Assembly (NCBI GenBank): GCA_905181885.1
Contig: CAJIZI010000001.1
Location: 573,765 to 637,764 of the forward strand
Direction of reading: 5' to 3'
DNA: 64,000 nucleotides
DNA from: an uncultured Gammaproteobacteria bacterium
GTDB taxonomy: Bacteria > Pseudomonadota > Gammaproteobacteria > Nitrosococcales > Methylophagaceae
The position numbers and the translations under genes were made by a program. The notes beneath the pieces were generated by a model. It searched no databases. It worked only from the letters and a program-made list of their open reading frames with translations, and was not told the origin of the DNA. This document shows, piece after piece, positions 1 to 64,000 of the stretch (positions are counted from its first letter, which is position 1; the number at the start of each line of letters is the position of its first letter).

Positions 1-1
1 T

Positions 2-508
2 GTACTAGCAACAGAAGTGAGCCCTCATGCTCGACGAGCTATTAAGGAGGCTGATGTGGCCCGTAGAATGATGTATGCAGCTAAAGAAGATAGTAGTTTA
101 CCTCGTGATCTGACCTCAGATTTGTTAGTGACCCATGAGCGGCGACCTTTTCCTGATAATGACCAAGAAATAGAGGCCTTAGCATCAAATATTAAAGACC
201 CTAATTACCGCATCAAAGTCGCGGAGGAAGGTATCTATTTGTTTAATCGTGATGGTTTAATGCGGGAAGTAGACCCCTATGCCTTTTACCCACAGCTGGA
301 TTTAAAAGGTGATCTGGGCCATGCTTTTTATTTGGGCGCGGAGTTGGCAAAAGCTCAAATCGCTTGGCAACTTGGCAAGCGCTATACCCAAGACCAAGAA
401 TTGCAATGGGGTTGTGCAACCATAGTAGAACAAGAAGATCTAACTCAACAGCAAGCAGAAGGTACAACAATGAGAACAGGGAAAAAAAGTGGCCCAGCTA
501 AACAATAA
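2..508 (+). CDS. Dihydropteroate-synthase-like / DUF4346-type protein of the H4MPT-linked C1 cluster, C-terminal part (5' end outside window)
   Basis: The frame is open from nt 2 to the window edge. The tail motif GHAFYLGAELAKAQIAWQLGKRYTQDQ is the type found at the C-terminus of pterin-binding DHPS-like proteins next to DUF447 and mfnB in methylotroph H4MPT clusters. It overlaps the next ORF by 20 nt. Confidence 0.5.
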   Translation, partial: VLATEVSPHARRAIKEADVARRMMYAAKEDSSLPRDLTSDLLVTHERRPFPDNDQEIEALASNIKDPNYRIKVAEEGIYLFNRDGLMREVDPYAFYPQLDLKGDLGHAFYLGAELAKAQIAWQLGKRYTQDQELQWGCATIVEQEDLTQQQAEGTTMRTGKKSGPAKQ

Positions 509-1073
509 AATTGACGAAGTCATTGTGACCACATTGTCTGCAAATGGAGAGGCTCACTCAGCTCCCATGGGAATCACACGAAGCAATGAACAAGTCTTAA
601 TTCAGCCTTTTAAGCCATCGACGACATATGAAAACTTAAAGCGCCATCGACAATGTACGATCAACTATACTGATGATGTACGTGTCTTTGCGGGTGCCCT
701 AACCGGGCGAAGAACATGGTCCACCCTACCCTGTCAACAGATCGAGGGCCAATACCTTAAACAAGCGCTAGCGCATTTAGAGTTGGAACTGGTGATATTT
801 GAGGATAGTGACCCACGAGCTTCTTTCACGGGCACTATTATCAATGAAGTTATGCATGCTCCCTTTCGTGGTTTTAATCGAGCTCAGAATGCTGTGATTG
901 AAGCAGCTGTTTTAACAAGCCGTCTTAGCATGCTACCCGAAGACAAAGTTAAACAAGAAATTAGTTATTTACGCCTCGCCATTGAAAAAACAGCAGGAGA
1001 TCGCGAACGTGAAGCTTGGAGTTGGTTGATAGAGAAAATAGAAGATTACGGGATTGAAGTAGCACATGACTAA
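489..1073 (+). CDS. DUF447-family protein (H4MPT-linked C1-transfer cluster)
   Basis: A 194-aa ORF with a GTG start. The motifs VTTLSANGEAHSAPMGI and NRAQNAVIEAAVLTSR fit DUF447. Short overlaps with both neighbours indicate an operon. Confidence 0.55.
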   Translation: MAQLNNKIDEVIVTTLSANGEAHSAPMGITRSNEQVLIQPFKPSTTYENLKRHRQCTINYTDDVRVFAGALTGRRTWSTLPCQQIEGQYLKQALAHLELELVIFEDSDPRASFTGTIINEVMHAPFRGFNRAQNAVIEAAVLTSRLSMLPEDKVKQEISYLRLAIEKTAGDREREAWSWLIEKIEDYGIEVAHD

Positions 1074-1781
1074 ATGGTTAGCTAGCGTACAGTCGATAGA
1101 AGAGGCGAAAACCCTTATCCCTTCACTGCCTGATATCTTGGATATAAAAAACCCCTTAGAAGGCGCACTGGGTGCATTAGATATCACTACAGTGGCTAGT
1201 ATTGTGGGCTTAGTATCAAAGCAGTGCCAGACAAGTGCGACGATAGGTGACTTGCCGATGAAGGCTGAGTTAATCAATCTTGCCGTTAGAAGCAATGGCA
1301 GCATCGGGAGTGGACTATGTGAAAGTAGGTATTTTCCCTGATCAGGAATTAATAGACTGTATTAGGTCGATGTCAAGCACTATTACCTAAGCTTTCGGTG
1401 CCAGTGATAGCTGTACTTTTTGCCGATAAGATGCCCTCACAAAAAGTGATATATCAACTAAAAGTCAATGGGTTTAAAGGGGTAATGATTGACACAGCGA
1501 TTAAAGATGGCAGGCATTTATTAGAGCATTGGGGTTTATTGCAACTTAATAGCTTTATAGAGGAAGTTACCAGATATGACATGTTATGCGGCCTAGCAGG
1601 GGCATTGCGTTATGAGGATATCGGCGAACTTCAATCTTTAGGTGCTGACTATTTGGGATTCCGAAGTGCTCTTTGTAAAAACCAAGAGCGTACAACCATA
1701 CTGCAAGTTGAGTTGGCGGAACAGATACAGCGGGCAATGTTGAGTAGCGAGGGTGGAAAAAGCTGCCAACTTCATGAGTGA
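1066..1781 (+). pseudogene. mfnB: (5-formylfuran-3-yl)methyl phosphate synthase MfnB (DUF556, methylofuran biosynthesis), reading frame broken twice
   Basis: Three successive frames together give a full-length MfnB pattern: DILDIKNPLEGALGA, SATIGD, AASGVDYVKVGIF, VMIDTAIKDG, LAGAL, GADYLGFRSALC. The +1 breaks lie near nt 1288 and nt 1375. Length is 716 nt, i.e. 3n+2. Confidence 0.75.
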
Positions 1782-2111
1782 GTATCGATATCACATTCAA
1801 TAAAGGTTAAGACTAGAACGTCTAGTAAGTGTGACAAACTGAATTAAGACTTAATACTTGTACAATATTATTTATTTGTATAATATGTTTAAAACGTCGA
1901 AATATGATCAACTCATTTTTTAATAGCATATAAAGCTGCTGTAACCTTGACTTGAATATTAGCAAACTCTGTCACTGATATTAGTCAGAGATAATACATT
2001 TTGCTATTGTTAGCCGTTGCCATATCACTCCCCTACGGAGAAGTGGCTTTCAAAATTTTAAAAGTATGACTAAATTTTAAGGGGGGCTACTCGCTAAGCT
2101 TTAATTAAATA

Positions 2112-2137
2112 TGATTAGCTTAAGTGATTAGCTCAAG
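2112..2137 (+). repeat. Tandem 13-nt direct repeat TGATTAGCT(T/C)AAG x2 upstream of the first GST-like gene
   Basis: Read directly: tgattagcttaag tgattagctcaag, 30 nt upstream of the ATG at 2167. Possible regulator site. Confidence 0.4.
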
Positions 2138-2166
2138 AAATATATTAATGAAGAAGAGGTAAGAAA

Positions 2167-2833
2167 ATGTTTGGGCTTTTTAAAAAGAAAAAGAAAGCAG
2201 AATCAGGCATGAAGCTACGAGGGTTTCCTGGAGACTTAAGTACCGTCAAGTGCTTAGTTATGGCTGCTGAGAAAGAAGTTAAGTTAGAAACAGAGCTGCT
2301 AGATACTCAAGCTGGAGCACAGGACGAAGCAGAATATCGCAGCCTTTCGCCATTCGGCAAGGTTCCTTATTTGCAAGAAGGCGATGCAATTGCCATCGGT
2401 GCAGAAGCAAGCCTAGCTTATTTGGATACTCGCGGTAAAGGCTTTCTGAATCCTAAAAAAGCACAAAACTTTGGGCTCATGAATTATTGGGGCCAAGTGG
2501 CTGAAACAATCACTGCGCCTGTTGAGTCATTAATTAATGCTTCTGCATTCGGTACTGCTGAGGATGGCGATGCTGTTGAGCGAATCGAGAGCTGCGTTAG
2601 ATGCACTAGATGCTGCATTAACAGGTAACAAGAAGCTTATAGTTGGTGAATATAGCTATGCTGATGCCCACTGGACAGCTGTTGCTCATTTCATCGATTT
2701 GGCTGGCAAGCAAAGCCTGATTGATTCGAGAGCCAATGTTAAAGCTTGGCACGACAAAGTAAAAGAGCGTCCTAGCTATGCTAGCCTGCCATCTCTTGAT
2801 GACATTAAACAAAAACAATTAAAAACAGCTTAA
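2167..2833 (+). pseudogene. Glutathione S-transferase-like protein 1, frame interrupted (+1) near nt 2575-2600
   Basis: The N-part has a thioredoxin-like GST fold pattern (MKLRGFPGDLSTVKC...SPFGKVPYLQEGD). The C-part (LDALDAALTGNKKLIVGEYSYADAHW...VKAWHDKVKERPSY) is a GST C-domain in the +1 frame. AAGAGG lies 8 nt before the ATG. Length is 667 nt, i.e. 3n+1. Confidence 0.65.
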
Positions 2834-2857
2834 CTGGCTGATTTGGAGGAAAAAATA

Positions 2858-3641
2858 ATGAGTGATTTATTTCATTTTGGCACTGCTGCAAAACCATTCG
2901 AATCCCAAACGGAGGGTGATGGTGAGATGTCAAAACAACAGTACATAATGCAATTACTTGGTTTCCCTGGTGATCCGGACACCCTAAAAGTAATGTTAAC
3001 GGCAGCCGAAAAAGGTATAAATGCTGAAACCGCTGTTGTTGATATGTCAACTAAACAACAAGATAGTGACGACTATCGTAAAATTTCTCCACTCGGAATT
3101 TTGCCGGCATTAAAAGAAGCAAATTTTGTCGTTCTGGGTGAACACGGTACATGTGTATTTGTAGAAGGAAAAGGACTAGGCACTTTTCTAGCCCCTCGTA
3201 ATGCTGCGGTATTAGCAGAACAAAACTATTGGATAGACATTGGGCGTACAGAAGTACAGCCCCATGTCGAAACACTAATGCAAGAAATTGTTATAGGGCC
3301 AATGGGTGATGCAGGATATTCTGCAGATGATGCTGCAGTCTGCAGCAGCAAGAACAGCGCTATCAGCACCACTAGATGCCTTAAATGAACAAATCACATC
3401 AAAGTTCATCGTTGGTGAATTTTGCTATGTCGACATTCATTTTACATCATACCTACATTTACTATCAGTAATTGGTGAAGCAGAAATGTTGGATTCACGG
3501 CCTAACGTGAAATCATGGTTTGAACGTATCAAAACTCACAAGAGTTACTCAGGCCAAGATATTTTTGCCTATGATATGTTGCCTTCTCTTGAAGATATCA
3601 AGTCAAAAACATTGGGTGACGTTGATTGCGGAGAATTTTAA
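2858..3641 (+). pseudogene. Glutathione S-transferase-like protein 2 (paralog of the preceding gene), frame interrupted (+1) near nt 3335-3360
   Basis: Same architecture as GST-like 1: MQLLGFPGDPDTLKV...SPLGILPALKE, then in the +1 frame LDALNEQITSKFIVGEFCYVDIHF...VKSWFERIKTHKSY. GGAGG lies 7 nt before the ATG at 2858. Length is 3n+1. Confidence 0.65.
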
Positions 3642-3665
3642 GTTAGATATAAGTCATATGATTTT

Positions 3666-3697
3666 AAACTAGGCCGCTTAAAGCGGCCTAGTTTTTT
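3666..3697 (+). terminator. Rho-independent terminator after the GST-like pair
   Basis: Perfect 13-bp stem AAACTAGGCCGCT / AGCGGCCTAGTTT followed by a T6 run. Confidence 0.7.
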
Positions 3698-3843
3698 GCT
3701 AAAATAAAGTCTAAAACTAAAAACATAGCACTCCTCAGTTTTTAAAATTCATCGATGTCTTTCTTTTTCCCACATTAATAATTAGTGACTCCCCCAACAT
3801 TTCGTTCCTGTTAAGGCTTTATTTCTACAGCGACTTCTCTAGT

Positions 3844-5166
3844 TTATTTTTTAAGGATATTGATCCCTTTCAACAAATTAAGGGCCTCAGAGAGTGCGTA
3901 GTCTGTTACAGCTAGAGGGACACTACTTATTTCTTTATCTGTGACTTTCTCAGAAGTATCTGTATCTGTTTTTCCGTTACCATTTGAGATATGCTTTGAT
4001 AGGTCTCGCTCACTTAAAGGCTTAAAGCCAGTATTATTAATGGCAGTAATCTTCACACGCTCAATTGTAATATCAGGAACAATGCCTTCAGCCTGTATAG
4101 AGCGCCCCGATGGGGTAAAGTAGCGTGCTGTGGTCATCTTAACGGCAGTTTTATCGGTTAAAGGCATGACTGTCTGGACGGAGCCTTTACCAAAAGTTTT
4201 AGTCCCTAAAATTACTGCACGGTGATGATCTTGTAGGGCTCCAGCTACAATTTCTGAAGCAGAAGCAGATCCGCCGTTAACCAAAACGACTAAAGGCGCA
4301 CCTTCTAGGAGGTCTCGAGGCTTTGCGTTAAATTCTTGCTTAGAGTCAGGAATTCTTCCATCGGTATAGACAATCAAACCTTTTGTTATAAAGGCATCTG
4401 AGACATCCACAGCAGCATTTAATAAGCCGCCAGGATTATTACGCAAATCAAGTACTAAACCACTTAATTTATCATTATTGTCTTTCTTTAACTGTTCAAT
4501 TGCTTTGTTTAAGCCTTCGCTAGTACGTTGCTGGAAAGTGCTAATTCTTACATAGCCATAACCAGGCTCAAGAGTCTTATGTTTAACACTTTTTACTTTG
4601 ATGATGGCACGAGTTAAGGTGATATTTAGCGGCTTGTCCTCACCTTCGCGGAGGATCGTTATTAATAGATCTGTGCCAGGCTTACCACGCATCATATCCA
4701 CAGCTTCACGCAACGCCATGCCTTTGACCGGTTTTTTGTCGAGACGGATAATTAAGTCTCCTGCTAATACGCCAGCTTCAGCTGCAGGGGTATCATCGAT
4801 AGGAGATACGACACGCACAAAGCCATCTTCCAGTGTGACTTCAATGCCTAGGCCCCCAAATTCACCTGAAGTACCTTCACGGAGGTTTTTAAAATCTTCT
4901 AAATCGAGATAAGTTGAGTGGGGGTCGAGTCCTGATAGCATACCGCGGATAGCATTTTGTAATAACTCTTTATCTTCAACAGGCTCAACGTAATTATTTT
5001 TAATGCGGCCAAATATCTCAGAAAAAGTGCGAAGCTCATTAAGTGGGATATCAGGTTTGGCGCTAGCTGGTGGTTTTTCGGCAAGAACCATTTGGCCAAA
5101 TATTAATGTTGAACCAAGGATAGCTCCGGCCGAAATCAAACCAATATCTCGTCTTAAAAAACTCAT
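3844..5166 (-). CDS. ctpA: Carboxy-terminal processing (S41, tail-specific) protease
   Basis: 440 aa with a signal/TM N-terminus, a PDZ-type segment (GGLGIEV...VVSPIDDTPAAEAGVLAGDLII) and an S41 core (LDLRNNPGG, GSASASEI, TFGKGSVQ). Lies downstream of envC as in many gammaproteobacteria. Confidence 0.85.
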   Translation of the reverse strand: MSFLRRDIGLISAGAILGSTLIFGQMVLAEKPPASAKPDIPLNELRTFSEIFGRIKNNYVEPVEDKELLQNAIRGMLSGLDPHSTYLDLEDFKNLREGTSGEFGGLGIEVTLEDGFVRVVSPIDDTPAAEAGVLAGDLIIRLDKKPVKGMALREAVDMMRGKPGTDLLITILREGEDKPLNITLTRAIIKVKSVKHKTLEPGYGYVRISTFQQRTSEGLNKAIEQLKKDNNDKLSGLVLDLRNNPGGLLNAAVDVSDAFITKGLIVYTDGRIPDSKQEFNAKPRDLLEGAPLVVLVNGGSASASEIVAGALQDHHRAVILGTKTFGKGSVQTVMPLTDKTAVKMTTARYFTPSGRSIQAEGIVPDITIERVKITAINNTGFKPLSERDLSKHISNGNGKTDTDTSEKVTDKEISSVPLAVTDYALSEALNLLKGINILKK

Positions 5167-6316
5167 AACTTTTTCCTAGAATAATTATTAACGTTTTTAC
5201 TTAACCATTTTACTGGGTCTGTAGGGTTACCTTGATGTCTAAGCTCAAAGTATAGCCCAGTGTATTGTCTTATACCCTGCTCACCACTCAGCGCGATTAC
5301 GTCACCGGTCGTTACCGAATCACCAGCATTCTTTAGTAGACTCTGATTATTGCCATATAGCGTCATATATTGATCGCCATGATCAATAATCAATAATAAT
5401 CCAAAGCCTCTTAACCAGTCGGAGAATACCACACGACCTGGTGCAGTGGAGATAATTTCTTCACCTAGAGGTGCATTAATCATCATGCCTTGCCATGTCA
5501 GTTTGCCAAGATTTCTGGAACTTCCATAGCGAGCTATGACTTTTCCTTGAATAGGCCATGCCAGTGTACTTTTCCTCTCAGAAAATGGGAGGTCTAAAAT
5601 AAGTGGTTTAGATTTTATTGATAGAGATTGGAGTAAAGATTTTAAAGCACGCTCCTGTTCTTGTAATGTAGTGACTCGAACACCTTGTTTTTCCATCTTG
5701 CGATCCAATTGCTTGGCAGTCAGAATCGTTGTTTCCGTTCTTTTTTTAACAGTTGTTGTTGGAGTTGCTGTTCTTGATAAAGCGCTTGATGCTGTTGCTG
5801 GGCAATAAGTAGTATTTGTCTGTTATGAGTAAGTGTTTTTAGACTGGCGCTGATCTCAATTAACTGCTCTTGGCGAGCATGATGAAAATAGGCGTAGTAA
5901 GCGCTAGTTCGACTCAAGCTAGATGGCTCGTGCTGGCTTAGTAAGACTTTTAAATAATTGGGGCTGGTATTTAAGTAAGCGGACCGTAGCTGTTTTGCAA
6001 GAGCATCTAATTGCTTGGCATGTGATTGACGGTATTTCTGTTTATCTTTCTCTAACTTATCGAGTTCATCATTTTTTATTTTAAGTTTACGAGTCGAGTC
6101 TAGTAATGAGCGATTAAGTGTTGAAATGACTTTGCTTTGTTTTTCAAGCTGATCGTGCAAATCGGCCCTAGATTTTTTAGTTTCATCTAGTGATTTAGTC
6201 AAAGACTTTATTTCAGCTTGCACGTTTTCTAAACGCTGGACAGAGTCAGTTTCAGCCCTCACATTTGCTGAGAAGACTAATAAAAAGAAAAAACAATAAA
6301 AAGTGCGTATTTTCAT
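5163..6316 (-). pseudogene. envC: Murein hydrolase activator EnvC (coiled-coil + M23/LytM domain), frame broken at an A7 run
   Basis: The N-part has a signal peptide and a Q/L/K-rich coiled coil. The C-part has an M23 domain (IIDHGDQYMTLYGNN...LYFELRHQGNPTDP). The two frames meet at the plus-strand T7 run 5741-5747. Length is 3n+2 (one base short). The gpmI-envC-ctpA order supports the call. Confidence 0.75.
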
Positions 6317-6338
6317 TCTTGAGCTTGATAAAAATGGT

Positions 6339-7883
6339 TCATTTAAGTTTAACTAGAAGGTGCTTACCCATTTCATCAGGGATGGGTAAACCCATTAATG
6401 ACAATAATGTAGGTGCAATATCAGACAAGCTACCCTTCTCAGCACATATTGCATCACGGCCAGCATAAATAAATGGTACCGGATTATGTGTATGGGCGGT
6501 ATGAGACTGCCCCGTGGCAGGGTCTGACATTTGTTCTGCATTGCCATGGTCTGCTGTTACAATCATTTCTCCCCCAACCTGTTTCAGCGCATCCCATATT
6601 TCACCTAAAGCACTATCTAATGCTTCGACGGCCTCAACGGCAGCATCAAACTGGCCGCTGTGGCCCACCATATCTGCATTAGCAAAGTTACAAACAATCG
6701 CATCGTAAGTTTTACTTTTAATAGCCTCAACCAATTTTTCAGTAACTTCAGCCGCTGCCATAGCAGGTTGTAAATCATAAGTTTCAACTTGGGGAGAAGG
6801 TATTAAAATTCGGTCTTCGCCTTCGAAAGGAAGGTCTCGGCCTCCATTAAAGAAGAATGTGACATGGGCGTATTTTTCTGTTTCAGCAATGCGTAATTGA
6901 CGAAGGCCTTGAGTGGAGAGGTAAGCTCCAAAAACATTATTTAATGACGATGAGGGAAAAGCAATTGGGTTAGTAAAGTCTTGTTTATATTCAGTTAGCG
7001 TCACAACTGAAGCAAGTTTAACGGGACGTGGGCGCTTAAAGGAATTAAAGCTTGGGTCAGTTAAGCTCAATGTCAATTCTCGAGCCCGATCAGATCTAAA
7101 GTTCATAAAAATAACTACGTCATCATCCTGCATCACGACGGGGTTGGCTTGTTCAGGGCAGATAGTCGTGGCCTTAACAAATTCGTCGCTTTCGTCACGT
7201 TGGTATGCCATGGCTAAGGCTGTTGTGGCATTAGTGGCATGATATTCTCCTTCTCCTTCTGACAGTAGTCGATAAGCTTTTTCAACTCGCGGCCAGCGTT
7301 CATCCCGGTCCATGGCATAAAAGCGGCCGATTAAAGAGGCAAATTGGCCTTTGCCTTGTTTTTTAAAAGTTTCTTCCATAGCATCAATAGAAGTTTGTGC
7401 ACTCCTAGGCGGAGTGTCGCGACCATCGAGGAATGCATGTACATATATCCGGTCAACTCCTCTGTCAGCAGCCATTTCAACCATTGCCTGAAGATGTGAT
7501 TCGTGGCTGTGGACGCCACCCGGAGACAACAAGCCAAGAATATGTATTGCTTTGCCTTGTTGTTTAGCGTTATCAACCGCAGATACTAGAGTGTCATTAT
7601 GAAAGAACGCGCGATCACGAATAGCGAGGTTTACGCGGGTAAAGTCTTGATACACGACACGGCCTGCCCCAATATTCAGATGGCCTACTTCAGAATTACC
7701 CATTTGATTGTCAGGGAGGCCAACACCCTCTCCGGAAGCGCTGATTAAGGTATGTGGATACTTCTGCCATAACTGATCCCAATGAGGGGTCTTAGCAGCA
7801 TGAATAGCATTATGTTCTGGTGTTTCACTATAGCCCCAGCCATCTAAAATGATGAGTGCTACCGGCCGATGAGGCTGTGTCAT
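6339..7883 (-). CDS. gpmI: 2,3-bisphosphoglycerate-independent phosphoglycerate mutase
   Basis: 514 aa. Hallmarks: [42 protein letters not shown]. Confidence 0.95.
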
Positions 7884-8177
7884 AAAAGGTATCCTTAAAT
7901 AATGATAGGCGTTTACTTAAAGGTGTCGAGTTTAAATAACGTCGTTTTATTCGTCATATCTTGCGAATACATGCAAATGATGGATGATGCCGTGTATTAT
8001 AGTGGCTTTTGTAAGGAAGAACAGGTTCTTACACAAGCAGAATGTGGTTTTATGCTGGCATTAAGAGTGTATTCGTGGAATCGAAAGCACAATTTTATAA
8101 GCATAAAACATTGCTAGTTAAATTCAAAGAACTGTTACGCCTAGTAGTCATGAGCACATTTAATTTATAGGTTAAGT

Positions 8178-8597
8178 ATGGAAAATTTTGGTGAGTTTGT
8201 CGTCAATCATTGGGTGCTATGGACACTCTTCTTTGGTTTGTTAGCATTAATTGTAGGTAGCACGATAAGTGCCGGCCTTGGCGGTGGTATAACGGTTAAT
8301 ACAACAGAAGCGATACAAATTGTAAACCACAAAAAAGGTTTTTTTATCGACATAAGAACAAAAGTGGCGTTTGAAAAAGAGCATATTGCGGACTCTTTAA
8401 ATATGCCCTTATCGACATTTACTGATGGCAGTGCCACTTTGAAAGACAAGTCAAAACCAGCGATTATCGTACCGATAATGGGGCAGGGATCGACAGCCGT
8501 TGTCAAACATTTACAGGCTCTTGGCGTGTCAGACATTTATATTCTAAAAGGTGGCTTAAATACATGGAAAGAAGCCAAGCTACCCCTCTTTAGCTAA
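8178..8597 (+). CDS. Rhodanese-domain membrane protein (YibN-like)
   Basis: An N-terminal TM helix followed by a rhodanese fold. Position ahead of grxC-secB-gpsA mirrors E. coli yibN. No obvious active-site Cys in the loop (VPIMGQGS). Confidence 0.7.
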   Translation: MENFGEFVVNHWVLWTLFFGLLALIVGSTISAGLGGGITVNTTEAIQIVNHKKGFFIDIRTKVAFEKEHIADSLNMPLSTFTDGSATLKDKSKPAIIVPIMGQGSTAVVKHLQALGVSDIYILKGGLNTWKEAKLPLFS

Positions 8598-8625
8598 TTT
8601 ATTTTTTAATCAGGTAGATATTCAA

Positions 8626-8883
8626 ATGGCAAAAGTTGAAGTTTATTCCACAGGACAGTGCCCATATTGCGTCATGGCTAAGAAGCTTCTAGAGCGAAAA
8701 GGTGTGAGTTATACCGAGATCAGGGTTGATTCAGATCCAGCTAAGCGACAAGAAATGATGCAAAAGAGTCGCCAGCGCACTGTCCCGCAGATCTTCATAA
8801 ATGGTGAAGCTATTGGCGGATATACTGACTTATTGGCATTGGAACGGGCAAAAAAATTAGATGGCCGTTTGGCTGAATCTTAA
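8626..8883 (+). CDS. grxC: Glutaredoxin 3
   Basis: 85 aa with a CPYC active site and the TVPQIFI...IGGYTDL motif. Confidence 0.9.
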   Translation: MAKVEVYSTGQCPYCVMAKKLLERKGVSYTEIRVDSDPAKRQEMMQKSRQRTVPQIFINGEAIGGYTDLLALERAKKLDGRLAES

Positions 8884-8908
8884 GACTTTAAACTGAAGGA
8901 AATATATT

Positions 8909-9385
8909 ATGGCTGAAGAAAAAGCAGCTGCAGAAAAACAGCAACCACAATTCATGATTCAAAAAATCTACACTAAGGATATTTCATTCGAAACACCAAG
9001 TTCTCCCGAAGTGTTTCGCGAAGAGTGGAAGCCTGAACTAGATCTGCAGCTGACTAATGAATATAAGCAGCTCGACGATAACAACCACGATGTAACGTTA
9101 GTTGCTACGGTCACTGCTAAGTTAGGAGATAAGACAGCTTTTTTAATTGAAGTAAAACAATCTGGGATCTTCTCTTTGATAGGTTACAGTAATGAAGAAA
9201 TAGCTCCTTTGATTGGTAACCATTGTCCAACTATTTTATTTCCATATATACGTGAAGTTATTTCAGACATTGTTTTGAAGGGAGGCTTTCCACAATTGGT
9301 ATTAGCCCCTGTAAATTTTGATGCTTTATATATGAATCAAGTTGAGCAGGCCAAACAGGCAGCTGCCAAAGAAAGTACGCATTAG
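8909..9385 (+). CDS. secB: Protein-export chaperone SecB
   Basis: 158 aa. F.IQKIYTKDISFE start, NCPTILFPYIRE motif, grxC-secB-gpsA synteny. Confidence 0.92.
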   Translation: MAEEKAAAEKQQPQFMIQKIYTKDISFETPSSPEVFREEWKPELDLQLTNEYKQLDDNNHDVTLVATVTAKLGDKTAFLIEVKQSGIFSLIGYSNEEIAPLIGNHCPTILFPYIREVISDIVLKGGFPQLVLAPVNFDALYMNQVEQAKQAAAKESTH

Positions 9386-9402
9386 GCGATAAGGCCAAGA
9401 TA

Positions 9403-10419
9403 ATGACAAGTTCAGTACTGACTCCAACAACAGTTATTGGTGCAGGTGCCTGGGGATCAGCCCTGGCAATTGCAATAGCACGAAATGGCCATGAAGTTTT
9501 ATTGTGGGGCCGTGATGCAGAGCATGTGGCTGCAATGCAGCAGGGCCATAGTAATGAGCGTTATTTACCTAAGGTTTCTTTTCCGGTGTCATTAGAAGTG
9601 GTTAAAAGCTTAGAGCAAGCAGTTAGTCAGGCAAAACATGTCCTTATATCGGTGCCTAGTGCTGCCTTTGCTGATATGTTGTATTTGATGAAACCATTCT
9701 TACCCAGTGGAGTACCTGTTAGTTGGGCTACTAAGGGTTTCACGCCCGAAACGGGCCGTTTTCTCTATGATACTGCAGCAGATATCTTGGGAGATGAGCA
9801 TCCGTTAGCAATTATTTCTGGTCCCTCATTTGCTATGGAAGTAGCTAAAGACCTACCAACAGCAATCACAGTAGCATCGAAAGATACTGGGTTCTTTCAG
9901 GACTTAGCTAAGGCTATGCACCGGCCTACTTTGAGAATATATACAACGACTGATATTCAAGGCGTGCAGGTAGGCGGCGCGGTGAAAAATATATTGGCGA
10001 TCGGTGCTGGTATTTCCGATGGGTTGGGGTATGGCGCTAATGCTCGAGCTGCTTTGATTACGCGTGGTATGAGTGAAACACTCCGCCTAGCACTTAGTCT
10101 AGGGGCAGAAACAGAAACGATGATTGGGTTATCTGGCATTGGTGATTTAATTCTTACCTGCACTGATGATCAAAGTCGTAATCGTCAGCTTGGCTTAGCA
10201 ATTGGCCGAGGAATGACTGTGGAACAAGCGGTTATAGAAGTGGGTAAAACAGTCGAAGGTGTGCATGCAGCGCGTGAAGTATTAATAAGAGCTAAGCAAG
10301 CAGGTATCGAAATGCCTATCGTGGAACAGGTATATAAAGTTTTATTTGAAAATGCTGTTCCCCGACAAGCTGTACAGGCATTACTTTGTCGTGAACAAAA
10401 AGCAGAAATAGAGCACTAA
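9403..10419 (+). CDS. gpsA: NAD(P)H-dependent glycerol-3-phosphate dehydrogenase
   Basis: 338 aa. GAGAWGSALA Rossmann motif, GAVKNILAIGAG, VEGV motifs. Confidence 0.93.
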   Translation: MTSSVLTPTTVIGAGAWGSALAIAIARNGHEVLLWGRDAEHVAAMQQGHSNERYLPKVSFPVSLEVVKSLEQAVSQAKHVLISVPSAAFADMLYLMKPFLPSGVPVSWATKGFTPETGRFLYDTAADILGDEHPLAIISGPSFAMEVAKDLPTAITVASKDTGFFQDLAKAMHRPTLRIYTTTDIQGVQVGGAVKNILAIGAGISDGLGYGANARAALITRGMSETLRLALSLGAETETMIGLSGIGDLILTCTDDQSRNRQLGLAIGRGMTVEQAVIEVGKTVEGVHAAREVLIRAKQAGIEMPIVEQVYKVLFENAVPRQAVQALLCREQKAEIEH

Positions 10420-10426
10420 TAATAGC

Positions 10427-11602
10427 CTAGAGGCTATAACGTCTATCCGCTAATTGCAGTCGTGGTAATAATTCAGGTAATCTTTTTGTTAAAGTAAGTA
10501 CTTTAAAATTTTCCCCCATTTCAGAGGGTAAGATAAGGCGTTTTAAAGCAGTTTTTTGCTGAAAATCATTGAAAGTATTCTCGCTTTTCTCGTTGGTTTG
10601 TAAAAGCTCGGTGATACCGCCAGCGAGTAAAAAATCAGCTTGAGTCTGGAAGCCTTCCACATTTAAACCTGCAGCTAAAGCAGTTTCAGCTAAAGCAGTA
10701 AAGTCGATATGGCTAGTAATGTCTTGTAAGCCAGGCAAGATGAGTGGATTCTCATGGCCTTGGTGTTGGTAGTAGCACATCATTGTGCCTTGTTGACGTT
10801 GTGGATGATAATAGGTGTTTCGACAATGACCGTAATCAATAATAAATAAAGCACCTTGTTTCATACAGGAAGCTAAGCTTGTTAGCCATGCTTCAGCTGT
10901 CAAATTGACCTCAGCATAATAATCATTCCCACCATTAATCTGATGGATAGTGTCAGAGCGGTTAGATAATTCTTTATTTAGCAGCTGATGTTGTGTCCAT
11001 TGTATTCCCTCTCTCCCCTCCTCTACATAGCATTCGCTTGGCTTACCATTTTCAAAATGAAGCCGATGAAAAGGCATTGCATCACAAACTTCGTTAGCTA
11101 GTATTATTCCAGTAAAATGCAAGGGAAAACTAGTAAGCCAAGATATTTTGTTTTTAAGGCGAGGAATAGCATGGCTTATTCTTTCAAGCTGCCTAGCCTG
11201 TAAGTTAGCACTTGCTTCAATAATATAATAATGCGAAGGCAAAGCATTATCTTCTTCTAGCTGGAGAAGGATATCAATAGCCATTTTTCCGCTACCTGCA
11301 CCAAACTCTAACAAGTCGAAAGAGTCTAGTTGTTTGCTAGCATCTTGAAGTTGTCGGGCAAGTGTCTGTGAAAATAAAGAAGATATTTCTGGTGAAGTTG
11401 TGAAGTCACCCAGCGGTCCGAGTTTCTGGCTGCCAGCGCTGTAATAACCTAAGCCCGGATAATAAAGACAGAGCTGCATGAACTTTGCAAAACTGATCTT
11501 TCCGTGTGATTCTTTAATCTGTTGTTGTATGACAGACAATAATCGATCACTATGCTGTTGTGCAACTACGCTGGGTTGAGAAAAAGGTTTATAAGAAGTC
11601 AT
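10427..11602 (-). CDS. SAM-dependent methyltransferase, MidA/NDUFAF7 (DUF185) family
   Basis: 391 aa. FMQLCLYYPGLGYY, GDFTTSPEIS and LLEFGAGSGKMA motifs. The start may be further downstream (see rejected notes). Confidence 0.7.
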   Translation of the reverse strand: MTSYKPFSQPSVVAQQHSDRLLSVIQQQIKESHGKISFAKFMQLCLYYPGLGYYSAGSQKLGPLGDFTTSPEISSLFSQTLARQLQDASKQLDSFDLLEFGAGSGKMAIDILLQLEEDNALPSHYYIIEASANLQARQLERISHAIPRLKNKISWLTSFPLHFTGIILANEVCDAMPFHRLHFENGKPSECYVEEGREGIQWTQHQLLNKELSNRSDTIHQINGGNDYYAEVNLTAEAWLTSLASCMKQGALFIIDYGHCRNTYYHPQRQQGTMMCYYQHQGHENPLILPGLQDITSHIDFTALAETALAAGLNVEGFQTQADFLLAGGITELLQTNEKSENTFNDFQQKTALKRLILPSEMGENFKVLTLTKRLPELLPRLQLADRRYSL

Positions 11603-12335
11603 GGCTAATCAATTATTAGAAAATGCAATTGTAATTACTGGGGCTGGGAGGCGAATTGGTCATCATATTGCGTTACGCCTTCATCAAGATGGCTACGAAG
11701 TGATAGCGCATTATCGTACGCTTACACCGGAGATCCAAGCTTTAGCTAAGTTGGGTATTAGAACGCTGCAGGCGGATTTATCAAATAGCAAGCAGATCTT
11801 AGCATTTGTAGCTGCCCTGAAAGTTTGTTGCAAGCAGTTTAGAGGGATTATTCACAATGCTTCCTCGTTTGAGTCGACATCGCAAGATATTGAGATTGCT
11901 GTTGAGCAATACAAGCAATTTTTTAATATACACATGATGGCACCATTTTTGATCAATCAAAGTTTACAGTCAATGCTAATAGGTGAAGAAGGTTGCCCAG
12001 CCGATATTATCCATATCACTGATATCAACGTTGAAAACCCAACACCTGATTTTGATATCTATGGAAGCACTAAGGCAGGCCTACACAACATGACTCTGGC
12101 CTTAGCTAAAAAGTTTGGGCCTGAAATCAAAGTGAACGCCGTGGCACCTGGACCAGTATTATTCACTAAGGCACATTCTGACGAAGTTAGACGGCAGATT
12201 TTAGCTGAAACGTTGTTAGGGAAAGAAGGCGGACCAGAACCAGTTTACTTGGCAGTAAAAAGTCTATTGATGAATCCTTTTATCACTGGAGCTAGCATCC
12301 CTGTTGATGGTGGTCGCCGACTGTCCAAACGTTAA
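11601..12335 (+). CDS. folM: Dihydromonapterin/pteridine reductase (SDR family, FolM-like)
   Basis: 244 aa, collinear with E. coli FolM as I recall it: ITGAGRRIG, QADLS, IIHNAS, DIIHITD, YGSTKAGL, VNAVAPG, VDGGRRL. Adjacent to folK-folB. Confidence 0.75.
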   Translation: MANQLLENAIVITGAGRRIGHHIALRLHQDGYEVIAHYRTLTPEIQALAKLGIRTLQADLSNSKQILAFVAALKVCCKQFRGIIHNASSFESTSQDIEIAVEQYKQFFNIHMMAPFLINQSLQSMLIGEEGCPADIIHITDINVENPTPDFDIYGSTKAGLHNMTLALAKKFGPEIKVNAVAPGPVLFTKAHSDEVRRQILAETLLGKEGGPEPVYLAVKSLLMNPFITGASIPVDGGRRLSKR

Positions 12336-12788
12336 GCTACCGACTTCAATAAGGACACCTTCTTGACGAGTACTATAAGGTTTTTGAATCAAATAGTGAC
12401 AGATTTCCTCAAGTAGCGGATATAGAAAATATTCATCTGTTACTTTATTGGCGTCGAGCAAAAAATCTTCTTCGGAATTGATGGGACATAAAATATCTAA
12501 ATCAGCAGGGCGATCTTTAATTTTGCTTGCAGGATCCTGCCTGTCACGGCCTAATTTCGTTTCAATATCATTACAAATCGCCTTGAGTTCAAACGCATTA
12601 AGGGCCGTTTCAATGAACACAACAACATTCAAAAAGTCATGAGTACTATTCATTCCGACTGGAGGGATATGAAGAACACGACTCAGTGCTAAGCTTGAAA
12701 AATGATTCAGCAACAAAGTAATAATAGCGCCAATATTTTGCTGTGGCGACAGGTTACTGCCTATGCCGAGAAGATAACCTTGGGTCAT
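12264..12788 (-). CDS. folK: 2-amino-4-hydroxy-6-hydroxymethyldihydropteridine diphosphokinase
   Basis: GIGSNL, FLNVVV, IETKLGRDR and RPADLDIL motifs. Abuts folB (shared nt 12788). The 3' end overlaps convergent folM by 72 nt. Confidence 0.8.
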   Translation of the reverse strand: MTQGYLLGIGSNLSPQQNIGAIITLLLNHFSSLALSRVLHIPPVGMNSTHDFLNVVVFIETALNAFELKAICNDIETKLGRDRQDPASKIKDRPADLDILCPINSEEDFLLDANKVTDEYFLYPLLEEICHYLIQKPYSTRQEGVLIEVGSLTFGQSATTINRDASSSDKRIHQ

Positions 12789-13138
12789 TAAGCGGGTCGT
12801 TCAATGACGATTGTTGCAATATTGTTGCCATGAAGTGCCACAGGCTTACTAAGTGATAATTTAAGCTTTGGAATAGGGTAGCTTGAGAGTAGTAGAGCGC
12901 ATAGGTCTTCAGCTAGGGCCTCAATTAGTTGATAGCTACTATGTTCGACGAACTCAACTACAGTCTGTGCGATAGCACCGTAGTCGAGAGTGTCGGCAAT
13001 ATCATCACTGGCGGCAGCGGGACGAATATCCCAATCTATTTCTAAACTGAAATGAAGCGTCTGCTTTAATTCGCGCTCCCAGTCATAAATGCCAATAATA
13101 GTATCGATTTTTAGATCGTTAAGAAAAATTTTATCCAT
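12788..13138 (-). CDS. folB: Dihydroneopterin aldolase
   Basis: 116 aa. MDKIFLNDLKIDTIIGIYDWER is a typical FolB start. folB-folK pairing and divergence from plsY match Pseudomonas. Confidence 0.85.
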   Translation of the reverse strand: MDKIFLNDLKIDTIIGIYDWERELKQTLHFSLEIDWDIRPAAASDDIADTLDYGAIAQTVVEFVEHSSYQLIEALAEDLCALLLSSYPIPKLKLSLSKPVALHGNNIATIVIERPA

Positions 13139-13206
13139 GAGTCTGCATCTAAATGTAAAAAATAACCTTATAATGAAACTATCGTAAAATTAGGCTGAAT
13201 CATATC

Positions 13207-13810
13207 ATGCTTGAAACATTAACTTTACCAATAGCCGCGATAGTTGCAGCTTATTTAATCGGTTCATTATCTAGCGCTATTATCTTGTGTAAATTAGCTG
13301 GTCTGCCGGATCCAAGATCGGAAGGTTCAGGAAATCCAGGTGCGACAAATGTACTGCGCATCGGCGGGAAAAAATTAGCTGCAACGGTGCTGTTTATTGA
13401 TGTGGTTAAGGGATGTACTGCCAGTTACTATGGTAAGTCTGGCAGGGTTCGACCTAGCATGGGTAACAGCCACTGCATTTGCAGTCTTTTTAGGCCATTT
13501 ATATCCAGTTTTCTTCCAATTCAATGGGGGCAAAGGAGTAGCTACTGCATTGGGGGGGTTTCTGGCCTTGTCACCACCGCTAGGGGCGGCAATTCTACTG
13601 AGCTGGTTATTTGTATTTATCATCAGCCGGATATCATCACTGTCTGCCATCATTGCCGCATCTTTAGCACCTTTGTATAGCATGTGGTTAATTAATAGCC
13701 TCGAAGCTCGTTGGATTATCTTTGTGATGACGACTATGTTGCTAATCCGCCATAAAAGTAATATCAAGCGGCTTTTATCAGGTGAGGAGTCTAACCTTAA
13801 ACAGGACTAG
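13207..13810 (+). pseudogene. plsY: Glycerol-3-phosphate acyltransferase PlsY, frame interrupted (+1) near nt 13411-13416
   Basis: The N-part has [10 protein letters not shown]. The second frame has [21 protein letters not shown]. The join follows IDVVKG. Length is 3n+1. Confidence 0.8.
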
Positions 13811-14817
13811 GTGGGGTTAGTTCTTCCAAAGGCCAGCGTGGCCTTGCTGAGAATATGGGCGCTGATCGTGATTTTATCATCGCTTGTTGGCGCATGGCAC
13901 CGGTAAATGCGATCATAGCGCCATTATCACTACAAAACTCTTGTCTTGGATAGTAGGTTTGAACGTCTTTTATGTCATTGAGGCGGGCCCTTAAAGCTGT
14001 ATTGGCACTGACGCCTCCCTGCTATCACTAGAGTAGAGTGTCCAGTTTGTTTTATAGCACGTATGCATTTAATGGCGAGTGTTTCAACCGCGGCACTCTG
14101 GAAGGCTAAAGCAATATCTGCTCGATCTTGGACAGTTTTTTCGCTATTAAGCCATGTGTTCATGCTGAAAGTTTTTAAACCGCTAAAGCTGAAATCTAAG
14201 CCAGGTCGATTTGTCATTGGTCGTGGGAACTCATATTTACCGTGTGTGCCTTGCTCAGCTAAAGCAGCTAAAACCGGGCCGCCAGGATAAGGCAAACCCA
14301 ACATCTTGGCAGTTTTATCAAATGCCTCCCCCACAGCATCATCGAGAGACTCTCCTAGTACTTTGTATTGACCAACACCCTGAACATCCACAAGTAAAGT
14401 ATGACCGCCTGAAACTAGTAAGGAGACAAAAGGAAATAATGGGGGCTTGTCTTCCATCAAAGGGGATAATAAGTGGCCTTCCATATGATTGATTGCCATG
14501 GCGGGGATATTTAATGCCCAAGCAAGACTTCGACCGATAGCGGCACCAACCAATAATGCGCCAACTAATCCTGGCCCAGCTGTATAAGCGATGGCATCGA
14601 TGTCATCTCGCCTTAGTTGTGCTTCAGCCAATACTTGCTCTATTAAAGGTAGAGTCTTACGAATATGATCGCGTGAGGCTAATTCAGGAACTACCCCACC
14701 ATATTGAGCATGTAAATCAATCTGACTATACAGGGCGTGGGCTAATAAGCCTTGCTCAGTATCATAAATTGCTATGCCTGTTTCATCACAGGAGGATTCG
14801 ATGCCTAATACACGCAT
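13797..14817 (-). pseudogene. tsaD: tRNA N6-adenosine threonylcarbamoyltransferase TsaD, frame interrupted (+1) near nt 14014-14020
   Basis: The N-part has [19 protein letters not shown] and SGGHT. After LVIAG the universally conserved GVSAN continues only in the +1 frame ([12 protein letters not shown]...CSDNGAMIA), down to the TAA at 13797-13799. Length is 1021 nt, i.e. 3n+1. Confidence 0.85.
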
Positions 14818-14959
14818 TAGAAAAGTTCTTTTTAGAGCTTATAAAGTGAGTGCGTATTATGCCTTTATTTAAAAGAATTTGATTGATCTGTTTTCTTTCT
14901 GTCGGATCTTTCGTACAATTAAGGGCTTTCTAACAAATTTTAGTATTAGGATTCAAAAT

Positions 14960-15175
14960 ATGCCATCAGTTCGTCTAAAAGAAAACGAGCCTTTTGATAT
15001 TGCACTACGTCGTTTTAAACGTGCGTGTGAAAAAGCAGGTACCGTCGCAGAAGCAAGAGCGCGTGAAGCGTATGAAAAGCCAACGACAGTTCGTAAACGC
15101 GCAGCAGCAGCAGCAGTGAAACGCCACCAAAAGAAAACATCACGTGAAAGCGCTCGCCGCATCCGCTTGTACTAA
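14960..15175 (+). CDS. rpsU: 30S ribosomal protein S21
   Basis: 71 aa, [21 protein letters not shown]... The ATG at 14960 was chosen inside the longer track ORF. Confidence 0.95.
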
Positions 15176-15189
15176 AAATCTTTATCACA

Positions 15190-15651
15190 ATGCCTGCAGA
15201 AGCTAGCCCATTAAAACTAACCATTCAAGATAATGTCAAGGCCGCAATGCGCGCCAAAGAAAAAGATCGTCTTGTGACATTGCGTACAATAATGGCTGAG
15301 ATTAAGCAGATTGAAGTTGATAAGCGTGTCGATGTGGACGATGATGGAATTGTTACAATTCTTACCAAGATGTGCAAGCAGCGTCGTGATTCTTTAAGTC
15401 AGTTTGAGAAAGCAGGTCGTAATGATCTTGCTCGAATTGAAGTGGCCGAGCTAGCCGTTATCAATGAGTTCATGCCAACGCCTATGACAGATGATGAAAT
15501 TGCAGCTGCAATTGCAGAAACTATTTCACAAACTGGCGCATCGAGCCCTAAAGAAATGGGTGTAGTAATGAATATGCTCAGACCAAAGTTACAAGGTAAA
15601 GCCGATATGGGGGCAGTGAGCGGTCTGGTTAAGGCGGCGCTCACCGTATAA
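15190..15651 (+). CDS. GatB/YqeY domain-containing protein
   Basis: 153 aa. The pattern AMRAKEK.RL..LR...AEIKQ...D and the position between rpsU and dnaG fit YqeY. Confidence 0.8.
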   Translation: MPAEASPLKLTIQDNVKAAMRAKEKDRLVTLRTIMAEIKQIEVDKRVDVDDDGIVTILTKMCKQRRDSLSQFEKAGRNDLARIEVAELAVINEFMPTPMTDDEIAAAIAETISQTGASSPKEMGVVMNMLRPKLQGKADMGAVSGLVKAALTV

Positions 15652-15724
15652 ATAGTCCGTAGCTTGCCAAGTCAGATTAACATTGTACTTGGATTGTTGG
15701 GCACCTTAGGCTATAAGGTTTAAG

Positions 15725-17458
15725 ATGGCCGGCCAAATTCCTCCCCAATTTATTGATGACTTATTGACTCGTGTTGATATCACAGATGTTATTGACGCCC
15801 GTGTTCCACTCAAGAAAGCAGGTAAAAACTTACAAGCTTGCTGTCCGTTTCATAACGAAAAAACTCCTTCTTTTACCGTCAGTTCTGAAAAGCAGTTCTA
15901 CCACTGTTTTGGTTGTGGAGCTCACGGCACAGCGATTGGGTTCTTGATGGAATATGATCAGATGAGCTTCCCTGAAGCTATCCATGAATTGGCTGATTCT
16001 GTGGGTATGACAGTTCCTAGTTCGCAGTCATTCGTGCCTAACCCAGCGAAACTGAACTTATATGAATTACTGGATAAAGTAAGCCAGTTTTACGTTCATC
16101 AATTACACTCGCACCCCAAGCGTGATGAGTTCAATAATTATCTTAAGCAACGTGGCTTATCACCCGCAATTATTGAGCACTTTGGAATAGGCATGGCTCC
16201 AGAAGGTTGGGATCATGTCCTTAAGAAATTTGGAAATTCGCAGAAAGCAATAGAACAATTAAATGAGGCAGGGTTGTTAAGTAGTAATGATAAAGGTAAT
16301 ACATACGACCGATTTCGTAGTCGAGTTATGTTCCCAATTAGAGATAGGCGGGGCCGAGTCATTGGCTTTGGTGGAAGGGTCTTGGATGACAGTACACCAA
16401 AATATTTAAACTCACCGGAAACACCTGTTTTTCATAAAGGTCACGAGCTTTATGGGCTATATCAAGCGCGAAAAGCGAATCGAAAGCTAGAGCGGCTCAT
16501 CATCGTCGAAGGTTACATGGATGTCATCGCCTTAGCGGAAAAAGGTATTAGTAATGCTGTTGCTACACTCGGTACAGCGACTACCCCGGAGCACCTAAGG
16601 CAACTACAGCGTAGTGCGCCAGAAGTCATTTTCTGTTTTGATGGGGATAGAGCAGGAAGGGAAGCTGCATGGCGTGCGGCCGAAAATGCTTTGCCCTTGT
16701 TGGGAGGGAATCACCAGCTTAAATTTATGTTCCTTCCTGATGGCGAAGATCCTGACACCTTAGTTAAACAAAAGGGCGCTGATGCTTTTAATAAGTTAGT
16801 CACTAATGCTAAGAATTTTTCAGATTTCTTTTTTGAAAGCTTAGAAAAGCGAGTTGATATTGAGTCTATGGATGGAAGAGCAAGGTTGATTGAAATCGCT
16901 CGCCCGTATTTACGGCACATCCCTGTAGGTATTTATCGTGATATGTTTGAGCAGCGTCTAGTAGAGCGAGCTCAAACAAGTACCGCGGTATTGCATAAGC
17001 ATGTAGAAAAGCCATCTAAATCAAAAAAAGTTATTAACAAAATGGCAACTATATCTACCGGCATGTCGCCCATTAGAATGGCCATTACAATACTACTGCA
17101 ACACCCAGACCTACATAAATCGGTTGGTGACTTTGATAAGATTGCAACGTTATCTCGGCCGGGGATTGTTATTTTGACGGAGCTACTTGAAACTCTTCAT
17201 CAGCAACCACATTTGAATACTGCAGCTTTGTTAGAAAGAGCAAGGGAAGCAGATTATGCAGATCATTTAATGAAATTAGCGATGCAAACGTTGAGTTTGA
17301 GCGCAAAAGAGTTGGAACATGAACTAGTCGGTGCGATAGAACAGCTGCAGCAGGAGGCGCAAAACTCACGTCATGAAGTTCTGATGGCGAAGGGTTTGAG
17401 TAAGCTAACAAAAGAAGAGCGAGAAGAAATACAACAACTAGAAATACGCATGCGGTGA
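15725..17458 (+). CDS. dnaG: DNA primase
   Basis: 577 aa. Zinc ribbon CPFHNEKTPSFTVS...YHCFGCGAHG, Toprim EGYMDV...DGDRAGREAA. Confidence 0.95.
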   Translation: MAGQIPPQFIDDLLTRVDITDVIDARVPLKKAGKNLQACCPFHNEKTPSFTVSSEKQFYHCFGCGAHGTAIGFLMEYDQMSFPEAIHELADSVGMTVPSSQSFVPNPAKLNLYELLDKVSQFYVHQLHSHPKRDEFNNYLKQRGLSPAIIEHFGIGMAPEGWDHVLKKFGNSQKAIEQLNEAGLLSSNDKGNTYDRFRSRVMFPIRDRRGRVIGFGGRVLDDSTPKYLNSPETPVFHKGHELYGLYQARKANRKLERLIIVEGYMDVIALAEKGISNAVATLGTATTPEHLRQLQRSAPEVIFCFDGDRAGREAAWRAAENALPLLGGNHQLKFMFLPDGEDPDTLVKQKGADAFNKLVTNAKNFSDFFFESLEKRVDIESMDGRARLIEIARPYLRHIPVGIYRDMFEQRLVERAQTSTAVLHKHVEKPSKSKKVINKMATISTGMSPIRMAITILLQHPDLHKSVGDFDKIATLSRPGIVILTELLETLHQQPHLNTAALLERAREADYADHLMKLAMQTLSLSAKELEHELVGAIEQLQQEAQNSRHEVLMAKGLSKLTKEEREEIQQLEIRMR

Positions 17459-17560
17459 TAAGAGTGATAATTTGCGCATTAAAAAACGTGCAATATTATG
17501 GGCTTATAGTTATAATATTCGTCCGCAGTATTCGTTAGATATGATGTAAAAAGAGGTCAA

Positions 17561-19367
17561 ATGAAAGATCAACAATCCCGCATTAAAGCGCTTATAACCT
17601 TAGGTAAAGAGCGTGGGTATCTCACTTATGGTGAGATCAATGATCACTTACCGGAAGATATGGTCGATGCGGATCAAATTGAAGACATCATTGGTATGTT
17701 TAGTGATCTTGGTATCGTAGTGCATGAAGATGGTATGGATACAGATGAGATGGAGCGCTTAGCTGAAGCTGCTTCTTCAGGTGATGAAGTCTCAGCAGAA
17801 GAAGCAGCAGCAGTATTGGCGAGCTCAGATGGCGAGTTTGGCCGTACAACTGATCCTGTTCGAATGTACATGCGTGAAATGGGTTCTGTTGAATTATTGA
17901 CTCGTGAAGGTGAGATCGTGATTGCTAAGCGGATCGAAGCTGGTTTGCGCGAAAGCCTTTTTATGCTGTCAACCTATCCGCCCTGTATCATTAATTTTTT
18001 AGAGTTATACGATGCTGTTGAAGCAGGTGAAATGCGACTCAATGAGCTGATGAAAGGTTTTAACCTAACTGATGAAGAACAAGCTAAATTAATTGCTGAG
18101 CAAGCGGCTCTAGCATTATCTGAAGATGAAGATGAAGATGAAGAGGCGAGCTGCAGCAGGCGTTGATCCTGAAGAAGCACGGGAACGATTCCAGCTATTA
18201 CGAGATGCCCATCAGGCGGCAGAAAAAGCCAAAGCAGCAGGCAAAGACGACCTATTAGAGCTAAATGAAGTAACAAGCAGTATCTTTATGGAATTTAAGT
18301 TAACACCGAAAACTTTGATTTTCTTGAATAACTTAATGGGTAGTACGGTCGAAGTCATTCGAAAACAAGAGCGTTCGATTGCTAAGATTGTTGTTGACCA
18401 AGGGCGTATGAATCGCCGTGACTTTATTGATTCTTTTACAGGCAATGAAGTGAATCTGGAATGGACTGATAAACATGTCCGTGCAAAAAAGCATTATTCA
18501 TCAACGATTAAAAAGAATCTCGACCAGGTTTTAGAAGCACAAAAAACGATGGCAGTATTGGCAGAAGATCGTGAAATGAATATTGGTGAGATTAAAGAAA
18601 TAAGTCGACAAATGTCGATTGCAGAAGCCAAAGCACGACGCGCTAAAAAAGAAATGGTCGAAGCGAATTTGCGATTGGTCATTTCAATTGCTAAAAAATA
18701 TACTAACCGTGGCTTGCAATTCTTAGATCTGATTCAAGAAGGTAATATCGGCTTGATGAAAGCGGTCGATAAGTTTGAATATCAACGAGGTTACAAATTC
18801 TCTACTTATGCAACATGGTGGATTCGCCAAGCAATCACCCGCTCTATTGCTGATCAAGCGCGGACGATACGTATTCCCGTGCACATGATTGAAACAATTA
18901 ACAAACTTAACCGTATTGCACGCCAAATGCTACAAGAAATGGGCCGCGAGCCTACGCCTGAAGAGTTGTCAGAGCGCGTCGAAATGCCAGAAGATAAGGT
19001 ACGAAAAGTTCTTAAAATTTCTAAAGAGCCTATTTCGATGGAAACTCCAATCGGTGATGATGAAGATTCACATTTAGGGGATTTTGTGGAAGATGTGAAT
19101 GTTATGTCACCACAAGATGCTGCAATGATAGAAGGTTTAAAAGAAGCAACACAAGGAATGCTTAGTGGGTTAACCGAGCGAGAAGCTAAAGTACTGCGGA
19201 TGCGTTTTGGTATTGATATGAACACGGATCATACACTTGAAGAAGTGGGCAAACAGTTTGATGTAACGCGCGAACGTATTCGTCAAATTGAGGCCAAAGC
19301 GTTGCGTAAACTCCGCCACCCAACACGGTCGGATCAATTACGTAGTTTCCTTGATACTGATAATTAA
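17561..19367 (+). pseudogene. rpoD: RNA polymerase sigma-70 factor RpoD, frame interrupted (+1) near nt 18145-18165 in the acidic non-conserved region
   Basis: Region 1.1/1.2 (DPVRMYMREMG) lies in the first frame. Regions 2-4 ([61 protein letters not shown]) lie in the second. Length is 1807 nt, i.e. 3n+1. Almost certainly intact in vivo. Confidence 0.9.
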
Positions 19368-19374
19368 AAGTTTA

Positions 19375-19451
19375 GGGCCCATAGCTCAGCTGGTTAGAGC
19401 ACTCGACTCATAATCGATTGGTCCCAGGTTCAAGTCCTGGTGGGCCCACCA
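19375..19451 (+). tRNA. ileX: tRNA-Ile2 (anticodon CAT, lysidine-modified type); formal alternative tRNA-Met
   Basis: 77 nt. Acceptor GGGCCCA/TGGGCCC+ACCA, anticodon loop CTCATAA. The body resembles E. coli ileX and it follows rpoD as ileX does in E. coli. Confidence 0.8.
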
Positions 19452-19456
19452 GAGTA

Positions 19457-19488
19457 AAACCCAGTATCGAAAGATATTGGGTTTTTTT
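19457..19488 (+). terminator. Rho-independent terminator after tRNA-Ile2
   Basis: Stem AAACCCAGTATC / GATATTGGGTTT, GAAA loop, T7 run. Confidence 0.75.
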
Positions 19489-19552
19489 ATGCGCTAAATA
19501 ATATTGTCTACTGAAGAGACACTGAAAGATATCTACATTATAATGCTGCACT

Positions 19553-21103
19553 ATGAAATATTTGAAAGTACTAAAAAAGTCGGCAATCATATGTATATTA
19601 GGGATGTTAGGGGCATGTAGCTTTACATCGCTGAATATTAAAACTATCTCGGTAGAGCCTATAAAATATCAGAGTCCTCAAGAAGAAGATAAAGGCAATA
19701 CTTTAGTTACAATTAAGATAGAACCAGAGACGGATGTCTGGCAACGTGTACGTAGTGGTTTTGTAATGACTTCAGGAAAGTCATTGAATAAGTCAACACA
19801 AAAACAAGTCAATCGACTTTTAAAAAACCGCCAGTATTTAGATATAGTCACAGAACGAGCAAGGCCTTACTTACATTATATTGTCTCTGAGTTAGACAAG
19901 CGTAATATGCCCATGGAAATTGCTTTGTTACCAGTGGTTGAAAGCGGCTTTAAGCCTCATGTTTATTCAAATAGTGGGGCTGCAGGTTTATGGCAATTTA
20001 TGCCTGCAACTGGAAAGATGTTCGGTCTCGAGCAAAATGGGTGGTATGACGGCCGAAGAAATATTGTTGCATCGACGGATGCAGCTTTGGACTATTTGCA
20101 AAAGCTGCATGGTTATTTTGGTGATTGGCAGTTGGCACTTGCAGCTTATAATGCTGGTGAAGGCAGGGTGGGACGAGCTATTGAGAAAAATAAAAAAGCG
20201 GGCAAGCCTACTGACTTTTGGTCACTAGGCTTGCCCGCTGAAACGACAGCGTATGTACCAAAACTACTGGCTATTTCACACTTGGTTTCACAAGCTAATC
20301 ATTATGGCTTAATTCTTCGGCCAATTGAAAACAAGCCTGTATTTACTGTTGTTGATGTTGGCTCACAAATTGACTTGGCATTAGCTGCTAAATTAGCAGG
20401 CATAACTAGCGATGAGCTCTATCAATTCAATCCAGGCTATAATTATTTTGCCACACAGCCCGATGGTCCTCATGAACTTGTCATCCCAGTAGAGAAGAGT
20501 GAAAATTTCAAACGTAACCTAGCTGCATTACCTATAAAAAATAGAATGCAGTGGCAACGTCATAAAATAAAAAAAGGAGAATCATTGGGCGTGATTGCTA
20601 TGCAATATAAAACCACGGTCTCAGCATTACAACAGACTAATAAATTAAGCTCTTCTAATATTCGTACGGGCCGACATTTAATGATTCCAATGTCAGAGCC
20701 AAGGGGAGTTAATTATAAAGGTCAGGACCAATTTGCTATGGACGGGGAAGAAGAAAAACCCAAAAAAGGCAAAAAAATAATTCATCTAGTAATAGAAGGC
20801 GATACTTGGTGGGATCTAGCACGTACGTATGATGTCGGTTTAAGTCAACTTGCCGCATGGAATGGCAAAGTGCCAAAGGATACTTTAAGACTAGGGGAAA
20901 AACTTGAGGTGTGGGCTACCAGAAGCCATTCAGGGACAAGTATTACTAAAACAGTAAATTATGAAATCAAGAGAGGGGACTCCCTTTGGAGAATATCCCA
21001 ACGATTTAAAGTTAGCATTGCTCAATTAAGAGAGTGGAATGGTCTTAGTATACGTAGTCTGTTAAAACCCGGTCAGAAACTGACCTTATATGTTGATGTG
21101 TAG
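19553..21103 (+). CDS. mltD: Membrane-bound lytic murein transglycosylase D (SLT domain + LysM repeats)
   Basis: Lipoprotein-type signal (LGMLGAC). SLT motifs ESGFKP, GAAGLWQFMPATG, AYNAG. Three LysM-like repeats (H.IKKGESLGVIA, H.V.EGDTWWDLA, YEIKRGDSLWRIS). Confidence 0.85.
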   Translation: MKYLKVLKKSAIICILGMLGACSFTSLNIKTISVEPIKYQSPQEEDKGNTLVTIKIEPETDVWQRVRSGFVMTSGKSLNKSTQKQVNRLLKNRQYLDIVTERARPYLHYIVSELDKRNMPMEIALLPVVESGFKPHVYSNSGAAGLWQFMPATGKMFGLEQNGWYDGRRNIVASTDAALDYLQKLHGYFGDWQLALAAYNAGEGRVGRAIEKNKKAGKPTDFWSLGLPAETTAYVPKLLAISHLVSQANHYGLILRPIENKPVFTVVDVGSQIDLALAAKLAGITSDELYQFNPGYNYFATQPDGPHELVIPVEKSENFKRNLAALPIKNRMQWQRHKIKKGESLGVIAMQYKTTVSALQQTNKLSSSNIRTGRHLMIPMSEPRGVNYKGQDQFAMDGEEEKPKKGKKIIHLVIEGDTWWDLARTYDVGLSQLAAWNGKVPKDTLRLGEKLEVWATRSHSGTSITKTVNYEIKRGDSLWRISQRFKVSIAQLREWNGLSIRSLLKPGQKLTLYVDV

Positions 21104-21144
21104 GGCTTAAAGAGTTCAAATGATATATGGGTAGCGATAAGGTA

Positions 21145-21609
21145 TCACTGGCCACCAGAGAAGCCTTGTTGCCGCCATGCTTCATAGCTAATAATAGCAA
21201 CCGAATTGGATAAATTGAGACTTCGATTCGATGCTTGCATGGGAATTCGAATACGTTGTTCATGAGGTAAGCTTTCGATAATGGTTTCAGGCAAGCCTGA
21301 AGTTTCAGAGCCAAAGAGAAATACATCTCCAGCTAGGTAGTCTACCTGATGATAATGCTGAGTGCCCTTCGTTGAACAAGCAAAAATACGATGGTTGGTC
21401 ATGGCCTTTAGAAAGTCTTCATAATTTTGATAACGACTAACGTTTGTCAGATCGTGATAATCGAGTCCTGCACGGCGTAATTGTTTTTCCTCGAGCCCAA
21501 ACCCTAGAGGCTCTATTAAATGCAAGTGGCAGCCATTATTAGCCGATAAACGGATGATGTTACCTGTGTTCGGAGCAATACAGGGTTCATGAAGAGCAAT
21601 ATGAAACAT
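21145..21609 (-). CDS. trmL: tRNA (cytidine(34)-2'-O)-methyltransferase (SpoU family)
   Basis: 154 aa. [21 protein letters not shown] start, FGSETSGLP and RIPM...[11 protein letters not shown] motifs. Confidence 0.85.
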
Positions 21610-21717
21610 AGCGAGAATTTCTGATATTTGAAGTTAAACGTTCATTATTCACTCACGGTAGCCGACAAGCAACTTTTGATGTAGCGGAGCTACAAACTCG
21701 TGGGGTAGGAAAGGTGT

Positions 21718-21794
21718 TGGTGGCTATGGGTGGATTCGAACCACCGACCCCATCATTATGAGTGATGTGCTCTAACCAACTGAGCTACATAGCC
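21718..21794 (-). tRNA. Elongator tRNA-Met (CAT)
   Basis: The reverse complement GGCTATGTAGCTCAGTTGGTTAGAGCACATCACTCATAATGATGGGGTC...CCA is nearly identical to E. coli elongator tRNA-Met. Confidence 0.9.
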
Positions 21795-22067
21795 ACGCGA
21801 AGCTGGGCATTTTACGATGCTACTACATAAATATCAAGTTATTTACGGCTTGCCTGAAAGTTGAGGCCGAAACCAAAGTCTTTTAGTGTGGGCTGAAATC
21901 AATTAAGTTTTAAACATAGCCAACATACGGCATTAGTACATGTTCTAATGTTTCAAGGTGGAGAGTTGGAGTTCTGTTCAATATGGCAATGATAGTTCTT
22001 AGGGTATTAAGCGCAGCTCATCGATCTTGTGTCTTATGGCTTGTCATATATATGCGGGATAAAATAG

Positions 22068-23159
22068 CTAAACATTAAACCTAAAGTGCATGACATCTCC
22101 GTCCTGAATAATATAATCTTTCCCCTCTAAACGCCACTTACCTGCATCCTTGGCTCCAGCTTCACCATTGTGCTCGACAAAGGCATCGTAACCAACAACC
22201 TCAGCCCGGATAAAGCCTTTTTCGAAGTCAGTATGGATCACGCCTGCTCCTTGTGGTGCTGTCGCCCCCACAGCTACAGTCCATGCTCGTACTTCTTTAA
22301 CACCAGCAGTGAAATAGGTCTGTAGGCCTAGCAAGTTATAGCCATTGCGGATAACTCTATTTAGACCAGGTTCTTGTAAGCCTAAATCTTCTAAAAATGC
22401 CATTTTCTCATCATCATCTAGCTCGGCAATCTCGGACTCAATCGCAGCACAAATAACCACCACAATTGCGCCTTCCGTTAATGCATGCTCGTTCAATTGA
22501 TCTAAAGCAGGGTTGTTATTAAAGCCTTCTTCTGAGACATTCGCAATGTACATAGTAGGCTTGATAGTTAGTAAGTGAATTTCTTTGAGTAATAAACATT
22601 GTTCATTATCTAAACCCATGGTGCGTATAGCAAGACCTTGGTCTAAGTGTTCATGCATCTGATTCAGCAATTCGAGACGAGCTTTTGCGACTTTATCACC
22701 ACCTTTGGCATCACGAGCGGTCTTCGTAATAGCTTTCTCAACACTTTCCAAATCAGCCAAAGCTAATTCAGTATTAATGACTTCAATGTCATCCAGAGGT
22801 GAGACTTTACCTGAAACATGGACAACATTATCATCTTCAAAGCAGCGCACAACATGGGCAATAGCATCAGTTTCACGAATATTAGCTAAAAACTTATTGC
22901 CTAGGCCTTCACCTTTTGATGCACCAGCAACGAGTCCTGCGATATCGACAAATTCCATTGTTGTCGGCAAGACGCGCTCAGGGCTTACAATGCTAGCCAA
23001 AGCATCCATTCTGGTGTCTGGAACAGGCACAATACCAATATTAGGTTCAATGGTACAAAAGGGATAGTTTTGTGCTTCGATGCCGGCTTGTGTCAGTGCA
23101 TTAAAGAGTGTGGATTTACCGACGTTAGGTAAACCAACAATGCCACATTTGAAACCCAT
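22068..23159 (-). CDS. ychF: Redox-regulated ATPase YchF
   Basis: 363 aa. [19 protein letters not shown]-loop, TGS C-terminal domain, ychF-pth synteny. Confidence 0.95.
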
Positions 23160-23222
23160 GTTACTTCCTCATACTGAATCTGCTTGAAGCAGAACTGTGT
23201 AAATTAATGGATGATGATAATT

Positions 23223-23795
23223 TTATTGAGAGTGAAGCCAGTGCATTGCTTTCTCAAGGTCTCCAGAAAGTATATCTGGTAAAACATGTAGTGAATCAGC
23301 AATTGCGGAGACTATATTTTGTCGATCAGTTTGCGATGGTTTTGTTAATACATAGTCTGAAACTTGCCGACTATCTCCTGGATGTGCGATACCAATGCGG
23401 CAGCGTAAAAAATCTCTACTATTAGTGCAGGCAATAATATCTCGTAAACCATTATGGCCTCCATGACCGCCCCCACGCTTTAATCTGGCGGCGCCAGCTG
23501 GTATGTCGAGCTCATCATGAACGATTAAAATATTGCTTGGCGGAATTTTATAAAAATTGGCTAAAGAGGCAACAGATTGACCGCTGCGATTCATAAACAA
23601 TAAAGGCTTAAGCAAAAAAAGTTTATCTTCAGAAGATTGGCACTGGGCCAGCTGACCATGATATTTGTTATCAACAGTAAATGTTGTTTTCATATCATGG
23701 GCCAGCTGATCTAATAACCAAAACCCAACATTATGTCGAGTCTGTTCATATTGAGGACCGGGGTTACCCAGTCCGGCAATTAACCAGTTAGCCAA
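23223..23795 (-). CDS. pth: Peptidyl-tRNA hydrolase
   Basis: 190 aa. GLGNPG..Y..TRHNVGF and GGHGGHNGL motifs. Confidence 0.93.
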   Translation of the reverse strand: MANWLIAGLGNPGPQYEQTRHNVGFWLLDQLAHDMKTTFTVDNKYHGQLAQCQSSEDKLFLLKPLLFMNRSGQSVASLANFYKIPPSNILIVHDELDIPAGAARLKRGGGHGGHNGLRDIIACTNSRDFLRCRIGIAHPGDSRQVSDYVLTKPSQTDRQNIVSAIADSLHVLPDILSGDLEKAMHWLHSQ

Positions 23796-23819
23796 AATCG
23801 AGGTCTTTATACGAAAAAA

Positions 23820-24512
23820 TTACTCTTCAGTCGTTCCTTCACCTTCTGCTTCACCTTCTGCAGGTTCATCAGTTTCTTCTTCTTCTTCAACCTCTTCAAC
23901 AAGACGAGGCATATGAACGTTAACGACAGCCTGATCGTAAGAAGAATGTTCACCTTCTGCAAGGTCTTCTTCTTTACCATGTGAAAGAGCAGTCAATGTC
24001 ACACCTTTTGGTAAAACAATTTCAGATAGATGAATACTCTGGTCTAAATCTAATGCAGTAATATCGACGTCGATAAACTCGGGTAAATCTTGTGGTAAAC
24101 AAGAAACCTCGACATCTGACATTAAGCGAGATAGCACACCACCACCTTTGATAGCAGCTGATTCAGCTTCACCAAGGAAGTGCAATCTGACCGACATTGT
24201 CATAGCGTGTTTAGCATCTACACGCAAGAAATCAGCATGCATTATTTTACTGTCTTGGGCTGGGTGGCGTTGCAAATCTTTTAAAACGACTTGCTGTTTC
24301 TTACCGCCAACGACGAGTGTGAGGATGTGAGCATAAAAGGCTTCTTCTTGTAAGTGACGTAGAAACCGGTTGTGATCTAGAGTGATTGAAACGGGTGTAT
24401 CACTACCACCATAAATAATAGCTGGTACATTACCGGCATGACGTAGGCGGCGGCTCGCACCTTTCCCCTCATCAGTACGGAGTTCAGCTTGAACTTCAAA
24501 TAAATTTTCCAT
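23820..24512 (-). CDS. rplY: 50S ribosomal protein L25 / general stress protein Ctc, with acidic C-terminal tail
   Basis: The ATG at 24512 was chosen because GGAG lies 6 nt upstream. RRLRHAGNVPAIIYGG motif and an E/D-rich tail. Confidence 0.88.
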   Translation of the reverse strand: MENLFEVQAELRTDEGKGASRRLRHAGNVPAIIYGGSDTPVSITLDHNRFLRHLQEEAFYAHILTLVVGGKKQQVVLKDLQRHPAQDSKIMHADFLRVDAKHAMTMSVRLHFLGEAESAAIKGGGVLSRLMSDVEVSCLPQDLPEFIDVDITALDLDQSIHLSEIVLPKGVTLTALSHGKEEDLAEGEHSSYDQAVVNVHMPRLVEEVEEEEETDEPAEGEAEGEGTTEE

Positions 24513-24638
24513 TGTTTTCTCCAAAATCATGAGCAAAGCTTTGTTTGCTCATTAAAAGTGCCGCTGTTTCAGCAGCAGTTGTTTGCCTCCCCGCGACCAG
24601 AGTCGGCATCTTTTCAGTACGTTAAGCCAATTAACGTG

Positions 24639-25574
24639 TTAATCCATATACAAAGAGCTAACTGACTCTTCGGCATTAATTCGGTACATCGCTTCTGCTA
24701 ACATCTCTACAATGCTAAGCGGCCGGATCTTATCACATTTTTTTGCTTCTGGGCGCAAAGGAATAGTATTTGTGACGACCAATTCATCCAAGACTGAGTT
24801 AGTAATATTGTCAACGGCATCGCCAGATAAAATGGCATGAGTGCAATAAGCAACTACTCGAGTAGCACCTTGTTCTTTGAGAGCAGCAGCAGCAGCGCAT
24901 AATGTTCCACCAGTATCGACCATATCATCGATTAAGACACATACACGGCCTTCTATATCTCCAATGATATTCATGACTTTAGCAACGTTAGCCTGAGGGC
25001 GACGTTTATCAATAATAGCTAGTTCGACGTCGAGTAGTTTGGCTAGTGCGCGGGCACGGACTACGCCCCCGACATCCGGTGAAACAACTACTAAGTCTTG
25101 ATACTTATGTTTCCAAATATCGCCAAGTAGTATGGGTGAGGCATAAATATTATCTACAGGGCAGTCAAAAAATCCTTGTATTTGGTCGGCATGCAAATCA
25201 ACAGTGAGAACACGGTCAGCACCAACCCCCGTGAGCATGTTTGCAACGACTTTAGCAGTGATAGCAACACGAGCAGAGCGCGGTCGACGATCCTGTCTTG
25301 AGTAACCCATGTAAGGAATAACTAAGGTAATGCGTTTGGCTGAGGCCCGACGAAGAGCATCTGTCATCACCATTAACTCCATCAGGTTTTCATTCGCAGG
25401 CATACATGTCGGCTGGACAATGAATACGTCTTTGCCACGAACGTTATCTAAAATTTCTACCATGACTTCGCCGTCACTGAAGGACTCGACACTGGCTTTG
25501 CCTAGAGGAACATTAAGAAAGCGAGCCACATCAGACGACAGCTGGGGGTTTGCATTACCCGTAAATACCATCAT
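24639..25574 (-). CDS. prs: Ribose-phosphate pyrophosphokinase
   Basis: Start set at [10 protein letters not shown] by analogy with Prs N-termini; the track ORF extends 17 codons further. [11 protein letters not shown] and VSPDVGGV motifs. Confidence 0.92.
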
Positions 25575-25664
25575 GCTGTTGTCAGCTGTGCGCTGTTGTA
25601 GTTGAGAAAGTCTGTTTTTGCTCACGATAAGTTGCCGAAATCTCTGTTAATAAAACAAAAAAAA

Positions 25665-25739
25665 TGGCTGGGGTACCAGGATTCGAACCTGGGAATGCAA
25701 GGATCAAAACCTTGTGCCTTACCGCTTGGCGATACCCCA
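25665..25739 (-). tRNA. tRNA-Gln (TTG)
   Basis: The reverse complement TGGGGTATCGCCAAGCGGTAAGGCACAAGGTTTTGATCCTTGCATTCCCAGGTTCGAATCCTGGTACCCCAGCCA closely matches E. coli tRNA-Gln. Lies upstream of prs. Confidence 0.9.
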
Positions 25740-25784
25740 ACTGAAATGAAACATAACTTTAACATCTTGCTGTCTAACTGTGGC

Positions 25785-26623
25785 TTAATTTCTCAAACTC
25801 ATTAATGTAGCCAATGGTGATTGATTACACCCTTTTGCTATAAAACCTCGCCAATGGTCTGGCAAGTTTTCTAACACTTGCTGTGCATGAATTTGACTAC
25901 TGAAGTCGGCAAATACACAAGCACCTGTTCCTGACATTCGCGATTGACCATAGCGATTCAACCAATTTACAGCCTGGGAAACGGCGGAGTAGTTTTTCAA
26001 TACAACACCCTCACAGATATTTTTACCCTCCCCAGAAAGGAAGCGCGATATTGTGATAGGTTCGCAATCTCGTGTCAATTCTTGAGATGAAAATACTTCA
26101 GCAGTAGAGACTTGGCAATCGGGTACGATAACGACATACCATGGTTCGGCTGGCAAAATAGGGGTTAATTCTTCACCGACACCTTCAGCCCAAGCGGCAT
26201 ACCCATGGATAAAGACAGGGACATCTGCGCCGAGAGCCAGCCCTAATTGCGCTAATTCGGTGGTCGTTAATTTAGTCTGCCAAAGGTGGTTAAGTGCAAT
26301 TAAGGTTGTAGCGGCATTAGAGCTACCACCACCCAGACCGCCGCCAATAGGAAGCCTTTTTTTGATAGAAATCTTAACTCCTTGCTGTGGAGTTAGTCTG
26401 CTGTTTGAAGGCATTTCGCGGCTCGAATAATTAAATTAGAGTCATTTTTAACGCCTTCAAGTGGGGTTAAAAGGTCTATCGTAATGCTCTTCTGAACTTG
26501 AAACTCTAATGAATCACTATAATCTAAGAATTGGAATGCGGTTTGAATTTCATGATATCCGTCATCACGACGGCCTGTGATATGTAAAAAAAGATTTATT
26601 TTTGCGGGGGAAGGCCAGGCCAT
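25785..26623 (-). pseudogene. ispE: 4-diphosphocytidyl-2-C-methyl-D-erythritol kinase IspE, frame interrupted (-1) near nt 26395-26405
   Basis: The N-part has [18 protein letters not shown]. The second frame has KRLPIGGGLGGGSSNAAT and SGTGACVFA. Length is 839 nt, i.e. 3n+2 (one base short). Confidence 0.85.
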
Positions 26624-26625
26624 AA

Positions 26626-27237
26626 CTACTTATATTTCCAATTGTCCACAACGAGCCGTATCTTCAATCCAGCGTGAGACATAAAAATTTTAGATGGCAT
26701 TTGCTGCTGCCCATAGAGCTTGTATTGCTGATAATAAACCTTCCATCTGAGCTGCTCAAGGTATTTAAGTCGACCGTGGTTATCTATTTCAATACTTTTA
26801 TAGGGAGCGCCGCCAGCATAAGGAAGGCCCTTTAGCCAATCACGTAGCGCACTGATAGGGAGGTTTAAGTTAAAGGTTTTATTAAGCAAGGCCTCGGGAC
26901 TTGATGAGATAGTTGTTTGGCCGTTAGAGAGCGTTAAAATGACTTGCTCAGGTGTTCCATCTAAATGAAAACCACCTTGTGAAAAGGGGCCCATCATTTT
27001 GATGCGGTAAGTACCGGTATTTTCAAGCCAGTTTATCCCAGCATTCCAAGCTTTTTTATCTTGAGTAATGGATGCCCGACCACTGATTTGCCATTTTGTT
27101 AGTTGGCTTAATTGGGATTGTCGCTCTTGCCAGGCAATGCCAGAATCATTAGTGATATGAGGCTTTTGGTAGACAGTTGTGCAGGCGAAAAGGGACAATA
27201 AAGCTAGGGCAATGCCAGACGTCCTATAGCTAAGCAC
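26626..27237 (-). CDS. lolB: Outer-membrane lipoprotein insertion protein LolB
   Basis: 203 aa. Lipobox LSLFAC. Position between ispE and the TPR gene as in Pseudomonas. Confidence 0.8.
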
Positions 27238-29006
27238 TATAAGCCAAAGTGCTGCATGGTTTTAAGTATTAATTCATTGGCACTATCTTGCTTAAGACCC
27301 CGGAGCCATACTTTCTTCGCTTCATTTTTTTGATCTTGTTGCCAAAGGACTTCTCCAAGATGGGCTAAGAATTCTGGTTCCTCTCGAATAGCAACAGCTT
27401 GCTTTAAAACTTGTTCTGCCTTGTCTAGCTGGCCTAGTCGGTAATAAACCCAGCCCAGGCTATCGAGGTAGAAAGGGTCGCTAGGTGAAATAACGAGGGC
27501 TTTTTTAATTAAGACAAGGGCCTCCTGGTGGCGATCAGTCAGATCTGTCAAGGTATAACCTAGAGCATTGAGTGTCTGGGAATTATCAGGGTCAATGGCT
27601 AAAATACTACGTAAGTCTTTTTCAAGTATATCGAGCCGATTGATAGATTCTGCCAGCATGGCATGGGTATATAATAAATCGATATTTTCTGGGTGTTCTG
27701 AAATAGCTTTGTCAAGTAGAATGAAAGCAGGTTGATTCTGATTGCGCTCTTGAAGGAGTATAGCCTCAAAAAGGTAGTAATCAACCGCTAACTTGGGGTT
27801 GGCAATGCGAATATTAGCCAAATGTTGGCGGGCTTTTGCAAGGGCTCCATTATCGGCTAATAGGCTCACGTATTGGGTTTGGGCCTTTTGAAAATGAAGG
27901 GAGCTATTAGGGACTGATGAAAACCAAACTAAAGCTTGTTCAACATTATTATTAAGCTTTTCAGCAATGCCTAAAAAATAGGCAGATTGCATACCCGGAT
28001 CACCTAGATCTTGCAGGCGCTTAAAGTAATTTTTTGCTTTATGGCCTTGTTTTTCTTCTATAGCGATAACACCGAGAGCGAAGATAACATCGGGCTTATT
28101 ACTTTCTTCAGCATCAAGCTGTTCAAAAAGCTGGCGTGATTTTTTGATTTGATTATTTTCACCTAATAATTGGGCATAGCTGAAACGAAGTGATCTACTT
28201 GCGGATTTCTGGTGAGCAGCATCTTTTAAAATATTAAGTGCCTCATCAATACGTTTTAAACGCTGTAAAATAGTAGCCTTTAGAATCAGGGCTTCTTGGA
28301 AATCAGGCTCATAGTCGAGTACAGCGTTGATCGTTGGTAGGGCTTTGTCATACCTTTGATAGTAAACGGCTAGACGACTGTAGTGATATAGAGCATGAGG
28401 GTTTCCTTGTTGAAACACATCTAATTGTTTCATAATCCTGAGCGCTGGGTCAGCTTTGACAATTTTGCTCAAATTATCAGTTAATCGAACTAAATACGTA
28501 GCTAGTTTTTCTGGGTCTATGGCTAAAGCAGTATTAACGACAGGGGCAATTTCATCATGTTTTCCTTGCATCATCAAGAAAGGTGTTTTAAGCATATAAA
28601 TATCAGAATCGGTGGGATCAACTTCCGCCCATCGGTTTAATGCTAAATCAATTCGTTTTTGATCGCGAGTGAAGTTAGCCATTTGGGTGGAGCGGCTGGC
28701 TAATTTTGGAGATTCAACGAGTCCAGCAGCGCGCTTATACAACTCTGCTGCACTAATTAGGTCGCCACGCTGGCTTGCAATTTCAGCTGTCAAAATAAGA
28801 TAAGTAAGTTCGGCAGTTAAAGGAACTGTCTTGAGCGCTGCCTCAGTTTTATCGGGCTTAGTCTCAACAGCTAAAACTTGTTGTGTTGTTGGGAGTCTCT
28901 CTGTAGGTAAATTAGTGCAAGCAGAGAGCAATATTATCAAGCCAAATATTATGCCGCATAAGCCTGAAGGGCTTAGTTTTTTCCAAAGTGCTTGCGATAA
29001 ATCCAT
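27237..29006 (-). CDS. Tetratricopeptide-repeat protein (lipoprotein-type signal)
   Basis: 589 aa. LLSAC lipobox and repeated TPR-like A/L/Y patterns. Its conserved position is divergent from hemA. Confidence 0.7.
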   Translation of the reverse strand: MDLSQALWKKLSPSGLCGIIFGLIILLSACTNLPTERLPTTQQVLAVETKPDKTEAALKTVPLTAELTYLILTAEIASQRGDLISAAELYKRAAGLVESPKLASRSTQMANFTRDQKRIDLALNRWAEVDPTDSDIYMLKTPFLMMQGKHDEIAPVVNTALAIDPEKLATYLVRLTDNLSKIVKADPALRIMKQLDVFQQGNPHALYHYSRLAVYYQRYDKALPTINAVLDYEPDFQEALILKATILQRLKRIDEALNILKDAAHQKSASRSLRFSYAQLLGENNQIKKSRQLFEQLDAEESNKPDVIFALGVIAIEEKQGHKAKNYFKRLQDLGDPGMQSAYFLGIAEKLNNNVEQALVWFSSVPNSSLHFQKAQTQYVSLLADNGALAKARQHLANIRIANPKLAVDYYLFEAILLQERNQNQPAFILLDKAISEHPENIDLLYTHAMLAESINRLDILEKDLRSILAIDPDNSQTLNALGYTLTDLTDRHQEALVLIKKALVISPSDPFYLDSLGWVYYRLGQLDKAEQVLKQAVAIREEPEFLAHLGEVLWQQDQKNEAKKVWLRGLKQDSANELILKTMQHFGL

Positions 29007-29296
29007 AATAAAACGACCTGAGCGAGTGATTTTGTTAGAATGTTGGTTTGTTATTGGCTATCTAGACAATAATATAGTCTGTAACTGTTATAAAGTTTAA
29101 CAGGATTTATGACTCGGGCTATCACCAAAGATGTATCTAACCAAGACGTGACTTCATATTTTATGCCAAAACACTTTATCTTATGCATTAAAAGCAAGCT
29201 CTACAGCTGGTATTTGTGTGTATTTGTGTGTGTAGAAGTCGACCACCATATTCGACGGTTACGTTGTCAAAACAGTATTCAGGACTTATAAAACAG

Positions 29297-30551
29297 ATGG
29301 AATTGGTTGTCTATGGCATTAATCATAATACAGCGCCGGTGGGTATTCGTGAGACTATTGCCTTTAACGCTGATACCTTACCTAAAGCGTTAGACTCATT
29401 AAAATCTGAGTTGGGCATAGTTGAGGCTGTGATCGTCTCGACTTGTAATCGAACAGAGCTTTATTGCCACATTGATGGTGAGGACAGCAGTTAATATAGG
29501 TGATTGGTTGCATAGGTATCACAAGCAACAGGCCAAGTCACTTGATAGCTACCTTTATCACTATCGTGGTGACGATGTTATTAGGCATTTGTTGAGAGTG
29601 GCCTGCGGTTTAGACTCGATGGTGCTAGGCGAGCCCCAGATATTAGGGCAAATAAAAACAGCATATAGTGATGCTTTACATTATCAATCGGTCGGAAAAT
29701 TGTTGAGCAAATTATTTCAGCATGCTTTCACAGTCGCTAAACAAGTGCGCACCGATACCGCAATTGGAAACAGTCCTGTGTCAGTAGCTTTTGCGGCTGT
29801 CAGCTTGGCAAGGCAAATATTCACGGACTTATCAAAATCTACAGCCTTACTAATTGGTGCCGGTGAAACGATTGAGTTGGCAGCAAGACACCTCTTTGAC
29901 AATGGTATTGGTCGAATTATCATCGCAAACCGCACTATTGAAAAGGCCCATTATTTAGCGACGCAAGTCGATGGTTATGCGATCAACTTAAGTGAAATGC
30001 CAGCACATATTGCCGAAGCGGATATAGTTATGAGTTCCACAGCCAGCCAATTGCCTATTCTTGGAAAAGGTGCTGTTGAACGGGCGTTAAAAGAGCGCAA
30101 GCACAGACCTATTTTTATGGTTGATATTGCGGTTCCAAGAGATATTGAACCTGAGGTTGGAAATCTCGAAGACATATATTTATATTGCGTCGATGATTTG
30201 CACGATATCATAGAAGAGAACTTGCAGTCTCGTAGGGAAGCGGCCTTACAAGCCGAAGAAATCATTGAGATCCAAGTTGAAAGCTTTATGAGCTGGCTAC
30301 GGACGCAAGATGTAGTTCCGATAATTAGGTCATTACGCGAAGCTGCTGTAAAAGAAAGTGATTACTTACTTTTAAAGTCAAAAAAGCAGCTTGCTCAAGG
30401 TGTATTACCAGAGCGAGTGCTTGAAGAACTTGCTAGAACATTGACGAACAAATTACTCCATGAACCGACCAGGAAACTCCGCCAATCAGGTTCAGATGTA
30501 GACAACAATCTGATTGAAGCGGCAAGACGTCTCTTCAATCTTAAGGATTAA
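29297..30551 (+). pseudogene. hemA: Glutamyl-tRNA reductase HemA, frame interrupted (+1) near nt 29485-29492
   Basis: The N-part has GINHNTAPV.IRE and STCNRTELY. The second frame has RVACGLDSMVLGEPQILGQ and LIGAGETIEL. Length is 1255 nt, i.e. 3n+1. Confidence 0.9.
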
Positions 30552-30557
30552 ACAACA

Positions 30558-31646
30558 GTGAAAGATTCGATTAAGCATAAGCTTGAAACATTAGTAGAAC
30601 GTCATGAAGAGATTAGTGGGCTATTGTCTGAGCAAGAGACGATGGCAGACCAGAATAAATTTAGGTCACTGTCTCAAGAGTATGCACAACTTGAACCTGT
30701 TGTTTCTAATTTTAATGCTTATAAAAATAGTCTGATAGCTATCGAAGATGCCAAAGTCATGATGGAGGAAGATGATTCTGAAATGCGTCAAATGGCAAAA
30801 GAGGAATTAACTGAAGCACAGCGAAGTGAGCAAGAAATAGAAGGCACTCTGCAGAAATTGTTATTACCAAAAGATCCTAATGATCAACGTAATATTTTCC
30901 TTGAGGTTCGAGCAGGAACTGGTGGTGATGAAGCTGCTATTTTTGCCGGTGATTTATATAGAATGTATAACAGATACGCTGAAGGTCGCCGCTGGGGTGT
31001 TGAATTAATTAATGCTCAAGAAGGCGAACATGGCGGTTATAAAGAAGTCGTGATTAGAATTGTAGGTGAGGGTGCGTATTCAAGATTAAAATTTGAAGGT
31101 GGTGGCCATCGAGTTCAACGCGTACCGGAAACTGAATCTCAAGGCCGTATTCATACTTCAGCTTGTACCGTCGCGATAATGCCCGAAGCAGATGAAGTTG
31201 ATCAGATTGAAATTAATGCTGGAGACTTAAGGGTTGATACTTTCCGAGCATCTGGTGCGGGGGGACAGCATGTTAACAAAACAGACTCAGCGATCAGGCT
31301 GACGCATCTTCCCACCGGTATTGTGGTCGAATGCCAGGATCAGCGTTCACAACATAAAAACCGTGCTCAAGCCATGTCTGTACTACAGGCTAGGATAATG
31401 GCTGCGAAACAAGAAAAGATAGATTCAGAGCAAGCTGAAACACGAAAGCTGCAAGTTGGTAGTGGTGATCGGAGTGAACGCATTCGGACCTATAATTACC
31501 CTCAAGGTAGGATGACCGACCATCGTATAAACCTAACACTCTATAAGTTAGCTGAAGTGATGGCAGGCGATTTAGAGCAGGTCATTGAACCACTAATTAA
31601 TGAATATCAAGCTGATCAATTAGCATCATTATCAAGTGATGAATAA
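30558..31646 (+). CDS. prfA: Peptide chain release factor 1
   Basis: 362 aa, GTG start. PET-type tripeptide region ([13 protein letters not shown]) and GGQHVN motif. hemA-prfA synteny. Confidence 0.95.
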
Positions 31647-31691
31647 AATTAAAAAATTTATTTGAAGAACTCAACTGGGAGAAAGATGATT

Positions 31692-32618
31692 TTAAATTTC
31701 ATTTCCAAGCCAGTCCTGAGGCTTAAGAAATACCTTATATAACATAGCTTCATCAGTTTCCGGCTCGGGTTGCCAGTTATAACGCCACTTTACGAGAGGT
31801 GGTAAGGACATTAGAATTGACTCTGTCCTTCCGCCCGATTGCAGGCCAAATAAAGTCCCTCGGTCGTAAACTAAATTGAATTCAACATAGCGACCACGGC
31901 GATATAGCTGAAAATCACGCTCACGCTCGCCAAAAGACGTATCTTTTCGACGGTCCAAAATTGGTAGATAAGCCATGAGAAAACTATTACCAATGCTTTG
32001 CAAGAAATTAAAACAATGGTCAAAACCACCTTCGTTTAGATCATCAAAGAATAAACCACCAACTCCACGTGTTTCATCGCGGTGTTTGAGATAAAAATAC
32101 TCATCACACCATTTTTTGTATTTCTGATAGATACTTTGGCCAAAAGGGTCACATGCCTCTTTTGCAGTTTGATGCCAATGAATTACGTCTTCTTTAAAAC
32201 CATAATAAGGAGTTAAGTCATAACCACCACCAAACCACCAAATTGGTTCTTCATCTTCTTTTTCGGCGATAAAAAACCGTACATTAGCATGGCAGGTAGG
32301 GGCATAAGGGTTGCGAGGATGGATAACTAATGAGACACCAATGGCTTCAAAACTTCGGCCCGCTAAATCTGGGCGATTGGCAGTCGCGGACGCAGGCATA
32401 CTCGTGCCTCGAACATGAGAAAAATTAACTCCTCCTTGTTCAATGACATTACCGTTATTTAACACACGTGTGCGTCCACCTCCAGCAAGACCATCAGATC
32501 GTTCCCAAGCATCTTCAACAAAGGACTCTTTACTATCAATGATTTCTAATTGTTGACAAATATGCTCTTGCAGACTCAGTAGATAGTCTCGAATAGCAGT
32601 AATATTAGGCTCAATCAT
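31692..32618 (-). CDS. hemF: Oxygen-dependent coproporphyrinogen-III oxidase
   Basis: 308 aa. [27 protein letters not shown] and [10 protein letters not shown] motifs. Confidence 0.93.
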
Positions 32619-33163
32619 CGAATGACGGCTCCTGTTTGGGAATCTCTAATTTGGGAAGGTCGCGAAGTTTTATCGCAGTGGCCAGCTAAAATGGTATCGA
32701 CTTCAGGTAGTCTCCAGTGTACTTCACGAATAGTTTTTGCAGGCTTTAAGCCTGTAATATTTGCGCTGGTGGAAACGATGGCTTGTCCAGCAGCTCGGCA
32801 AAGAGCAACTGTTTTAGCATGAGCTGTGACCCTTACAGCAATCGTGTCATGCTGGCCAGTTAAATAGCTGGGGGTTGTACTTTTTGCGGGTAGTAGCCAA
32901 GTTATTGGCCCAGGCCATGTTGACTCAAGTTTTTTTAAGATAACTGGTGGCGGGGGAGAAATAAAATCAGTGAGCTGGTTAAAATCACTAGCAATTAAAA
33001 TCAAGCCCTTGTGCCATGCCCGCTGTTTAATAGCGAGTAGACGCATAACAGCTTGCTCATCCCAAGGATCGCAGCCCAAACCATAAACTGCTTCGGTGGG
33101 GTAGGCAATTACCCCGCCCCGTCGTAATGTGTGAACAGCTTGTCTGATAGTCCAAGGAATCAT
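32615..33163 (-). CDS. tsaC: L-threonylcarbamoyladenylate synthase (YrdC/TsaC type)
   Basis: 182 aa. [18 protein letters not shown] and STSANITG motifs. Overlaps hemF by 4 nt. Confidence 0.85.
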
Positions 33164-33232
33164 AGTGATCTTTTTAAATTTACCTGGTTGTAGGGAAGGT
33201 TATAATTTATTAAAGAGTATAAATAATCCATG

Positions 33233-34096
33233 TCACGCTTTTTGCCGAATGATTTCATTAATAAAAGGCGTTAAAATGACTTCCATTGCTAGACCCATTT
33301 TAACGGCTGGTACAACTAAGTTATTAGGCCTAGACATAAATGAGTCTTTCAACATACTTAAGTAATATGGGAAGTCAGCAATTTTAGGATCTTTAAAACG
33401 GATCACGACTAAACTTTCATCGGGTGTTGGTATTTCACGCATCACAAAAGGGTTTGATGTATCAACCAACGGCACACGTTGGAAATTTATGTGTGTGCGA
33501 GAAAACTGCGGTGTAATGTGATGTATATAATCAGGCATTCGCTTTAAAATAATGTCCACGACGGCTTCTTGTGAATAGCCACGGTTTGTACAGTCACGTT
33601 TTATCTTTTGGATCCATTCTAAGTTAATTACTGGAACCACCCCAATCATTAAGTCAACAAAACGGGCTATATTAACCTGCTCTGTGATAATACCTCCATG
33701 AAGACCTTCATAGAAAAGTAGGTCGCTATCGCCACCGACTTCCTCCCAACTTGTGAATGTTCCCGGAGGCTTTTTAAATCGGAGGGCTTCGACATCATTA
33801 TGTATGTATTTTCGAGATTTGCCTTTACCCGTTTCAGAATATGTTTGAAATAGGATTTCTAGGCGATCAAGGTGGTTAGCTTCAGGTCCAAAGTGGGTTA
33901 GTGCCGTTCCTTGCTCTTCAGCCTTGGCGATTTGTGATGGCATTTCCTGGCGGTCATACCGATGAAAGCTATCACCTTCGACGATAACAGGCTTGATATT
34001 ACCACGACGAAAAATGTCATCAAAGGCATGTTTGGCAGTTGACGTACCTGCACCAGATGAACCAGTGACAGCGATAATAGGGTGGGATGCGGACAT
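33233..34096 (-). CDS. prk: Phosphoribulokinase (PrkB-type)
   Basis: 287 aa. IIAVTGSSGAGTST P-loop, EGDSFHRYDR, EGLHG. Confidence 0.85.
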   Translation of the reverse strand: MSASHPIIAVTGSSGAGTSTAKHAFDDIFRRGNIKPVIVEGDSFHRYDRQEMPSQIAKAEEQGTALTHFGPEANHLDRLEILFQTYSETGKGKSRKYIHNDVEALRFKKPPGTFTSWEEVGGDSDLLFYEGLHGGIITEQVNIARFVDLMIGVVPVINLEWIQKIKRDCTNRGYSQEAVVDIILKRMPDYIHHITPQFSRTHINFQRVPLVDTSNPFVMREIPTPDESLVVIRFKDPKIADFPYYLSMLKDSFMSRPNNLVVPAVKMGLAMEVILTPFINEIIRQKA

Positions 34097-34119
34097 AAAG
34101 CCTTCTCCTGAAAAGCTAC

Positions 34120-35400
34120 TTATTGCCTTGCAATGGCACGATAACCAATGTCAGTACGATAATACATATTTTCCCAATTAACACTCGCTATCATTTTGTA
34201 TGCTCTACTTTGGGCTTCAGAAACTGTACTACCCAGTGATGTTGCACATAGAACTCGTCCTCCAGCAGTGACAACTTGGTTATCTTGTAAGGCAGTACCT
34301 GCGTGAAAAATTTTACAGTCATTGCTATCAATACCATCAAAGCCAGTAATTACATCACCTTTACGATAGGCTTCAGGATACCCACCAGCGGCAAGCACTA
34401 CACCGACCGCAGCACGGTTATCCCACTGGGCATCGACGGTGTTTAAACGGCCATCAAGTGCTGCTTCACATAAAGGAATTAAATCAGATTGTAACCGCAT
34501 TAAAATAGGCTGTGTTTCAGGATCGCCAAACCTACAGTTATACTCGACTACACGAGGGGAACCATCACTATCAATCATTAAGCCCGCATACAAGAATCCG
34601 GTGTATGGTCTACCATCAGCAGCCATTCCTTTTACTGTAGGCTCAATAACCTCTGCCATAATGCGGGCATGTACTTCGGCTGTTACCACGGGTGCAGGAG
34701 AATACGCACCCATACCTCCAGTGTTTGGACCTTTATCGCCATTGTCGCGTGCTTTATGATCTTGAGATGTCGCCAATGTTAAAATATTCTCTCCATCAAC
34801 CATTACAATAAAGCTAGCTTCTTCGCCGGTCATAAACTCTTCAATAACAACACTGTGTCCTGCCTCTCCAAAGGCATTGCCAGATAACATATCTTCCACA
34901 GCGATAATTGCTTCTTGTTCAGTCATGGCAACGATAACCCCTTTTCCTGCTGCTAAGCCATCAGCTTTGACAACAATAGGTGTACCTTGATCTTTAATAT
35001 AGGCGATAGCGGGAGCGACATCAGAAAAGACTTGGTAATCAGCCGTTGGAATAGAGTGACGTGCGAGGAAGTTTTTAGTAAAGCTTTTTGAAGCTTCTAA
35101 TTGTGCAGCTTCTTTAGACGGACCAAAACAGCGTAAACCCTCTTTAGCAAAAGCATCCACAATACCCATCACTAAGGGGACTTCGGGTCCAATAATTGTA
35201 AGCCCAATATCATTATTTTTAGCAAAAGTAACGAGTCCTGGAATGTCTTCAACAGCAATATCAACATTGTCGACATTGGGCTCTGCAGCAGTACCAGGGT
35301 TACCTGGTGCAACATAAACTTGCTCACAAGTAGGTGATTGAATTAATTTCCATGCCAAGGCATGTTCTCGACCACCACCACCAACCACCAAAACCCTCAT
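34120..35400 (-). CDS. purD: Phosphoribosylamine--glycine ligase
   Basis: 426 aa. MRVLVVGGGGREHALAWKL start, ATP-grasp motifs, GDKGPNTGGMGAYSP. Confidence 0.95.
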   Translation of the reverse strand: MRVLVVGGGGREHALAWKLIQSPTCEQVYVAPGNPGTAAEPNVDNVDIAVEDIPGLVTFAKNNDIGLTIIGPEVPLVMGIVDAFAKEGLRCFGPSKEAAQLEASKSFTKNFLARHSIPTADYQVFSDVAPAIAYIKDQGTPIVVKADGLAAGKGVIVAMTEQEAIIAVEDMLSGNAFGEAGHSVVIEEFMTGEEASFIVMVDGENILTLATSQDHKARDNGDKGPNTGGMGAYSPAPVVTAEVHARIMAEVIEPTVKGMAADGRPYTGFLYAGLMIDSDGSPRVVEYNCRFGDPETQPILMRLQSDLIPLCEAALDGRLNTVDAQWDNRAAVGVVLAAGGYPEAYRKGDVITGFDGIDSNDCKIFHAGTALQDNQVVTAGGRVLCATSLGSTVSEAQSRAYKMIASVNWENMYYRTDIGYRAIARQ

Positions 35401-35588
35401 AACACCTGCCTGACGAACATAGTAAAGAGAACATGATACCGTAGATAGGGCTATAACTGAATTGCGTATTTGTAGCTAAAAAACTTACTAAAGAATGATC
35501 TAGACTAAACTTGGCGATTGCAAACCCAAGATGATTTCTTTATGGTCATCTTAAACTAGCTAAAACAATAAGGAAAAAGATAAAGACG

Positions 35589-36260
35589 ATGAAAGATTTT
35601 AGAAGTTCAGAAGCTTGGCGTGTTTTCCGTATTCAATCAGAAATGGTTGATGGCATAGAAACTTTGAGTGATTTAGGTCCTTCGGTGTCAATTTTTGGTA
35701 GTGCGCGGCTGCTAGAAACATCACCCTTTTATAAGGCAGCGGAGCGAGTGGCAAGAGAGATATCTAAAGCTAAGTTTTCAGTAATTAGTGGCGGTGGGCC
35801 CAGTATTATGGCAGCAGCTAACAAAGGTGCTTTTGGGCAAGGTGGGAGCTCAGTTGGTTTGAATATTGAATTGCCATTTGAACAGTCGCCCAATGATAAT
35901 CAGGATGTTAGCCTTTCTTTCCGTTACTTTTTTGTGCGTAAATTGATGTTCGTAAAATACTCTATGGCTTATGTAGTTTTCCCCGGAGGCTTTGGGACTT
36001 TGGATGAGTTTTTTGAAGCACTGACGCTCATTCAAACTAGAAAAATTTCAAACTTTCCTGTGATCCTTTACGGTGAGTCATTTTGGAGAGGTTTGATAGA
36101 TTGGCTTAAAGAGGAAGTACTTAAGCAGGGGTGCATCAGCGAAAAAGACTTAAATTTATTTTATATCGTCGATTCTCCGGAAGAAGTGTTGCCTATCATT
36201 AAAAGACATCAGCAACAATTGCGTGAAAACCCAGAAGGAGAGCATCGATACTCAGTTTAG
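35589..36260 (+). CDS. LOG-family (TIGR00730) nucleotide phosphoribohydrolase-like protein
   Basis: 223 aa. FGSAR, SGGGPSIMAAANKGA and PGGFGTLDEFFE motifs. Confidence 0.8.
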   Translation: MKDFRSSEAWRVFRIQSEMVDGIETLSDLGPSVSIFGSARLLETSPFYKAAERVAREISKAKFSVISGGGPSIMAAANKGAFGQGGSSVGLNIELPFEQSPNDNQDVSLSFRYFFVRKLMFVKYSMAYVVFPGGFGTLDEFFEALTLIQTRKISNFPVILYGESFWRGLIDWLKEEVLKQGCISEKDLNLFYIVDSPEEVLPIIKRHQQQLRENPEGEHRYSV

Positions 36261-36388
36261 TATTAGTTGTTTCACGTGAAGAAGCTAAAGTAATTTTGGA
36301 AGAAAACTATTAGCTTTCTTCAATTAACCAACATTTTTGTTAAAAACCTATAAACAAACTATAAAACCTTCTGTATAATGCGGCGGAT

Positions 36389-36475
36389 GCCTGGGTGGTG
36401 AAATTGGTAGACACAAGGGACTTAAAATCCCTCGACTTCACGGTCGTGCCGGTTCGAGTCCGGCCCTAGGTACCA
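36389..36475 (+). tRNA. tRNA-Leu (TAA)
   Basis: 87 nt. GCCTGGGTGGTGAAATTGGTAGACAC D-arm, anticodon loop CTTAAAA, long variable arm, T-arm GCCGGTTCGAGTCCGGC, ACCA end. A TATAAT lies at 36374-36379 upstream. Confidence 0.9.
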
Positions 36476-36484
36476 ACAAATACG

Positions 36485-36521
36485 AAGCCCCAGTACCCTT
36501 TTAAGGGTGCTGGGGCTTTTT
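36485..36521 (+). terminator. Rho-independent terminator after tRNA-Leu
   Basis: 14-bp stem AAGCCCCAGTACCC / GGGTGCTGGGGCTT followed by a T5 run. Confidence 0.8.
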
Positions 36522-36560
36522 ATTGTCCTTTATTTTTTTGTTTCCGCTGAGTAAATGATG

Positions 36561-36576
36561 ATATGATATATCATTA
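36561..36576. promoter_or_regulatory. Candidate Zur box (palindrome ATGATATATCAT core) upstream of the MerC-like gene
   Basis: The perfect 12-nt palindrome ATGATATATCAT (36563-36574) lies about 25 nt before the ATG at 36596. It shares the 10-mer ATATGATATA with the palindrome at 39378-39402 and resembles the gammaproteobacterial Zur half-site TGTTATA/TATAACA. Confidence 0.45.
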
Positions 36577-36595
36577 CGTTATTTTAAAGGTCATA

Positions 36596-36982
36596 ATGAT
36601 GAAAGATCACTTGGGGATAGTTTGCTCTGGTTTATGCATTATCCATTGCATCGCGACACCATTTATCTTGGGGTTAGGTATTACGGGTGTTTTAGCCTCA
36701 GTCCTAGCAACAGAGCTTATACACCTACTTTTACTCTTGCCGATTACAACATTAATAATATTGACCGTTCCAACTGCATATATCCGGTATAGGAGTGTGA
36801 ATTTGGTTATTACAGCCTTACTAGGGATGATTTTTCTGATAGGGGCACTTCTTTTAGAGGAAGATTTGGAGGTTTTGTTAACGGTCATTGGTGGTAGTTT
36901 GTTAGTGATGTTCCATTTGTGGAATTTGCATTTGTATAAAAAAACAAATAGGGCAATGGCAGCGGACAGTACAGTTTCGTAA
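36596..36982 (+). CDS. MerC-domain-like small inner-membrane protein (4 TM, CSGLCIIHC motif)
   Basis: Start set at MMKDHLGIVCSGLCIIHCIATP. Four hydrophobic helices and a Cys/His cluster at the first helix. First gene of the zinc cluster. Confidence 0.55.
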   Translation: MMKDHLGIVCSGLCIIHCIATPFILGLGITGVLASVLATELIHLLLLLPITTLIILTVPTAYIRYRSVNLVITALLGMIFLIGALLLEEDLEVLLTVIGGSLLVMFHLWNLHLYKKTNRAMAADSTVS

Positions 36983-37054
36983 AAGAGGAGTTGAACCAGA
37001 TAAAAAAAGGTTTACCGAGACTTTTGATCTCTTTTCACAATATTAGGACTGTAT

Positions 37055-37741
37055 ATGTTATCAACATATTTTGACCACCTTTTGTTAGCTTCTCGGAAGA
37101 GCAAAGTAGAGCTCGATTCGTCACATATATCAGATGTTCCAGTTGTTTTGGCTAATATTTACCAACCATTAGTCAACATATGTGTTTGGCAGCGTCAACT
37201 TACAAAGCCGGTCGCTAATTATGCTGATTGGCTAATCAAAGGTGAAATTAACTATGAGTTACGGATTATTTTGGAAAGTGATAGTGTAATAGACTCTATT
37301 TTAAAGGCATTACCAGATCATAACGGTCTTAGAGCTCTGGCAGAAGATGTAAATTTATTGGTGACAATGTTTGCTGACTTATTTGAATTGAAAATGGTAG
37401 GAATTCGTTTGAGTATTCTAGATAAAGCGATGTGCCCTAAATTTCATACGGATAACTTACCTTGTCGCTTAGTGACGACTTATACTGGAAGTGGCACAGA
37501 ATGGTTACCTGAGGTAGCTGTGGATAGGAGTAAACTGGGAAGAGGAGCGAATGGATTGTCAGATGCAATATCCGGAGTTTATTTAAATCAGAATAGTATT
37601 CAGCAGCTAAAGACTGGAGATGTCGCTTTGTTGAAGGGGTCTGGATGGTTAGGTAATGAAGATAAGGCCATAGTACATCGTTCTCCACAGCTAGATATGA
37701 ATGAAAAACGATTAATATTAACTTTAGATTTTGGGAACTAA
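37055..37741 (+). CDS. DUF1826-family protein
   Basis: 228 aa. The CPKFHTDNLPCRLVTTYTGSGTEW motif is characteristic of DUF1826 as I recall it. Function unknown. Confidence 0.6.
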   Translation: MLSTYFDHLLLASRKSKVELDSSHISDVPVVLANIYQPLVNICVWQRQLTKPVANYADWLIKGEINYELRIILESDSVIDSILKALPDHNGLRALAEDVNLLVTMFADLFELKMVGIRLSILDKAMCPKFHTDNLPCRLVTTYTGSGTEWLPEVAVDRSKLGRGANGLSDAISGVYLNQNSIQQLKTGDVALLKGSGWLGNEDKAIVHRSPQLDMNEKRLILTLDFGN

Positions 37742-37743
37742 GG

Positions 37744-38310
37744 ATGATGAAGGTACAATCAAAAATGAAGCAGATTATTGCTATCTTATGCTATCTTATA
37801 CCTATAGCTTCTTATTCAGGGGGCCATGGCCATGAGGCTGAAGCACACGTACATGGTGTTGCTTCTATGAATTGGATACTAGAAGGGACAGAACTAAGCA
37901 TAGTATTACAATCGCCAATGATGGATTTATTAGGCTTTGAGTACAGACCAAAGAATAACGATGAAAAACTGTTGTTTGCTGCAATGACGGATAAGCTCAA
38001 GAATCCAACAAAAGTAATCGAACTCATCGGCGGTGAGTGCCGATTAATCAGTGCTAACATTTCCAATCCATTTCGAGAAGAGACAGATCATGAAGAAGAA
38101 AGCTCTACTTTATCTCATGAACCAAGCCATAGTGGAATAACAGCTAAATATGACTTTTTATGTCAGCAACCCTCACAGTTTCAAGCCATGAATGTAAAGT
38201 TGTTTAATACTTTTTCTGATTTCAAGGTGATCAATGCTCAGTGGATCGCTAATGGAAAACAGGGAGGGGCCGAATTAAATCAACATCAACATCTAATAAA
38301 GGTTCGTTAA
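37744..38310 (+). CDS. zrgA: ZrgA-like periplasmic zinc-binding protein (DUF2796)
   Basis: A signal peptide is followed by a His cluster (GGHGHEAEAHVHGV), a second acidic/His loop (ETDHEEESSTLSHEPSH) and conserved blocks (SPMMDLLGFEY, ITAKYDFLC, LFNTF) that fit DUF2796/ZrgA. Confidence 0.7.
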   Translation: MMKVQSKMKQIIAILCYLIPIASYSGGHGHEAEAHVHGVASMNWILEGTELSIVLQSPMMDLLGFEYRPKNNDEKLLFAAMTDKLKNPTKVIELIGGECRLISANISNPFREETDHEEESSTLSHEPSHSGITAKYDFLCQQPSQFQAMNVKLFNTFSDFKVINAQWIANGKQGGAELNQHQHLIKVR

Positions 38311-38311
38311 C

Positions 38312-38788
38312 ATGTCGTTAAACCAAGTGGAACTCAAGAAGATTATTCAAAAAGCTGAGGATAGCTGTATTGAATCTGGCGGGAGACTAACGGTAAAACG
38401 AAAAAATGTACTAATGGCATTACTAAGTACGGATATGCCTCAATCAGCGTATGAAATTGCTAGCTACTATAAAGAAACGTTTAATGAAGCGATTCCAGTA
38501 ATGTCGATATATCGTATGCTTAAGTTTCTCGTCAAAGAGAGCTTAGTTCACAAACTGTCATCCACAAAGAAGTATGTTGCGTGTTCTCATATTGCCTGTA
38601 ATCACAGTCATAAAGTGCCACAGTTTTTGATTTGTGATCAATGTCATCAGGTTAGCGAAGTTGGTGTGCAAAAAGAAATTATTGATGCCTTACAGATTAG
38701 TGTTGAAAATGCGGATTTTTACCTTAACAGCCCTGAGCTTGAACTGCATGGGGTTTGTAGGGACTGTCACAAACTTAGCTATTCTTGA
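38312..38788 (+). CDS. zur: Fur-family zinc uptake regulator (Zur)
   Basis: 158 aa. Winged-helix N-part (RLTVKRKNVLMALL...SAYEI) and two CxxC pairs (CDQCH, CRDCH). Embedded in the zinc-uptake cluster. Confidence 0.75.
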   Translation: MSLNQVELKKIIQKAEDSCIESGGRLTVKRKNVLMALLSTDMPQSAYEIASYYKETFNEAIPVMSIYRMLKFLVKESLVHKLSSTKKYVACSHIACNHSHKVPQFLICDQCHQVSEVGVQKEIIDALQISVENADFYLNSPELELHGVCRDCHKLSYS

Positions 38789-39357
38789 TATAACGTTACT
38801 TCATCGACAGTAAAAGAATAAGCAGATGTCGCCATATCATTTTCTGTCAGGGTAGTGTGCAAAGTTCCTTCAACCCAATATGGGTCATAGATACTGTTAC
38901 CGTTAATCCCCTCCTTGTATTCAGCAAAAATAATTTGATTTGGCGGCGGCGGCGGCATGTGGATGCAAGCACCAAAATAAGGAACTAAAAAGAAAGAGGT
39001 CACGCGCTGGTTTTTATCTGTCGTAATGGGAACAATAAATCCAGGAAGACGGATTTTCTGCTTATCGTATTCATGACGAACATTAACTGAAGTTAATGCC
39101 TGTTGATAACGACTATCGCTCGCGAGTGATAATGCACTGGATAATTGATTTGTAATCTGATCATATTCAGAGCCATCCTCAATATTATTAATTTCTTCTG
39201 GTGGTGACATTAAGGCGTCCAAATCATCTTTAGGAAGTAGATCAATCCATTCGATCAGACGGTAAATATTATTTTCTTCAGCATAAGCGGGTATGGCAAG
39301 CCCATTTAAAAATAGGCTGATAAGTGCTGGAAGAAAAAGCTTTGAATAATGGGGCAT
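38779..39357 (-). CDS. DUF3299-family periplasmic protein (ZrgD-like)
   Basis: Start set at MPHYSKLFLPALISLFLNGLAIPAYA (signal peptide). The C-terminal GFIVPI...FFLVPYFGACIHMPPPPPNQ motif is typical of DUF3299. Divergent from the ABC genes. Confidence 0.65.
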   Translation of the reverse strand: MPHYSKLFLPALISLFLNGLAIPAYAEENNIYRLIEWIDLLPKDDLDALMSPPEEINNIEDGSEYDQITNQLSSALSLASDSRYQQALTSVNVRHEYDKQKIRLPGFIVPITTDKNQRVTSFFLVPYFGACIHMPPPPPNQIIFAEYKEGINGNSIYDPYWVEGTLHTTLTENDMATSAYSFTVDEVTLYQE

Positions 39358-39377
39358 TGTGTCGCGTCCTAATTTCG

Positions 39378-39402
39378 CTATATGATATAGAGTATCATAT
39401 AG
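39378..39402. promoter_or_regulatory. Candidate Zur operator: perfect inverted repeat CTATATGATA-TAGAG-TATCATATAG
   Basis: A perfect 10-5-10 palindrome centred in the 80-bp divergent region between the DUF3299 gene (ATG 39357) and the ABC ATPase gene (ATG 39438). Confidence 0.55.
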
Positions 39403-39437
39403 CTGTATTGTCAGAGAGTCGCTTAGGAGCAAATTAC

Positions 39438-40142
39438 ATGTCAGCCAAGCAATTGGAAACAAAAGCTATCGCATTGCGGAATGTAATATATCGTTATCCA
39501 AAATCCATAGCCCCCGTTTTACATATTGATAGCTGGGAAGTTGAGCATGGTGAACTTGTTTTTATCCATGGCCTATCGGGTTCGGGAAAGTCTACATTAC
39601 TCAATCTATTGACAGGAATTTTAGTGGCTAATAGCGGTGATGTTCAGGTTCTGGAACAATCTATAGCTGATTTGCGTTCCGTAAAGAGAGATGAATTTCG
39701 TGCAAAAAATATTGGTGTCGTTTTTCAGCAGTTTAATTTATTCCCTTATCTAAGTGTAATCGAAAATATTAAATTAGCTGTTTATTTTTCAGGTATTGGC
39801 CATGATGTTTTTCAAGAACGATGTCAGGAGTTGTTCTCGTGTTTAAACCTTGACTTAGCACTTATGGAGAGCCGTGCTGATATGCTGAGTGTTGGACAGC
39901 AACAACGTGTGGCTATTGCAAGGGCATTGATCAACAGGCCAAAGTTACTCATTGTGGATGAACCCACTTCCGCTTTAGATAATGAGGCAAAGCATGGGTT
40001 TATGACTATGTTGGTGCGTTTGGCAAAAGAAAGTCAGACGACTTTAATTTTTGTTAGTCATGATGAAACACTGATGCCCTTTTTTTCACAACAAGTCAGT
40101 ATGTCTGATTTAAATTCAACTAGAGAAAAAGATGTTAATTAA
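39438..40142 (+). CDS. ABC transporter ATP-binding protein (ZrgB-like)
   Basis: The ATG at 39438 has TAGGAG 8 nt upstream. Walker A GLSGSGKST, signature LSVGQQQRV, Walker B LLIVDEPTSALD. Confidence 0.85.
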   Translation: MSAKQLETKAIALRNVIYRYPKSIAPVLHIDSWEVEHGELVFIHGLSGSGKSTLLNLLTGILVANSGDVQVLEQSIADLRSVKRDEFRAKNIGVVFQQFNLFPYLSVIENIKLAVYFSGIGHDVFQERCQELFSCLNLDLALMESRADMLSVGQQQRVAIARALINRPKLLIVDEPTSALDNEAKHGFMTMLVRLAKESQTTLIFVSHDETLMPFFSQQVSMSDLNSTREKDVN

Positions 40143-41367
40143 GTTGGCAGCGAAGAGTTTAATGCAAAGGCGTGTTAGCGCTTTGCTGACAGTGATGATG
40201 ATTGCTGTGAGTGTTTTTGTCTTACTTAGTGTAGAAATGATTCGTTATCAGGCTAAAGATAGCTTCGGTAAAACAGTCTCTGGGGTAGATTTATTGGTGG
40301 GGGCACGAACTGGCCAGCTTAATTTGTTGCTACATTCTGTATTTCAAATTGGATACGCGACCAATAATATTTCATGGCAAAGCTACCAGACAATTGCTAA
40401 ACACTCCAAAGTAGCATGGACTATACCGATCTCTATGGGTGATTCACACAGAGGTTACCGAGTGATGGGAACAACGCAGGATATGTTCAATTTTTTTAGT
40501 TATGGTGAGGAAAAATCTCTTAATTTCGCACAAGGAGATGCCTTTAATACGCTTTATGATGCTGTGATCGGAGCCGATGCAGCCAGGAAACTCAATTATA
40601 AGGTGGGTGATAAGATTGTTTTGTCGCATGGCATTGCTAAAACGAGTTTTAGCCAACATAACGATAAACCATTTACTATCTCTGGCATTCTCGATGCGAC
40701 AGGTACGCCAATGGATAAAAATGTTTTTGTAAGCCTACAGGCTATAGAAGCGATTCATATTAACTGGCAACAGGGAGTCAAACTACCGCCTTCTATATCT
40801 AGTAGTGAAGACGTATTGATACCAGATTCAGTGACGGCTGTTATGGTTGGCTTAAAGTCAAAGTTTGCCACCTTTGATCTACAACGCCTGATCAACCAAT
40901 TTCCACAAGAGCCACTCACCGCCATTTTGCCCGCAGCAACATTGATGACGTTATGGCAAATACTGGGGAATGTTGAGCAAATTTTATTATTAATTTCAAT
41001 TCTGGTGTTGGCCGGAGCGTTGTTAGGGATGAGCAATATGCTGCTGGTTTCAATGAGAGAGCGCCAACACGAAATAGCTATTTTAAGAGTCTTAGGGGCG
41101 AGTCCATGGGTTATATTGACGCTCATCCAACTGGAAGCCATATTGTTAGTGATCACAGGCGTACTCATTGCTTTGCTTGGGTTATGGGCGACAGTGCATG
41201 TGTTTCGAGACTATATAATCAGTGAATATGGTTTATTCATTAATGGGCAAGTATTTAGTAGTAACATGTTATTAGCAATGGCTTCGATATTCTTAGCTTC
41301 ATTTATAGTGGCCATGATACCTGCACTGAGCGCTTATCGACGTTCACTGTATGCCAATTTACACTAG
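40132..41367 (+). CDS. ABC transporter permease, FtsX/MacB-type (ZrgC-like)
   Basis: 411 aa. An N-terminal TM, a large periplasmic domain and a C-terminal FtsX-type 3-TM bundle (REIAILRVLGAS). Overlaps the ATPase gene by 11 nt. Confidence 0.8.
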   Translation: MLIKLAAKSLMQRRVSALLTVMMIAVSVFVLLSVEMIRYQAKDSFGKTVSGVDLLVGARTGQLNLLLHSVFQIGYATNNISWQSYQTIAKHSKVAWTIPISMGDSHRGYRVMGTTQDMFNFFSYGEEKSLNFAQGDAFNTLYDAVIGADAARKLNYKVGDKIVLSHGIAKTSFSQHNDKPFTISGILDATGTPMDKNVFVSLQAIEAIHINWQQGVKLPPSISSSEDVLIPDSVTAVMVGLKSKFATFDLQRLINQFPQEPLTAILPAATLMTLWQILGNVEQILLLISILVLAGALLGMSNMLLVSMRERQHEIAILRVLGASPWVILTLIQLEAILLVITGVLIALLGLWATVHVFRDYIISEYGLFINGQVFSSNMLLAMASIFLASFIVAMIPALSAYRRSLYANLH

Positions 41368-41553
41368 GATAGAAAGGTGTGACGGAGAACTGCTAGTCTA
41401 GAAAAGAGTAACTTTCTGACTCGTAACTCGAGCTTGGTATCCTTAGCTTTAATAGCTTTATTTAATTGAAAATACAAATTATTAAAACAATAAGTTGCCT
41501 AACAATGAGTCGTCAGGTAAATTTAAAAAAACTATATTTTGTTGGGAACATGC

Positions 41554-41682
41554 ATGAGGTTAGTGATTGTAAGTTTTATATTTATTTTGTTGACTGGCTG
41601 TTCAGTTATTGGGACTGATAAATGCCGGAGCGGGAATTTAGAAGATGAAGAATACTTAGCTATATGCCATAAAAAAAGCTGA
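41554..41682 (+). CDS. Putative 42-aa lipoprotein (MRLVIVSFIFILLTGCSVIGTDKCRSGNLEDEEYLAICHKKS)
   Basis: Not in the ORF track because it is under 60 aa. It has a textbook signal peptide with lipobox LLTGC and three further Cys. No clear SD. Lies in an AT-rich intergenic patch. Confidence 0.35.
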   Translation: MRLVIVSFIFILLTGCSVIGTDKCRSGNLEDEEYLAICHKKS

Positions 41683-41729
41683 GGACTATGATTGAGAATT
41701 TTTTTTTTACAATAAAAGGAAATAATTGC

Positions 41730-42467
41730 ATGAAACTTCACCGGAAATTTTTTAAAGCCCTAGGTTACGAAATAATTAAATCTAAAAAGCACCCTACGCC
41801 CGGATCTCATACGATTAATTTAATTAACCAATATGATATTGATCTTGTTTTGGACGTTGGTGCAAATACAGGACAATTTGCTGAAAAGTTACGTATCGAT
41901 GGATATGTTGGAGATATTCATTCATTTGAACCAGTAACAGCTACCTTTCAGTATTTGCTTGATGCAAGCAATGATGATTCTAAATGGCATATTCACAAAA
42001 AGGCCCTATCTTTTGAGGAAGGGGAACTAGAAATAAACATTTCTGAATCATCTGATTTATCATCTTTTTTAGATGCGAATGTGTATGGTAAAGATAGGTT
42101 TGCTGAAATTAAAAAATCCGGGTCAGAAGTTGTTGATGTATCAACAGTTGATGTTTTTTTAGAAAAGAAAATACCTAATTATCGCTCAAGAAACATTTTT
42201 TTAAAAATGGATACACAGGGGTTTGACCTGCAAGTTTTTGCAGGTGCGAGTAAGTCTATTAATTCTATTGTATGCTTGCTCAGCGAGCTCTCATTCACCC
42301 CCATTTATGACGGGATGCCACACTACCTAGAATCCTTGAAGCGCTATGAAGATAGTGGTTTTGCCGTTAGTGGTTTGTTTCCTATCTGTCGTAAAAGTAA
42401 AAAAGATTTCACTGTAGTTGAAATGGATTGCATGATGCTCAATCAGTCTATTCAAAAGCTAGCTTAA
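41730..42467 (+). CDS. FkbM-family SAM-dependent methyltransferase
   Basis: The ATG at 41730 has AAGGA 9 nt upstream. VLDVGANTGQFAE SAM-binding motif, IHSFEP, and the later LKMDTQGFD block typical of the FkbM family. Confidence 0.7.
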   Translation: MKLHRKFFKALGYEIIKSKKHPTPGSHTINLINQYDIDLVLDVGANTGQFAEKLRIDGYVGDIHSFEPVTATFQYLLDASNDDSKWHIHKKALSFEEGELEINISESSDLSSFLDANVYGKDRFAEIKKSGSEVVDVSTVDVFLEKKIPNYRSRNIFLKMDTQGFDLQVFAGASKSINSIVCLLSELSFTPIYDGMPHYLESLKRYEDSGFAVSGLFPICRKSKKDFTVVEMDCMMLNQSIQKLA

Positions 42468-42557
42468 AATGGTTGAAGCAATTTATCATTATGGGCTGGT
42501 GGAAACCATAAAGAGAATACAAACCTTTAAATTTTCCTTTCAATTTAAAGAGTACTA

Positions 42558-43079
42558 TTACTGCTTATTTATTAAACGATTATTGGTATCTCTGTTTTCA
42601 CGAATTAATGTATTGCCTGCATTGTAATTCCCAGTTTTTAATAGTCGATCATAAAGTAGCACAATAACCGAAGCCGATAAGTTCATACAGCCTATCGTTG
42701 GAACATAAATAATGTCATCGGCCTTATCAATAATAGCCTGGTCTATGGAACCATCTTCAGGGCCAAAAATATAAAGAGCATTTTCTGGGTGCTCATATTC
42801 AGGTAAAGGGGTGGCATTTAATACAAATTCAACGCATACGACTTTCATTTCTTCGGGGACGTCATCTAAAAGGCAATTCTTTTGAGTTATCTTTACACCC
42901 ATACTGACCTTACGGCTCATGTCGACAGTTCTTGCTTTACGCTCAATCGCTCGTGGATAACGGTCACCAGTATAAAAAACATTGTCAATGCCATAATTTG
43001 CAGCGGCTCGCAAAACAGCTCCCACATTATCTGGGCTTTTAGGATTGACTAAACCGAGGCTTACTTTGGGTTCTTTCAT
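42558..43079 (-). CDS. TrmH/SpoU-family RNA 2'-O-methyltransferase
   Basis: 173 aa. SpoU motifs NVGAVLRAAANYG, LYIFGPEDGSI and VPTIGCMNLSASVIVLLYD. Confidence 0.75.
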   Translation of the reverse strand: MKEPKVSLGLVNPKSPDNVGAVLRAAANYGIDNVFYTGDRYPRAIERKARTVDMSRKVSMGVKITQKNCLLDDVPEEMKVVCVEFVLNATPLPEYEHPENALYIFGPEDGSIDQAIIDKADDIIYVPTIGCMNLSASVIVLLYDRLLKTGNYNAGNTLIRENRDTNNRLINKQ

Positions 43080-43124
43080 TGGTTCCTTGTTGAGACAATA
43101 ACTAATGACTAGAGTTAATATTTG

Positions 43125-43769
43125 CTAAATAGAATTCAGCGCTTCCAATATTACATCTAATCGCTGTTGTGGACGCTTCATTTCCAGCATGTTTTGTTTG
43201 ATCTCTGCAGGCATTGCAACCAAACTATTTACCAAAAAGCTAAACTCAATCGGTGACATTTTTTGCCAATGGTCCTCAGCGAGAATTTTTTGAATTTCAG
43301 CATTGCCATGGCTTATGGCTAATAAGCGTTGCATGATCTTTTCATGACCTTGCTTTAATGATAATCCTTCAGAGTCGCCATCCTCAATCCTGTCATCTTC
43401 ATAAGGCTCACAAGCCCATATATTAAACGGTAGGGTTTGGCGCTCTTCTTTTAGTCTCAGCCGTGTTTCAAAGGCAACCATTATTGCCATGCGGCCATCA
43501 TCCGTCTCCTCTATGAGCTCTACGGTACCGGCAGAAAAAACAGCGCATGGTTTGTAGGTAGATTGATTGTTATTGAGTATCTCTTCTCGAGTTTGCTCAC
43601 GCGTATTGGCGTGTACTATTTTTTCGGTATGACAAACTCCCATCATTACGTTGTTATCGATGCAGTATTTCACCATTTTTCGATAACGGGGCTCAAAAAC
43701 ATGTAAAGGCATTGATACGCCAGGAAAGTTAACTGAGTCGGGGATAGGGAAAAGTGCAACTTCTATCAT
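43125..43769 (-). CDS. LON-peptidase N-terminal (substrate-binding, PUA-like) domain protein
   Basis: Start set at MIEVALFPIPDSVNFPGVSMPLHVFEPRYRKMV, the classic LON_substr_bdg N-terminus. No protease domain. Confidence 0.7.
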   Translation of the reverse strand: MIEVALFPIPDSVNFPGVSMPLHVFEPRYRKMVKYCIDNNVMMGVCHTEKIVHANTREQTREEILNNNQSTYKPCAVFSAGTVELIEETDDGRMAIMVAFETRLRLKEERQTLPFNIWACEPYEDDRIEDGDSEGLSLKQGHEKIMQRLLAISHGNAEIQKILAEDHWQKMSPIEFSFLVNSLVAMPAEIKQNMLEMKRPQQRLDVILEALNSI

Positions 43770-44115
43770 AAGGTCAAAAGCTTTAATTAGTAGTAGATGA
43801 ATCAAGCGTTACTAGAGGTTAATCGGAACATGCCAGTTTTTTTCAAAGAAACCTCCTAATACCATGTCGCAAACCTTGATTTAACTTGGCCAACTAAGAA
43901 GTTATTTTCTAATTTAATTGTAGAAGGTCTGTCCGCTAATATCAACCTGAGAAAGAGGTTCGAGTCCTCACTTTTATATTTAATATTTCAACTTATTTTG
44001 GGTAAACATGTGCGGGTTATAAGCCCTTATATTTAATATAAACCACATGATTATGAAGGTACTAAAAAACAGTGATTTTGAGGGTTAGCCCATCGCTTTT
44101 AATTAGCTATAGATT

Positions 44116-44739
44116 TCACTTGTTCTCAATTAGCAACGGTTGTAGGTAGGGCCAGATGTTTTGTAACACAAATGGTTGACCATCTTTATTTGGATGCAGC
44201 CGGTCCTCAAGCATCAAGCTTTTATTGAGTGCAATGCCTTTCAACATAAATGGCAAGTAGGCAACATTATATTTATTTGCGATTTTCTCGTAGAGAGTAA
44301 AAAACATTTCTGTGTAGCGTTTACCGTAATTTTGTGGAATTTGGTTTCCGACTAATAGAACTCTGGCGTTCGATTGTTGAGCTTGTTCAATCATTTTTTC
44401 AATATTTTTACTCGTTTGAGTCAAGGGGTAGCCCCGTAAAGCATCATTAGCCCCGAGCTCCAAAATTATCCAGCGTGGTTTATATTGTTTGAGGAGCGGA
44501 CTAAAACGGGACAAACCGCCTTGAGAAGTTTCACCACTGACGCTTGCATTGACTACTTTAATTTCAGGGTTTGATTGAGAAAGTTGATTTTCAAGTAAAC
44601 TAACCCAGCCAACCTCTTGTCGTAAGTTGTAAGCTGCGCTTAGACTATCTCCCATAACCAGTAATGTAGATGCTGAAGCTAAGTTCATGTTGAGAAAAAT
44701 AACATAGAAAAACAACAATAATTGTTTTTTAAAAAACAT
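44116..44739 (-). CDS. tesA: SGNH/GDSL arylesterase / acyl-CoA thioesterase I
   Basis: Signal peptide, GDSLSA block I, ELGANDALRG block III and DRLHPN block V. Divergent from ybbA-ybbP as in E. coli. Confidence 0.85.
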   Translation of the reverse strand: MFFKKQLLLFFYVIFLNMNLASASTLLVMGDSLSAAYNLRQEVGWVSLLENQLSQSNPEIKVVNASVSGETSQGGLSRFSPLLKQYKPRWIILELGANDALRGYPLTQTSKNIEKMIEQAQQSNARVLLVGNQIPQNYGKRYTEMFFTLYEKIANKYNVAYLPFMLKGIALNKSLMLEDRLHPNKDGQPFVLQNIWPYLQPLLIENK

Positions 44740-44765
44740 ACCAAACCTTTTTAGAGCGAAATGCC

Positions 44766-45443
44766 ATGGCCATAAGAACTGCGATTAAAGTAAGCAATTT
44801 AACTCATACAGTTACTGCAAATACAGGTGACTTGACTATACTGAAGGGTATCAATATAGAAATCAAGGAAGGGGAGTCTGTTGCAATAGTGGGTTCTTCT
44901 GGCTCTGGGAAATCGACCTTACTTGGCTTATTAGCGGGACTAGATGTGAACACGTCAGGTGAAATAGTCCTCTATGGACAAGCATTCTCTAATTTAGATG
45001 AAGAGAAACGGGCCATCATAAGAGGAGAGTACGTTGGTTTTATTTTTCAGTCTTTCCATCTGTTACCTAGCCTTCAAGCAATTGAAAATGTGATGTTACC
45101 TGCTGAGTTAAAAGGCGATAAGGATGCACGTAAAAAAGCAGAGCTATTGTTAGATAAAGTTGGCTTATCTCATCGCTTAACGCATTACCCCAATCAACTT
45201 TCAGGTGGTGAACAGCAGCGAGTGGCTATTGCTAGAGCTTTTGCTTCTAGCCCAAAAATTCTCTTTGCTGATGAGCCAACGGGGAACCTAGATGAGCTCA
45301 ATGGTAAGATTATCATTAAGCAACTTTTTGAACTTAACAAGTCTCAAGGTACAACACTAATTATGGTTACTCATGATAATGAACTAGCTAAGAAATGTGA
45401 TCGACATATGGTGATGTCTGAAGGAAGTTTAGTAGAAAAATAA
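44766..45443 (+). CDS. ybbA: ABC transporter ATP-binding protein YbbA
   Basis: Walker A GSSGSGKST, signature LSGGEQQRV, Walker B LFADEPTGNLD. tesA|ybbA-ybbP synteny. Confidence 0.85.
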   Translation: MAIRTAIKVSNLTHTVTANTGDLTILKGINIEIKEGESVAIVGSSGSGKSTLLGLLAGLDVNTSGEIVLYGQAFSNLDEEKRAIIRGEYVGFIFQSFHLLPSLQAIENVMLPAELKGDKDARKKAELLLDKVGLSHRLTHYPNQLSGGEQQRVAIARAFASSPKILFADEPTGNLDELNGKIIIKQLFELNKSQGTTLIMVTHDNELAKKCDRHMVMSEGSLVEK

Positions 45444-47905
45444 TGGTGAATTTTGCGTTTAAGTTAATGTTAAGAGACTTGCGAAGCGGGGATATTCTGA
45501 CGCTTCTTATGGCATTAATCATTTCAGTTAGCACTGTGACTACAATTAGTTTATTCATCGATAGACTTCAGCTTTCATTTGAACAAGAGTCTGCAAATTT
45601 ACTTGCTGCGGATCGTCTAATTCGTTCCGATGAAGAGATCCCAAAAAACTGGCAATTCAAAGCAAAAGAGATGTCTTTAAAGCAAGCAAAGCGAACTTCA
45701 TTTGGCACTATGATATTTTCAGGTGATGCGCTACAGTTAAGCCAGTTAAGTGCAGTAACAGATACTTACCCATTGAAAGGCGCCTACTTAGTAGATGATA
45801 CATTATTTGCTAGAGGACAGCCTTCAAAACAGCCACCCAAAAAAGGGGAAGTTTGGCTATCATCTAGGCTCGCCAGTTTATTAAATGTGAGAATTGGTGA
45901 TCAGGTGGAAGTGGGTGAATCTCAATTAACAGTCGCCAAGTATTTGGTGAGAGATCCAGGCTCAAGTTCTTCAGCATTTGCGATATCGCCCCGTGCAGTA
46001 ATGAATATCAAAGATCTCCCATCGACTAAAGTTATTATTCCAGGTAGTCGAGTTCGCTATTCTCTTTTACTAGCAGGAGAGCCTAGCGATCTTGAGAACT
46101 TTGAAAGCTGGGTAGTACCTGAGTTGAATGAGGGCCAGCGGTGGCGAACACCGGTAGAGAAAGGTGAGCGTATTGGTGACACGATTGTAAAAGCGGAGTC
46201 TTTTTTATTGTTGGCAGGGATCTTGGCTGTTGTGATGTCTGGAATAGCAATGGCACTGGCATCCACACGATTTGTAAAGAGACATTTGGTTCAGGTGGCA
46301 GTGCTTAAAACCTTAGGAGCAACACCAAAAGTTTTGATTAAAGTGTTCTCGATACAATTTGTAATACTATTTTTCATTGGCGCGCTACTAGGTTTGTTTG
46401 TTGGTTGGGGGGGCCAGGGAGTTATTTCATCACTCTTATCAGGATTGATGTCGACTTCGTTACCGGAGCCTTCGGTTGGCCGATTATGGCTGGGGATAGT
46501 AACGGGCTTGATTTCTATGGTAGCTTTTTGCATGCCAATGATGCTGCGGCTTATCAAAATATCGCCAATGTCAGTATTACAACCAAGTCGAAAAATAGAA
46601 AAAAATTCTTTGGCCGTATATAGCATCGGCTTTATCGGGATCTACGGACTAATGTGCATTTATACAAAAGGATTCTTGTTACCTAGCATTATGACGTTAG
46701 CGATGTTGGCAATTGGAATTTTGGTAAGCATAGTAGGCTGGCTGGTCTTTAAATTGGGAAGGTCCTTAACATCTGGCGCTACCAGTGGATGGCAGATTGG
46801 TTTTGCTTCACTCTATCGAAGACTTTTGCCAAATCTTTTCCAATTATTAGTGTTTACATTAATCATAATGCTCGGCCTAGTTTTAGTTGGAGTGAAGTCC
46901 AGCCTAGTATCAGAATGGCAGGATCAATTGCCTGTCGACGCTCCCAATCATTACTTGTTTAATGTGCAGAAAGATCAGATTGAACAAATCAATGCGTCAA
47001 CGGAAAATTTGAGGGTTTTAAGATCTGATTGGTACCCGATGGTTAGAGGTCGCGTAATATCAGTCAATGGAAAAAGTATTCAAACGCTTTACCCTGAAGG
47101 TAAGGGCGAACCAGAATTATATGAACGCGAATTAAACTTAACGTGGTCACATTCCTTGGGTAAAGGAAATAAGCTTCTGTCTGGTGACTTTTCCGCTGAT
47201 GGGCTATCTATCGAGCAAAGAGTGGCCAAAGCAGCCAACCTTAGCCTTGGAGATACTCTAACTCTTAACATAGGAGGTAATATTGTTAGTTTGCCAATAA
47301 CTTCAGTTCGCTCAGTTGATTGGAGTTCAATGCAGCCTAATTTTTATTTAATTTTACCAAAAAGAGTACTGGACGGTTATTCAGCAAACTTTGTTAGTAG
47401 CTTGTTTATTAGTAATACGAACGCGCAGCCCTTTTATAAGTCAATGTCTCAGCATCCAACTGTTTCTATTCTTAATGTTGGTGATATTTTAAAACAAATA
47501 CAAACAATCATAGGCCAATTATCAGAGGCTATTCAGTTGGTATTATTATGCATACTGATTGCTGGAGCTTTAGTTTTGATTGCTAGCGTAAGATCAACAT
47601 TAGAAGAGCGATTAGAGGAGGGAGCATTGTTACGTGTTTTGGGGGCAAAGAAAGCTTTGATACAACAGTCACTCGTTGTAGAGTTTGGTGCCCTTGGACT
47701 CTTTTCAGGGCTTATTGCAGCCGCTGGAGCTGAGGCTTGCGTGTATGCCCTACAAGTTTTTATATTCAAATCTCAAGCCAGCTGGCACCCATTACTTTGG
47801 GCATTAGGTCCTTTAATTGGAATATCTATTATTACGGCTATTGGTCTATTTGCTAGCAGGATAGTATTAAAAGTACCTCCTATGCATTTGTTGCGTGACT
47901 TTTGA
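45443..47905 (+). CDS. ybbP: ABC transporter permease YbbP (double FtsX-type)
   Basis: 820 aa with two FtsX-like TM bundles (VAVLKTLGAT..., ALLRVLGAK...). The start overlaps the ybbA stop (ATAATG). Confidence 0.8.
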   Translation: MVNFAFKLMLRDLRSGDILTLLMALIISVSTVTTISLFIDRLQLSFEQESANLLAADRLIRSDEEIPKNWQFKAKEMSLKQAKRTSFGTMIFSGDALQLSQLSAVTDTYPLKGAYLVDDTLFARGQPSKQPPKKGEVWLSSRLASLLNVRIGDQVEVGESQLTVAKYLVRDPGSSSSAFAISPRAVMNIKDLPSTKVIIPGSRVRYSLLLAGEPSDLENFESWVVPELNEGQRWRTPVEKGERIGDTIVKAESFLLLAGILAVVMSGIAMALASTRFVKRHLVQVAVLKTLGATPKVLIKVFSIQFVILFFIGALLGLFVGWGGQGVISSLLSGLMSTSLPEPSVGRLWLGIVTGLISMVAFCMPMMLRLIKISPMSVLQPSRKIEKNSLAVYSIGFIGIYGLMCIYTKGFLLPSIMTLAMLAIGILVSIVGWLVFKLGRSLTSGATSGWQIGFASLYRRLLPNLFQLLVFTLIIMLGLVLVGVKSSLVSEWQDQLPVDAPNHYLFNVQKDQIEQINASTENLRVLRSDWYPMVRGRVISVNGKSIQTLYPEGKGEPELYERELNLTWSHSLGKGNKLLSGDFSADGLSIEQRVAKAANLSLGDTLTLNIGGNIVSLPITSVRSVDWSSMQPNFYLILPKRVLDGYSANFVSSLFISNTNAQPFYKSMSQHPTVSILNVGDILKQIQTIIGQLSEAIQLVLLCILIAGALVLIASVRSTLEERLEEGALLRVLGAKKALIQQSLVVEFGALGLFSGLIAAAGAEACVYALQVFIFKSQASWHPLLWALGPLIGISIITAIGLFASRIVLKVPPMHLLRDF

Positions 47906-48114
47906 CTGAACAGCTTTTAACGAGAAAAAGAGTAGACTTCATAATGGCTATTTCAATTTTGAAAACTACAGAGAGAATAATTATTAAATCCGATTAAAAG
48001 AATGAAAAGTGGAATTACTTGAACAAATAGGACTAGGCTCACTTAACACCATAATAAAAAGCTAGCTAAGAGTCGCTGGGTCAAAACAAATGAACTAAAG
48101 GACACAAACAGGCT

Positions 48115-48870
48115 ATGACAAAAGGTAGTAACAAACTGGCTTGGATTACCGGAGGTGGTACCGGAATTGGCAAAGCATTGGCATTAGCTTTGGATAAGCA
48201 GGGGTGGCAAGTTATAATTTCTGGTAGAACAGAACAAAAGCTCCAGGCTGTTGTAGAGCTTGGCCAAAAAATAGCTTATCTGACGTTAGATGTAACAGAT
48301 AGGGAACAGAGTCAGCAAGTTTTTAATACCTTATACGAGAAGTACGGGTTACCGGAGGTCGTTGTTTTAAATGCTGGTGATTACACCCCGATGCCAGTAG
48401 ATGAATTTAACCTTGACTTGGTTTATAAGCTGAATCAAGTGAATTACTTAGGGGTCATGAATGGGCTAGCCTCAATATTACCTTTGATGAAAGCACGTAA
48501 ATCAGGACAAATATTACTGATGGCCAGTGTGGCGGGTTACCGGGGCCTACCAGATGCGGCACCTTATGGAGCAACGAAAGCTGCTTTAATCAATTTTTGT
48601 GAGGCGATGTATATACCCTTGAAAAAGCAAGGTGTTTTGTTACGAATAATCAACCCTGGCTTTGTAACAACACAGTTAACGGCGAAAAATACTTTTAAGA
48701 TGCCAGCGGAAATAACATCAACTGAAGCAGCAGAGCGAATAGTTAAAGCGCTTGCATCAAATAGTTTTGAAATTACATTTCCAAAGCGTTTCACCTACAT
48801 ATTAAAAATATTACGTGTATTACCTTATCGGCTTTATTTTTTCTTTACCAGTAAAATAATAGGTAAATAG
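48115..48870 (+). CDS. Short-chain dehydrogenase/reductase (classical SDR)
   Basis: TGGGTGIGKALA cofactor motif, NAG, YGATKAAL catalytic YxxxK. Confidence 0.8.
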   Translation: MTKGSNKLAWITGGGTGIGKALALALDKQGWQVIISGRTEQKLQAVVELGQKIAYLTLDVTDREQSQQVFNTLYEKYGLPEVVVLNAGDYTPMPVDEFNLDLVYKLNQVNYLGVMNGLASILPLMKARKSGQILLMASVAGYRGLPDAAPYGATKAALINFCEAMYIPLKKQGVLLRIINPGFVTTQLTAKNTFKMPAEITSTEAAERIVKALASNSFEITFPKRFTYILKILRVLPYRLYFFFTSKIIGK

Positions 48871-49296
48871 ATGATTTCAAGACAACATGCATTGAATAGC
48901 TATATTATTTTTTTTGAACAAATGAAAAGAGAAGATTTAGTGCGGTTGCCAGAGTTTTTTGCTGACCAAGCCCGCTTTAAAGATCCCTTTAATGATGTAA
49001 CAGGCATTGAGCAAATTAATAAAGTTTTTCATCACATGTTTGAGACTTTAGATACACCTAAATTTATTATTGATGAAGCTGTTTTAGAATCTGATGTTGC
49101 CTACATAAAATGGAATTTCACGGGTGCTTCAAATGCCAAGCAATTGAAACTTGTTGGGCTTAGCAGAGTGGTCTTTAATGATCGAGGCCTTGTCTCAGAA
49201 CATGTTGATTACTGGGATGCGAGTGAACAGTTTTATATGAAGCTACCGGTCATCGGCAGTATTTTACGTTTTATTCGTAATAAAGCTGCCAACTAA
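48871..49296 (+). CDS. NTF2/SnoaL-like fold protein
   Basis: 141 aa. The start abuts the SDR stop. The pattern F....ARFKDPFN...G...I..VF.HMF fits the NTF2-like family that co-occurs with SDR genes in furan-fatty-acid/photo-oxidative clusters. Confidence 0.55.
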   Translation: MISRQHALNSYIIFFEQMKREDLVRLPEFFADQARFKDPFNDVTGIEQINKVFHHMFETLDTPKFIIDEAVLESDVAYIKWNFTGASNAKQLKLVGLSRVVFNDRGLVSEHVDYWDASEQFYMKLPVIGSILRFIRNKAAN

Positions 49297-49848
49297 TTAC
49301 CAATTGAGTAGCTCTTTTCTAAGAGATTCAGATAAAGAGTTTTCGGCTAACCATAGACCGAGGTAATATCTGGCAAAGCTGATGTTGGTGTTTTGATAAA
49401 GTAATTCATCATTAAAAAACAGAGAAAGTCCTTTATCATGATGAATATCTAGACGAAAGCGGTCACCACTAGTGACGTCTTGATAAAGATCGTGCAGAGC
49501 ATTGGTATCCCTTTGATATAAAGCCAGTTTATTTTTAGTGTGTTGGCGGCTGAGAACCTCTTCTGCACTATTAATTAACTGAGACTTTGAAAGAGACACT
49601 TTATAGCGTAGTTCAAGAGAAAAAGGATGGTTGCCTCTCAGAATCTGACTTGCTTGTATATCAGGGGCGGCATAGAGAGCAGCATCATAAACATCAATAA
49701 AGCCAAGCCATGTCGCTGTAGAGGTAGACTTTAATTCAACTTCGCTGCTTGATGCATGAAAATCAAGTTGCGAGGGTGGCATAGCCCAGCTAATATTAAA
49801 AAGTAAGGAATAAGAAACCCATACAAAAAGAAGGTGCTTTTTCATCAC
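49297..49848 (-). CDS. Chalcone-isomerase-like (fatty-acid-binding type) periplasmic protein
   Basis: A signal peptide is followed by TATWLGFIDVYDAALYA and YYLGLWL motifs, typical of the bacterial Chalcone_3-like family. Last gene of the minus-strand operon. Confidence 0.55.
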   Translation of the reverse strand: MMKKHLLFVWVSYSLLFNISWAMPPSQLDFHASSSEVELKSTSTATWLGFIDVYDAALYAAPDIQASQILRGNHPFSLELRYKVSLSKSQLINSAEEVLSRQHTKNKLALYQRDTNALHDLYQDVTSGDRFRLDIHHDKGLSLFFNDELLYQNTNISFARYYLGLWLAENSLSESLRKELLNW

Positions 49849-50379
49849 TTATGGGGTTTTGAAGGTGAGTGTAACTTCACCTAAAAAAACACCAAATTTT
49901 GTCATTTTCGCCCGATTAATGAGTACGCCATCTTCTTGTAAGAACATCCAATCATCAAACTGTACTTTAACGGTCCCATCTTTGTAAGGAAGATCTAGGG
50001 TATATGCCCAATTCAGGCTGTTACCGTAAGCTTTACCAGTAGCGTGTCCAATTACATCAGCTGCTCGACCCTCATAGTTATTGTCATCAATTTTTTTAAT
50101 AGTCCACACGCGCCGGTCTTTGGTTCCGTCAGAATATGTAAAGTCTTCTTCTAGTATTAGCTCTCCATCTACCATTTTACCAAGGATATCGACAGTAAAT
50201 TGCTTCTCAACATAACCGCTTCGGTTTTGGAATATGCCCCAAGCACGTGTTTGGCCGAGGAAATAGTCTTCTAAAATTAAGCGAGGTGTAGTATTTTTAT
50301 ACTGTTCAGTAGTCATATTGGTACAGCCAGAAAGGTTGAAAAGAATGAGTGATAATAAAGTTAAGAGGCTTTTGTTCAT
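49849..50379 (-). CDS. DUF3833-family lipocalin-like lipoprotein
   Basis: Lipobox LSGC. LEDYF.G...AWGIF..R.G and W....DDW.F motifs typical of DUF3833. Confidence 0.65.
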   Translation of the reverse strand: MNKSLLTLLSLILFNLSGCTNMTTEQYKNTTPRLILEDYFLGQTRAWGIFQNRSGYVEKQFTVDILGKMVDGELILEEDFTYSDGTKDRRVWTIKKIDDNNYEGRAADVIGHATGKAYGNSLNWAYTLDLPYKDGTVKVQFDDWMFLQEDGVLINRAKMTKFGVFLGEVTLTFKTP

Positions 50380-50380
50380 A

Positions 50381-51682
50381 TTATGGTTCCTCAGTTAGTT
50401 GCTGTTGTATATGTCGGTGTTGTTGGCGATTTAACGGGAAATTCCATATTGTCCAAGCAGCTAGGAGCTTAAAAGGAATGGGAAGGAGACCATAAAGCAG
50501 AGTAAGTCCTAATAAATTATTATCAGCGGGAGCTGTTTGTGTGTCAAAGCCTAAAAAGACTAACAAAGGAAAAGCAATACCGACAGCTAATGCCAGTGAT
50601 AGCTTCGTGGCCATACCCCAAAGGCCAAAGAAAAAACCACTTCGCTGCCCGCCTCCGCCGGCGCTATCAAGATCAATCACATCGGCTTGAATTGATGCAG
50701 GTAAGGCCATGTCGATACCTAAACTTAGCCCAGATAAAATACAGACAAGAAGAAAGGGCAAAAAGTCTCCTGCTCCTATGCTGGGGACCCATGCAAAAAC
50801 ACCCACAGCCCATAACATTGACACACCCCATACACGGTGTTTGTTATAACGCTTAGCGAGCTTCACACCGATGGGTAAGCCTATCAAACCACTGATAAAA
50901 TATGCTGATAATAACAGGCCAAACTGTTCGGGCAAGACCAAAACATAGGTCACAAATAGCAAGAAGAGAGTTGCAGGTAGGCCATTAGCGATGCCATTCA
51001 TAAAATAAGCAAAGAGTAATCGTATAAATAAGTGATTGCTTTTGAGTAAAGCAAACCCTGCTCGATAACTGATAGGTTGTACACGCCGGTTAGACTCGGG
51101 TACTTTGAGAACACAAATTAGGATAGTAATAGGAAGAAGAATAGTTAAAGATTGGGCGAGAACAAGTAGTGCCTTGCCAGGTTCGTCACTAGCAATACCC
51201 ATAGCTAAGGGTAAGCCTGCAGCAAATAAAGTACCTATTAAAACAAAGCTTTCTCGGCTGGCTGTAATTGTACTACGTTGGTCATAATTCCCAGATAATT
51301 CAGCTCCCCAGGCGGTATAGGGCAGAGTGAGTAGGCTCCATGCGAAATAAACAAGAATACTCCAGAGCAAAAGCCAATAAAAACCGCTTCCTTCAGGCGG
51401 AACAAAAAGTGCCCATAGGGCTATGATTAATAATGGTGTAGCTATAACCATTAACCATTTACGCCTTGACGGCAGAGGGAGCCAATCAGAGAATATCCCG
51501 ATCATGGGATCTGTGATGACATCACTAATACGTGCAATTAATAAAGCTAACCCGACAGTGGCAAGGCCAAGGCCCAATTGCTCAGCATAAAAAGTAGGTA
51601 AGTAAATATAGAGGGGCAAACCTAACGCGGCTAAGGGTAGCCCCGGCAGACCATAAAGCCAATAGCGAATAACTTGAGACAC
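50381..51682 (-). CDS. MFS transporter (GPH / MFS_2-like)
   Basis: About 12 TM helices. Start reassigned to the GTG at 51682, 2 nt after the upstream stop, because the track ORF start at 51772 would overlap the upstream gene by 88 nt. Confidence 0.7.
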   Translation of the reverse strand: MSQVIRYWLYGLPGLPLAALGLPLYIYLPTFYAEQLGLGLATVGLALLIARISDVITDPMIGIFSDWLPLPSRRKWLMVIATPLLIIALWALFVPPEGSGFYWLLLWSILVYFAWSLLTLPYTAWGAELSGNYDQRSTITASRESFVLIGTLFAAGLPLAMGIASDEPGKALLVLAQSLTILLPITILICVLKVPESNRRVQPISYRAGFALLKSNHLFIRLLFAYFMNGIANGLPATLFLLFVTYVLVLPEQFGLLLSAYFISGLIGLPIGVKLAKRYNKHRVWGVSMLWAVGVFAWVPSIGAGDFLPFLLVCILSGLSLGIDMALPASIQADVIDLDSAGGGGQRSGFFFGLWGMATKLSLALAVGIAFPLLVFLGFDTQTAPADNNLLGLTLLYGLLPIPFKLLAAWTIWNFPLNRQQHRHIQQQLTEEP

Positions 51683-51684
51683 TG

Positions 51685-52902
51685 TTAGTGTGGTTTTGAC
51701 ATTAAGTATTGATAAACTCCGGTGTGTTGCTGCCGGAAACCTGCTTCGCAGTATGACAAATAATATCGCCACATACGTATAAATTGCTCATCGTAACCAA
51801 GATCTTCTACTTGATGTACAACATCATTAAACCGCTGATGCCAAGCTAAAACAGTCTGCTCATAATGAGAACCGTAGTTAGTGGCTTGTTCGATTTTAAG
51901 TCCTGCCTGTTCTGCATGTTGAGAAAAAATCTCAGGAGAAGGAAGCATACCTCCAGGGAAGATATAGCGTTGAATAAAATCCACATTTTGTCGATAGTGG
52001 TCAAAATACTGCTCGTCAATGGTTATTGTTTGTAGGGCTATTTTGCCTCCTGATTTTAGACGTGCAAATAACATTTCAAAAAAGCCAGGCCAATAAGTCT
52101 CGCCAACGGCTTCAAACATCTCAATACTGACAATATGATCAAACTGTTCTTCTATATCACGGTAATCTTGTAATCGTAAATCAACAATTGAATCAAAACC
52201 TGCATCACGAATTCGCTGTTGTCCCCATGTTAATTGTTCAGTCGATAAGGTAACTCCGGTTACTTTATAACCTTGCTTAGCGGCATGTTCAGCAAAGCCT
52301 CCCCAACCGCAGCCCACTTCTAGAATGTGTTGTCCAGGCTTTGCACCGAGAGAAGAAAGCAGGAGTTCATATTTTCGAGTTTGTGCTTGTTCAAGGCTAT
52401 CAGCTGGATCAGCAAATATAGCACTTGAATAGGTCATCGTTGAGTCAAGCCATAACTGATAGAAGTCATTACCTAAATCATAATGTGCGGAGATATTGCG
52501 GCGGCTACCTCGTTGACTGTTTCGTCGAGTTATATGACGCAGGCGGTTAAATAAGCGAATAAAGAAATTAGCTTCAAGGTGGGTTGATAATTCTTCTAAG
52601 TTGAGTGTAGCCCAGTAGAGGAAGTCAGATAGACTACTTGTGTCCCACTCGCCTTGCATATAGGCCTCGGCAAAGCCAATATCACCATCTCTGCTTAACT
52701 TTTTAATGATTTTTAGGCTTTTATGAATGGTGATGTTTGCATCGGGTCCGGGCTCCTTTCCCTCAACAAGGTAAGTTTCGGCATCAACTGTAATATGAAG
52801 GCGACCTCGCTTACATTTTGATAACACTTGATAGAGCAGCTTGATTGTGAGCGGCGCACTGGGATCAGGAAGTAATCTTATTTTCGAGTTTTCACTAACC
52901 AT
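51685..52902 (-). CDS. Cyclopropane-fatty-acyl-phospholipid-synthase-family SAM methyltransferase (UfaM-like)
   Basis: 405 aa. HYDLGNDFY, ILEVGCGWGGFA and FEAVG motifs of the CMAS family. Confidence 0.8.
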   Translation of the reverse strand: MVSENSKIRLLPDPSAPLTIKLLYQVLSKCKRGRLHITVDAETYLVEGKEPGPDANITIHKSLKIIKKLSRDGDIGFAEAYMQGEWDTSSLSDFLYWATLNLEELSTHLEANFFIRLFNRLRHITRRNSQRGSRRNISAHYDLGNDFYQLWLDSTMTYSSAIFADPADSLEQAQTRKYELLLSSLGAKPGQHILEVGCGWGGFAEHAAKQGYKVTGVTLSTEQLTWGQQRIRDAGFDSIVDLRLQDYRDIEEQFDHIVSIEMFEAVGETYWPGFFEMLFARLKSGGKIALQTITIDEQYFDHYRQNVDFIQRYIFPGGMLPSPEIFSQHAEQAGLKIEQATNYGSHYEQTVLAWHQRFNDVVHQVEDLGYDEQFIRMWRYYLSYCEAGFRQQHTGVYQYLMSKPH

Positions 52903-53660
52903 TCGCTTTTGACCTCTTGCTGTTTATTTTTGTCATATGAATGAAACTTTCCACCGCGTATCCATATTTTCAATGCGTGCCAATGGATCATGAACATGAT
53001 TTTGAAAGTCATCATTGGCATCATAAAAAAGGCCTTGAGCAAATGTAAGTTGTTTAAGGTTTTAATTTTAGAATTTTGAGATGCAATAAAATGAAGTTGA
53101 TCATTTTGGTATTCGTTGATTAAAATACCGAATCTAGCTTCAGATTGAGTAAATTTAAAGTGATATTGTTGATCCATATCAATGAATGGGGATACATAAA
53201 AGCGCTTTTCTGCAATGCATTCCACCGGCCACTTTAGGCTTTGTCCTTCATTGTGATGGACATAATGATAAGCATCTCCAAAGGTATTACTGACCTCACT
53301 GATAACCGCAACAGTTTCCCCATCTGAACCATCACAATACCAAACAGAGATGGGATTAAAGCCATAACCCAAAACACGAGGGAAGCATGATAATCGGATG
53401 CGATCAACATTGTCTATTCCTGCATCAGATAATGTTTTTTCTACCCAAGGCCGCCAGGCCGTTCCATCTCTAGGACCATGATCCTGCTTTCGGAGACTGA
53501 GTAAATTAAACCGCTCTAAACTAAGCCATCTCAAAGAAGAAGCTTCTTGCTCAATAAGATCTATATCAATCAATAACCCGAAGACCTTATAGGTAAACTG
53601 GTAGGCTACAGGGAGTATGCGTTGGTGCATGACATGCCCAAAAAAGAGCTTACTTGCCAT
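52878..53660 (-). CDS. DUF1365-family protein (UfaO-like)
   Basis: 260 aa. G.V.H.R..P..Y.F.Y start and the FNPISVWYC motif typical of DUF1365. Overlaps both neighbours. Confidence 0.7.
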   Translation of the reverse strand: MASKLFFGHVMHQRILPVAYQFTYKVFGLLIDIDLIEQEASSLRWLSLERFNLLSLRKQDHGPRDGTAWRPWVEKTLSDAGIDNVDRIRLSCFPRVLGYGFNPISVWYCDGSDGETVAVISEVSNTFGDAYHYVHHNEGQSLKWPVECIAEKRFYVSPFIDMDQQYHFKFTQSEARFGILINEYQNDQLHFIASQNSKIKTLNNLHLLKAFFMMPMMTFKIMFMIHWHALKIWIRGGKFHSYDKNKQQEVKSEWLVKTRK

Positions 53661-54948
53661 TAGCTACTCCCTGTTCCCAAGGAATAGGAACGTTTAACTC
53701 TCTAGCGATAGAAACAGCAGAACTCAGCGCATCCTCATGGAAGCCATAACCAAAGTAACTTCCTGCAAACCAAGTTCTATTTTGACCCTGTAACTTATAA
53801 AGTTGTTTCTGAGCCCCCATCGCACGATTATCGAAAACAGGGTGCATATAATTAATTCTACGAATAATCTTATGAGGAGCAATTTTATGAATTGGGTTTA
53901 AGCTAACAAAAAAGTTTTGTGAGTCATCTAGGCCCTGTAATGCATTCATCCAATAACTGACAGACACCGAAGGAGTAGTCTCACCACTCTGCTTTGCAAG
54001 ATAATTCCAGCATGACCAAACTTTTGAGAGTGTTGGCATGAGATTGGGATCAGTATGTAAATAAGTATCATTTTCTTGATAGCGGAATGAAGATAACAAG
54101 TCTTGTTCAAGTTTGGACTTATTTATGAGTAGAGATAAAGCTTCATCAGCATGAGTTGCAATAATAACTTGGTCTACATTAAGTTCTTGCCCGTCTTCTA
54201 ATGTAATGACAACGGAATCAGTTTTTCGATCTATCTTGGTGGCCCCATTATTGATAATCGTTTCTCCAGGAAACGAATCTAACAACTTATCGACATAGCG
54301 TTGGCTTCCACCGACAACGGTTCGCCACTGAGGGCGGTCTTTTACGTTTAATAAGCCATGATTATCAAAAAACTGAGCAAAACTTTTAGCAGGGAACGAT
54401 TGCATTTGTTGAGGTGGGCAAGACCAAATAGCTGCAGCCATGGGTAGCAAATAATCATCCTGCATTGGTTTACCAATGCGTAGATCAGAGAGGAAGTCAC
54501 CTAAAGTGAGTTTAGAGTCAGTTTGATTATTACTGATAAGTGCTTTGGCATTTCGATTAAACTTAAGGATGTCATAAACTAACTTGATAAATCGTGGAGA
54601 TAACAGATTTCTCCGTTGGGCAAATAAAGTATCTAGATTGTTACCGGCATATTCCAGGCCTGAATTTAAGATCGAAGCAGAGAAGGTCATGTCTGTCACT
54701 TGTGTTTTTACACCAAGAGTATTTAGCAAACCGACTAAATTTGGGTAGTTTGGTTCGTTATAGACAATAAATCCTGTATCGACAGCAGTAACAATACCTG
54801 TCTTTTCATTAGCCACTGAAATGGTATTGGTGTGCCCGCCAATATAGTTATTTTTGTCGATCAAAACTACTTTGTACCGTTGACTTAATAGCCATGCACT
54901 AGCCATTCCAGCAATACCAGTTCCTATGACGGCTATTTTCTTAGTCAA
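53650..54948 (-). CDS. FAD-dependent oxidoreductase, amine-oxidase-like (UfaD-like)
   Basis: 432 aa. IAVIGTGIAGMASAWLL dinucleotide-binding motif. C-terminal WFAGSYFGYGFHEDAL. Confidence 0.75.
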   Translation of the reverse strand: MTKKIAVIGTGIAGMASAWLLSQRYKVVLIDKNNYIGGHTNTISVANEKTGIVTAVDTGFIVYNEPNYPNLVGLLNTLGVKTQVTDMTFSASILNSGLEYAGNNLDTLFAQRRNLLSPRFIKLVYDILKFNRNAKALISNNQTDSKLTLGDFLSDLRIGKPMQDDYLLPMAAAIWSCPPQQMQSFPAKSFAQFFDNHGLLNVKDRPQWRTVVGGSQRYVDKLLDSFPGETIINNGATKIDRKTDSVVITLEDGQELNVDQVIIATHADEALSLLINKSKLEQDLLSSFRYQENDTYLHTDPNLMPTLSKVWSCWNYLAKQSGETTPSVSVSYWMNALQGLDDSQNFFVSLNPIHKIAPHKIIRRINYMHPVFDNRAMGAQKQLYKLQGQNRTWFAGSYFGYGFHEDALSSAVSIARELNVPIPWEQGVANGK

Positions 54949-55016
54949 AATGTTTTCCTTAAGCTCGTAATAGAATTATGACCAATATAAGCTTTATTTA
55001 TCATAAGCTTTATTTA

Positions 55017-55934
55017 TCATAATATTTTCTTTCCTTTAGTTAAGATGTTGTTTAGTGCAGGTGCAAGACGGGGATATGTAAAATTAAACCCATTTTCTAA
55101 TGCTCGCTGAGGTACTGCACGTTGCCCTGTTAATAATAAAGAAGACATTTCTCCTAAGAGTATTTTTAATAGCCATTTAGGTGCAGGAAGCAGTTTGTAT
55201 CGGTGTAGTTGTTTAGCAAGCTCAGTGGTGAACTCATGATTAGTAACAGGGTTGGGGGCAGAGGCATTAAAAACACCTTTTAAATCCTTATTCGATGCTA
55301 AAAAGATTAATAAATTAATCATGTCAGAAATATGGATCCAAGGCATGTACTGATGGCCGTCACCTAGAGTGCCTCCTAAATTGAATTTAAAGGGCAATAA
55401 CATTTTTTGTAACATGCCACCCTTTGATGCCAACACTAAACCTGTTCTAACGATACACACTCTTATACCTGCTTTACCTGCTTGCAATGCTTGCTGTTCC
55501 CAAGCAGCACAGAGCTTATGGGTGTATTCATCGTGATATTTAGATTCTTCCGTTAAAATTTGGTCACCACTATCACCATACCAACCAACGGCTGAGCCGC
55601 TAATGAAACATTCTGGCTTTTGTTTTCTATTGAGGATCCAATTAACAAGCTCTCGTGTTGTGTTGATGCGACTGGACTCTAGCAACTTTTTACGTTTATT
55701 TGTCCATTTAGCGTTAGCAATCGGTTCACCTGCAAGGTTTATCACAATATTTATAGTGCTATCAGGTAATATTTCGGTTAAAGATTGAATAGCTTTAACG
55801 TTGATGCCACATTTATCTTTAACAGTATTAGGGGTTCTACTAATCACAGTTACATTGTGTCCTTCAGCTATTAACTGTTGACATAATTTTGAGCCAATTA
55901 GACCTGATCCACCGGATATAAGGTAGTGTTTCAT
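55017..55934 (-). CDS. TIGR01777-family (YfcH-like, DUF1731) NAD-dependent epimerase/dehydratase-fold protein
   Basis: 305 aa. ISGGSGLIGSKL Rossmann motif and a C-terminal DUF1731-like L..GF.F.YP segment. Confidence 0.7.
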   Translation of the reverse strand: MKHYLISGGSGLIGSKLCQQLIAEGHNVTVISRTPNTVKDKCGINVKAIQSLTEILPDSTINIVINLAGEPIANAKWTNKRKKLLESSRINTTRELVNWILNRKQKPECFISGSAVGWYGDSGDQILTEESKYHDEYTHKLCAAWEQQALQAGKAGIRVCIVRTGLVLASKGGMLQKMLLPFKFNLGGTLGDGHQYMPWIHISDMINLLIFLASNKDLKGVFNASAPNPVTNHEFTTELAKQLHRYKLLPAPKWLLKILLGEMSSLLLTGQRAVPQRALENGFNFTYPRLAPALNNILTKGKKIL

Positions 55935-56020
55935 AAGATAAAGACTTTACCTTTATTTGAACTCAGTATTATTAAGTTAAAACCATTTCTAACTACTTGT
56001 GAGCTTTTTTAATATGTGTA

Positions 56021-56059
56021 AAAAAAAAGCAACGGCATTAGTCAATGTCGTTGCTTTTA
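56021..56059 (-). terminator. Strong (bidirectional-looking) Rho-independent terminator ending the AlkB-like operon
   Basis: 13-bp stem AAGCAACGGCATT / AATGTCGTTGCTT with loop AGTC. Flanked by an A9 run on plus (T9 for minus-strand transcripts) and by T4. Confidence 0.8.
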
Positions 56060-56078
56060 TGGGTTTAACTAGGCGCTG

Positions 56079-56282
56079 TTATTTAAACCATTCAAACGGG
56101 CGTTCACCAGCAATTTTGAAATACAAAGACATATTGATCATATGTACAACAAGCAATGCAATGCCAATCCCAACAGCCCATAATGGGTTTCTGAAGTGCT
56201 CATGTGCACCAATGGCAACAAGACCATAAAATGCGATAGCTGTCCAGATAACCATAACTATTAAAGCTTTGAAAGAAGCCAT
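56079..56282 (-). CDS. Small two-TM membrane protein of unknown function (67 aa)
   Basis: The ATG at 56282 has GGAG 6 nt upstream. Two hydrophobic helices (ALIVMVIWTAIAFYGLVAIG, LWAVGIGIALLVVHMI). Third gene of the AlkB-like operon. Confidence 0.55.
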   Translation of the reverse strand: MASFKALIVMVIWTAIAFYGLVAIGAHEHFRNPLWAVGIGIALLVVHMINMSLYFKIAGERPFEWFK

Positions 56283-56350
56283 ATTTATCTCCAATTTAAA
56301 GTTTAAGTAACGAAGCTAACTTAATAACCGCGGCTTATTTTTTCTTTCAG

Positions 56351-57424
56351 TTACTGTGGTTTGTGACTCTTATCTAGGAATTTATCATAGAATATCGAAT
56401 CTTTGGTAATACCGTTTTTCTTGAATACACTAATAGATGCGTCAATCATGCCGGGTGGACCACAAAGATAAGCTTGGCCCCTGAGTGCCTTTCTAGAATC
56501 TTTGATAAAATCTACACAAGAACCTCTATTTCCTTCCCATGAGCTATCTTCTGGCTCTTCTGATAGGCAAGGAATATATTCGAACCTTCCAAGACCTTTA
56601 CTTACCCAATCTGACCCTAATTTTTCAATTAAGTCACCAAGGTATAGATCTTTTTGTTCCCGAGCGCCAAAGATGAAGCGAACATCAGCCATTCTGCCTG
56701 ATTCAAGTGCATCTTGTAGAACACCTACAATAGCACTCATGCCACTACCACCTGCGACACAGGTCATTTGAGCAGGCTTTTTGGCCAAACCAAATACACC
56801 ATAGGGGCCGCTCATCGTCATAGTTTCTCCGGTACGATCACCCTCAAACAACCAGTCGGTAAATTCACCACCAGGGACTTTTCTGATGTAGAACAAGAAT
56901 TCTTTTTGACCAAGACTTGGTGCTGTTGCAAATGAGTAACTACGCCCTTCGTCAAGATGGGGTAGTTTCAGATCTGCATACTGACCAGCTTTATACAAAA
57001 GCTCTGTCGATGAGACTGCAGAGTCGTCAATTTCAATGACAAGCTCTTTGATATCATGTGTTAAGTCACGGATCTGCTTAATAACTGTTTCCGATTCCCA
57101 ATGAAGTTGTCCTTCACCAGCAAGAAGTTCAACTTCAACTTCTATATCAGTCTTGAGTGCCGTTTGACACGCTAGAATGTAGTTATTTTGTAGGTCCTCG
57201 GCTTCTAAGGTATATGCAAAATCAGCTAAAGGATTTATTTTACCTTCAATTAAGCGACATTTGCATGAACCACAGCTGCCTACTCGACAATCATGTGGCC
57301 AAGGTATTCCGGCTTCGAGCGCTGTCTGTAAAAGGTTGTCACCAGCTTTTACAGTCACCACTTCAGTGCCATTTATCTTGGCGGTAGTTTCTTGTTTTTC
57401 TTTACTTTTGAAAAAACCAAACAT
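56351..57424 (-). CDS. XylA/CymAb-type electron-transfer protein: N-terminal plant-type [2Fe-2S] ferredoxin fused to an FNR-like FAD/NAD(P)H reductase
   Basis: CRVGSCGSCKC...ILACQT (Cx4Cx2C...C), RSYSFA FAD motif and GGSGMSAI NAD motif. Lies directly downstream of the membrane hydroxylase gene. Confidence 0.8.
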   Translation of the reverse strand: MFGFFKSKEKQETTAKINGTEVVTVKAGDNLLQTALEAGIPWPHDCRVGSCGSCKCRLIEGKINPLADFAYTLEAEDLQNNYILACQTALKTDIEVEVELLAGEGQLHWESETVIKQIRDLTHDIKELVIEIDDSAVSSTELLYKAGQYADLKLPHLDEGRSYSFATAPSLGQKEFLFYIRKVPGGEFTDWLFEGDRTGETMTMSGPYGVFGLAKKPAQMTCVAGGSGMSAIVGVLQDALESGRMADVRFIFGAREQKDLYLGDLIEKLGSDWVSKGLGRFEYIPCLSEEPEDSSWEGNRGSCVDFIKDSRKALRGQAYLCGPPGMIDASISVFKKNGITKDSIFYDKFLDKSHKPQ

Positions 57425-57476
57425 AATTTATTTATCTTTAAGTTATGAGTAGCAACGAGTATGCGTTACTAGTTTT

Positions 57477-57516
57477 AAAAAAAAATGGGCCCAATGTCAA
57501 AGACATCGAGCCCATT
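57477..57516 (-). terminator. Intra-operon hairpin + T9 (terminator/attenuator) between hydroxylase and reductase genes
   Basis: On the minus strand: AATGGGCTCGATGTCTTTGACATTGGGCCCATT followed by T9. An imperfect stem with two mismatches. Confidence 0.55.
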
Positions 57517-57526
57517 CAGGTTTTAT

Positions 57527-58708
57527 CTAGATTGGAGCATGTTTTGAATAATCATCTGGTACGGCGTAGCCAGATTGTTCATTAATTCTTGCAGCAATCT
57601 CTAACTCGCCTTCTGTAGCGAAATCTCTGTCCCATGTTGCTAATTTTTTCTTCATCATCATATGGTATAGAGGTGGAATTAACGCTACAGTAAACTCTGT
57701 AAAGTAACCCCAACGAGCGTTTGGTGAACCTACTTCATCTAATTCCCAGAAGTGAGTTTCGCCACGGTCATGGTGATCACCTTGACGACCGATTTCAATG
57801 AAGAACCAACTTGTGAACAAGTTGCTGTTATCCCATGAATGACGGTAATCAATTGGTTGACCTTTTTCACGAATAAGACCGTAATGCTCCATGTAGTTCA
57901 ACGCTTCTAACTCAAAGTTAGAAATAGTTAATACTAAGAACATTGCAGCTACACCCATAACACCACCAGCATAAGTAAATAATACTAATGTTGGTAAGCT
58001 CATGAAGTAACCACGGATCCAACGGTTTTCAGTTGAAAGGAATGATTTGCCTAATTTAGCTAGACGAGTCTGTTCCATTCTGAACAAGAATTTTGATTGA
58101 CCCATGTGTGACAACCAGAAATGTCTGTAGATAGAACGACCGCGTGGCGAAGTAGCAGGATCATCTTCATGTGCTAGTTCTAGATGGTGGTTGTATACGT
58201 GAGCATACGCAAAGTGTGAAGAACCACTTAAACCCATCATCAAACGAGAAATAACAAAGCTGAAGCCTTTAGTATGAGATAACTCGTGTCCGTAGATAAT
58301 ACCGATACCAGCGAAGATACCTGTAGAAGCTGCAGCAACTGCTAACTCAAGACCTGTAATACCATTTGTCATCGGTATCATGCCGTATAACATAGTAGTT
58401 GTGATAGCAGTACCATCTACATACTGCATTACACGCCATGCTAGAGCAACTTGTAACAAAGCAAATACAGGTAACATAACGTACATTACTGTGTTTTGTA
58501 ATGTTGGCATGCCCATTGTATCGCCGTTGTCATCAAAGCCAGCACCTGGTGGGTGGAAAGGCATAGTGATTGTATCAAGAATGATACCGACACCAAATAG
58601 TGCGATACCTACCCAGACGAACATTCCGCCCAGTATAATACTTGCTAGCGTTACTAATATTAGTATTGGTGCTAGCCAGTATCTGATGTTAATTAAGAGC
58701 TTTTTCAT
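57527..58708 (-). CDS. AlkB/XylM-family integral-membrane non-heme di-iron hydroxylase (fatty-acid-desaturase superfamily), divergent member
   Basis: 393 aa and multi-TM. His boxes HELSH, HVYNHH and NYMEHYGL. The last box reads GRQGDHH instead of the AlkB-type RHSDHH. No rubredoxin gene is nearby. Confidence 0.75.
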   Translation of the reverse strand: MKKLLINIRYWLAPILILVTLASIILGGMFVWVGIALFGVGIILDTITMPFHPPGAGFDDNGDTMGMPTLQNTVMYVMLPVFALLQVALAWRVMQYVDGTAITTTMLYGMIPMTNGITGLELAVAAASTGIFAGIGIIYGHELSHTKGFSFVISRLMMGLSGSSHFAYAHVYNHHLELAHEDDPATSPRGRSIYRHFWLSHMGQSKFLFRMEQTRLAKLGKSFLSTENRWIRGYFMSLPTLVLFTYAGGVMGVAAMFLVLTISNFELEALNYMEHYGLIREKGQPIDYRHSWDNSNLFTSWFFIEIGRQGDHHDRGETHFWELDEVGSPNARWGYFTEFTVALIPPLYHMMMKKKLATWDRDFATEGELEIAARINEQSGYAVPDDYSKHAPI

Positions 58709-58842
58709 GGTATAAATACCCCGTAAAAATTAATTTTAATATATTGTTGATAAACAACTAGGTAAGCAAAAACTTACTGTTTATATTAGTCGAAAAATTT
58801 CGAACTAGTAGCCATCATATTTGACAACCTTGACATTTGTAA

Positions 58843-58882
58843 TACGTAATTATACAAAGAAAGATTATTGTATAACTACGTA
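58843..58882. promoter_or_regulatory. Operator copy 1: inverted repeat TACGTAATTATACAA-N10-TTGTATAACTACGTA
   Basis: 15-10-15 inverted repeat with one mismatch, about 150 nt upstream of the AlkB-like ATG. Two TTGACA hexamers (58821-58826 and 58830-58835) lie just to its left. Confidence 0.6.
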
Positions 58883-59021
58883 TATTGTTACTAACTTTTA
58901 AACTCTATAAAGTTATATTATTCTTATAAATCAATTGTATAAGTAAAAATTTATATTACTTTTCTCAACCAATGTATTCAGAACCAATGAGCATTCTATG
59001 CTGAGAGTAGCTTGTTTGAAA

Positions 59022-59060
59022 TACGTAATTATACAAAGAAATCATATTGTATAACTACTA
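59022..59060. promoter_or_regulatory. Operator copy 2: GTAATTATACAA-N10-TTGTATAACTAC with overlapping candidate promoter
   Basis: Same arms as copy 1, 179 bp to its right. The right arm TTGTAT (59047-59052) sits 17 nt from TACTAT (59070-59075), a plausible sigma70 promoter about 25 nt before the ybgA-like ATG. Confidence 0.6.
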
Positions 59061-59098
59061 GGTTGTTGTTACTATACATATAGTAGTTAGAGGATATA

Positions 59099-59905
59099 AT
59101 GAAAATTAAAGTTGGATTAAGCAGCTGTCTGATGGGTAACAACGTTCGTTTCGATGGTGGCCATAAACACTCGAAGATGTGTAGTCAGAATTTAGCTCGT
59201 CATTTTGATTTCATCTCAGAAGGTTCAGAATTTGGAATTGGGATGGGAACCCCCAGGAAACCAATTCGTCTGATTGGTGATGTTAACTCACCTTTAACCG
59301 TTTCAACTCAGGACAATGCTATCGACCATACTAAAAAAATGGTTGAATTTAGCTACCAAAAAGCCAAAGAATATTCAGAGCTACCTATAGAAGAGTCAGG
59401 CAGGTTAATAGCCCCCTCGTTGGGTGAAAACTTTATTACCCGTGTTTTTGCTTATCATAAATGGCAGCAATTAAAACAGGTTGGCTTTACCTACCACGGT
59501 ATCATCGAGTTTCACTCAAGCTATAAATATAGCTTGATGGCACATTCACCAGCCAGCTACATTGAGCTTGGGAGAATGTTAGCTGATGCGGGTAAGCGCG
59601 AGGTCGATGATTTAGCTGAGTGCTACTTCCCCTTGTTAATGAGTGCACTAGGTAAAGTTGCGACACGAAAAACACACACTAACGTGCTGATGCATATACA
59701 GGGCTACTTAAAAAGAGTGCTCTCTAGCATAGAGAAACATGAGTTATCCAAGCTTATTAATCAGTATCGTTTAGCTCAAATACCCTTAATCGTTCCGATA
59801 ACATTATTAAAACACCATTTTAGTAATCATCCTCATTCCTATATAGCTAAGCAAGTCTATCTAGAGCCTTACCCTGATGACTTGAGCTTACGCAATGCAA
59901 TCTAA
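59099..59905 (+). CDS. YbgA-like DUF1722 protein with a degenerate, truncated N-terminal DUF523-like segment
   Basis: The N-terminus KVGLSSCLMGNNVRFDGGHK resembles DUF523. The usual PVCPE is SEGSE here and about 55 residues (the SPSCG region) appear to be missing. The C-terminal two thirds (ENFITRVFAYHKW...YKYSLMAHS...HTNVLMHIQGY) fit DUF1722. It lies upstream of the photolyase gene, like E. coli ybgA-phr. Confidence 0.65.
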   Translation: MKIKVGLSSCLMGNNVRFDGGHKHSKMCSQNLARHFDFISEGSEFGIGMGTPRKPIRLIGDVNSPLTVSTQDNAIDHTKKMVEFSYQKAKEYSELPIEESGRLIAPSLGENFITRVFAYHKWQQLKQVGFTYHGIIEFHSSYKYSLMAHSPASYIELGRMLADAGKREVDDLAECYFPLLMSALGKVATRKTHTNVLMHIQGYLKRVLSSIEKHELSKLINQYRLAQIPLIVPITLLKHHFSNHPHSYIAKQVYLEPYPDDLSLRNAI

Positions 59906-60803
59906 AAATGAAATTAATATAAGTGAGGTATGCCAACAAACAGGTGTTGCTGCAGTTACATTGAGAGCATGGGAAAGGCGTTATGGGCTCATAAAACCAA
60001 AAAGAACACCAAAAGGTCACCGCTTATATAGCCAGGCTAACATTCAAGAAATAATTAAGATTGTTGGCTGGCTGAATCGTGGAGTGGCAATTAGTAAAGT
60101 TGTAGAATTACTGTCTGCTGCAGAAACGCCAACGCAAGTCAGCGGAAATGAAGAGTCATGGCAGGAAGTACAGCAAGAACTGTTAAGTATACTCATAGAT
60201 CTTAAGCAGAGAAGTTTGAATCCACTTCTCGATAAGTTGAATAAATCAATGCCATTTGAAAGCTTGTGTGAAAAAGTTTACCAACCACTTTTGCATCAAC
60301 TAATGGAACGTTGGCAAAGTAAGCAACTGGGCTATCAATTAGAACAGCAGCTCTGGCAGCAATGCTGGCAGAGGCAGGTAACTCTCATGGCCTTGCGTGC
60401 TGATAAGCAAAAATCGCGAGTTAATTGTTGGTTAGTCAACTTAGACAACCAATCGTCGGCATTTGATTATTGGTTTTTTTATGCTCTTTTATTACAGTCG
60501 GGTATTCAGATCAATGCCATTAATCAGGTGAGTGACTTGAGTGCTCTGACAAGGCTTAGAAATTCACTAGAACAACCCTTAATTATTTTCGGTGATAACA
60601 AAATGGTTACGCAAGAAATTAATCAAGTAGTTAAGGCCAAGGCTCTATGGGGCAGGGATTCAATTGTCATTGGTCTTGTGGCTGACATACATCAGAAGCT
60701 ATTTGTAAATATGGAGATTGAGCACATAGGTGGCAATGCCATTACATGTTGGCAGTCAAGTTGTTACCAGTCATGGGTTGGGCGTTTGGCAGCAAAGGGA
60801 TGA
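59895..60803 (+). CDS. MerR-family transcriptional regulator, LitR-like architecture without recognisable B12 ligands (class II LitR-like)
   Basis: MerR HTH (ISEVCQQTGVAAVTLRAWERRYGLIKPKRTPKGHRLY) plus a C-terminal domain of about 200 aa. Overlaps the ybgA-like stop. Its own stop overlaps the photolyase ATG (ATGA). Confidence 0.7.
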   Translation: MQSKNEINISEVCQQTGVAAVTLRAWERRYGLIKPKRTPKGHRLYSQANIQEIIKIVGWLNRGVAISKVVELLSAAETPTQVSGNEESWQEVQQELLSILIDLKQRSLNPLLDKLNKSMPFESLCEKVYQPLLHQLMERWQSKQLGYQLEQQLWQQCWQRQVTLMALRADKQKSRVNCWLVNLDNQSSAFDYWFFYALLLQSGIQINAINQVSDLSALTRLRNSLEQPLIIFGDNKMVTQEINQVVKAKALWGRDSIVIGLVADIHQKLFVNMEIEHIGGNAITCWQSSCYQSWVGRLAAKG

Positions 60804-62206
60804 GAAATCAGTTAGTTTGGTTTCGTAATGATCTACGGATAAATGATAATCCGGCCTTATTTTATGCAAGTGAAAGCGGCGAGCCCACTATTGCTGTTTA
60901 TGTTGCAACGCCACAGCAATGGCAATTACACGATGATGCTCATAGTAAAATAGATTTTTGGCGACGAAATCTACATTGTTTGTATGATTCGCTTGCAGAA
61001 CTCAATATCACTTTGCATTTTTTTCAGGTACCGACTTATCAACAGGTCCCAGATCTAATTACATCAGTTTGTGAGCAATGGAATATAAGTCAACTACATT
61101 TTAATCAACAGTATGCTGTCAATGAACAGGAAAGAGATCAGCATGTCGTCGATGTTTGTAGTCAGATAGATGTGCAAACACACAGCTATAATGAGCAGTT
61201 ATTATTAACACCAAAAAGTGTTCGAACTAAAGTTGGTGAGCCGTTCAAAGTCTTTACGCCCTTTGCAAGACAGGCAAGACAACAAATGCAAGAGCCCTTG
61301 GTGATGCTACCAGCACCCAAAAGACAAAATAGTATTAAAGTGACTCGCTTGCGTGAAGAGCTTGAGCTTCAAGACGTATCTTGGGTATCTGTAGGAAAGG
61401 CTGTACAAGATATGTGGCCTGCAGGTGAAGAGTCAGCAGAAGTTAAACTAATCCATTTCTATGAGAACAATATTCAGAGTTACGAACAAAACCGAGACTC
61501 CCCATCGGTTTCCGGCACCAGCCAGCTATCTCCTTACCTAGCTAGTGGTGTTATTTCGATAAAACAATGTTGGCATGCTACAACTCACTATTGTGGGCGT
61601 TCAGATAGCGTAATAGTATGGCAGAATGAATTGTTATGGCGTGAGTTTTATAACCACATTCTTATTGATTACCCTCAAATATCAAAACATAAGCCATGGA
61701 AAATAAAAACAGACACTATCCAGTGGCGAGATAATGAGACTGAATTGAGAGCCTGGCAACTAGGGCAAACTGGTTTTCCAATTATTGATGCAGCGATGCG
61801 TCAGTTGCTCAGTTGTGGCTGGATGCACAACCGCCTAAGAATGATTACAGCGATGTTTTTAAGTAAACACTTAATGATCGATTGGCGATTAGGCGAACGA
61901 TGGTTTATGAAACATCTCATTGATGGAGATTTAGCTGCTAATAATGGAGGTTGGCAGTGGTGCGCATCAACAGGCACCGATGCAGTACCTTATTTTAGAC
62001 TATTCAATCCTGTCAGACAGTCTGAAAGATTCGATCCAGAAGGGAAGTTTATCCGCCATTATTTACCAGAGCTATCAGCTTTAAGTAATAAAGAAATTCA
62101 TTTCCCAATAAAAAACAGACCTGAAGAATACCCGATGCCTATAATTGATCTAGCTGATGGGCGTAAGCGAGTCCTTGCAGAATTCAAGGCATTAGGTACG
62201 AAGTGA
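60800..62206 (+). CDS. phrB: Deoxyribodipyrimidine photolyase (class I CPD type)
   Basis: Start at MRNQLVWFRNDLRINDNPAL. TGFPIIDAAMRQL, GWMHNRLRMI, NNGGWQW and YFRLFNP motifs. Confidence 0.92.
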   Translation: MRNQLVWFRNDLRINDNPALFYASESGEPTIAVYVATPQQWQLHDDAHSKIDFWRRNLHCLYDSLAELNITLHFFQVPTYQQVPDLITSVCEQWNISQLHFNQQYAVNEQERDQHVVDVCSQIDVQTHSYNEQLLLTPKSVRTKVGEPFKVFTPFARQARQQMQEPLVMLPAPKRQNSIKVTRLREELELQDVSWVSVGKAVQDMWPAGEESAEVKLIHFYENNIQSYEQNRDSPSVSGTSQLSPYLASGVISIKQCWHATTHYCGRSDSVIVWQNELLWREFYNHILIDYPQISKHKPWKIKTDTIQWRDNETELRAWQLGQTGFPIIDAAMRQLLSCGWMHNRLRMITAMFLSKHLMIDWRLGERWFMKHLIDGDLAANNGGWQWCASTGTDAVPYFRLFNPVRQSERFDPEGKFIRHYLPELSALSNKEIHFPIKNRPEEYPMPIIDLADGRKRVLAEFKALGTK

Positions 62207-62275
62207 ATTATAAAAAAATATAAATTGAACCTAACATTAAAAGTAACCTATTTTTAAAACAAAGAGCAGAAAGGT

Positions 62276-62449
62276 ATGAGTAATAGAACAAAGCCCTCAA
62301 TAGCAGCAGAAAGACCTTTACTAGTCCCATGCCGAGGTTGCATGGTTAGCTGTGTGTTTATCACTAAATGTGATGGGGCATCATGGAGAATGACTGATTT
62401 AGTAGTAGCAGCTTGTCTAAAACAGGCAGGGGAAAAAACTAAATCATAA
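62276..62449 (+). CDS. Hypothetical 57-aa Cys-rich ORF (MSNRTKPSIAAERPLLVPCRGCMVSCVFITKCDG...)
   Basis: An ATG preceded by AAAGG, with six Cys including CRGC. It competes with an antisense 77-aa track ORF (62254-62487). Neither has recognisable homology. Confidence 0.2.
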   Translation: MSNRTKPSIAAERPLLVPCRGCMVSCVFITKCDGASWRMTDLVVAACLKQAGEKTKS

Positions 62450-62611
62450 TTGTATATATGAGCTTTACTTATCAGTGAAAAATTCACAAGGCTATGTCTT
62501 AAATAGCCGCGACATTAGATTAAAAGTGCCTATTAACAATAAGCTGTTCTCCATATTTGATATTGAGCTTATCAAATAGTCAATCGATTTAGATGGTAAG
62601 ATCCATAGCCT

Positions 62612-63469
62612 ATGAAGATACCTAAACAAATCCAGCCCCTTGTTGATGATGGCCTAGTCGACGACGTCATGAGTCGACTGATGAGTGGTAAAGAAGCAGA
62701 TGTATATGTTGTGAGGTGCGGTAGTGAAATTCGCTGTGCCAAAGTCTATAAAGATGCCGCCAAACGAAGCTTTAAAAAAGCAGTGCAATACCAAGAAGGT
62801 CGAAAAGTTCGTAACAGCCGACGCGGTAGGGCGATGGAAAAAGGTTCAAAGTTTGGGCGTAAGCAACAAGAAGAAACATGGCAAAATGCTGAGGTGGACG
62901 CGCTTTACCTTCTAGCTGGAGCGGGTGTGCGGGTCCCACAACCTTATGATTGTCTCAATGGTGTGTTGTTAATGGAGTTGATCACCGATGAGAATGGGGA
63001 AGTAGCTCCACGCCTTAACGATATATCGATGTCTGCTGAACAAGCACGGGAAGATCATTTAGTCGTTATGCACTATGTGATGCGAATGCTTTGTGCCGGT
63101 ATAGTGCATGGAGATCTATCTGAGTTTAATGTCTTGGTTGATGTAAATGGCCCCGTAATTATTGATTTACCTCAAGCAGTTAATGCAGCTGCTAATAACA
63201 ATGCACAATCGATGTTGAAACGGGATGTGGACAATATGACTCGTTATTATAGCCAATATGCTCCAGAGCTAATCAAGAGTCAGTATGGCAAAGAAATATG
63301 GGCATTATTTGAGAATGGTGAGCTACAGCCAGAGACCGAACTCACAGGCCATTATGCAGAAAATACTCAAGCTGCGGATGTTGATGGTGTGATGCTTGAG
63401 ATTAAGTCAATTATAGAAGAAGAGCAAGACCGGCAACAGCGTTTGATGGAAGCAGAGAAAGATGGTTAA
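62612..63469 (+). CDS. RIO1-family serine protein kinase (bacterial PA4780-like)
   Basis: 285 aa. SGKEADVY, LLMELI and IVHGDLSEFNVLV (catalytic loop) followed by IDLPQAV. Confidence 0.8.
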   Translation: MKIPKQIQPLVDDGLVDDVMSRLMSGKEADVYVVRCGSEIRCAKVYKDAAKRSFKKAVQYQEGRKVRNSRRGRAMEKGSKFGRKQQEETWQNAEVDALYLLAGAGVRVPQPYDCLNGVLLMELITDENGEVAPRLNDISMSAEQAREDHLVVMHYVMRMLCAGIVHGDLSEFNVLVDVNGPVIIDLPQAVNAAANNNAQSMLKRDVDNMTRYYSQYAPELIKSQYGKEIWALFENGELQPETELTGHYAENTQAADVDGVMLEIKSIIEEEQDRQQRLMEAEKDG

Positions 63470-63601
63470 GTATGTATAACCAAGTTTTTTGGTTTTAACA
63501 CGGATGTTATGACGGGCTCTCAATAATATCCGAACAATATTATCGTGCTTAATCTAGATACGATAAGATAGCTGGATATCTAATATTAATGGGGTGTTAG
63601 C

Positions 63602-64000
63602 GTGAGCGAAATAGAGGGGGTCTTATCGAAAATGGCAGTTTCACTGTCTGATGAGTCTGGGATAGCCATGTATGAGATGATTTTTGGTGAGCAGCGCCAA
63701 GATATGAGTGGCCTATTTGGGAAGCCTATTTCTTTAGCCTTTATGGGAGAAATTCACTGTCAGGCTTGTAATCGTTTAACAAAAAAAAGTTTTAGTGGTG
63801 GTTATTGCTTTCCTTGTTCTCAAAAGTTAGCACAATGTGACCTATGCATTATGCGTCCAGAAACCTGCCATTACGCTGCGGGTACTTGCCGTGAGCCTTC
63901 ATGGGGCGAACAGTTTTGTATGCAAGATCATATCGTATACTTAGCGAATAGTTCGGGTGTAAAAGTGGGTATTACACGCGTAAATCAAATACCAACACGT
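63602..64000 (+). CDS. DUF2797-family protein, N-terminal part (3' end outside window)
   Basis: The frame is open to the window edge. Zinc-ribbon-like CQACN...CFPC...CDLCI and the later VYLANSSGVKVGITR are typical of DUF2797. The start may be the GTG at 63602 or the ATG at 63632. Confidence 0.6.
   Translation, partial: MSEIEGVLSKMAVSLSDESGIAMYEMIFGEQRQDMSGLFGKPISLAFMGEIHCQACNRLTKKSFSGGYCFPCSQKLAQCDLCIMRPETCHYAAGTCREPSWGEQFCMQDHIVYLANSSGVKVGITRVNQIPTR

Follow-up and report, generated by a model that had tools for sequence, protein, structure and literature searches.

The question raised by this locus is whether a photolyase operon, a light-responsive regulator and furan-fatty-acid genes, which stand back to back in a 14-kb block (positions 48115-62206 of the window, that is, of the whole 64-kb stretch of DNA analysed), constitute one photoprotection module, as a preliminary description had proposed. 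Every listed open reading frame was confirmed in position and family by Pfam and NCBIfam searches, so the gene list and family names of that description are borne out. The reading preferred here, at a probability of about 0.6, is that the host is a Methylophagaceae-like marine gammaproteobacterium and that the block is a mosaic neighbourhood of photoprotection and membrane-lipid genes, divided into separate transcription units under at least two kinds of control.

The furan-fatty-acid core consists of three genes:

53650-54948, minus strand: UfaD-type FAD oxidoreductase, a predicted fatty-acyl desaturase (Amino_oxidase/NAD_binding_8, Pfam)
52878-53660, minus strand: UfaO-type DUF1365 protein, predicted to form the furan ring with O2 (DUF1365, E 8.5e-73)
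51685-52902, minus strand: CMAS-family SAM-dependent fatty-acyl methylase in the UfaM position (CMAS, E 1e-88)

The role of UfaD and the membership of UfaO in DUF1365 are described in PMC7380195, and the order ufaD-ufaO-CMAS is that of the experimentally proven R. palustris genes RPA2571-2570-2569 (PMC7380195); the earlier assignment of the three to the UfaD/UfaO/UfaM enzyme types is thereby upheld. Partners were surveyed in 49 full loci anchored on DUF1365, with a wider set of 80 loci (1.3 Mb), and in this wider set the UfaD-type gene stands immediately upstream of DUF1365 in 79 loci and CMAS next to DUF1365 in 78, the triad being kept as a unit. By family and gene position the CMAS protein appears to be of UfaM type. 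Together the three enzymes would turn phospholipid vaccenate chains into methylated furan fatty acids.

Downstream of the core, three genes complete the ufa operon:

50381-51772, minus strand: MFS_2 (GPH-family) inner-membrane transporter (MFS_2, E 6e-69)
49849-50379, minus strand: DUF3833 lipoprotein, a calycin-type ten-strand beta-barrel (DUF3833, E 5e-65)
49297-49848, minus strand: periplasmic chalcone-isomerase (CHI)-like protein (Chalcone_3, E 3e-16)

Since the MFS gene of locus L002 begins at the CMAS stop, the real MFS start is probably near 51680, and its overlap with CMAS is probably an artefact of the choice of the longest reading frame. The DUF3833 protein carries the lipobox LSGC, and its AlphaFold2 model (pLDDT 93.9) is matched by Foldseek to BFA1, nitrobindin/THAP4, FABP-like Ycf58, CpeS and spirocyclases; the CHI-like protein has an N-terminal Sec-type signal sequence. 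The co-transcribed transporter, ligand-binding barrel and periplasmic CHI-like protein may handle a hydrophobic product in the envelope. Convergent with this operon is a pair of plus-strand genes, preceded by a promoter candidate:

48058-48085, plus strand: RpoE (sigma24)-type promoter candidate, AAAGCTA-N16-TCAAA, with the -10 context GGGTCAAAAC
48115-48870, plus strand: short-chain dehydrogenase/reductase, SDR (adh_short, Pfam)
48871-49296, plus strand: SnoaL_2/NTF2-like protein (Pfam)

Among the 49 full loci, MFS recurs in 29 (59%; 26 of these lie downstream of the DUF1365 anchor in the same orientation), SDR in 26 (53%), DUF3833 in 24 (49%), SnoaL in 19 (39%), photolyase in 35% and the CHI-like gene in 15 (31%), where it is the last operon gene every time. 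The NTF2-like, CHI-like, DUF3833 and MFS genes, which had been proposed as module members, are therefore recurrent ufa partners across alpha- and gammaproteobacteria. SDR and SnoaL form a conserved companion pair, probably read from an RpoE-type envelope-stress promoter. The RpoE consensus is GGAACTT-N16-TCAAA or (T/C)GGTCAAAA (PMC1312014); two islands at the SDR candidate are conserved in an alignment of the window with L001, L002, L003 and L004, and its -35 element (AAAGCTA) is weak in the window.

Beyond the SDR gene lies a flank that may carry the lipid theme further:

44116-44739, minus strand: tesA-like GDSL hydrolase (Pfam)
44766-45443, plus strand: ybbA-like ABC ATPase (Pfam)
45443-47905, plus strand: ybbP-like FtsX permease (Pfam)

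YbbAP-TesA pulls hydrophobic compounds out of the inner membrane (PMC12646458). Five distant loci (L028, L035, L039, L063 and L074) also have the trio at most 10 kb from ufa genes, and L070 has part of it.

Upstream of ufaD there is a seventh minus-strand gene, with a promoter candidate in between:

55017-55934, minus strand: TIGR01777 (YfcH/SDR39U1-type) NAD-dependent oxidoreductase (TIGR01777/DUF1731)
54975-55004, minus strand: sigma70-like promoter candidate, ATGATA-N18-CATAAT, overlapping a 16-bp tandem duplication (ATGATAAATAAAGCTT twice)

The family is clear (358 bits vs an NCBIfam cutoff of 207; PDB 4b4o, SDR39U1, E 4e-47). Of the proposed seven-gene unit, the six tightly coupled genes stand; TIGR01777 is set off by a 68-bp gap holding the promoter candidate and the duplication. 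The L087 counterpart of this candidate reads ATGACA-N18-CATAAT. An RpoE-type motif lies upstream of ufaD in L003-L005, and in the window its -35 is not at a workable distance. TIGR01777 is present in only two of the 49 loci (4%), lies beside ufa genes only in L001, L002, L064 and L087, and is a lineage-specific neighbour.

The light-related part of the block is read in the opposite direction:

59099-59905, plus strand: RudS-like (YbgA-like) gene, 2-thiour_desulf plus DUF1722, first gene of the operon rudS*-litR-phr
59895-60803, plus strand: LitR/CarH-family MerR-type regulator (MerR_1, Pfam)
60746-62206, plus strand: class I CPD photolyase of PhrB type (PRK10674; DNA_photolyase plus FAD_binding_7)

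RudS function is described in PMC11417400. The protein of the window keeps DUF1722 intact (residues 143-259), its 2-thiour_desulf match covers only profile positions 1-91 of 141, and alignment with four full-length RudS homologues reveals GSE in place of CPE and a 45-residue deletion that takes out SPSCG. Judged from these residues, it is a RudS relative with a degenerate TudS desulfidase domain whose active site is destroyed; like E. coli YbgA, it retains DUF1722 only. The photolyase scores 516.8 bits against the PRK10674 cutoff of 506; its true start is probably near 60800, its overlap with the MerR gene being another probable artefact of longest-frame choice, and the three genes are predicted to form a translationally coupled operon.

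The MerR protein has T. thermophilus LitR (3whp) and CarH (5c8d) as its best PDB matches (E about 2.5e-13), and perfect LitR operators adjoin its gene, which supports the suggested LitR type. Residues 89-145 give a sub-threshold B12-binding_2/MlrA_helical match. The CarH motif is W-x9-E-H; here W-x9-E-Q is read, and B12 ligand residues are not recognisable in the sequence. Because these residues are absent, a partner photoreceptor is probable; a search of the 64-kb window for a LOV gene came up empty. The operators, searched with the PplR1 consensus T[GA]TACA-N12-TGTA[CT]A (PMC9758184), occur perfectly three times in the window where 0.01 are expected:

58840-58879, strand not assigned: LitR operator 1, core 58851-58874, TATACAAAGAAAGATTATTGTATA, 143 bp upstream of the alkB-like ATG
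59019-59058, strand not assigned: LitR operator 2, core 59030-59053, TATACAAAGAAATCATATTGTATA, 45 bp upstream of the rudS-like ATG
1859-1882, strand not assigned: third perfect operator, about 55 kb off, ahead of a pair of GST-like genes with frameshifts (about 2167-3623)

Those of the block are confined to the alkB-like/rudS divergent region, where each lies inside a copy of one 40-bp repeat unit. Only five boxes with at most one mismatch occur in the 1.3 Mb of the 80 related loci, four of them no more than 300 bp ahead of AmOx, SDR, TIGR01777/Phr or MerR/AlkB-like genes, and 786 kb of viral loci hold none. In the dark, the LitR/CarH-family repressor would sit on the operators of this 390-bp region; light would lift the repression, probably through the partner photoreceptor, and the photolyase would then be produced at a time when it is able to work.

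Divergent from this operon stands an oxygenase unit:

57527-58708, minus strand: AlkB-like membrane di-iron oxygenase or desaturase (FA_desaturase, Pfam)
57483-57517, minus strand: intrinsic terminator or attenuator hairpin, a 16-pair stem and then a T-run
56351-57424, minus strand: Fer2-FAD-NAD(P)H reductase (Fer2/FAD_binding_6/NAD_binding_1, Pfam)
56079-56294, minus strand: 71-aa two-TM reading frame, constant partner of the reductase in AlkB-like operons
56020-56054, minus strand: intrinsic terminator read from the sequence, GCAACG...CGTTGC and then T9

The first protein matches PDB AlkB (8sbb, E 8.6e-27) and has no match in an NCBIfam search; its boxes HELSH, HVYNHH, NYMEHYG and GRQGDHH are kept in about 120 relatives, and by these motifs it represents a subfamily of its own, marked by Q in the third His box. 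The reductase is BenC/MmoC-like, yet under the NCBIfam cutoffs, and is the probable electron donor; it goes with the AlkB-like gene in L081-L083, L086, L087 and L089, and in all of these a 67-71-aa gene follows it (the L002 counterpart is 77% identical by tblastn). The genes of the proposed hydroxylase operon are thus present, but the strong hairpin, of which an equivalent occurs in L087, splits the alkB-like gene from the reductase; the terminator after the small gene is kept in L001 and L087 and absent from L002. As module members, TIGR01777 and the AlkB-like unit do not hold up: the latter adjoins ufaO in one of the 49 loci (2%), and outside this lineage both are almost never beside ufa genes. 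The AlkB-like gene, the reductase and the 70-aa frame make up a module in its own right, which may have been recruited beside rudS*-litR-phrB and would bring or share a LitR operator; it is therefore probably light-controlled in this lineage.

Against this stands the view that the oxygenase (with TIGR01777) lies here incidentally as a hydrocarbon or xenobiotic cassette, both boxes serving rudS-litR-phr only and no tie to light or lipid existing. The 1/49 figure speaks for it. So do the settings of its relatives, which share operons with a FadL-like channel, globin, ferredoxin and GST (L081-L083, L086) or occur within an LPS locus (L085) or on phage contigs (T7-like contig L084), and the lack of LitR boxes in the more distant AlkB-like contexts and the viral loci. 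P. mendocina has two LitR sites (Site 1, Site 2) at one promoter, and the window operators, near-palindromic and overlapped on both strands by sigma70-like hexamers, leave it ambiguous which promoter each controls, so that both might serve rudS-litR-phr alone. However, the window boxes are 179 bp apart, far wider than the P. mendocina pair, and a perfect box with the same extended flank lies upstream of alkB-like in L087-L089, although neither litR nor phr adjoins it there (in L087 the box is, however, nearer to the divergent VWA-CbbQ genes, at 94 bp, than to alkB-like, at about 405 bp); a homologous box is also beside the alkB-like gene of L002. Moreover, the third operator precedes GST-like genes, both broken across reading frames, that share 49% and 43% identity with the two GST genes of the L082 AlkB-like operon, and alkB-like stays beside the TIGR01777-ufa array in the window, L002 and L087 although the other side is rearranged. 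An incidental cassette is thus somewhat unlikely.

The opposite view, that the whole block is one LitR module induced by light or singlet oxygen, perhaps together with a ChrR-type sigmaE whose gene lies elsewhere, draws on the single light-induced polycistron of P. mendocina, on boxes directly upstream of AmOx (L010, L024), SDR (L024) and TIGR01777 (L064, at 20 bp) in other gammaproteobacteria, on L002, where the genes from alkB-like to CHI all point the same way behind a single LitR-box region and TIGR01777 has no terminator ahead of it, and on alphaproteobacterial loci in which Phr, AmOx and DUF3833 are preceded by TGATCC-N16-CGTA promoters. But in the window no LitR box with up to two mismatches precedes TIGR01777, ufaD or SDR, the ufa operon is separated from the LitR-box region by two conserved intrinsic terminators, the SDR candidate is of the different, RpoE-like type, and a ChrR-type sigmaE promoter (TGATC-N16-18-CGTAW) is absent before the ufa operon and SDR as throughout the 64 kb. 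Control as one module is accordingly quite unlikely: the proposed module holds loosely as a neighbourhood and functional theme, and the sequence does not demonstrate that it is switched on as a unit. It might also be argued that no furan fatty acids are made here, CMAS being a paralogue of RSP1089 type or else a synthase for cyclopropane or methyl branches, with the AmOx and DUF1365 proteins acting on another lipid, since in R. sphaeroides the operon-linked RSP1089 is dispensable for furan fatty acids and the true UfaM is unlinked, and since the match to characterised enzymes is one of family and gene order. Yet R. palustris has a functional UfaM at the corresponding linked position and its three genes suffice for furan fatty acids, the triad is conserved, and the CMAS protein scores under every NCBIfam cyclopropane-synthase cutoff; this argument is very improbable.

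The combination of photolyase, light-responsive repressor and furan-fatty-acid genes is an already known system, of which this block is a variant. The background given in the preliminary description was correct, both for the sigmaE regulon of R. sphaeroides, with ufa genes and photolyase (PMC3546557), and for the light-induced LitR regulon of Pseudomonas (PMC9758184). In P. mendocina, nine genes from ybgA-like through litR, phrB, SDR, FAD oxidoreductase and ufaM are one light-induced polycistron (PMC9758184) with the same gene types as here. The core has thus been described before; the regulatory evidence, namely the LitR operators and the RpoE-type promoter candidate, is new, and the known set is joined here by an unrelated mobile oxygenase unit.

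The block at 48115-62206 contains every ORF that the preliminary description had listed, an ORF map of 44-64 kb giving the same list, and every family stated there was borne out by Pfam and NCBIfam searches. The families assigned in the block are SDR, SnoaL_2, Chalcone_3, DUF3833, MFS_2, CMAS, DUF1365 and Amino_oxidase, together with a TIGR01777 protein (358 bits, cutoff 207, NCBIfam), an AlkB-like unit which consists of an FA_desaturase-fold AlkB-like protein and a Fer2-FAD-NAD reductase (Pfam) and whose last gene is a 71-aa two-TM ORF, and a class I CPD photolyase (PhrB) which passes the curated equivalog model NCBIfam PRK10674 (516.8 bits, cutoff 506). The GC content of the window is even, about 0.39, the remaining ORFs that were scanned are cellular chromosomal genes, of housekeeping or other kinds (Pfam), and the nearest named relatives are Methylophagaceae and Methylophaga. 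The features are as follows.

1859-1882, third predicted LitR operator, perfect match, upstream of two GST-like genes
48115-48870, plus strand, SDR
48871-49296, plus strand, SnoaL (NTF2-like) protein
49297-49848, minus strand, chalcone isomerase-like (CHI-like) protein
49849-50379, minus strand, DUF3833 protein
50381-51772, minus strand, MFS transporter
51685-52902, minus strand, CMAS protein
52878-53660, minus strand, ufaO, DUF1365 protein
53650-54948, minus strand, ufaD, Amino_oxidase (AmOx) protein
55017-55934, minus strand, TIGR01777 protein
56079-56294, minus strand, 71-aa ORF
56351-57424, minus strand, Fer2-FNR reductase
57527-58708, minus strand, alkB-like
58851-58874, predicted LitR operator 1, perfect match, in the 390-bp alkB-like/rudS divergent region
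59030-59053, predicted LitR operator 2, perfect match, in the same region
59099-59905, plus strand, RudS-like protein
59895-60803, plus strand, MerR/LitR regulator
60746-62206, plus strand, photolyase

The Amino_oxidase, DUF1365 (E 8.5e-73) and CMAS (E 1e-88) proteins are all present in the window (Pfam) and their genes lie in the order ufaD-ufaO-CMAS on the minus strand, from 54948 to 51685. In R. palustris, the genes RPA2571-RPA2570-RPA2569 (ufaD-ufaO-ufaM) are both required and enough for the furan fatty acid 9M5-FuFA, and UfaO is the DUF1365 protein (PMC7380195). The window CMAS protein falls under all NCBIfam CFA-synthase cutoffs (286 vs 400, 262 vs 600 and 240 vs 650), and it is a putative UfaM by family and synteny, reaching no curated cyclopropane-synthase cutoff, with the caveat that in R. 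sphaeroides no role is detectable for the operon-linked CMAS protein RSP1089, the true UfaM being unlinked (PMC7380195).

A DUF1365 profile search gave 80 genome loci from gamma- and alphaproteobacteria, in which partners were located by tblastn and ORF profile searches. DUF1365 is flanked by AmOx in 79 and by CMAS in 78 of the 80 loci, and the ufaD-ufaO-CMAS order is kept in 78-79 of them. Partner frequencies were counted in the 49 loci having at least 6 kb on either side of the anchor.

Table. Partners of the DUF1365 anchor (loci with the partner/loci counted)
MFS, 29/49
SDR, 26/49
DUF3833, 24/49
SnoaL, 19/49
Photolyase, 17/49
CHI-like, 15/49
MerR-type, 13/49
RudS, 2/49
TIGR01777, 2/49
AlkB-like, 1/49

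Where present, the DUF3833 and CHI-like genes are invariably on the same strand as the anchor and downstream of it, and so is MFS in 26 of the 29 MFS-bearing loci. Six members of the block had been described as without an assigned role; from the survey counts, four of them, SnoaL, CHI-like, DUF3833 and MFS, are therefore true recurrent ufa partners, whereas TIGR01777 and the AlkB-like unit are not recurrent and are doubtful as general members.

The DUF3833 protein has a lipobox (LSGC) and the CHI-like protein a Sec signal peptide; PDB sequence searches gave no meaningful matches for either. A DUF3833 model built from a 39-sequence alignment is a ten-strand barrel (pLDDT 93.9), for which Foldseek returned calycin-type ligand-binding barrels: BFA1, nitrobindin/THAP4 (TM 0.65), the FABP-like Ycf58, CpeS and polyketide spirocyclases. 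Because of this modelled barrel and the MFS_2 transporter, envelope handling of a hydrophobic product, not its biosynthesis, is suggested for these proteins, which fits the absence of a fatty-acid phenotype on deletion of RSP1087-1089 in R. sphaeroides (PMC7380195). The conserved envelope-facing set as a whole, that is, MFS_2, a ligand-barrel lipoprotein and a periplasmic CHI-fold protein, likewise points to transport or handling of a lipid product, and this is testable. In addition, next to the SDR gene is a tesA-ybbA-ybbP-like trio (44116-47905; a GDSL hydrolase and a type VII ABC transporter), and such a trio is found within 10 kb of the ufa genes in several unrelated lineages (L028, L035, L039, L063 and L074, with a partial set in L070). 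Since the trio recurs in this way and YbbAP-TesA takes hydrophobic compounds out of the inner membrane (PMC12646458), the module may reach leftwards as far as this trio.

The regulator has an N-terminal MerR HTH, and its top PDB matches are LitR (3whp) and CarH (5c8d), with E about 2.5e-13. Its AlphaFold2 single-sequence model was poor (pLDDT 47) and was not used for a fold search. Class I LitR/CarH proteins are characterized by AdoB12 motifs, a W-x9-E-H cap and a His lower ligand, and class II proteins by having just the helix bundle and acting with a short LOV partner. The window regulator has W-x9-E-Q in place of the CarH W-x9-E-H, the ExH-type ligand motif is absent, and beyond the HTH there is just a sub-threshold helix-bundle match, to B12-binding_2 (E 0.0086), so that, judged from these motifs, B12-dependent sensing seems unlikely and light sensing through a partner photoreceptor is plausible. 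A six-frame search of the window and of L083 and L087, two AlkB-like loci, gave no LOV signature (NCRFL), and a Pfam scan of 30 other window ORFs gave housekeeping genes and no ECF sigma/anti-sigma, LOV or cryptochrome gene.

When the PplR1 operator consensus from Pseudomonas, T(G/A)TACA-N12-TGTA(C/T)A (PMC9758184), was used, three perfect matches were found in the window against 0.01 expected. The predicted operators are near-palindromic, sigma70-like hexamers overlap them on both strands, and each of the two boxes in the divergent region, upstream of the regulator's own operon, lies inside a 40-bp direct repeat. In the 80 DUF1365 loci (1.3 Mb) there are only five boxes at one mismatch or less, and four of the five lie upstream of cluster genes at a distance of at most 300 bp, namely MerR/AlkB-like (L002), AmOx (L010), SDR and AmOx (L024) and TIGR01777/Phr (L064); in the 80 viral alkB-like loci (786 kb) there are none. 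The GST-like pair behind the third box (1859-3623) is 49% and 43% identical to the GST pair of the AlkB-like operon in L082, and both genes are split by frameshifts, being either pseudogenes or assembly errors. An ORF at 1398-1781 matches the C-terminal half only of 4-HFC-P synthase (profile positions 115-227 of 228); the gene is truncated or frameshifted, or else its start was wrongly called.

The block had been proposed to form one photoprotection module, and a single regulatory module is not supported. There are no LitR boxes at two mismatches or less upstream of SDR, TIGR01777 and ufaD, the total window count being below the shuffle mean. Two intrinsic terminators, which follow alkB-like and the 71-aa ORF respectively and are conserved in L087, stand between the LitR-box region and the TIGR01777/ufa genes, and SDR has a different promoter candidate. 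The ChrR-type sigmaE promoter motif TGATC-N16-18-CGTAW gives 0 matches in the whole 64 kb; rpoE-chrR is also absent among the window ORFs scanned. In many alphaproteobacterial loci, TGATC-N16-18-CGTA precedes Phr, AmOx and DUF3833. The copy before DUF3833 (L043, L053, L055 and L061, at about 13.3-13.4 kb) is intra-operon and immediately precedes that gene, so the accessory genes may have an internal promoter.

The SDR upstream region has two islands conserved in five related genomes, and these fit the RpoE consensus GGAACTT-N16-TCAAA / GGTCAAAA (PMC1312014), the window reading AAAGCTA-N16-TCAAA with GGGTCAAAAC, in which the -35 is weak and the motif information content low; an rpoE gene was not seen in the scanned window ORFs. 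In the sister genomes L003-L005, which are without TIGR01777, G(G/A/C)AACTT-N16/17-TCnTA is located 62-70 bp before ufaD. A generic scan with AAC[TA]T-N15-18-GTCn[TA]A gave mostly antisense matches in the CMAS coding sequence, and only the three AACTT matches upstream of AmOx in L003-L005 precede a cluster gene. The ufaD-proximal region of the window retains GGTCATAAT but without a correctly spaced -35, and has a sigma70-like candidate, ATGATA-N18-CATAAT, and a 16-bp tandem duplication. This exact duplication (ATGATAAATAAAGCTT twice, 54970-55005) lies in the 68-bp TIGR01777/ufaD gap, overlaps the sigma70-like candidate and is not present in L087 or L001. One gene set has lineage-dependent wiring: ChrR-type sigmaE, LitR operators or, apparently in this clade, RpoE-type promoters.

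The AlkB-like protein has about 120 relatives (P0121-P0240) of 67-98% identity, all of which have HEL(S/A)H, HVYNHH and NY(M/L)EHYG boxes. The third box is GRQ(G/A)DHH across the subfamily (GRQGDHH in the window), with Gln for the first His of the canonical HSDHH. The membrane di-iron FA_desaturase fold, HELxH, HxxxHH and NYxEHYG are common to the window protein and AlkB alkane 1-monooxygenase (PDB 8sbb, 8f6t). However, the identity to canonical AlkB is about 30% and in the core only (E 8.6e-27), and rubredoxin is absent from the window unit, the subfamily using a Fer2-FNR reductase and a 67-71-aa membrane protein in its place. No NCBIfam model matches the window protein, and conservation within the family is 62-98% over numerous marine genomes and phage contigs. 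The alkB-like gene of Methylophaga sulfidovorans and other genomes heads an operon with truncated globin, ferredoxin, GST, Fer2-FNR reductase and 67-71-aa protein genes, which is divergent from a VWA-CbbQ pair in three of four loci and has a FadL-like channel gene next in two. Across L081-L083 and L086-L089, alkB-like is usually divergent from such a VWA + CbbQ/NorQ-type AAA pair, and in the window the rudS-litR-phr operon takes the place of this pair. These pairs are metal-centre maturation-type chaperones. In addition, an 81% relative stands by itself in an LPS-core locus, and in 95% relatives the VWA-CbbQ pair is divergent from alkB-like-reductase-small ORF, after which comes TIGR01777-ufaD-ufaO in L087 and a FadL-like gene in L089.

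The AlkB-like unit is therefore described here as an independent module, which, from the operators, appears to have been drawn into a LitR regulon in this lineage. In the 95% relatives, where litR is not adjacent, the upstream intergenic region has a perfect LitR box whose extended flank is the same; because the box is kept there, it travels with the AlkB-like module in this lineage, and this predicted linkage makes light control of alkB-like plausible. An AlkB-like enzyme that is widespread in the sea and also carried by phages may be part of a light regulon. L002, a 78-83% relative, has one LitR box between litR and alkB-like and is missing RudS, and a stand-alone 103-aa 2Fe-2S ferredoxin (7107-7418) that matches the window reductase's N-terminus at 70% identity substitutes for the full Fer2-FAD-NAD reductase. 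L002 has no terminator before TIGR01777, and alkB-like through CHI could be one 10-gene transcript.

Viral contigs also carry this family, without any of the partner genes. In L084, a 91%-identical gene (9001-10179) is on a T7-like phage contig that also has DNA pol A, primase-helicase, endonuclease I, RNR and tail genes, and relatives of 62-94% identity are on 186 IMG/VR contigs, while a GenBank phage search gave only a distant Acinetobacter phage alkB (32% identity). Viral alkB has been reported previously (2025 preprint, bioRxiv 10.64898/2025.12.08.692962). An unlikely reading, to which a probability of roughly 15% is given, is that the Q-box AlkB-like protein, the Fer2-FNR reductase and the 70-aa partner are LitR-controlled and light-induced and oxidise or desaturate membrane lipids or light-generated hydrocarbons in cooperation with the FuFA pathway. 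If this were true, "viral alkB" would be a membrane-remodelling gene, not an alkane-degradation gene.

RudS is a TudS-DUF1722 tRNA 4-thiouridine desulfidase (PMC11417400), and the first gene of the photolyase operon in the window has the C-terminal DUF1722 domain (full length, E 4.9e-42, Pfam) and the operon position in common with it. In contrast to RudS, the protein lacks the SPSCG segment and two of the three [4Fe-4S] cysteines: aligned with four full-length homologues, it reads GSE for CPE and so loses the cysteine, a 45-residue in-frame deletion takes out SPSCG, and the 2-thiour_desulf match (Pfam) covers profile positions 1-91 of 141 only. Because of these losses the desulfidase site is gone, leaving DUF1722 only, and the name RudS enzyme should not be used for it; the protein would functionally resemble E. 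coli YbgA, which is DUF1722-only. In the sister genome L002 the gene has been lost entirely. At the other end of the operon, a PA4780-family RIO1-like kinase (62612-63469; 488 bits, cutoff 350, NCBIfam) lies beyond the photolyase, at a distance of 405 bp, and no evidence tying it to the block was found.

The core is established in Pseudomonas, Rhodobacter and Vibrio, and its presence in a marine methylotroph-like gammaproteobacterium is therefore unsurprising. The preliminary description was right, by family and by the RPA2571-2569 gene order, to call the three core proteins UfaD/UfaO/UfaM enzyme types of an already known system, and its account of the R. sphaeroides sigmaE and Pseudomonas LitR regulons is correct (PMC3546557, PMC9758184); because of the precedents in P. 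mendocina, R. sphaeroides and V. cholerae, the grouping of photolyase, LitR and FuFA genes in one stretch is nothing new. The window has the three enzyme types in the same order as R. palustris, but it is gammaproteobacterial, three further envelope genes lie downstream, and the orthology is from family and synteny alone. In R. sphaeroides, the sigmaE-ChrR (ECF11) core regulon is made up of photolyase-UfaM (RSP2143-2144) and of RSP1091-1087, the latter encoding UfaD, UfaO, a paralogue of CMAS, a 186-aa protein, which from the gene order in L075-L077 is probably DUF3833, and an SDR (PMC3546557). The families UfaD, UfaO, CMAS paralogue, the 186-aa protein (probably DUF3833) and SDR are shared with the window, and so is photolyase, linked to UfaM in R. 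sphaeroides (PMC7380195, PMC3546557), whereas MFS, CHI-like and SnoaL are additional in the window and the sigmaE-ChrR promoter wiring, found in alphaproteobacterial loci, is absent from it.

In V. cholerae, a MerR-type regulator (VCA0056), LitR class IV (PMC9758184), is cotranscribed with a CPD photolyase (VCA0057), resembling the window arrangement, and a CFA-synthase-type gene is induced by blue light; the light response is mostly ChrR/sigmaE and no operator was defined there (PMC5241685). In P. mendocina, one light-induced nine-gene polycistron runs from ybgA-like, litR, phrB, SDR and FAD oxidoreductase to ufaM, and class II LitR represses it at T(G/A)TACA-N12-TGTA(C/T)A sites (PMC9758184). 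The window and the class II LitR region of P. mendocina/P. putida (PME6650-PME6610; pplR1) have alike a ybgA/RudS-like gene, a LitR-family MerR gene and phrB in one operon, with SDR, FAD oxidoreductase, hypothetical protein and ufaM-type genes alongside (PMC9758184), and the Pseudomonas operator consensus is matched perfectly in the window. Unlike the single Pseudomonas polycistron, the ufa genes of the window are on the opposite strand, behind two terminators and without a LitR box, and the window has an intervening AlkB-like unit and a degenerate RudS domain.

What the first reader, a model, noticed from the sequence alone, without database searches (positions are those of the whole stretch)
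56079..58708. Divergent AlkB/XylM-type membrane hydroxylase + XylA-type reductase + 67-aa membrane protein, placed where a lipid-modifying rather than an alkane-catabolic role is suggested
Seen: a three-gene operon.
- The first gene encodes a 393-aa multi-TM protein with HELSH, HVYNHH and NYMEHYGL boxes. Its last box reads RQGDHH where AlkB enzymes have RHSDHH, so one of the nine conserved His ligands appears replaced by Gln.
- The partner is a [2Fe-2S]-ferredoxin/FNR fusion of the XylA/CymAb type. There is no rubredoxin or rubredoxin reductase.
- A small two-TM protein follows.
- No alcohol/aldehyde dehydrogenase, AlkS-type regulator or porin is nearby.

The operon is wedged between the furan-fatty-acid operon and the photolyase operon and shares the duplicated operator region with the latter.

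Inference: it may hydroxylate or desaturate a membrane lipid or quinone-like substrate as part of the photo-oxidative response, rather than initiating alkane or xylene catabolism. I know of no described function of this kind.
Basis: partly seen in the sequence, partly recalled or inferred. Interest (0 to 1): 0.7.

Follow-up and report, generated by a model that had tools for sequence, protein, structure and literature searches.

The report
Light-controlled AlkB-like membrane oxygenase variant
This marine methylotroph carries an uncharacterised relative of the alkane-oxidising enzyme AlkB in which one "invariant" iron-binding histidine is always glutamine, and its promoter carries the binding site of a known light-response repressor, so it is probably switched on by light rather than used to grow on oil.

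Summary
The minus strand at 56079-58708 encodes three proteins:
- a 393-aa AlkB-fold membrane di-iron protein;
- a XylA-type [2Fe-2S]-FNR reductase, 41% identical to pWW0 XylA;
- a conserved 67-aa two-TM protein.

The His-to-Gln change is real. Q309 aligns with FtAlkB His311, an Fe2 ligand. It defines a tight clade: 117 of the 120 closest homologues have RQ[GAS]DHH, all 41 outgroup relatives keep His, and the next relatives are at most 38% identical.

The "duplicated operator" is two exact copies of the published class II LitR box T(G/A)TACA-N12-TGTA(C/T)A. A third exact copy lies upstream of two GST genes whose homologues sit beside this oxygenase in other genomes (3 hits in 64 kb, 0.01 expected).

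Synteny with photolyase/ufa genes appears in only 1 of 76 other loci, and strong terminators separate the gene from the reductase and from the ufa operon. Clade-wide partners are GSTs, the reductase, the small TM protein, FadL/TodX porins, truncated globins and NorQ/NorD-like proteins. A second, ORF-identical copy often sits next to a CarH/LitR-family regulator.

Best reading: a light-inducible copy of a new AlkB-type oxygenase that works with GSTs on an unknown hydrophobic substrate. A lipid substrate is unproven.

The parts
57527..58708 (-). Q-clade AlkB-fold membrane di-iron oxygenase, 393 aa. It keeps 8 of the 9 AlkB His ligands plus the Fe2 Glu (E274). Q309 replaces the Fe2 ligand equivalent to FtAlkB His311.
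57474..57517 (-). Intrinsic terminator directly after the oxygenase gene: a 16-bp stem followed by a U9 tract. It gives either a monocistronic oxygenase transcript or attenuated read-through into the reductase gene.
   Evidence: dG -24.7 kcal/mol, z -6.7, 0 of 200 shuffles as stable
56351..57424 (-). XylA-type NADH:[2Fe-2S] ferredoxin-FNR reductase, 357 aa, with domain order Fer2 - FAD - NAD.
   Evidence: (41% identity to pWW0 XylA, E 8e-93)
56079..56282 (-). Clade-specific 67-aa two-TM protein and candidate third subunit. No Pfam or NCBIfam family.
   Evidence: found downstream of the oxygenase in roughly 45 of 80 related loci by tblastn; conserved sequence; called as 67 aa in L085
56021..56058 (-). 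Intrinsic terminator after the small TM gene. It separates this unit from the yfcH/ufaD/ufaO-type operon.
   Evidence: dG -14.1 kcal/mol, z -6.1, followed by a U-run
58836..58879 (.). Operator repeat copy 1. It contains LitR box 1, TATACA-N12-TGTATA (58851-58874). On the minus strand the box abuts the predicted oxygenase promoter (-35 TTACAA around 58838-58843, -10 TATGAT 58814-58819).
59015..59058 (.). Operator repeat copy 2. It contains LitR box 2 (59030-59053) in front of the DUF1722-MerR-photolyase operon.
59099..62206 (+). Divergent operon: DUF523/DUF1722 (YbgA-like), a LitR/CarH-family MerR regulator (59895-60803, no B12 His motif) and a photolyase (60746-62206).
1859..1882 (.). Third exact LitR box in the window, about 285 nt upstream of the tandem GST-like genes.
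2152..3641 (+). Two tandem GST-like genes, apparently frameshifted in this assembly. They are 43-56% identical to the second and third GSTs of the oxygenase-GST-reductase-smallTM-GST-GST-FadL clusters of other genomes.
49297..55934 (-). Context only. This is an operon of the RSP1091-1087 type: YfcH-like SDR, UfaD-like amine oxidase, DUF1365 (UfaO-like), CFA-synthase-like protein, MFS_2, DUF3833 and a chalcone-isomerase-like protein.

Best explanation
The locus holds a light-inducible copy of a previously undescribed sub-family of AlkB-fold membrane di-iron oxygenases, called the Q-clade here.

**Shown**
- The protein has the AlkB fold.
- It keeps eight His ligands and the Fe2 glutamate. The Fe2 ligand His311 (FtAlkB numbering) is invariably Gln.
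- It is encoded next to a XylA-type NADH-[2Fe-2S] reductase and a clade-specific 67-aa two-TM protein.
- Its promoter region carries an exact class II LitR operator. The same operator is duplicated in front of the divergent LitR-like MerR/photolyase operon and occurs again in front of unlinked GST genes that are the oxygenase's usual neighbours elsewhere.

**Inferred**
- In the dark the LitR-like MerR represses the oxygenase, the phr operon and the GSTs. Light relieves repression, as in Pseudomonas, where a LOV protein acts as anti-repressor.
- NADH electrons pass from FAD to the [2Fe-2S] cluster to the di-iron site. The enzyme uses O2 to hydroxylate, epoxidise or desaturate a hydrophobic molecule that reaches the active site from the membrane.
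- Phi-like GSTs then conjugate or reduce the product.
- The strong terminator after the oxygenase gene sets a high oxygenase-to-reductase ratio.
- Other genomes keep a second, ORF-identical copy under a CarH/LitR-family regulator. The locus therefore looks like a regulatory isozyme: the same catalyst under light control.

The substrate is not identified. I consider it more likely to be a light-linked hydrophobic compound (a photo-oxidised or unsaturated lipid, or a biogenic alkene or hydrocarbon) than an n-alkane used for growth.
For: **Fold**
- AF2 model: pLDDT 93, pTM 0.92.
- The only significant PDB matches are AlkB 8F6T and 8SBB, TM 0.72-0.75.

**Ligand change and clade**
- Q309 aligns to the first His of RHSDHH.
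- That His is the Fe2 ligand His311 (PMC10113152). The nine His are described as invariant and indispensable (PMC10110569).
- 117 of 120 closest homologues have RQ[GAS]DHH. All 41 non-clade relatives keep His.
- Full-length clade members fall under one 50%-identity representative. The next full-length relatives are at most 38% identical.

**Reductase**
- 41% identical to XylA.
- Co-located with the oxygenase in 32 loci. L003 and the Rhodobiaceae loci have a stand-alone 2Fe-2S ferredoxin instead.

**Small TM protein**
- Found in roughly 45 of 80 loci.

**LitR box**
- Published consensus T(G/A)TACA-N12-TGTA(C/T)A with a repressor mechanism (PMC9758184).
- 3 exact hits in the window against 0.01 expected.
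- The same box lies upstream of the gene in L003, L005 and L025, each in a different neighbourhood.
- Boxes with at most one mismatch are 18-fold enriched in upstream regions.
- The -35/-10 promoter is conserved next to the box.

**Regulator**
- The MerR's best NCBIfam hits are MlrA and CarH. It has a weak match to the B12-binding_2 four-helix bundle and lacks the B12 His motif. This fits the published definition of class II.
- A CarH-like MerR lies divergent to a solo oxygenase copy in 23 further loci (24 with L003).

**GST link**
- GST is the commonest neighbour, present at 37 loci.
- The window's box-bearing GSTs are their homologues.
- They are Phi-like catalytic GSTs.

**Regulatory isozyme**
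- Within-genome paralogues are 94.7-100% identical across the ORF, with unrelated flanks.
Against: - No expression or binding data exist. The LitR box is a sequence match only.
- No LOV or other photoreceptor gene was found among the ORFs scanned in the window.
- The window's regulator lacks a B12 motif, so its light input is unknown.
- L001 and L002, close relatives of the NorQ/VWA type, lack the box.
- The window's GST genes look frameshifted. They may be pseudogenes or assembly errors.
- FadL/TodX porins and a XylA-like reductase are also hallmarks of aromatic and alkane catabolic operons.
- Methylophaga has been implicated in hydrocarbon degradation (from my own recollection; the paper was not read here).
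- The chemistry (hydroxylation, epoxidation or desaturation) and the role of Gln309 are purely inferred.
Confidence: 0.5

Rival explanations
1. It is an ordinary catabolic hydrocarbon hydroxylase of the XylMA, CymA or AlkB kind, initiating growth on alkanes or alkyl-aromatics. The position next to the photolyase operon is an accident of insertion.
For: - AlkB fold.
- Reductase 41% identical to XylA.
- Many clade loci carry a FadL/TodX-type porin, as the xyl upper operon carries XylN.
- Sources annotate homologues as alkane 1-monooxygenase, K00496.
- The nearest outgroup (Polaromonas fusion, Hydrocarboniclastica) sits in alkane-type clusters with GMC oxidoreductase, acyl-CoA ligase, aldehyde dehydrogenase and AraC.
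Against: - It forms a separate clade, at most 38% identical to anything else.
- A His ligand described as indispensable in AlkB is invariably replaced.
- The window holds no alcohol or aldehyde dehydrogenase, rubredoxin or AlkS/AraC regulator, and none appear among the commonest conserved neighbours.
- Hosts are small-genome methylotrophs, sulfur-oxidising sponge symbionts and Thiotrichales.
- LitR boxes lie upstream in four different contexts.
- GSTs are the dominant partner.
Confidence: 0.2
2. One reading: it hydroxylates or desaturates an endogenous membrane lipid or quinone as part of the photo-oxidative stress response. It would act alongside or downstream of the furan-fatty-acid enzymes.
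For: - PF00487 superfamily.
- Immediately upstream of a UfaD/UfaO/CFAS-type operon in the window and in L003.
- LitR-box control together with photolyase.
- At about 20 of the regulator-linked loci the divergent CarH-like regulator sits directly upstream of fabA; at L074 the two ORFs abut.
- The AlkB substrate tunnel opens into the membrane (PMC10113152).
Against: - phr/ufa synteny appears in only 1 of 76 other loci.
- A terminator separates it from the ufa operon.
- FuFA synthesis is complete with UfaM, UfaD and UfaO.
- FadL/TodX porins and one to three GSTs in most other loci suggest an imported or damaged substrate rather than biosynthesis.
- The fabA linkage is confined to related lineages.
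Confidence: 0.2
3. The reductase, and possibly the small TM protein, serves the neighbouring UfaO (DUF1365) oxygenase, whose reductant is unknown, rather than the AlkB-like protein.
For: - UfaO's reductant is stated to be unknown (PMC7380195).
- In the window a terminator lies between the oxygenase and the reductase.
- The reductase lies just upstream of the ufa-type operon.
Against: - The reductase and small TM protein accompany the AlkB-like gene in 32 loci or more that have no ufa genes.
- A second terminator separates them from the ufa operon.
- L003 has only a ferredoxin there.
- The reductase is XylA-like, the known partner type of AlkB-fold XylM.
Confidence: 0.05
4. The His-to-Gln change marks a catalytically dead or non-oxygenase protein, such as a sensor, a scaffold or a mono-iron protein.
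For: - His ligands were reported as indispensable in GPo1 AlkB.
- NorQ/VWA-type metal-insertion proteins sit next to some clade members, which could mean an unusual metal site.
Against: - The other eight His and the Fe2 Glu are invariant.
- The clade is 64-98% identical across Gamma- and Alphaproteobacteria.
- It keeps a dedicated electron-transfer partner.
- It is held identical between paralogues by gene conversion. This is purifying behaviour typical of an active enzyme.
- Gln can ligate iron (my own chemical knowledge, not tested here).
Confidence: 0.05

Closest known systems
AlkB alkane 1-monooxygenase (P. putida GPo1 type; Fontimonas thermophila structures 8F6T and 8SBB)
   Same: - Same fold (TM 0.72-0.75).
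- Same four motif positions: eight of nine His and the Fe2 Glu.
- Substrate tunnel opening to the membrane.
- O2- and NADH-dependent di-iron chemistry is expected.
   Different: - About 23-24% structure-aligned identity (29% by tblastn to an OCT-type AlkB over 66% of the query).
- The Fe2 ligand His311 is Gln.
- HELxHT instead of HELxH(K/R), and AHVYNHH instead of EHxxGHH.
- The electron donor is a [2Fe-2S]-FNR fusion, not rubredoxin plus rubredoxin reductase.
- It has an extra 67-aa two-TM partner.
- There are no alk-type downstream genes.
- It sits under a LitR box.
XylM/XylA xylene monooxygenase (TOL plasmid pWW0) and the related CymAa/CymAb
   Same: - Two-component architecture: an AlkB-fold membrane hydroxylase plus an N-terminal plant-type ferredoxin / C-terminal FNR reductase.
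- The reductase is 41% identical to XylA.
- Other clade loci carry a FadL/TodX porin, as xyl carries XylN.
   Different: - The hydroxylase is only about 28% identical to XylM and does not group with it.
- XylM keeps the His (EITNHINHH).
- There are no xylB/xylC-type dehydrogenases.
- Partners are GST, globin and NorQ/VWA proteins.
- Hosts are not aromatic degraders.
Ferredoxin/FNR-linked or -fused AlkB-like proteins (Polaromonas pPNAP01 752-aa fusion; Hydrocarboniclastica plasmid gene)
   Same: - Nearest outgroup in the NJ tree and by identity (32-34%).
- Same type of reductase (41% identical), either adjacent or fused.
   Different: - They keep RHSHHH.
- They sit with AraC regulators and with GMC oxidoreductase, acyl-CoA ligase and aldehyde dehydrogenase genes, which is a classical alkane pathway.
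- They have no small TM protein, no GST and no LitR box.
Class II LitR (PplR1/PmlR2) light regulon of Pseudomonas
   Same: - Identical operator consensus.
- MerR-family regulator encoded beside the photolyase gene.
- The published regulon includes photolyase, the furan-fatty-acid synthase UfaM and several genes of unknown function.
- Repressor logic, with the operator at or near the -35 hexamer.
   Different: - No AlkB-like oxygenase is named among the PplR-regulated genes in the text I could read (the primary 2020 paper was not available).
- No LOV partner was found in the window.
- The organism is a marine methylotroph.

Membership tests
AlkB (alkane 1-monooxygenase, rubredoxin-dependent) | AlkB-type six-TM fold | tested here: met
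   AF2 model with pLDDT 93. Foldseek against the PDB finds only 8F6T and 8SBB, probability 1.0, TM 0.72-0.75.
AlkB (alkane 1-monooxygenase, rubredoxin-dependent) | Nine invariant His ligands (HExxH, HxxxHH, NYxEHYG, HxxHH) | tested here: not met
   Eight of nine are present. Q309 replaces the first His of the last box. This holds in 117 of 120 clade members. The ligand role comes from PMC10113152 and PMC10110569.
AlkB (alkane 1-monooxygenase, rubredoxin-dependent) | Rubredoxin (AlkG) and rubredoxin reductase as electron donors | tested here: not met
   No rubredoxin in the 64-kb window. The adjacent partner is Fer2-FAD-NAD.
AlkB (alkane 1-monooxygenase, rubredoxin-dependent) | Match to a curated NCBIfam model | tested here: not met
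   No NCBIfam family at E <= 0.01.
AlkB (alkane 1-monooxygenase, rubredoxin-dependent) | Terminal hydroxylation of n-alkanes | not testable with these tools
   Needs an enzyme assay.
XylM/XylA-type two-component monooxygenase | Adjacent XylA-type reductase (N-terminal plant-type 2Fe-2S, C-terminal FNR) | tested here: met
   41% identity over 342 residues to pWW0 XylA, E 8e-93. The domain order is confirmed.
XylM/XylA-type two-component monooxygenase | Hydroxylase groups with XylM/CymAa | tested here: not met
   27.7% identity to XylM. In the NJ tree the clade is a separate long branch and XylM pairs with OCT-type AlkB. This was NJ only; CymAa was not included.
XylM/XylA-type two-component monooxygenase | Catabolic context (benzyl alcohol and benzaldehyde dehydrogenases) | tested here: not met
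   No xylB, xylC or xylW homologues in the window.
Pfam PF00487 membrane FA_desaturase/hydroxylase superfamily | Profile match above the gathering score | tested here: met
   89.7 bits against a cut-off of 29.7.
Class II LitR (LitR/CarH family) light regulon | Operator T(G/A)TACA-N12-TGTA(C/T)A at the promoter | tested here: met
   Exact boxes at 58851-58874, 59030-59053 and 1859-1882, against 0.01 expected by chance. The consensus is from PMC9758184.
Class II LitR (LitR/CarH family) light regulon | Cognate MerR-type LitR with a four-helix-bundle domain and no B12-binding His motif | tested here: inconclusive
   The MerR at 59895-60803 has best NCBIfam hits MlrA (2.5e-21) and CarH (1.3e-18). 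It has weak PF02607 (E 0.009) and MlrA_helical hits, and no Wx9EH or DxHxxG motif. No direct comparison with PplR1 was possible.
Class II LitR (LitR/CarH family) light regulon | Light-dependent de-repression through a photoreceptor (short LOV) | not testable with these tools
   No LOV domain among the ORFs scanned, but only 64 kb is available. Expression data are needed.
Furan fatty acid (Ufa) pathway | Conserved co-occurrence or co-transcription with ufaD/ufaO | tested here: not met
   Synteny appears in 1 of 76 other loci. A terminator lies between the units. The pathway is genetically complete without it (PMC7380195).

The most novel reading that the evidence does not exclude
The Q-clade would be a new functional class of AlkB-fold enzyme. 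Its altered Fe2 site (His3-Gln-Glu), its dedicated 67-aa membrane subunit and, in some genomes, a NorQ/NorD-type metal-insertion pair would give it chemistry different from terminal alkane hydroxylation, for example epoxidation or conversion of unsaturated or peroxidised lipids or biogenic alkenes. Together with Phi-like GSTs it would form a light-induced oxidise-and-conjugate defence or scavenging pathway. This pathway would be widespread in surface-ocean methylotrophs and sponge symbionts. Cells would keep two gene-converted copies so that the same catalyst can be driven by two different signals.
Probability: 0.3. Interest if true: 0.8.

Novelty: new variant of a known kind. Interest (0 to 1): 0.62.

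Why it matters
- **Survey bias.** Sources label these genes alkane 1-monooxygenase (K00496), and they occur in Tara, Fram Strait and sponge metagenomes. If they are not alkane hydroxylases, alkB-based estimates of marine hydrocarbon-degrading potential are inflated by this clade.
- **A natural ligand experiment.** Both 2023 AlkB structure papers treat the nine-His set as conserved, and one calls it invariant and indispensable. A large, strongly conserved clade with Gln at an Fe2 position tests how that ligand tunes reactivity.
- **A new member of the light response.** A membrane oxygenase and GSTs under a LitR operator would add an enzymatic arm to the bacterial light and photo-oxidative response. 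So far that response is known for photolyase, furan or cyclopropane fatty-acid enzymes and folate or pterin genes.
- **Concerted evolution.** ORF-limited gene conversion between a regulator-linked solo copy and an operon copy is a clean example of concerted evolution serving dual regulation.

Tried and rejected
- **Literature search for a characterised member.** Searches combining Methylophaga or Methylophagaceae with alkB, alkane 1-monooxygenase, fatty acid desaturase, GST or ferredoxin reductase found nothing relevant. So did a search combining alkane 1-monooxygenase, photolyase and light.
- **Primary P. putida LitR paper.** PMC7515241 is not held. The consensus was taken from PMC9758184 instead.
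- **Photoreceptor partner.** Pfam scans of 20 further window ORFs found none.
- **Paralogues and partner genes in the window.** A tblastn for a second oxygenase copy or for NorQ/VWA, FadL or globin partners found only the GSTs.
- **B12-dependent CarH.** I checked whether the regulators at the 24 regulator-linked loci are B12-dependent. None has the Wx9EH or DxHxxG motif, although the B12-domain architecture is detectable. Phased TTGTC repeats in their intergenic regions were seen but not analysed statistically.
- **Geometry of Q309.** I could not inspect it in the model because model coordinates are not exposed to scripts.
- **One long operon with the ufa genes.** Rejected because of the two terminators.
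- **Synteny as evidence of a lipid role.** Rejected as a general argument after the 80-locus survey.

Full report
**1. What is there**

- 57527-58708, 393 aa.
- 56351-57424, 357 aa.
- 56079-56282, 67 aa from ATG (71 aa from an upstream TTG).

Pfam gives the following:
- The first is PF00487, FA_desaturase (E 3e-25).
- The second is Fer2 + FAD_binding_6 + NAD_binding_1.
- The third matches nothing.

NCBIfam has no model for the first protein.

The second protein is 41% identical over its whole length to XylA of TOL plasmid pWW0 (E 8e-93). It is also 41% identical to the reductase beside an AlkB-like gene on a Hydrocarboniclastica plasmid. "XylA-type" is therefore correct.

No rubredoxin, Zn-ADH, aldehyde dehydrogenase, GMC oxidoreductase or AraC regulator is encoded anywhere in the 64-kb window.

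The contig comes from a Fram Strait metagenome. The window also carries H4MPT-pathway genes. Together with the nearest relatives, this points to a Methylophagaceae-like marine methylotroph.

**2. The His-to-Gln change is real and defines a clade**

- phmmer against PDB sequences finds only the two Fontimonas AlkB entries. It aligns EIGRQGDHH with HLQRHSDHH.
- An AlphaFold2 model (pLDDT 93, pTM 0.92) matches only those AlkB structures in the PDB, with TM 0.72-0.75. SCD1-type and Scs7p-type desaturases or hydroxylases were not among the significant matches.
- In FtAlkB the three His of this box are His311, His314 and His315. His311 ligates Fe2 together with His171, His272, His315 and Glu271 (PMC10113152).
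- The nine His are described as invariant and indispensable (PMC10110569).
- Here Q309 stands at the His311 position. The other eight His and the Glu are kept: H141, H170, H174, H175, H275, H312 and H313 are invariant, and H145 and E274 are present.
- Of the 120 closest database homologues (at least 67% identical), 117 have RQ[GAS]DHH. The other three gave no readable box.
- All 41 more distant relatives examined keep His. These include XylM, an OCT-type AlkB and ferredoxin-fused AlkB-like proteins.
- In an exhaustive search of 1.8 billion cluster representatives, full-length clade members fall under a single 50%-identity representative. The next full-length hits are at most 38% identical.
- The clade also has HELxHT and AHVYNHH where AlkB has HELxH(K/R) and EHxxGHH.

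**3. Transcription units**

- A canonical intrinsic terminator follows the oxygenase stop codon: a 16-bp stem, dG -24.7 kcal/mol, z -6.7, then U9.
- A second terminator follows the small TM gene: dG -14.1 kcal/mol, z -6.1, then a U-run.
- "Three-gene operon" is therefore at best an attenuated unit.
- The unit is not co-transcribed with the downstream YfcH / UfaD-like / DUF1365 (UfaO-like) / CFAS-like operon. That operon corresponds to R. sphaeroides RSP1091-1087.

**4. The operator**

- The 390-bp divergent region holds a 44-nt direct repeat, 91% identical, at 58836-58879 and 59015-59058. Each copy contains the palindrome TATACA-N12-TGTATA.
- This matches the published binding consensus of P. 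putida class II LitR PplR1, 5'-T(G/A)TACA-N12-TGTA(C/T)A-3', exactly. P. mendocina PmlR2 binds the same consensus as a dark-state repressor, and a LOV protein relieves that repression (PMC9758184).
- The degenerate consensus has three exact matches in the window, against 0.01 expected from shuffles. Two are the repeats. The third, at 1859-1882, lies upstream of two tandem GST-like genes (2152-3641).
- Those GSTs are 43-56% identical to the GSTs found beside this oxygenase in other genomes.
- The MerR gene of the divergent operon (59895-60803) has MlrA and CarH as its best NCBIfam hits. It has a weak hit to the B12-binding_2 four-helix bundle and no B12 His motif. This is consistent with, though not proof of, a class II-like LitR.
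- Upstream regions of six close relatives share a -35 TT(N)CAA / -10 TAAAGT or TATGAT promoter. The box lies immediately upstream of it.

**5. Survey of related loci**

A scan of one genome per species returned 80 loci. The hosts were:
- Methylophaga and Piscirickettsiaceae;
- Thiotrichales and Thiothrix-like MAGs;
- sulfur-oxidising sponge symbionts (Ca. Porisulfidus);
- Ca. Oxydemutator;
- Rhodobiaceae.

Several genomes carry more than one copy.

The photolyase/ufa arrangement recurs only in L003, a complete MAG chromosome (OX044353.1). There the same LitR box sits between the MerR and the oxygenase, and a stand-alone 2Fe-2S ferredoxin replaces the reductase.

The commonest neighbours of 76 clade genes are:

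| Neighbour | Loci |
|---|---|
| GSTs (often two or three copies; Phi-like by PDB similarity) | 37 |
| Reductase | 32 |
| Small TM protein (tblastn, of 80 loci) | ~45 |
| FadL/TodX-type porin | 19 |
| Truncated globins | 17 |
| CbbQ/NorQ AAA+ and VWA pair, divergent, in Methylophaga-type loci | 10-13 |

At 23 further loci a solo oxygenase copy is divergent from a 320-aa MerR. For L046 that MerR's best NCBIfam hit is CarH over its full length, with a corrinoid-domain-like C-terminus. It lacks the B12 His motif. At about 20 of these loci the MerR lies directly upstream of fabA, and at L074 the two ORFs abut.

Exact LitR boxes also precede the oxygenase in L005 (a NorQ/VWA-type locus with a 91%-identical copy) and in L025, each in a different neighbourhood. 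Boxes with at most one mismatch are 18-fold enriched in the 450 nt upstream of clade genes compared with the rest of the loci.

**6. Concerted evolution**

In an NJ tree the two copies from one genome pair with each other rather than with copies in the same context from other genomes.

| Comparison | Nucleotide identity |
|---|---|
| L034/L035, L044/L045, L046/L049 (ORF, same genome) | 100% |
| L052/L054 (ORF, same genome) | 99.6% |
| L072/L077 (ORF, same genome) | 96.6% |
| L002/L003 (ORF, same genome) | 94.7% |
| 200-nt flanks of these pairs | unrelated (44-72%, mostly ~55%) |
| Same-context copies between genomes | 74-80% |

Unless they are assembly artefacts, they indicate gene conversion confined to the ORF. 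The cell keeps one catalyst under two regulatory regimes: an operon copy with GST, reductase and small TM protein, and a copy linked to a LitR/CarH-type regulator. The window's gene is of the second kind.

**7. Interpretation**

Shown:
- an AlkB fold;
- an altered Fe2 ligand set;
- a XylA-type electron donor;
- a clade-specific small membrane partner;
- LitR operators at this gene, at the phr operon and at the GST genes;
- no alk or xyl downstream genes;
- no conserved ufa linkage.

Inferred:
- The gene is repressed in the dark and induced by light together with photolyase and the GSTs.
- The enzyme uses NADH and O2 to oxidise a hydrophobic, membrane-partitioning substrate.
- GSTs process the product further, by conjugating an epoxide or electrophile, or by reducing a hydroperoxide.

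The identity of the substrate is open. It could also be a damaged lipid, or an imported biogenic alkene or hydrocarbon.

"Lipid-modifying" and "conserved with phr/ufa" are not.

**8. Rivals**

- **A true catabolic hydroxylase.** This remains possible because of the FadL/TodX porins and the XylA-like reductase, and because the outgroups sit in alkane-type clusters. It fits poorly with the hosts, the missing dehydrogenases, the ligand change and the LitR boxes.
- **The reductase serves UfaO.** This is unlikely, because the reductase travels with the oxygenase in 32 or more loci that have no ufa genes.
- **A dead enzyme.** This is unlikely, given strong conservation, a retained redox partner and gene conversion.

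**9. Novelty**

I found no paper describing this clade, its Gln ligand, its small subunit or its light-type regulation.

It is best filed as a new variant of the AlkB/XylM kind of membrane di-iron oxygenase. It is not a member of AlkB proper, because the nine-His and rubredoxin criteria fail. It is not a member of XylM either, because the clade criterion fails.

Noticed in passing
L034/L035, L044/L045, L046/L049, L052/L054, L072/L077, L002/L003 (oxygenase ORFs at about 10001-11180 of each locus): Two copies of the oxygenase gene in one genome are 94.7-100% identical in nucleotide sequence across the ORF. Their 200-nt flanks are unrelated. Copies in the same context from other genomes are only 74-80% identical. 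This looks like ORF-limited gene conversion, or assembly collapse.
   Followed up: partly
window 2152-3641 and 1859-1882: Two tandem Phi-like GST genes are preceded by an exact LitR box. The second is split between two frames (2858-3358 and 3345-3638) and the first aligns over only about 135 of 250 residues. They are therefore either pseudogenes or carry assembly indels.
   Followed up: partly
window 13207-13810: PlsY (G3P_acyltransf) matches only profile positions 1-62 of 164 in the 157-aa ORF, and an overlapping 137-aa ORF follows. This may be another frameshift and suggests indel errors in the contig.
   Followed up: no
L012 6803-18459; also L002, L007-L010, L013: The Methylophaga-type loci have a large conserved cluster. 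An acyl-CoA-dehydrogenase-like gene, a PAS histidine kinase and a LuxR-type response regulator come first, followed by a divergent CbbQ/NorQ AAA+ and VWA pair. Then come the oxygenase, truncated globin, GST, reductase, small TM protein, FadL-like porin, a second truncated globin, SCO4226-like protein, nitronate-monooxygenase-family protein, an unknown 400-aa protein and an alpha/beta hydrolase. A NorQ/NorD-like pair next to a membrane di-iron enzyme suggests assisted metal insertion.
   Followed up: partly
L074 9733-10000, L046 9812-10000 and the other regulator-linked loci: The intergenic regions between the CarH-like MerR and the solo oxygenase contain three or four TTGTC/TTGTA motifs at roughly 11-bp phasing, and GTACA...TGTAC palindromes. 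From memory, this resembles the 11-bp direct-repeat operators described for CarH. It was not tested statistically.
   Followed up: no
L074 8243-9732 (and about 20 similar loci): The CarH-like MerR gene sits directly upstream of fabA on the same strand, and at L074 the two ORFs abut at 8761. This suggests a regulator-fabA operon divergent from the oxygenase.
   Followed up: no
window 59099-59905: The DUF523/DUF1722 (YbgA-like) protein at the head of the MerR-photolyase operon matches only positions 1-91 of 141 of the 2-thiouracil desulfurase (DUF523) profile. L003 lacks this gene entirely.
   Followed up: no
window 17-1781: DUF447 and a 4-HFC-P synthase fragment (tetrahydromethanopterin and methanofuran-related genes) mark the organism as a methylotroph.
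   Followed up: no
L003 11263-11574; L030-L032, L038: In some loci a stand-alone 103-112-aa plant-type 2Fe-2S ferredoxin takes the place of the ferredoxin-FNR fusion between the oxygenase and the small TM gene. The FNR module is therefore dispensable in cis.
   Followed up: partly

Follow-up and report, generated by a model that had tools for sequence, protein, structure and literature searches.

Class II LitR regulators have so far been characterized only in Pseudomonas, and the systems used for comparison here were PplR1 of P. putida KT2440 and PmlR1 and PmlR2 of P. mendocina NBRC 14162. Their published consensus, T(G/A)TACA-N12-TGTA(C/T)A, was based on a DNase I footprint, repression of run-off transcription, and the loss of binding upon replacement of TGTACA by AAGCTT (PMC9758184). 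The CarH (class I LitR) proteins of Thermus thermophilus, Myxococcus xanthus, and Bacillus megaterium are AdoB12-dependent light-sensing repressors. The B12-binding motifs of CarH are Wx9EH and E/DxHxxG, and the operator of TtCarH consists of 11-bp direct repeats. In Vibrio cholerae (Vibrio LitRs belong to class IV), the gene of the MerR-like protein VCA0056 lies upstream of phr and is induced by blue light, part of the blue-light response depends on VCA0056, and no operator was defined (PMC5241685).

The window analyzed here, a 64-kb stretch of DNA (64,000 nucleotides), comes from a marine Methylophagaceae/Piscirickettsiaceae-like bacterium, a host unlike Pseudomonas. Its control region shares with the class II LitR systems the sequence and spacing of the half-sites, a site over the -35 element of the rudS-litR-phrB promoter (light-inducible in Pseudomonas), a regulator with a MerR domain and a four-helix bundle lacking the B12 motifs, and ufa genes nearby. 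Two sites are also present in the P6650 control region of P. mendocina, but there one lies at the -35 element and the other in the leader, whereas here they are copies of a 179-bp module. On the divergent side the target is an AlkB/XylM-like hydroxylase; the light-induced genes listed for P. mendocina include no such enzyme. Pseudomonas uses a short LOV anti-repressor, while the LOV motif NCRFL was not found in the six reading frames of the 64-kb window. The CarH systems are similar in the predicted fold of the regulator and in the logic proposed here, dark repression of a promoter overlapping the operator, but the operator in the window is an inverted repeat. The V. cholerae system is similar in that a MerR-family gene adjoins the photolyase gene.

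The explanation that we favor, with an overall probability of about 0.75, is that the palindrome copies are operators of a LitR/CarH-family regulator switching both the alkB-like gene and the rudS'-litR-phr operon. A known kind of light switch thus appears to control also an alkane hydroxylase-like gene in a marine methylotroph, which would extend the class II LitR switch to marine methylotroph-like Gammaproteobacteria.

Genes of the locus and the putative regulator

The following genes and terminator-like structure flank the control region:
57483-57517, minus strand: terminator-like hairpin with a T-run (structure conservation)
57527-58708, minus strand: AlkB/XylM-like membrane di-iron hydroxylase (Pfam FA_desaturase family)
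59099-59905, plus strand: rudS/ybgA remnant, rudS' (domain search, alignment)
59895-60803, plus strand: LitR/CarH-family MerR regulator, 302 aa, class II-like (Pfam, structure model, motif search)
60800-62206, plus strand: deoxyribodipyrimidine photolyase phrB (NCBIfam PRK10674, 517 bits)

The N-terminal helix-turn-helix of the regulator matched the Pfam families MerR_1 (E 3.2e-15) and MerR (E 2.6e-12), and weak matches were obtained to MlrA_helical (E 0.001) and B12-binding_2 (E 0.0086). The best Foldseek match of its AlphaFold model (pLDDT 87) was full-length TtCarH 5C8E (E 2.5e-10), 5C8D being the other of the best PDB matches; the N-terminal DNA-binding domain is closely related to that of CarH (E 2.7e-13), and the profile of the protein aligned to CarH across the helix-turn-helix and the four-helix bundle. 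Unlike CarH, the regulator lacks the B12 motifs: a regular-expression search found no [ED]xHxxG, and Wx9EH is replaced by Wx9EQ. Among the aligned homologues, the same search found [ED]xHxxG in 0 of 29 and Wx9EH in 1 of 29. The regulator is 43% identical over 191 residues to that of the rudS-litR-phrB locus of P. stutzeri, while its full-length identity to the Pseudomonas proteins compared is only 29-31%. Beyond its own clade, the regulator is closest to MerR proteins of Pseudomonas that carry B12-binding_2, and not to Vibrio proteins. The gene order, an epimerase gene divergent from rudS-litR-phrB-ufa, is common to the window and P. stutzeri (L116). Fold, sequence identity, and gene order therefore place the regulator in the LitR family; according to the model and the motif search, it is a CarH/LitR-fold protein without B12-binding motifs, class II-like.

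In the rudS/ybgA remnant the TudS domain is damaged by a 46-residue in-frame deletion and carries GSE in place of CPE, while DUF1722 is intact. The PRK10674 alignment of phrB begins at residue 19 of a longer open reading frame, and the gene likely starts at 60800, overlapping the litR stop codon; in the related locus L086, the phr gene call is 468 aa long and overlaps merR by 4 nt.

The product of the alkB-like gene matched the AlkB structure 8SBB in PDB (E 8.6e-27), and the gene is named alkane 1-monooxygenase in the source annotations. The hairpin at 57483-57517 lies directly 3' of it, and its structure is kept despite differing stem sequences in five related loci (L111, L007, L008, L108, and L110). 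Co-transcription of the alkB-like gene with the reductase gene and the ufa cluster is unsupported because this conserved terminator-like hairpin intervenes, and the reductase and ufa genes may therefore escape operator control. At the sequence level, the coupling of a hydroxylase operon to photolyase expression, suggested in the preliminary description, is supported only for the alkB-like gene, the reductase and ufa genes lying beyond the hairpin.

Putative operator cores and the duplication of the control region

The operator-like elements and repeats found in the window, none of which is assigned to a strand, are the following:
58850-58875: copy 1, putative LitR-type operator core TTATACAA-N10-TTGTATAA (exact pattern match)
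59029-59054: copy 2, putative LitR-type operator core TTATACAA-N10-TTGTATAA (exact pattern match)
58836-58879: direct repeat copy 1, 44 nt (repeat finder, family D1)
59015-59058: direct repeat copy 2, 44 nt (repeat finder, family D1)
58763-59098: diverged tandem duplication of a bidirectional promoter-operator module, period ~179 bp (local alignment)
1856-1885: third operator-like site TTGTACAA-N10-TTGTATAA (weight-matrix score 29.7)

Both cores read TATACA-N12-TGTATA (58851-58874 and 59030-59053) and fit the class II LitR consensus exactly. The hexamers are located at 58851-58856 (TATACA) and 58869-58874 (TGTATA) in copy 1 and at 59030-59035 and 59048-59053 in copy 2. The inverted repeat of copy 1 has 16-nt arms (58842-58857 and 58868-58883) that are 94% complementary and 10 nt apart, and that of copy 2 has 12-nt arms (59025-59036 and 59047-59058; 92%). 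An inverted repeat is therefore present in both copies, as described earlier for a palindrome with 15-nt arms, but the LitR-specific part comprises only about 8-12 nt per arm.

Exact matches to TTATACAA-N10-TTGTATAA occurred only twice in 64 kb. The weight-matrix scores of copy 1 (34.6 bits) and copy 2 (33.6 bits) are high by construction, since the matrix was trained on the sites of relatives together with both window copies; among 100 Markov-shuffled windows, the score did not exceed 15.3. The operator-motif signal exceeds chance. Three strong weight-matrix sites were found within the window, and the third one, at 1856-1885, was outside the training set. It is located 282 nt upstream of GST-like genes, and the GST-like gene downstream is homologous to the GST found within alkB-like operons elsewhere. 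The site was rejected as a regulon member because L117 and L118, the two closest relatives, have only a degenerate version of it and six others lack it, and its function is doubtful. Extra half-sites had been noted at about 58934 and 59081; both are present as written but without conservation in the closest lineages sharing the duplication, and both were rejected as chance occurrences. The former reads ATTGTATAAGTA in the window versus ACTATCTAAGCA in L086 and ATCGTTTAAACA in L001, and the latter differs by one base in L086 (TAATAGTTA) and falls past the point where L001 stops matching the window.

The repeat finder identified a 44-nt direct repeat (58836-58879 and 59015-59058) with 91% identity and a start-to-start distance of 179, bearing out the duplicated unit in the same orientation 179 bp apart that had been recognized before. 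Reading of the sequence likewise confirmed the identical blocks of 22 nt (AATACGTAATTATACAAAGAAA, 58841-58862 and 59020-59041) and 13 nt (ATTGTATAACTAC, 58867-58879 and 59046-59058). The repeat continues through TTGTTACTA once a 3-nt indel is allowed, which agrees with the unit length of ~55 bp given in the preliminary description, but the duplication proved to be much longer. Gapped local alignment paired 58763-58900 with 58940-59082, indicating a diverged tandem duplication with a period of ~179 bp, in which unit 1 spans approximately 58763-58939 and unit 2 approximately 58940-59098. Tandem Repeats Finder reported no repeat for the duplicated units because they are too diverged outside the operator, and it was the gapped alignment that recovered the duplication. 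An Rfam scan of 58400-59300 (E <= 1) gave no match, which argues against a riboswitch or small RNA.

The duplication is common to three lineages (the window, L086, and L001/L108/L110), and more distant relatives have a single operator shared between the same two genes. Orthologous copies are more alike between genomes than the two copies inside one genome (window, L086, and L001), and the duplication is therefore older than the split of these lineages. On the basis of these alignments, the two operator copies are the product of an old ~179 bp tandem duplication of the whole bidirectional module. The copy-to-copy spacing in the lineages with the duplication is 179, 177, and 176 bp; since it is variable, a fixed looping geometry gets no support.

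Putative promoters and the proposed switch

The promoter-like and other elements of the control region are as follows:
58786-58808, no strand: conserved inverted repeat TTAGTCGAAAAATTTCGAACTAG (conservation in the window, L086, and L001)
58814-58842, minus strand: putative alkB-like promoter P1 (promoter scan and fixed geometry)
58843-58848, no strand: TACGTA box, outer part of the long arm (count in alkB-like loci)
58868-58894, plus strand: decayed rightward promoter of copy 1 (read from sequence)
58993-59021, minus strand: second leftward promoter-like site, beside copy 2 (promoter scan)
59047-59075, plus strand: putative rudS'-litR-phr promoter (read from sequence)

The putative promoter of the rudS'-litR-phr operon has its -35 element, TTGTAT (59047-59052), within the right arm of the operator and, after a spacer of 17 nt, its -10 element, TACTAT (59070-59075); GAGG (59090-59093) and the ATG codon at 59099 follow. 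The same geometry, with the right arm as the -35 element, 17-18 nt, and TAnnnT, was found in nine other lineages (copy 2 of L001, copy 2 of L086, L002, L003, L005, L008, L088, L123, and L124), in agreement with the earlier proposal that copy 2 overlaps a TTGTAT-17-TACTAT promoter. The rightward promoter of copy 1 has TTGTAT and TACTAA separated by a spacer of only 15 nt, and the corresponding promoter is also degenerate in L001 (TGCAAA) and L086 (TATTAA).

In the opposite direction, P1 comprises the -35 element TTACAA (58842 to 58837), a 17-nt spacer, and the -10 element TATGAT (58819 to 58814), and adjoins the outer end of the left arm of copy 1; the promoter scan gave an overlapping ATTACA-18-TATGAT at this place. 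All alkB-linked modules have a TAnnnT element at a constant distance of 31-32 nt to the TATACA hexamer, and LitR-independent alkB-like paralogues have the same promoter layout as P1. The second leftward site (58993-59021) reads TTCAAA-16-TAGAAT or TTTCAA-17-TAGAAT and has equivalents in L001 (TTACAT-17-TAAGAT) and L086 (TTTCAA-17-TAGAAT).

Further copies of the TACGTA box are located at 58877-58882 and 59022-59027. Of the 14 closest alkB-like loci, 12 have the box at -123 to -151 from the ATG, whether or not a LitR site is present (background, 3% of 250-nt windows), and it was missing at the merR loci without an alkB-like gene (L003, L005, L123, and L124). Judging by these counts, TACGTA is a distinct element that characterizes alkB-like promoters and is not LitR-specific. 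The inverted repeat TTAGTCGAAAAATTTCGAACTAG lies directly downstream of the putative alkB-like -10 element, within a flank (58781-58811) that is invariant across the window, L086, and L001; similar boxes are present in the LitR-independent paralogues L006, L007, L015, and L018, and the repeat might serve as an additional operator or as part of the leader. Loci L010 and L109 were considered as cases of an operator split by an insertion, but their "left flank" is the normal alkB-like promoter box GGGAT(A/T)TATACGTATT; they carry a LitR-type site further upstream of this box.

In the proposed mechanism, the regulator, encoded 0.8 kb downstream, would bind TTATACAA-N10-TTGTATAA in the dark and would be freed from the operator by blue light, by analogy with PplR1 and PmlR2; its DNA binding and light response are inferred from this analogy. 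The release would probably proceed through a partner photoreceptor encoded outside the window. Since copy 2 lies over the -35 element TTGTAT, the bound regulator could occlude RNA polymerase and thus repress its own operon. Copy 1 adjoins the leftward alkB-like -35 element, and the hydroxylase gene would be switched together with the photolyase; the second leftward promoter-like site is placed in the same way next to copy 2. Following the duplication, copy 1 lost its rightward promoter by decay, whereas the two operators and the two leftward promoters were retained. At the alkB-like promoter the regulator would repress rather than activate, and the two sites may cooperate.

Conservation in relatives and competing explanations

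Each of the 13 lineages examined (the window, L001, L002, L003, L004, L005, L008, L086, L088, L097, L099, L123, and L124) carries one or two exact consensus matches upstream of its merR operon, and the motif accompanies merR with or without the hydroxylase gene. Even without an alkB-like neighbor, L003, L005, L123, and L124 possess the core TATACA-N12-TGTAYA, and about 70 loci of alkB-like paralogues without such a merR neighbor contained no exact consensus match in the locus sequence. Among approximately 680 kb of alkB-like loci, three had matches, each upstream of the alkB-like gene. In L030 the operator is located at the same distance upstream of an alkB-like paralogue, with no adjacent merR. 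Every locus, including the single-operator relatives, has 135-155 nt between the operator and the alkB-like ATG. In 596 Gb of genomes, 12 stretches matched the extended pattern; seven of them were homologous alkB-like upstream regions, six of which are beside merR, and all homologous matches occupy the same syntenic position. The upstream region of rudS in P. stutzeri L116 contains five TGTACA hexamers at other spacings but lacks a consensus pair with N12, even if one mismatch is tolerated, so the N12 spacing rule is not universal in the family. Taken together, the consensus match, the family membership of the regulator, and the motif traveling with merR support the view expressed earlier that these are probable sites for the adjacent MerR/LitR-like regulator.

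Operator identity among the window, L086, and L001 amounts to 90-100% (100% in the arms), and that of the copy 2 core to 97-100%; the corresponding values are 58-70% for the spacer between the copies and 72-81% for the four-fold degenerate sites of merR and phr. These identities indicate that both operators are kept under selection. An alternative is that copy 2 is the sole working operator and copy 1 a leftover of neutral duplication, the alkB-like gene being controlled only by its own elements, i.e., the TACGTA box and the downstream TCGAAA/TTTCGA repeat. It agrees with the decay of the rightward promoter of copy 1 (15-nt spacer, -10 element TACTAA) and with the promoter layout of the paralogues lacking a LitR site, which means that alkB-like expression needs no LitR. 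However, the invariance of the copy 1 arms relative to the spacer and synonymous sites in three lineages, the position of the operator in single-operator relatives, and its retention in L030 make this alternative improbable. Somewhat more plausible, but still unlikely, is that LitR represses its own operon and activates the alkB-like promoter. The operator core is centered near -55 of this promoter and only abuts the -35 element, a position compatible with activation as well as with repression; the core (58851-58874) lies upstream of the -35 element (58837-58842), as is typical of activators, and the MerR-like protein beside phr in V. cholerae was reported as a 'suppressor or enhancer' (PMC5241685). 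On the other hand, the characterized class II LitR PmlR2 is a repressor with footprints of ~80-90 nt (PMC9758184), and a footprint of this width would cover the abutting alkB-like -35 element. Moreover, both the -35 and the -10 element of the alkB-like promoter are recognizable, and in paralogues this promoter functions without LitR.

It is very unlikely that the palindromes bind some other regulator, such as a TACGTA-box factor, and are close to merR by coincidence. The outer arm ATACGTA also occurs in alkB-like promoters without LitR sites, so that a portion of the conserved block has to be assigned to a different element, but the core tracks merR rather than the alkB-like gene, as seen from the four loci lacking the latter and the ~70 alkB-like loci without a match, and it corresponds to the experimentally defined LitR consensus. 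The MerR-family helix-turn-helix and the palindromic site are shared with the MerR, CueR, and SoxR activators, which would imply binding between -35 and -10 elements separated by too long a spacer and untwisting of the DNA upon a signal. Such a DNA-distortion mechanism does not fit the locus and is highly improbable: the spacer of the predicted promoter is 17 nt versus 19-20, the palindrome is centered at about -40, over and upstream of the -35 element and not between the hexamers, and the regulator, with ~300 aa and a CarH-like C-terminus, has the CarH fold instead of the short metal-sensor architecture. The possibility of a generic REP-like element was already raised in the preliminary description, and an AT-rich palindromic unit occurring more than once in an intergenic region could represent a REP- or MITE-like repeat that is dispersed and does not regulate anything. 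Scattered copies were not found either in the 64-kb window, with its three strong sites, or in a complete 1.95-Mb relative, with a single extended-pattern match; together with the single syntenic position of the homologous matches and the blank Rfam scan, this leaves the dispersed repeat a negligible probability.

Under the preferred reading of two LitR operators, the locus provides a comparative footprint of an operator together with both promoters that it touches, and a rare datable tandem duplication of a whole regulatory module in which both operators appear to be under selection. The abundant marine 'alkane 1-monooxygenase' gene appears to be switched together with photolyase, which calls for caution in using it as a marker of hydrocarbon degradation in metagenomes and suggests a testable light-dependent function for the alkB-like gene. 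More tentatively, the AlkB/XylM-type hydroxylase may be a genuine, recurrent member of bacterial light or photo-oxidative stress regulons, wired in this clade to a class II-like LitR, with both copies of the duplicated module kept. If so, its substrate would be related to light, for example membrane lipids that are photo-damaged or of the furan type, and its role would not be alkane catabolism. In a distant Thiothrix-like clade, a hydroxylase of the same family is divergent to a MerR gene; the regulator of the one locus checked (L074) is a different LitR/CarH-like protein, and eight further loci give a comparably weak match to MerR. Phage-like contigs carry a copy of the hydroxylase with 91% identity.

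The repeated palindrome and its neighbouring regulator

Between the divergent alkB-like and ybgA/rudS-like genes lies a 44-nt direct repeat, the copies of which are 91% identical and spaced by 179 bp according to a repeat finder.

57527-58708, minus strand: alkB-like gene (AlkB/XylM-like di-iron hydroxylase)
58836-58879 and 59015-59058: 44-nt direct repeat, copies 1 and 2
59099-59905, plus strand: ybgA/rudS-like gene with TudS and DUF1722 domains, preceding the MerR gene
59895-60803: gene for a MerR-family protein of 302 aa

The MerR gene is followed by a class I photolyase gene (phr; 517 bits with NCBIfam PRK10674, cut-off 506). The strand of the alkB-like gene also carries genes for a Fer2-FAD-NAD reductase and a 71-aa ORF and, farther on, a ufa-type cluster (epimerase/DUF1731, amine-oxidase-like, DUF1365, CFA-synthase-like, MFS, DUF3833, and chalcone-isomerase-like).

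Both copies contain the inverted repeat TTATACAA-N10-TTGTATAA, which has two exact matches in the 64-kb window; the arms are 16 nt (94% complementary) in copy 1 and 12 nt (92%) in copy 2. The repeated palindrome of the preliminary description, with its identical blocks of 22 and 13 nt, was recovered by the repeat finder, in the sequence itself, and by the pattern search. The half-site-like sequences proposed at 58934 and 59081 lacked conservation in related loci. A weight matrix trained on the two window copies and 11 sites from related genomes scored copies 1 and 2 at 34.6 and 33.6 bits, partly by construction, with a maximum of 15.3 in 100 shuffled windows.

The AlphaFold model of the regulator, built from a 29-sequence alignment (mean pLDDT 87), best matched, among PDB entries, full-length CarH of Thermus thermophilus (chains 5C8E and 5C8D; about 295 aligned columns, E as low as 2.5e-10), and the family profile aligned to CarH over the helix-turn-helix domain and the four-helix bundle. 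The B12-binding motifs of CarH are Wx9EH and [ED]xHxxG; the former is Wx9EQ in the window regulator, and the latter was found neither in it nor in its 29 aligned homologues. Beyond its own clade, the regulator is closest to MerR proteins of Pseudomonas that have a B12-binding_2 match. Among these, the P. stutzeri protein is 43% identical over 191 residues, and the gene order there, epimerase <-> rudS-litR-phrB-SnoaL-SDR-UfaD-DUF1365-UfaM, matches that of PME_6655-6620, which are induced by light in P. mendocina. By its fold, motif loss, and gene order, the window protein is a class II-like LitR as defined in PMC9758184.

The consensus of the class II LitR PplR1 is 5'-T(G/A)TACA-N12-TGTA(C/T)A-3' (PMC9758184). 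Within the P6650 promoter, PmlR2 protects two consensus sites, one of them overlapping the -35 element; binding is abolished by changing the hexamers to AAGCTT. PmlR2 represses transcription in vitro, and the repression is relieved by a short LOV protein activated by blue light (PMC9758184). Both window copies, TATACA-N12-TGTATA, fit this consensus exactly. In orthologous loci from genome and metagenome collections (designated by L numbers; contigs labelled Methylophagaceae, Piscirickettsiaceae, or uncultured Gammaproteobacteria), one or two exact matches were located upstream of the merR operon in every lineage with that sequence available, namely, the window, L001 (with L108 and L110), L002, L003, L004, L005, L008, L086, L088 (with L089 and L090), L097, L099, L123, and L124, with MerR identities to the window protein from 89% down to 48%. 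The core motif was retained in L003, L005, L123, and L124 despite the absence of the alkB-like gene, the divergent neighbour being the ufa-cluster epimerase. Only 3 of the 80 alkB-like loci fetched had an exact match: L008, where it adjoins this merR type, and the paralogous loci L030 and L010, whose genomes carry this merR elsewhere. Judging by this distribution, the motif follows the regulator.

The palindromic unit is unlikely to be a dispersed repeat; many generic REP-like copies were named in the preliminary description as grounds for refutation. The weight matrix found only three sites above the null in 64 kb. When 596 Gb of genomes were scanned with the pattern ACGTANTTATACAA-N10-TTGTAYA, 12 stretches were returned in total, including seven homologous alkB-like upstream regions (six of these shared with merR); the other five were isolated matches in Firmicutes and Spirochaetes, which is about the chance expectation. 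The complete 1.95-Mb chromosome of a relative contained one match to this pattern. No match was found in Rfam. Binding sites of the adjacent MerR/LitR-like regulator, as originally suggested, appear to be the best-supported reading, now in a sharpened form.

History of the duplication

The repeat is larger than first described: in a gapped local alignment, 58763-58900 matched 58940-59082, so the intergenic region holds a tandem duplication of about 179 bp that has diverged, the operator being only its best-kept portion. Tandem Repeats Finder missed the duplication because it is too diverged outside the operator. More distant relatives (L002, L004, L008, L088, L097, and L099) have a single operator, located between alkB-like and rudS-merR or directly between alkB-like and merR. 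Two copies are present in the window, L086, and the L001 group, spaced by 179, 177, and 176 bp, respectively. In these lineages, orthologous copies resemble each other more than the paired copies of one genome, and the right flank is always ACTACGTAT in copy 1 and ACTACTAGG in copy 2. The duplication is therefore older than the split of the three lineages, and the copies have not been homogenised by gene conversion.

Sequence identity among the three two-copy lineages
Copy 1 operator: 90-100%, every difference in the central spacer
Copy 2 operator: 97-100%
Spacer between copies: 58-70%
Four-fold degenerate sites of merR and phr: 72-81%

Comparison of the operators with the spacer and four-fold sites shows purifying selection acting on both operators.

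Promoters and the proposed mechanism

57483-57517, minus strand: terminator-like hairpin (16 bp plus T-run) directly after alkB-like, before the reductase gene
58786-58808: inverted repeat TTAGTCGAAAAATTTCGAACTAG, just downstream of the putative alkB-like -10
58843-58848, 58877-58882, and 59022-59027: TACGTA boxes, present also in loci L006-L018
59070-59075, plus strand: predicted -10 TACTAT of the copy 2 rightward promoter

On the plus strand, the right operator arm provides the predicted -35 (TTGTAT or TTGTAC), which is separated by 17 nt (18 nt in L088) from a TAnnnT hexamer downstream. This geometry holds in copy 2 of the window, L001, and L086 and in L002, L003, L005, L008, L088, L123, and L124, which supports, as a prediction, the promoter originally proposed at copy 2 for the ybgA/MerR/photolyase operon. 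All three two-copy lineages have a decayed rightward promoter at copy 1, with a 15-nt spacer and the -10 replaced by TACTAA, TATTAA, or TGCAAA; leftward promoter-like elements are retained next to both copies. The predicted net outcome is one LitR-overlapped promoter for rudS'-litR-phr (rudS' being the damaged rudS/ybgA remnant), and alkB-like probably has two putative tandem LitR-flanked promoters.

On the minus strand, every alkB-linked module has TAnnnT (TATGAT, TAGAAT, TAAGAT, TAAAAT, or TAAAGT) at a constant distance of 31-32 nt from TATACA, with a weak -35 (e.g., TTACAA, TTTCAA, or TTACAT) 17-18 nt upstream that directly abuts the outer operator arm. The distance from the operator to the alkB-like ATG is 135-155 nt in all loci. 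TACGTA occurs at -123 to -151 from the ATG in 12 of the 14 closest alkB-like loci, with or without a LitR site (background, 3% of 250-nt windows), and is absent from merR loci without alkB-like. In LitR-independent paralogues, (A/G)GGAT(A/T)TATACGTAT directly precedes the same -35/-10 layout. The box is a separate alkB-like promoter element overlapping the LitR arm. The palindrome with extended long arms is present as described, but its outer ATACGTA part is this box and is not LitR-specific. Often embedded in the longer motif just upstream of the clade's alkB-like -35, the box may be a candidate site of a second regulator. The TTAGTCGAAAAATTTCGAACTAG repeat, whose flanking stretch is invariant in the three lineages, is recognisable in the LitR-independent paralogues L006, L007, L015, and L018 and might act either as another operator or as a leader element.

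Motif, family membership, geometry, duplication, and selection on both copies, all read from sequence, are combined in the following model, to which we assign a probability of about 75%. The two copies would be operators of the class II-like LitR; one would occlude the -35 of the autoregulated rudS'-litR-phr promoter, and one or both would flank the alkB-like promoter(s), so that the hydroxylase would be switched together with the photolyase. LitR binding is inferred by homology, as are the response to light, the photoreceptor involved, and whether the alkB-like promoter is repressed or activated; a search for a LOV motif within the 64-kb window found none. The hairpin structure after alkB-like is kept despite differing stem sequences in L007, L008, L108, L110, and L111, so alkB-like may be a separate unit. 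The coupling of the hydroxylase operon to photolyase proposed earlier is retained for the alkB-like gene, but LitR control may not extend to the reductase and ufa genes in this genome. Two features of the locus stand out: an entire regulatory module was duplicated in tandem and kept in both copies, and the target is a hydroxylase.

An alkB-like gene next to a LitR/CarH-like gene recurs in L074, a Thiothrix-like MAG, where it is divergent to a different gene of this type (2768-3742) with a MerR domain and a B12-binding_2 match. Its helix-turn-helix is about 35% identical to that of the window protein, and a TRTACA-N12-TGTAYA site is not present at L074. A comparable weak MerR match (tblastn) occupies the same position in eight further loci of that clade, L053, L070, L076, L079, L080, L082, L084, and L085.

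Third LitR-type site and other gene contexts

The third site, TTGTACAA-N10-TTGTATAA (1856-1885, 29.7 bits), was left out of the matrix training. Two tandem GST-like genes lie 282 nt downstream of it, and the first of them has a homologue (33% identity, E 2e-29) within the alkB-like operons of other Methylophaga genomes, likewise GST-like. In the two closest relatives, the site is degenerate, with the right arm broken in L117 (98% GST identity) and the left arm in L118 (95%), and it is absent from six more distant ones. Its function is doubtful, and it was not counted as regulon evidence. Between its arms it carries ATATTATTTATT, nearly identical to the central spacer ATATTATTTGTT of the L109-L113 site. 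At 1066-1781, 2167-2833, and 2843-3641, a gene for an mfnB-like 4-HFC-P synthase and the two GST-like genes are each split into two reading frames; one ORF of the synthase covers Pfam positions 2-73 and the other 115-227. L117-L120 have an intact GST-like gene, and the frameshift at about 2590 is outside any homopolymer. The splits reflect either decay in the window lineage or assembly errors.

In the rudS/ybgA gene, a 46-residue in-frame deletion takes out the LCGYIF...SCG segment and the conserved CPE is changed to GSE, so that two of the three Fe-S cysteines are presumably missing. The desulfidase half thus looks inactivated, unlike the intact DUF1722 half. L001, L002, L004, L008, L097, and L099 lack the gene altogether, and in L087 it has an apparently larger internal deletion. 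The listed start of the photolyase ORF is 60746; both the family alignment and the gene call in L086 place the real start at the ATG at 60800, which overlaps the litR stop codon (ATGA) and suggests translational coupling of the two genes.

The Methylophaga-like alkB-like operon (L015 4001-7900, also L012-L018) comprises alkB-like, truncated globin, GST-like, reductase, and small membrane protein genes; in the window and L111, the operon lacks globin and GST genes. A 91%-identical alkB-like gene on the phage-like contigs L114 and L115 (5001-6179) adjoins ribonucleotide reductase, DUF3310, and Phage_endo_I genes, with no LitR site upstream, and may be a phage auxiliary metabolic gene. In a second context (L109, L111-L113, and L010), genes for 95-97%-identical alkB-like proteins are divergent to VWA and CbbQ/AAA_5 genes. 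The LitR-type site there precedes the alkB-like ATG by about 400 bp, or by about 335 bp in L010; it is nearer the VWA gene and well away from the TACGTA box.
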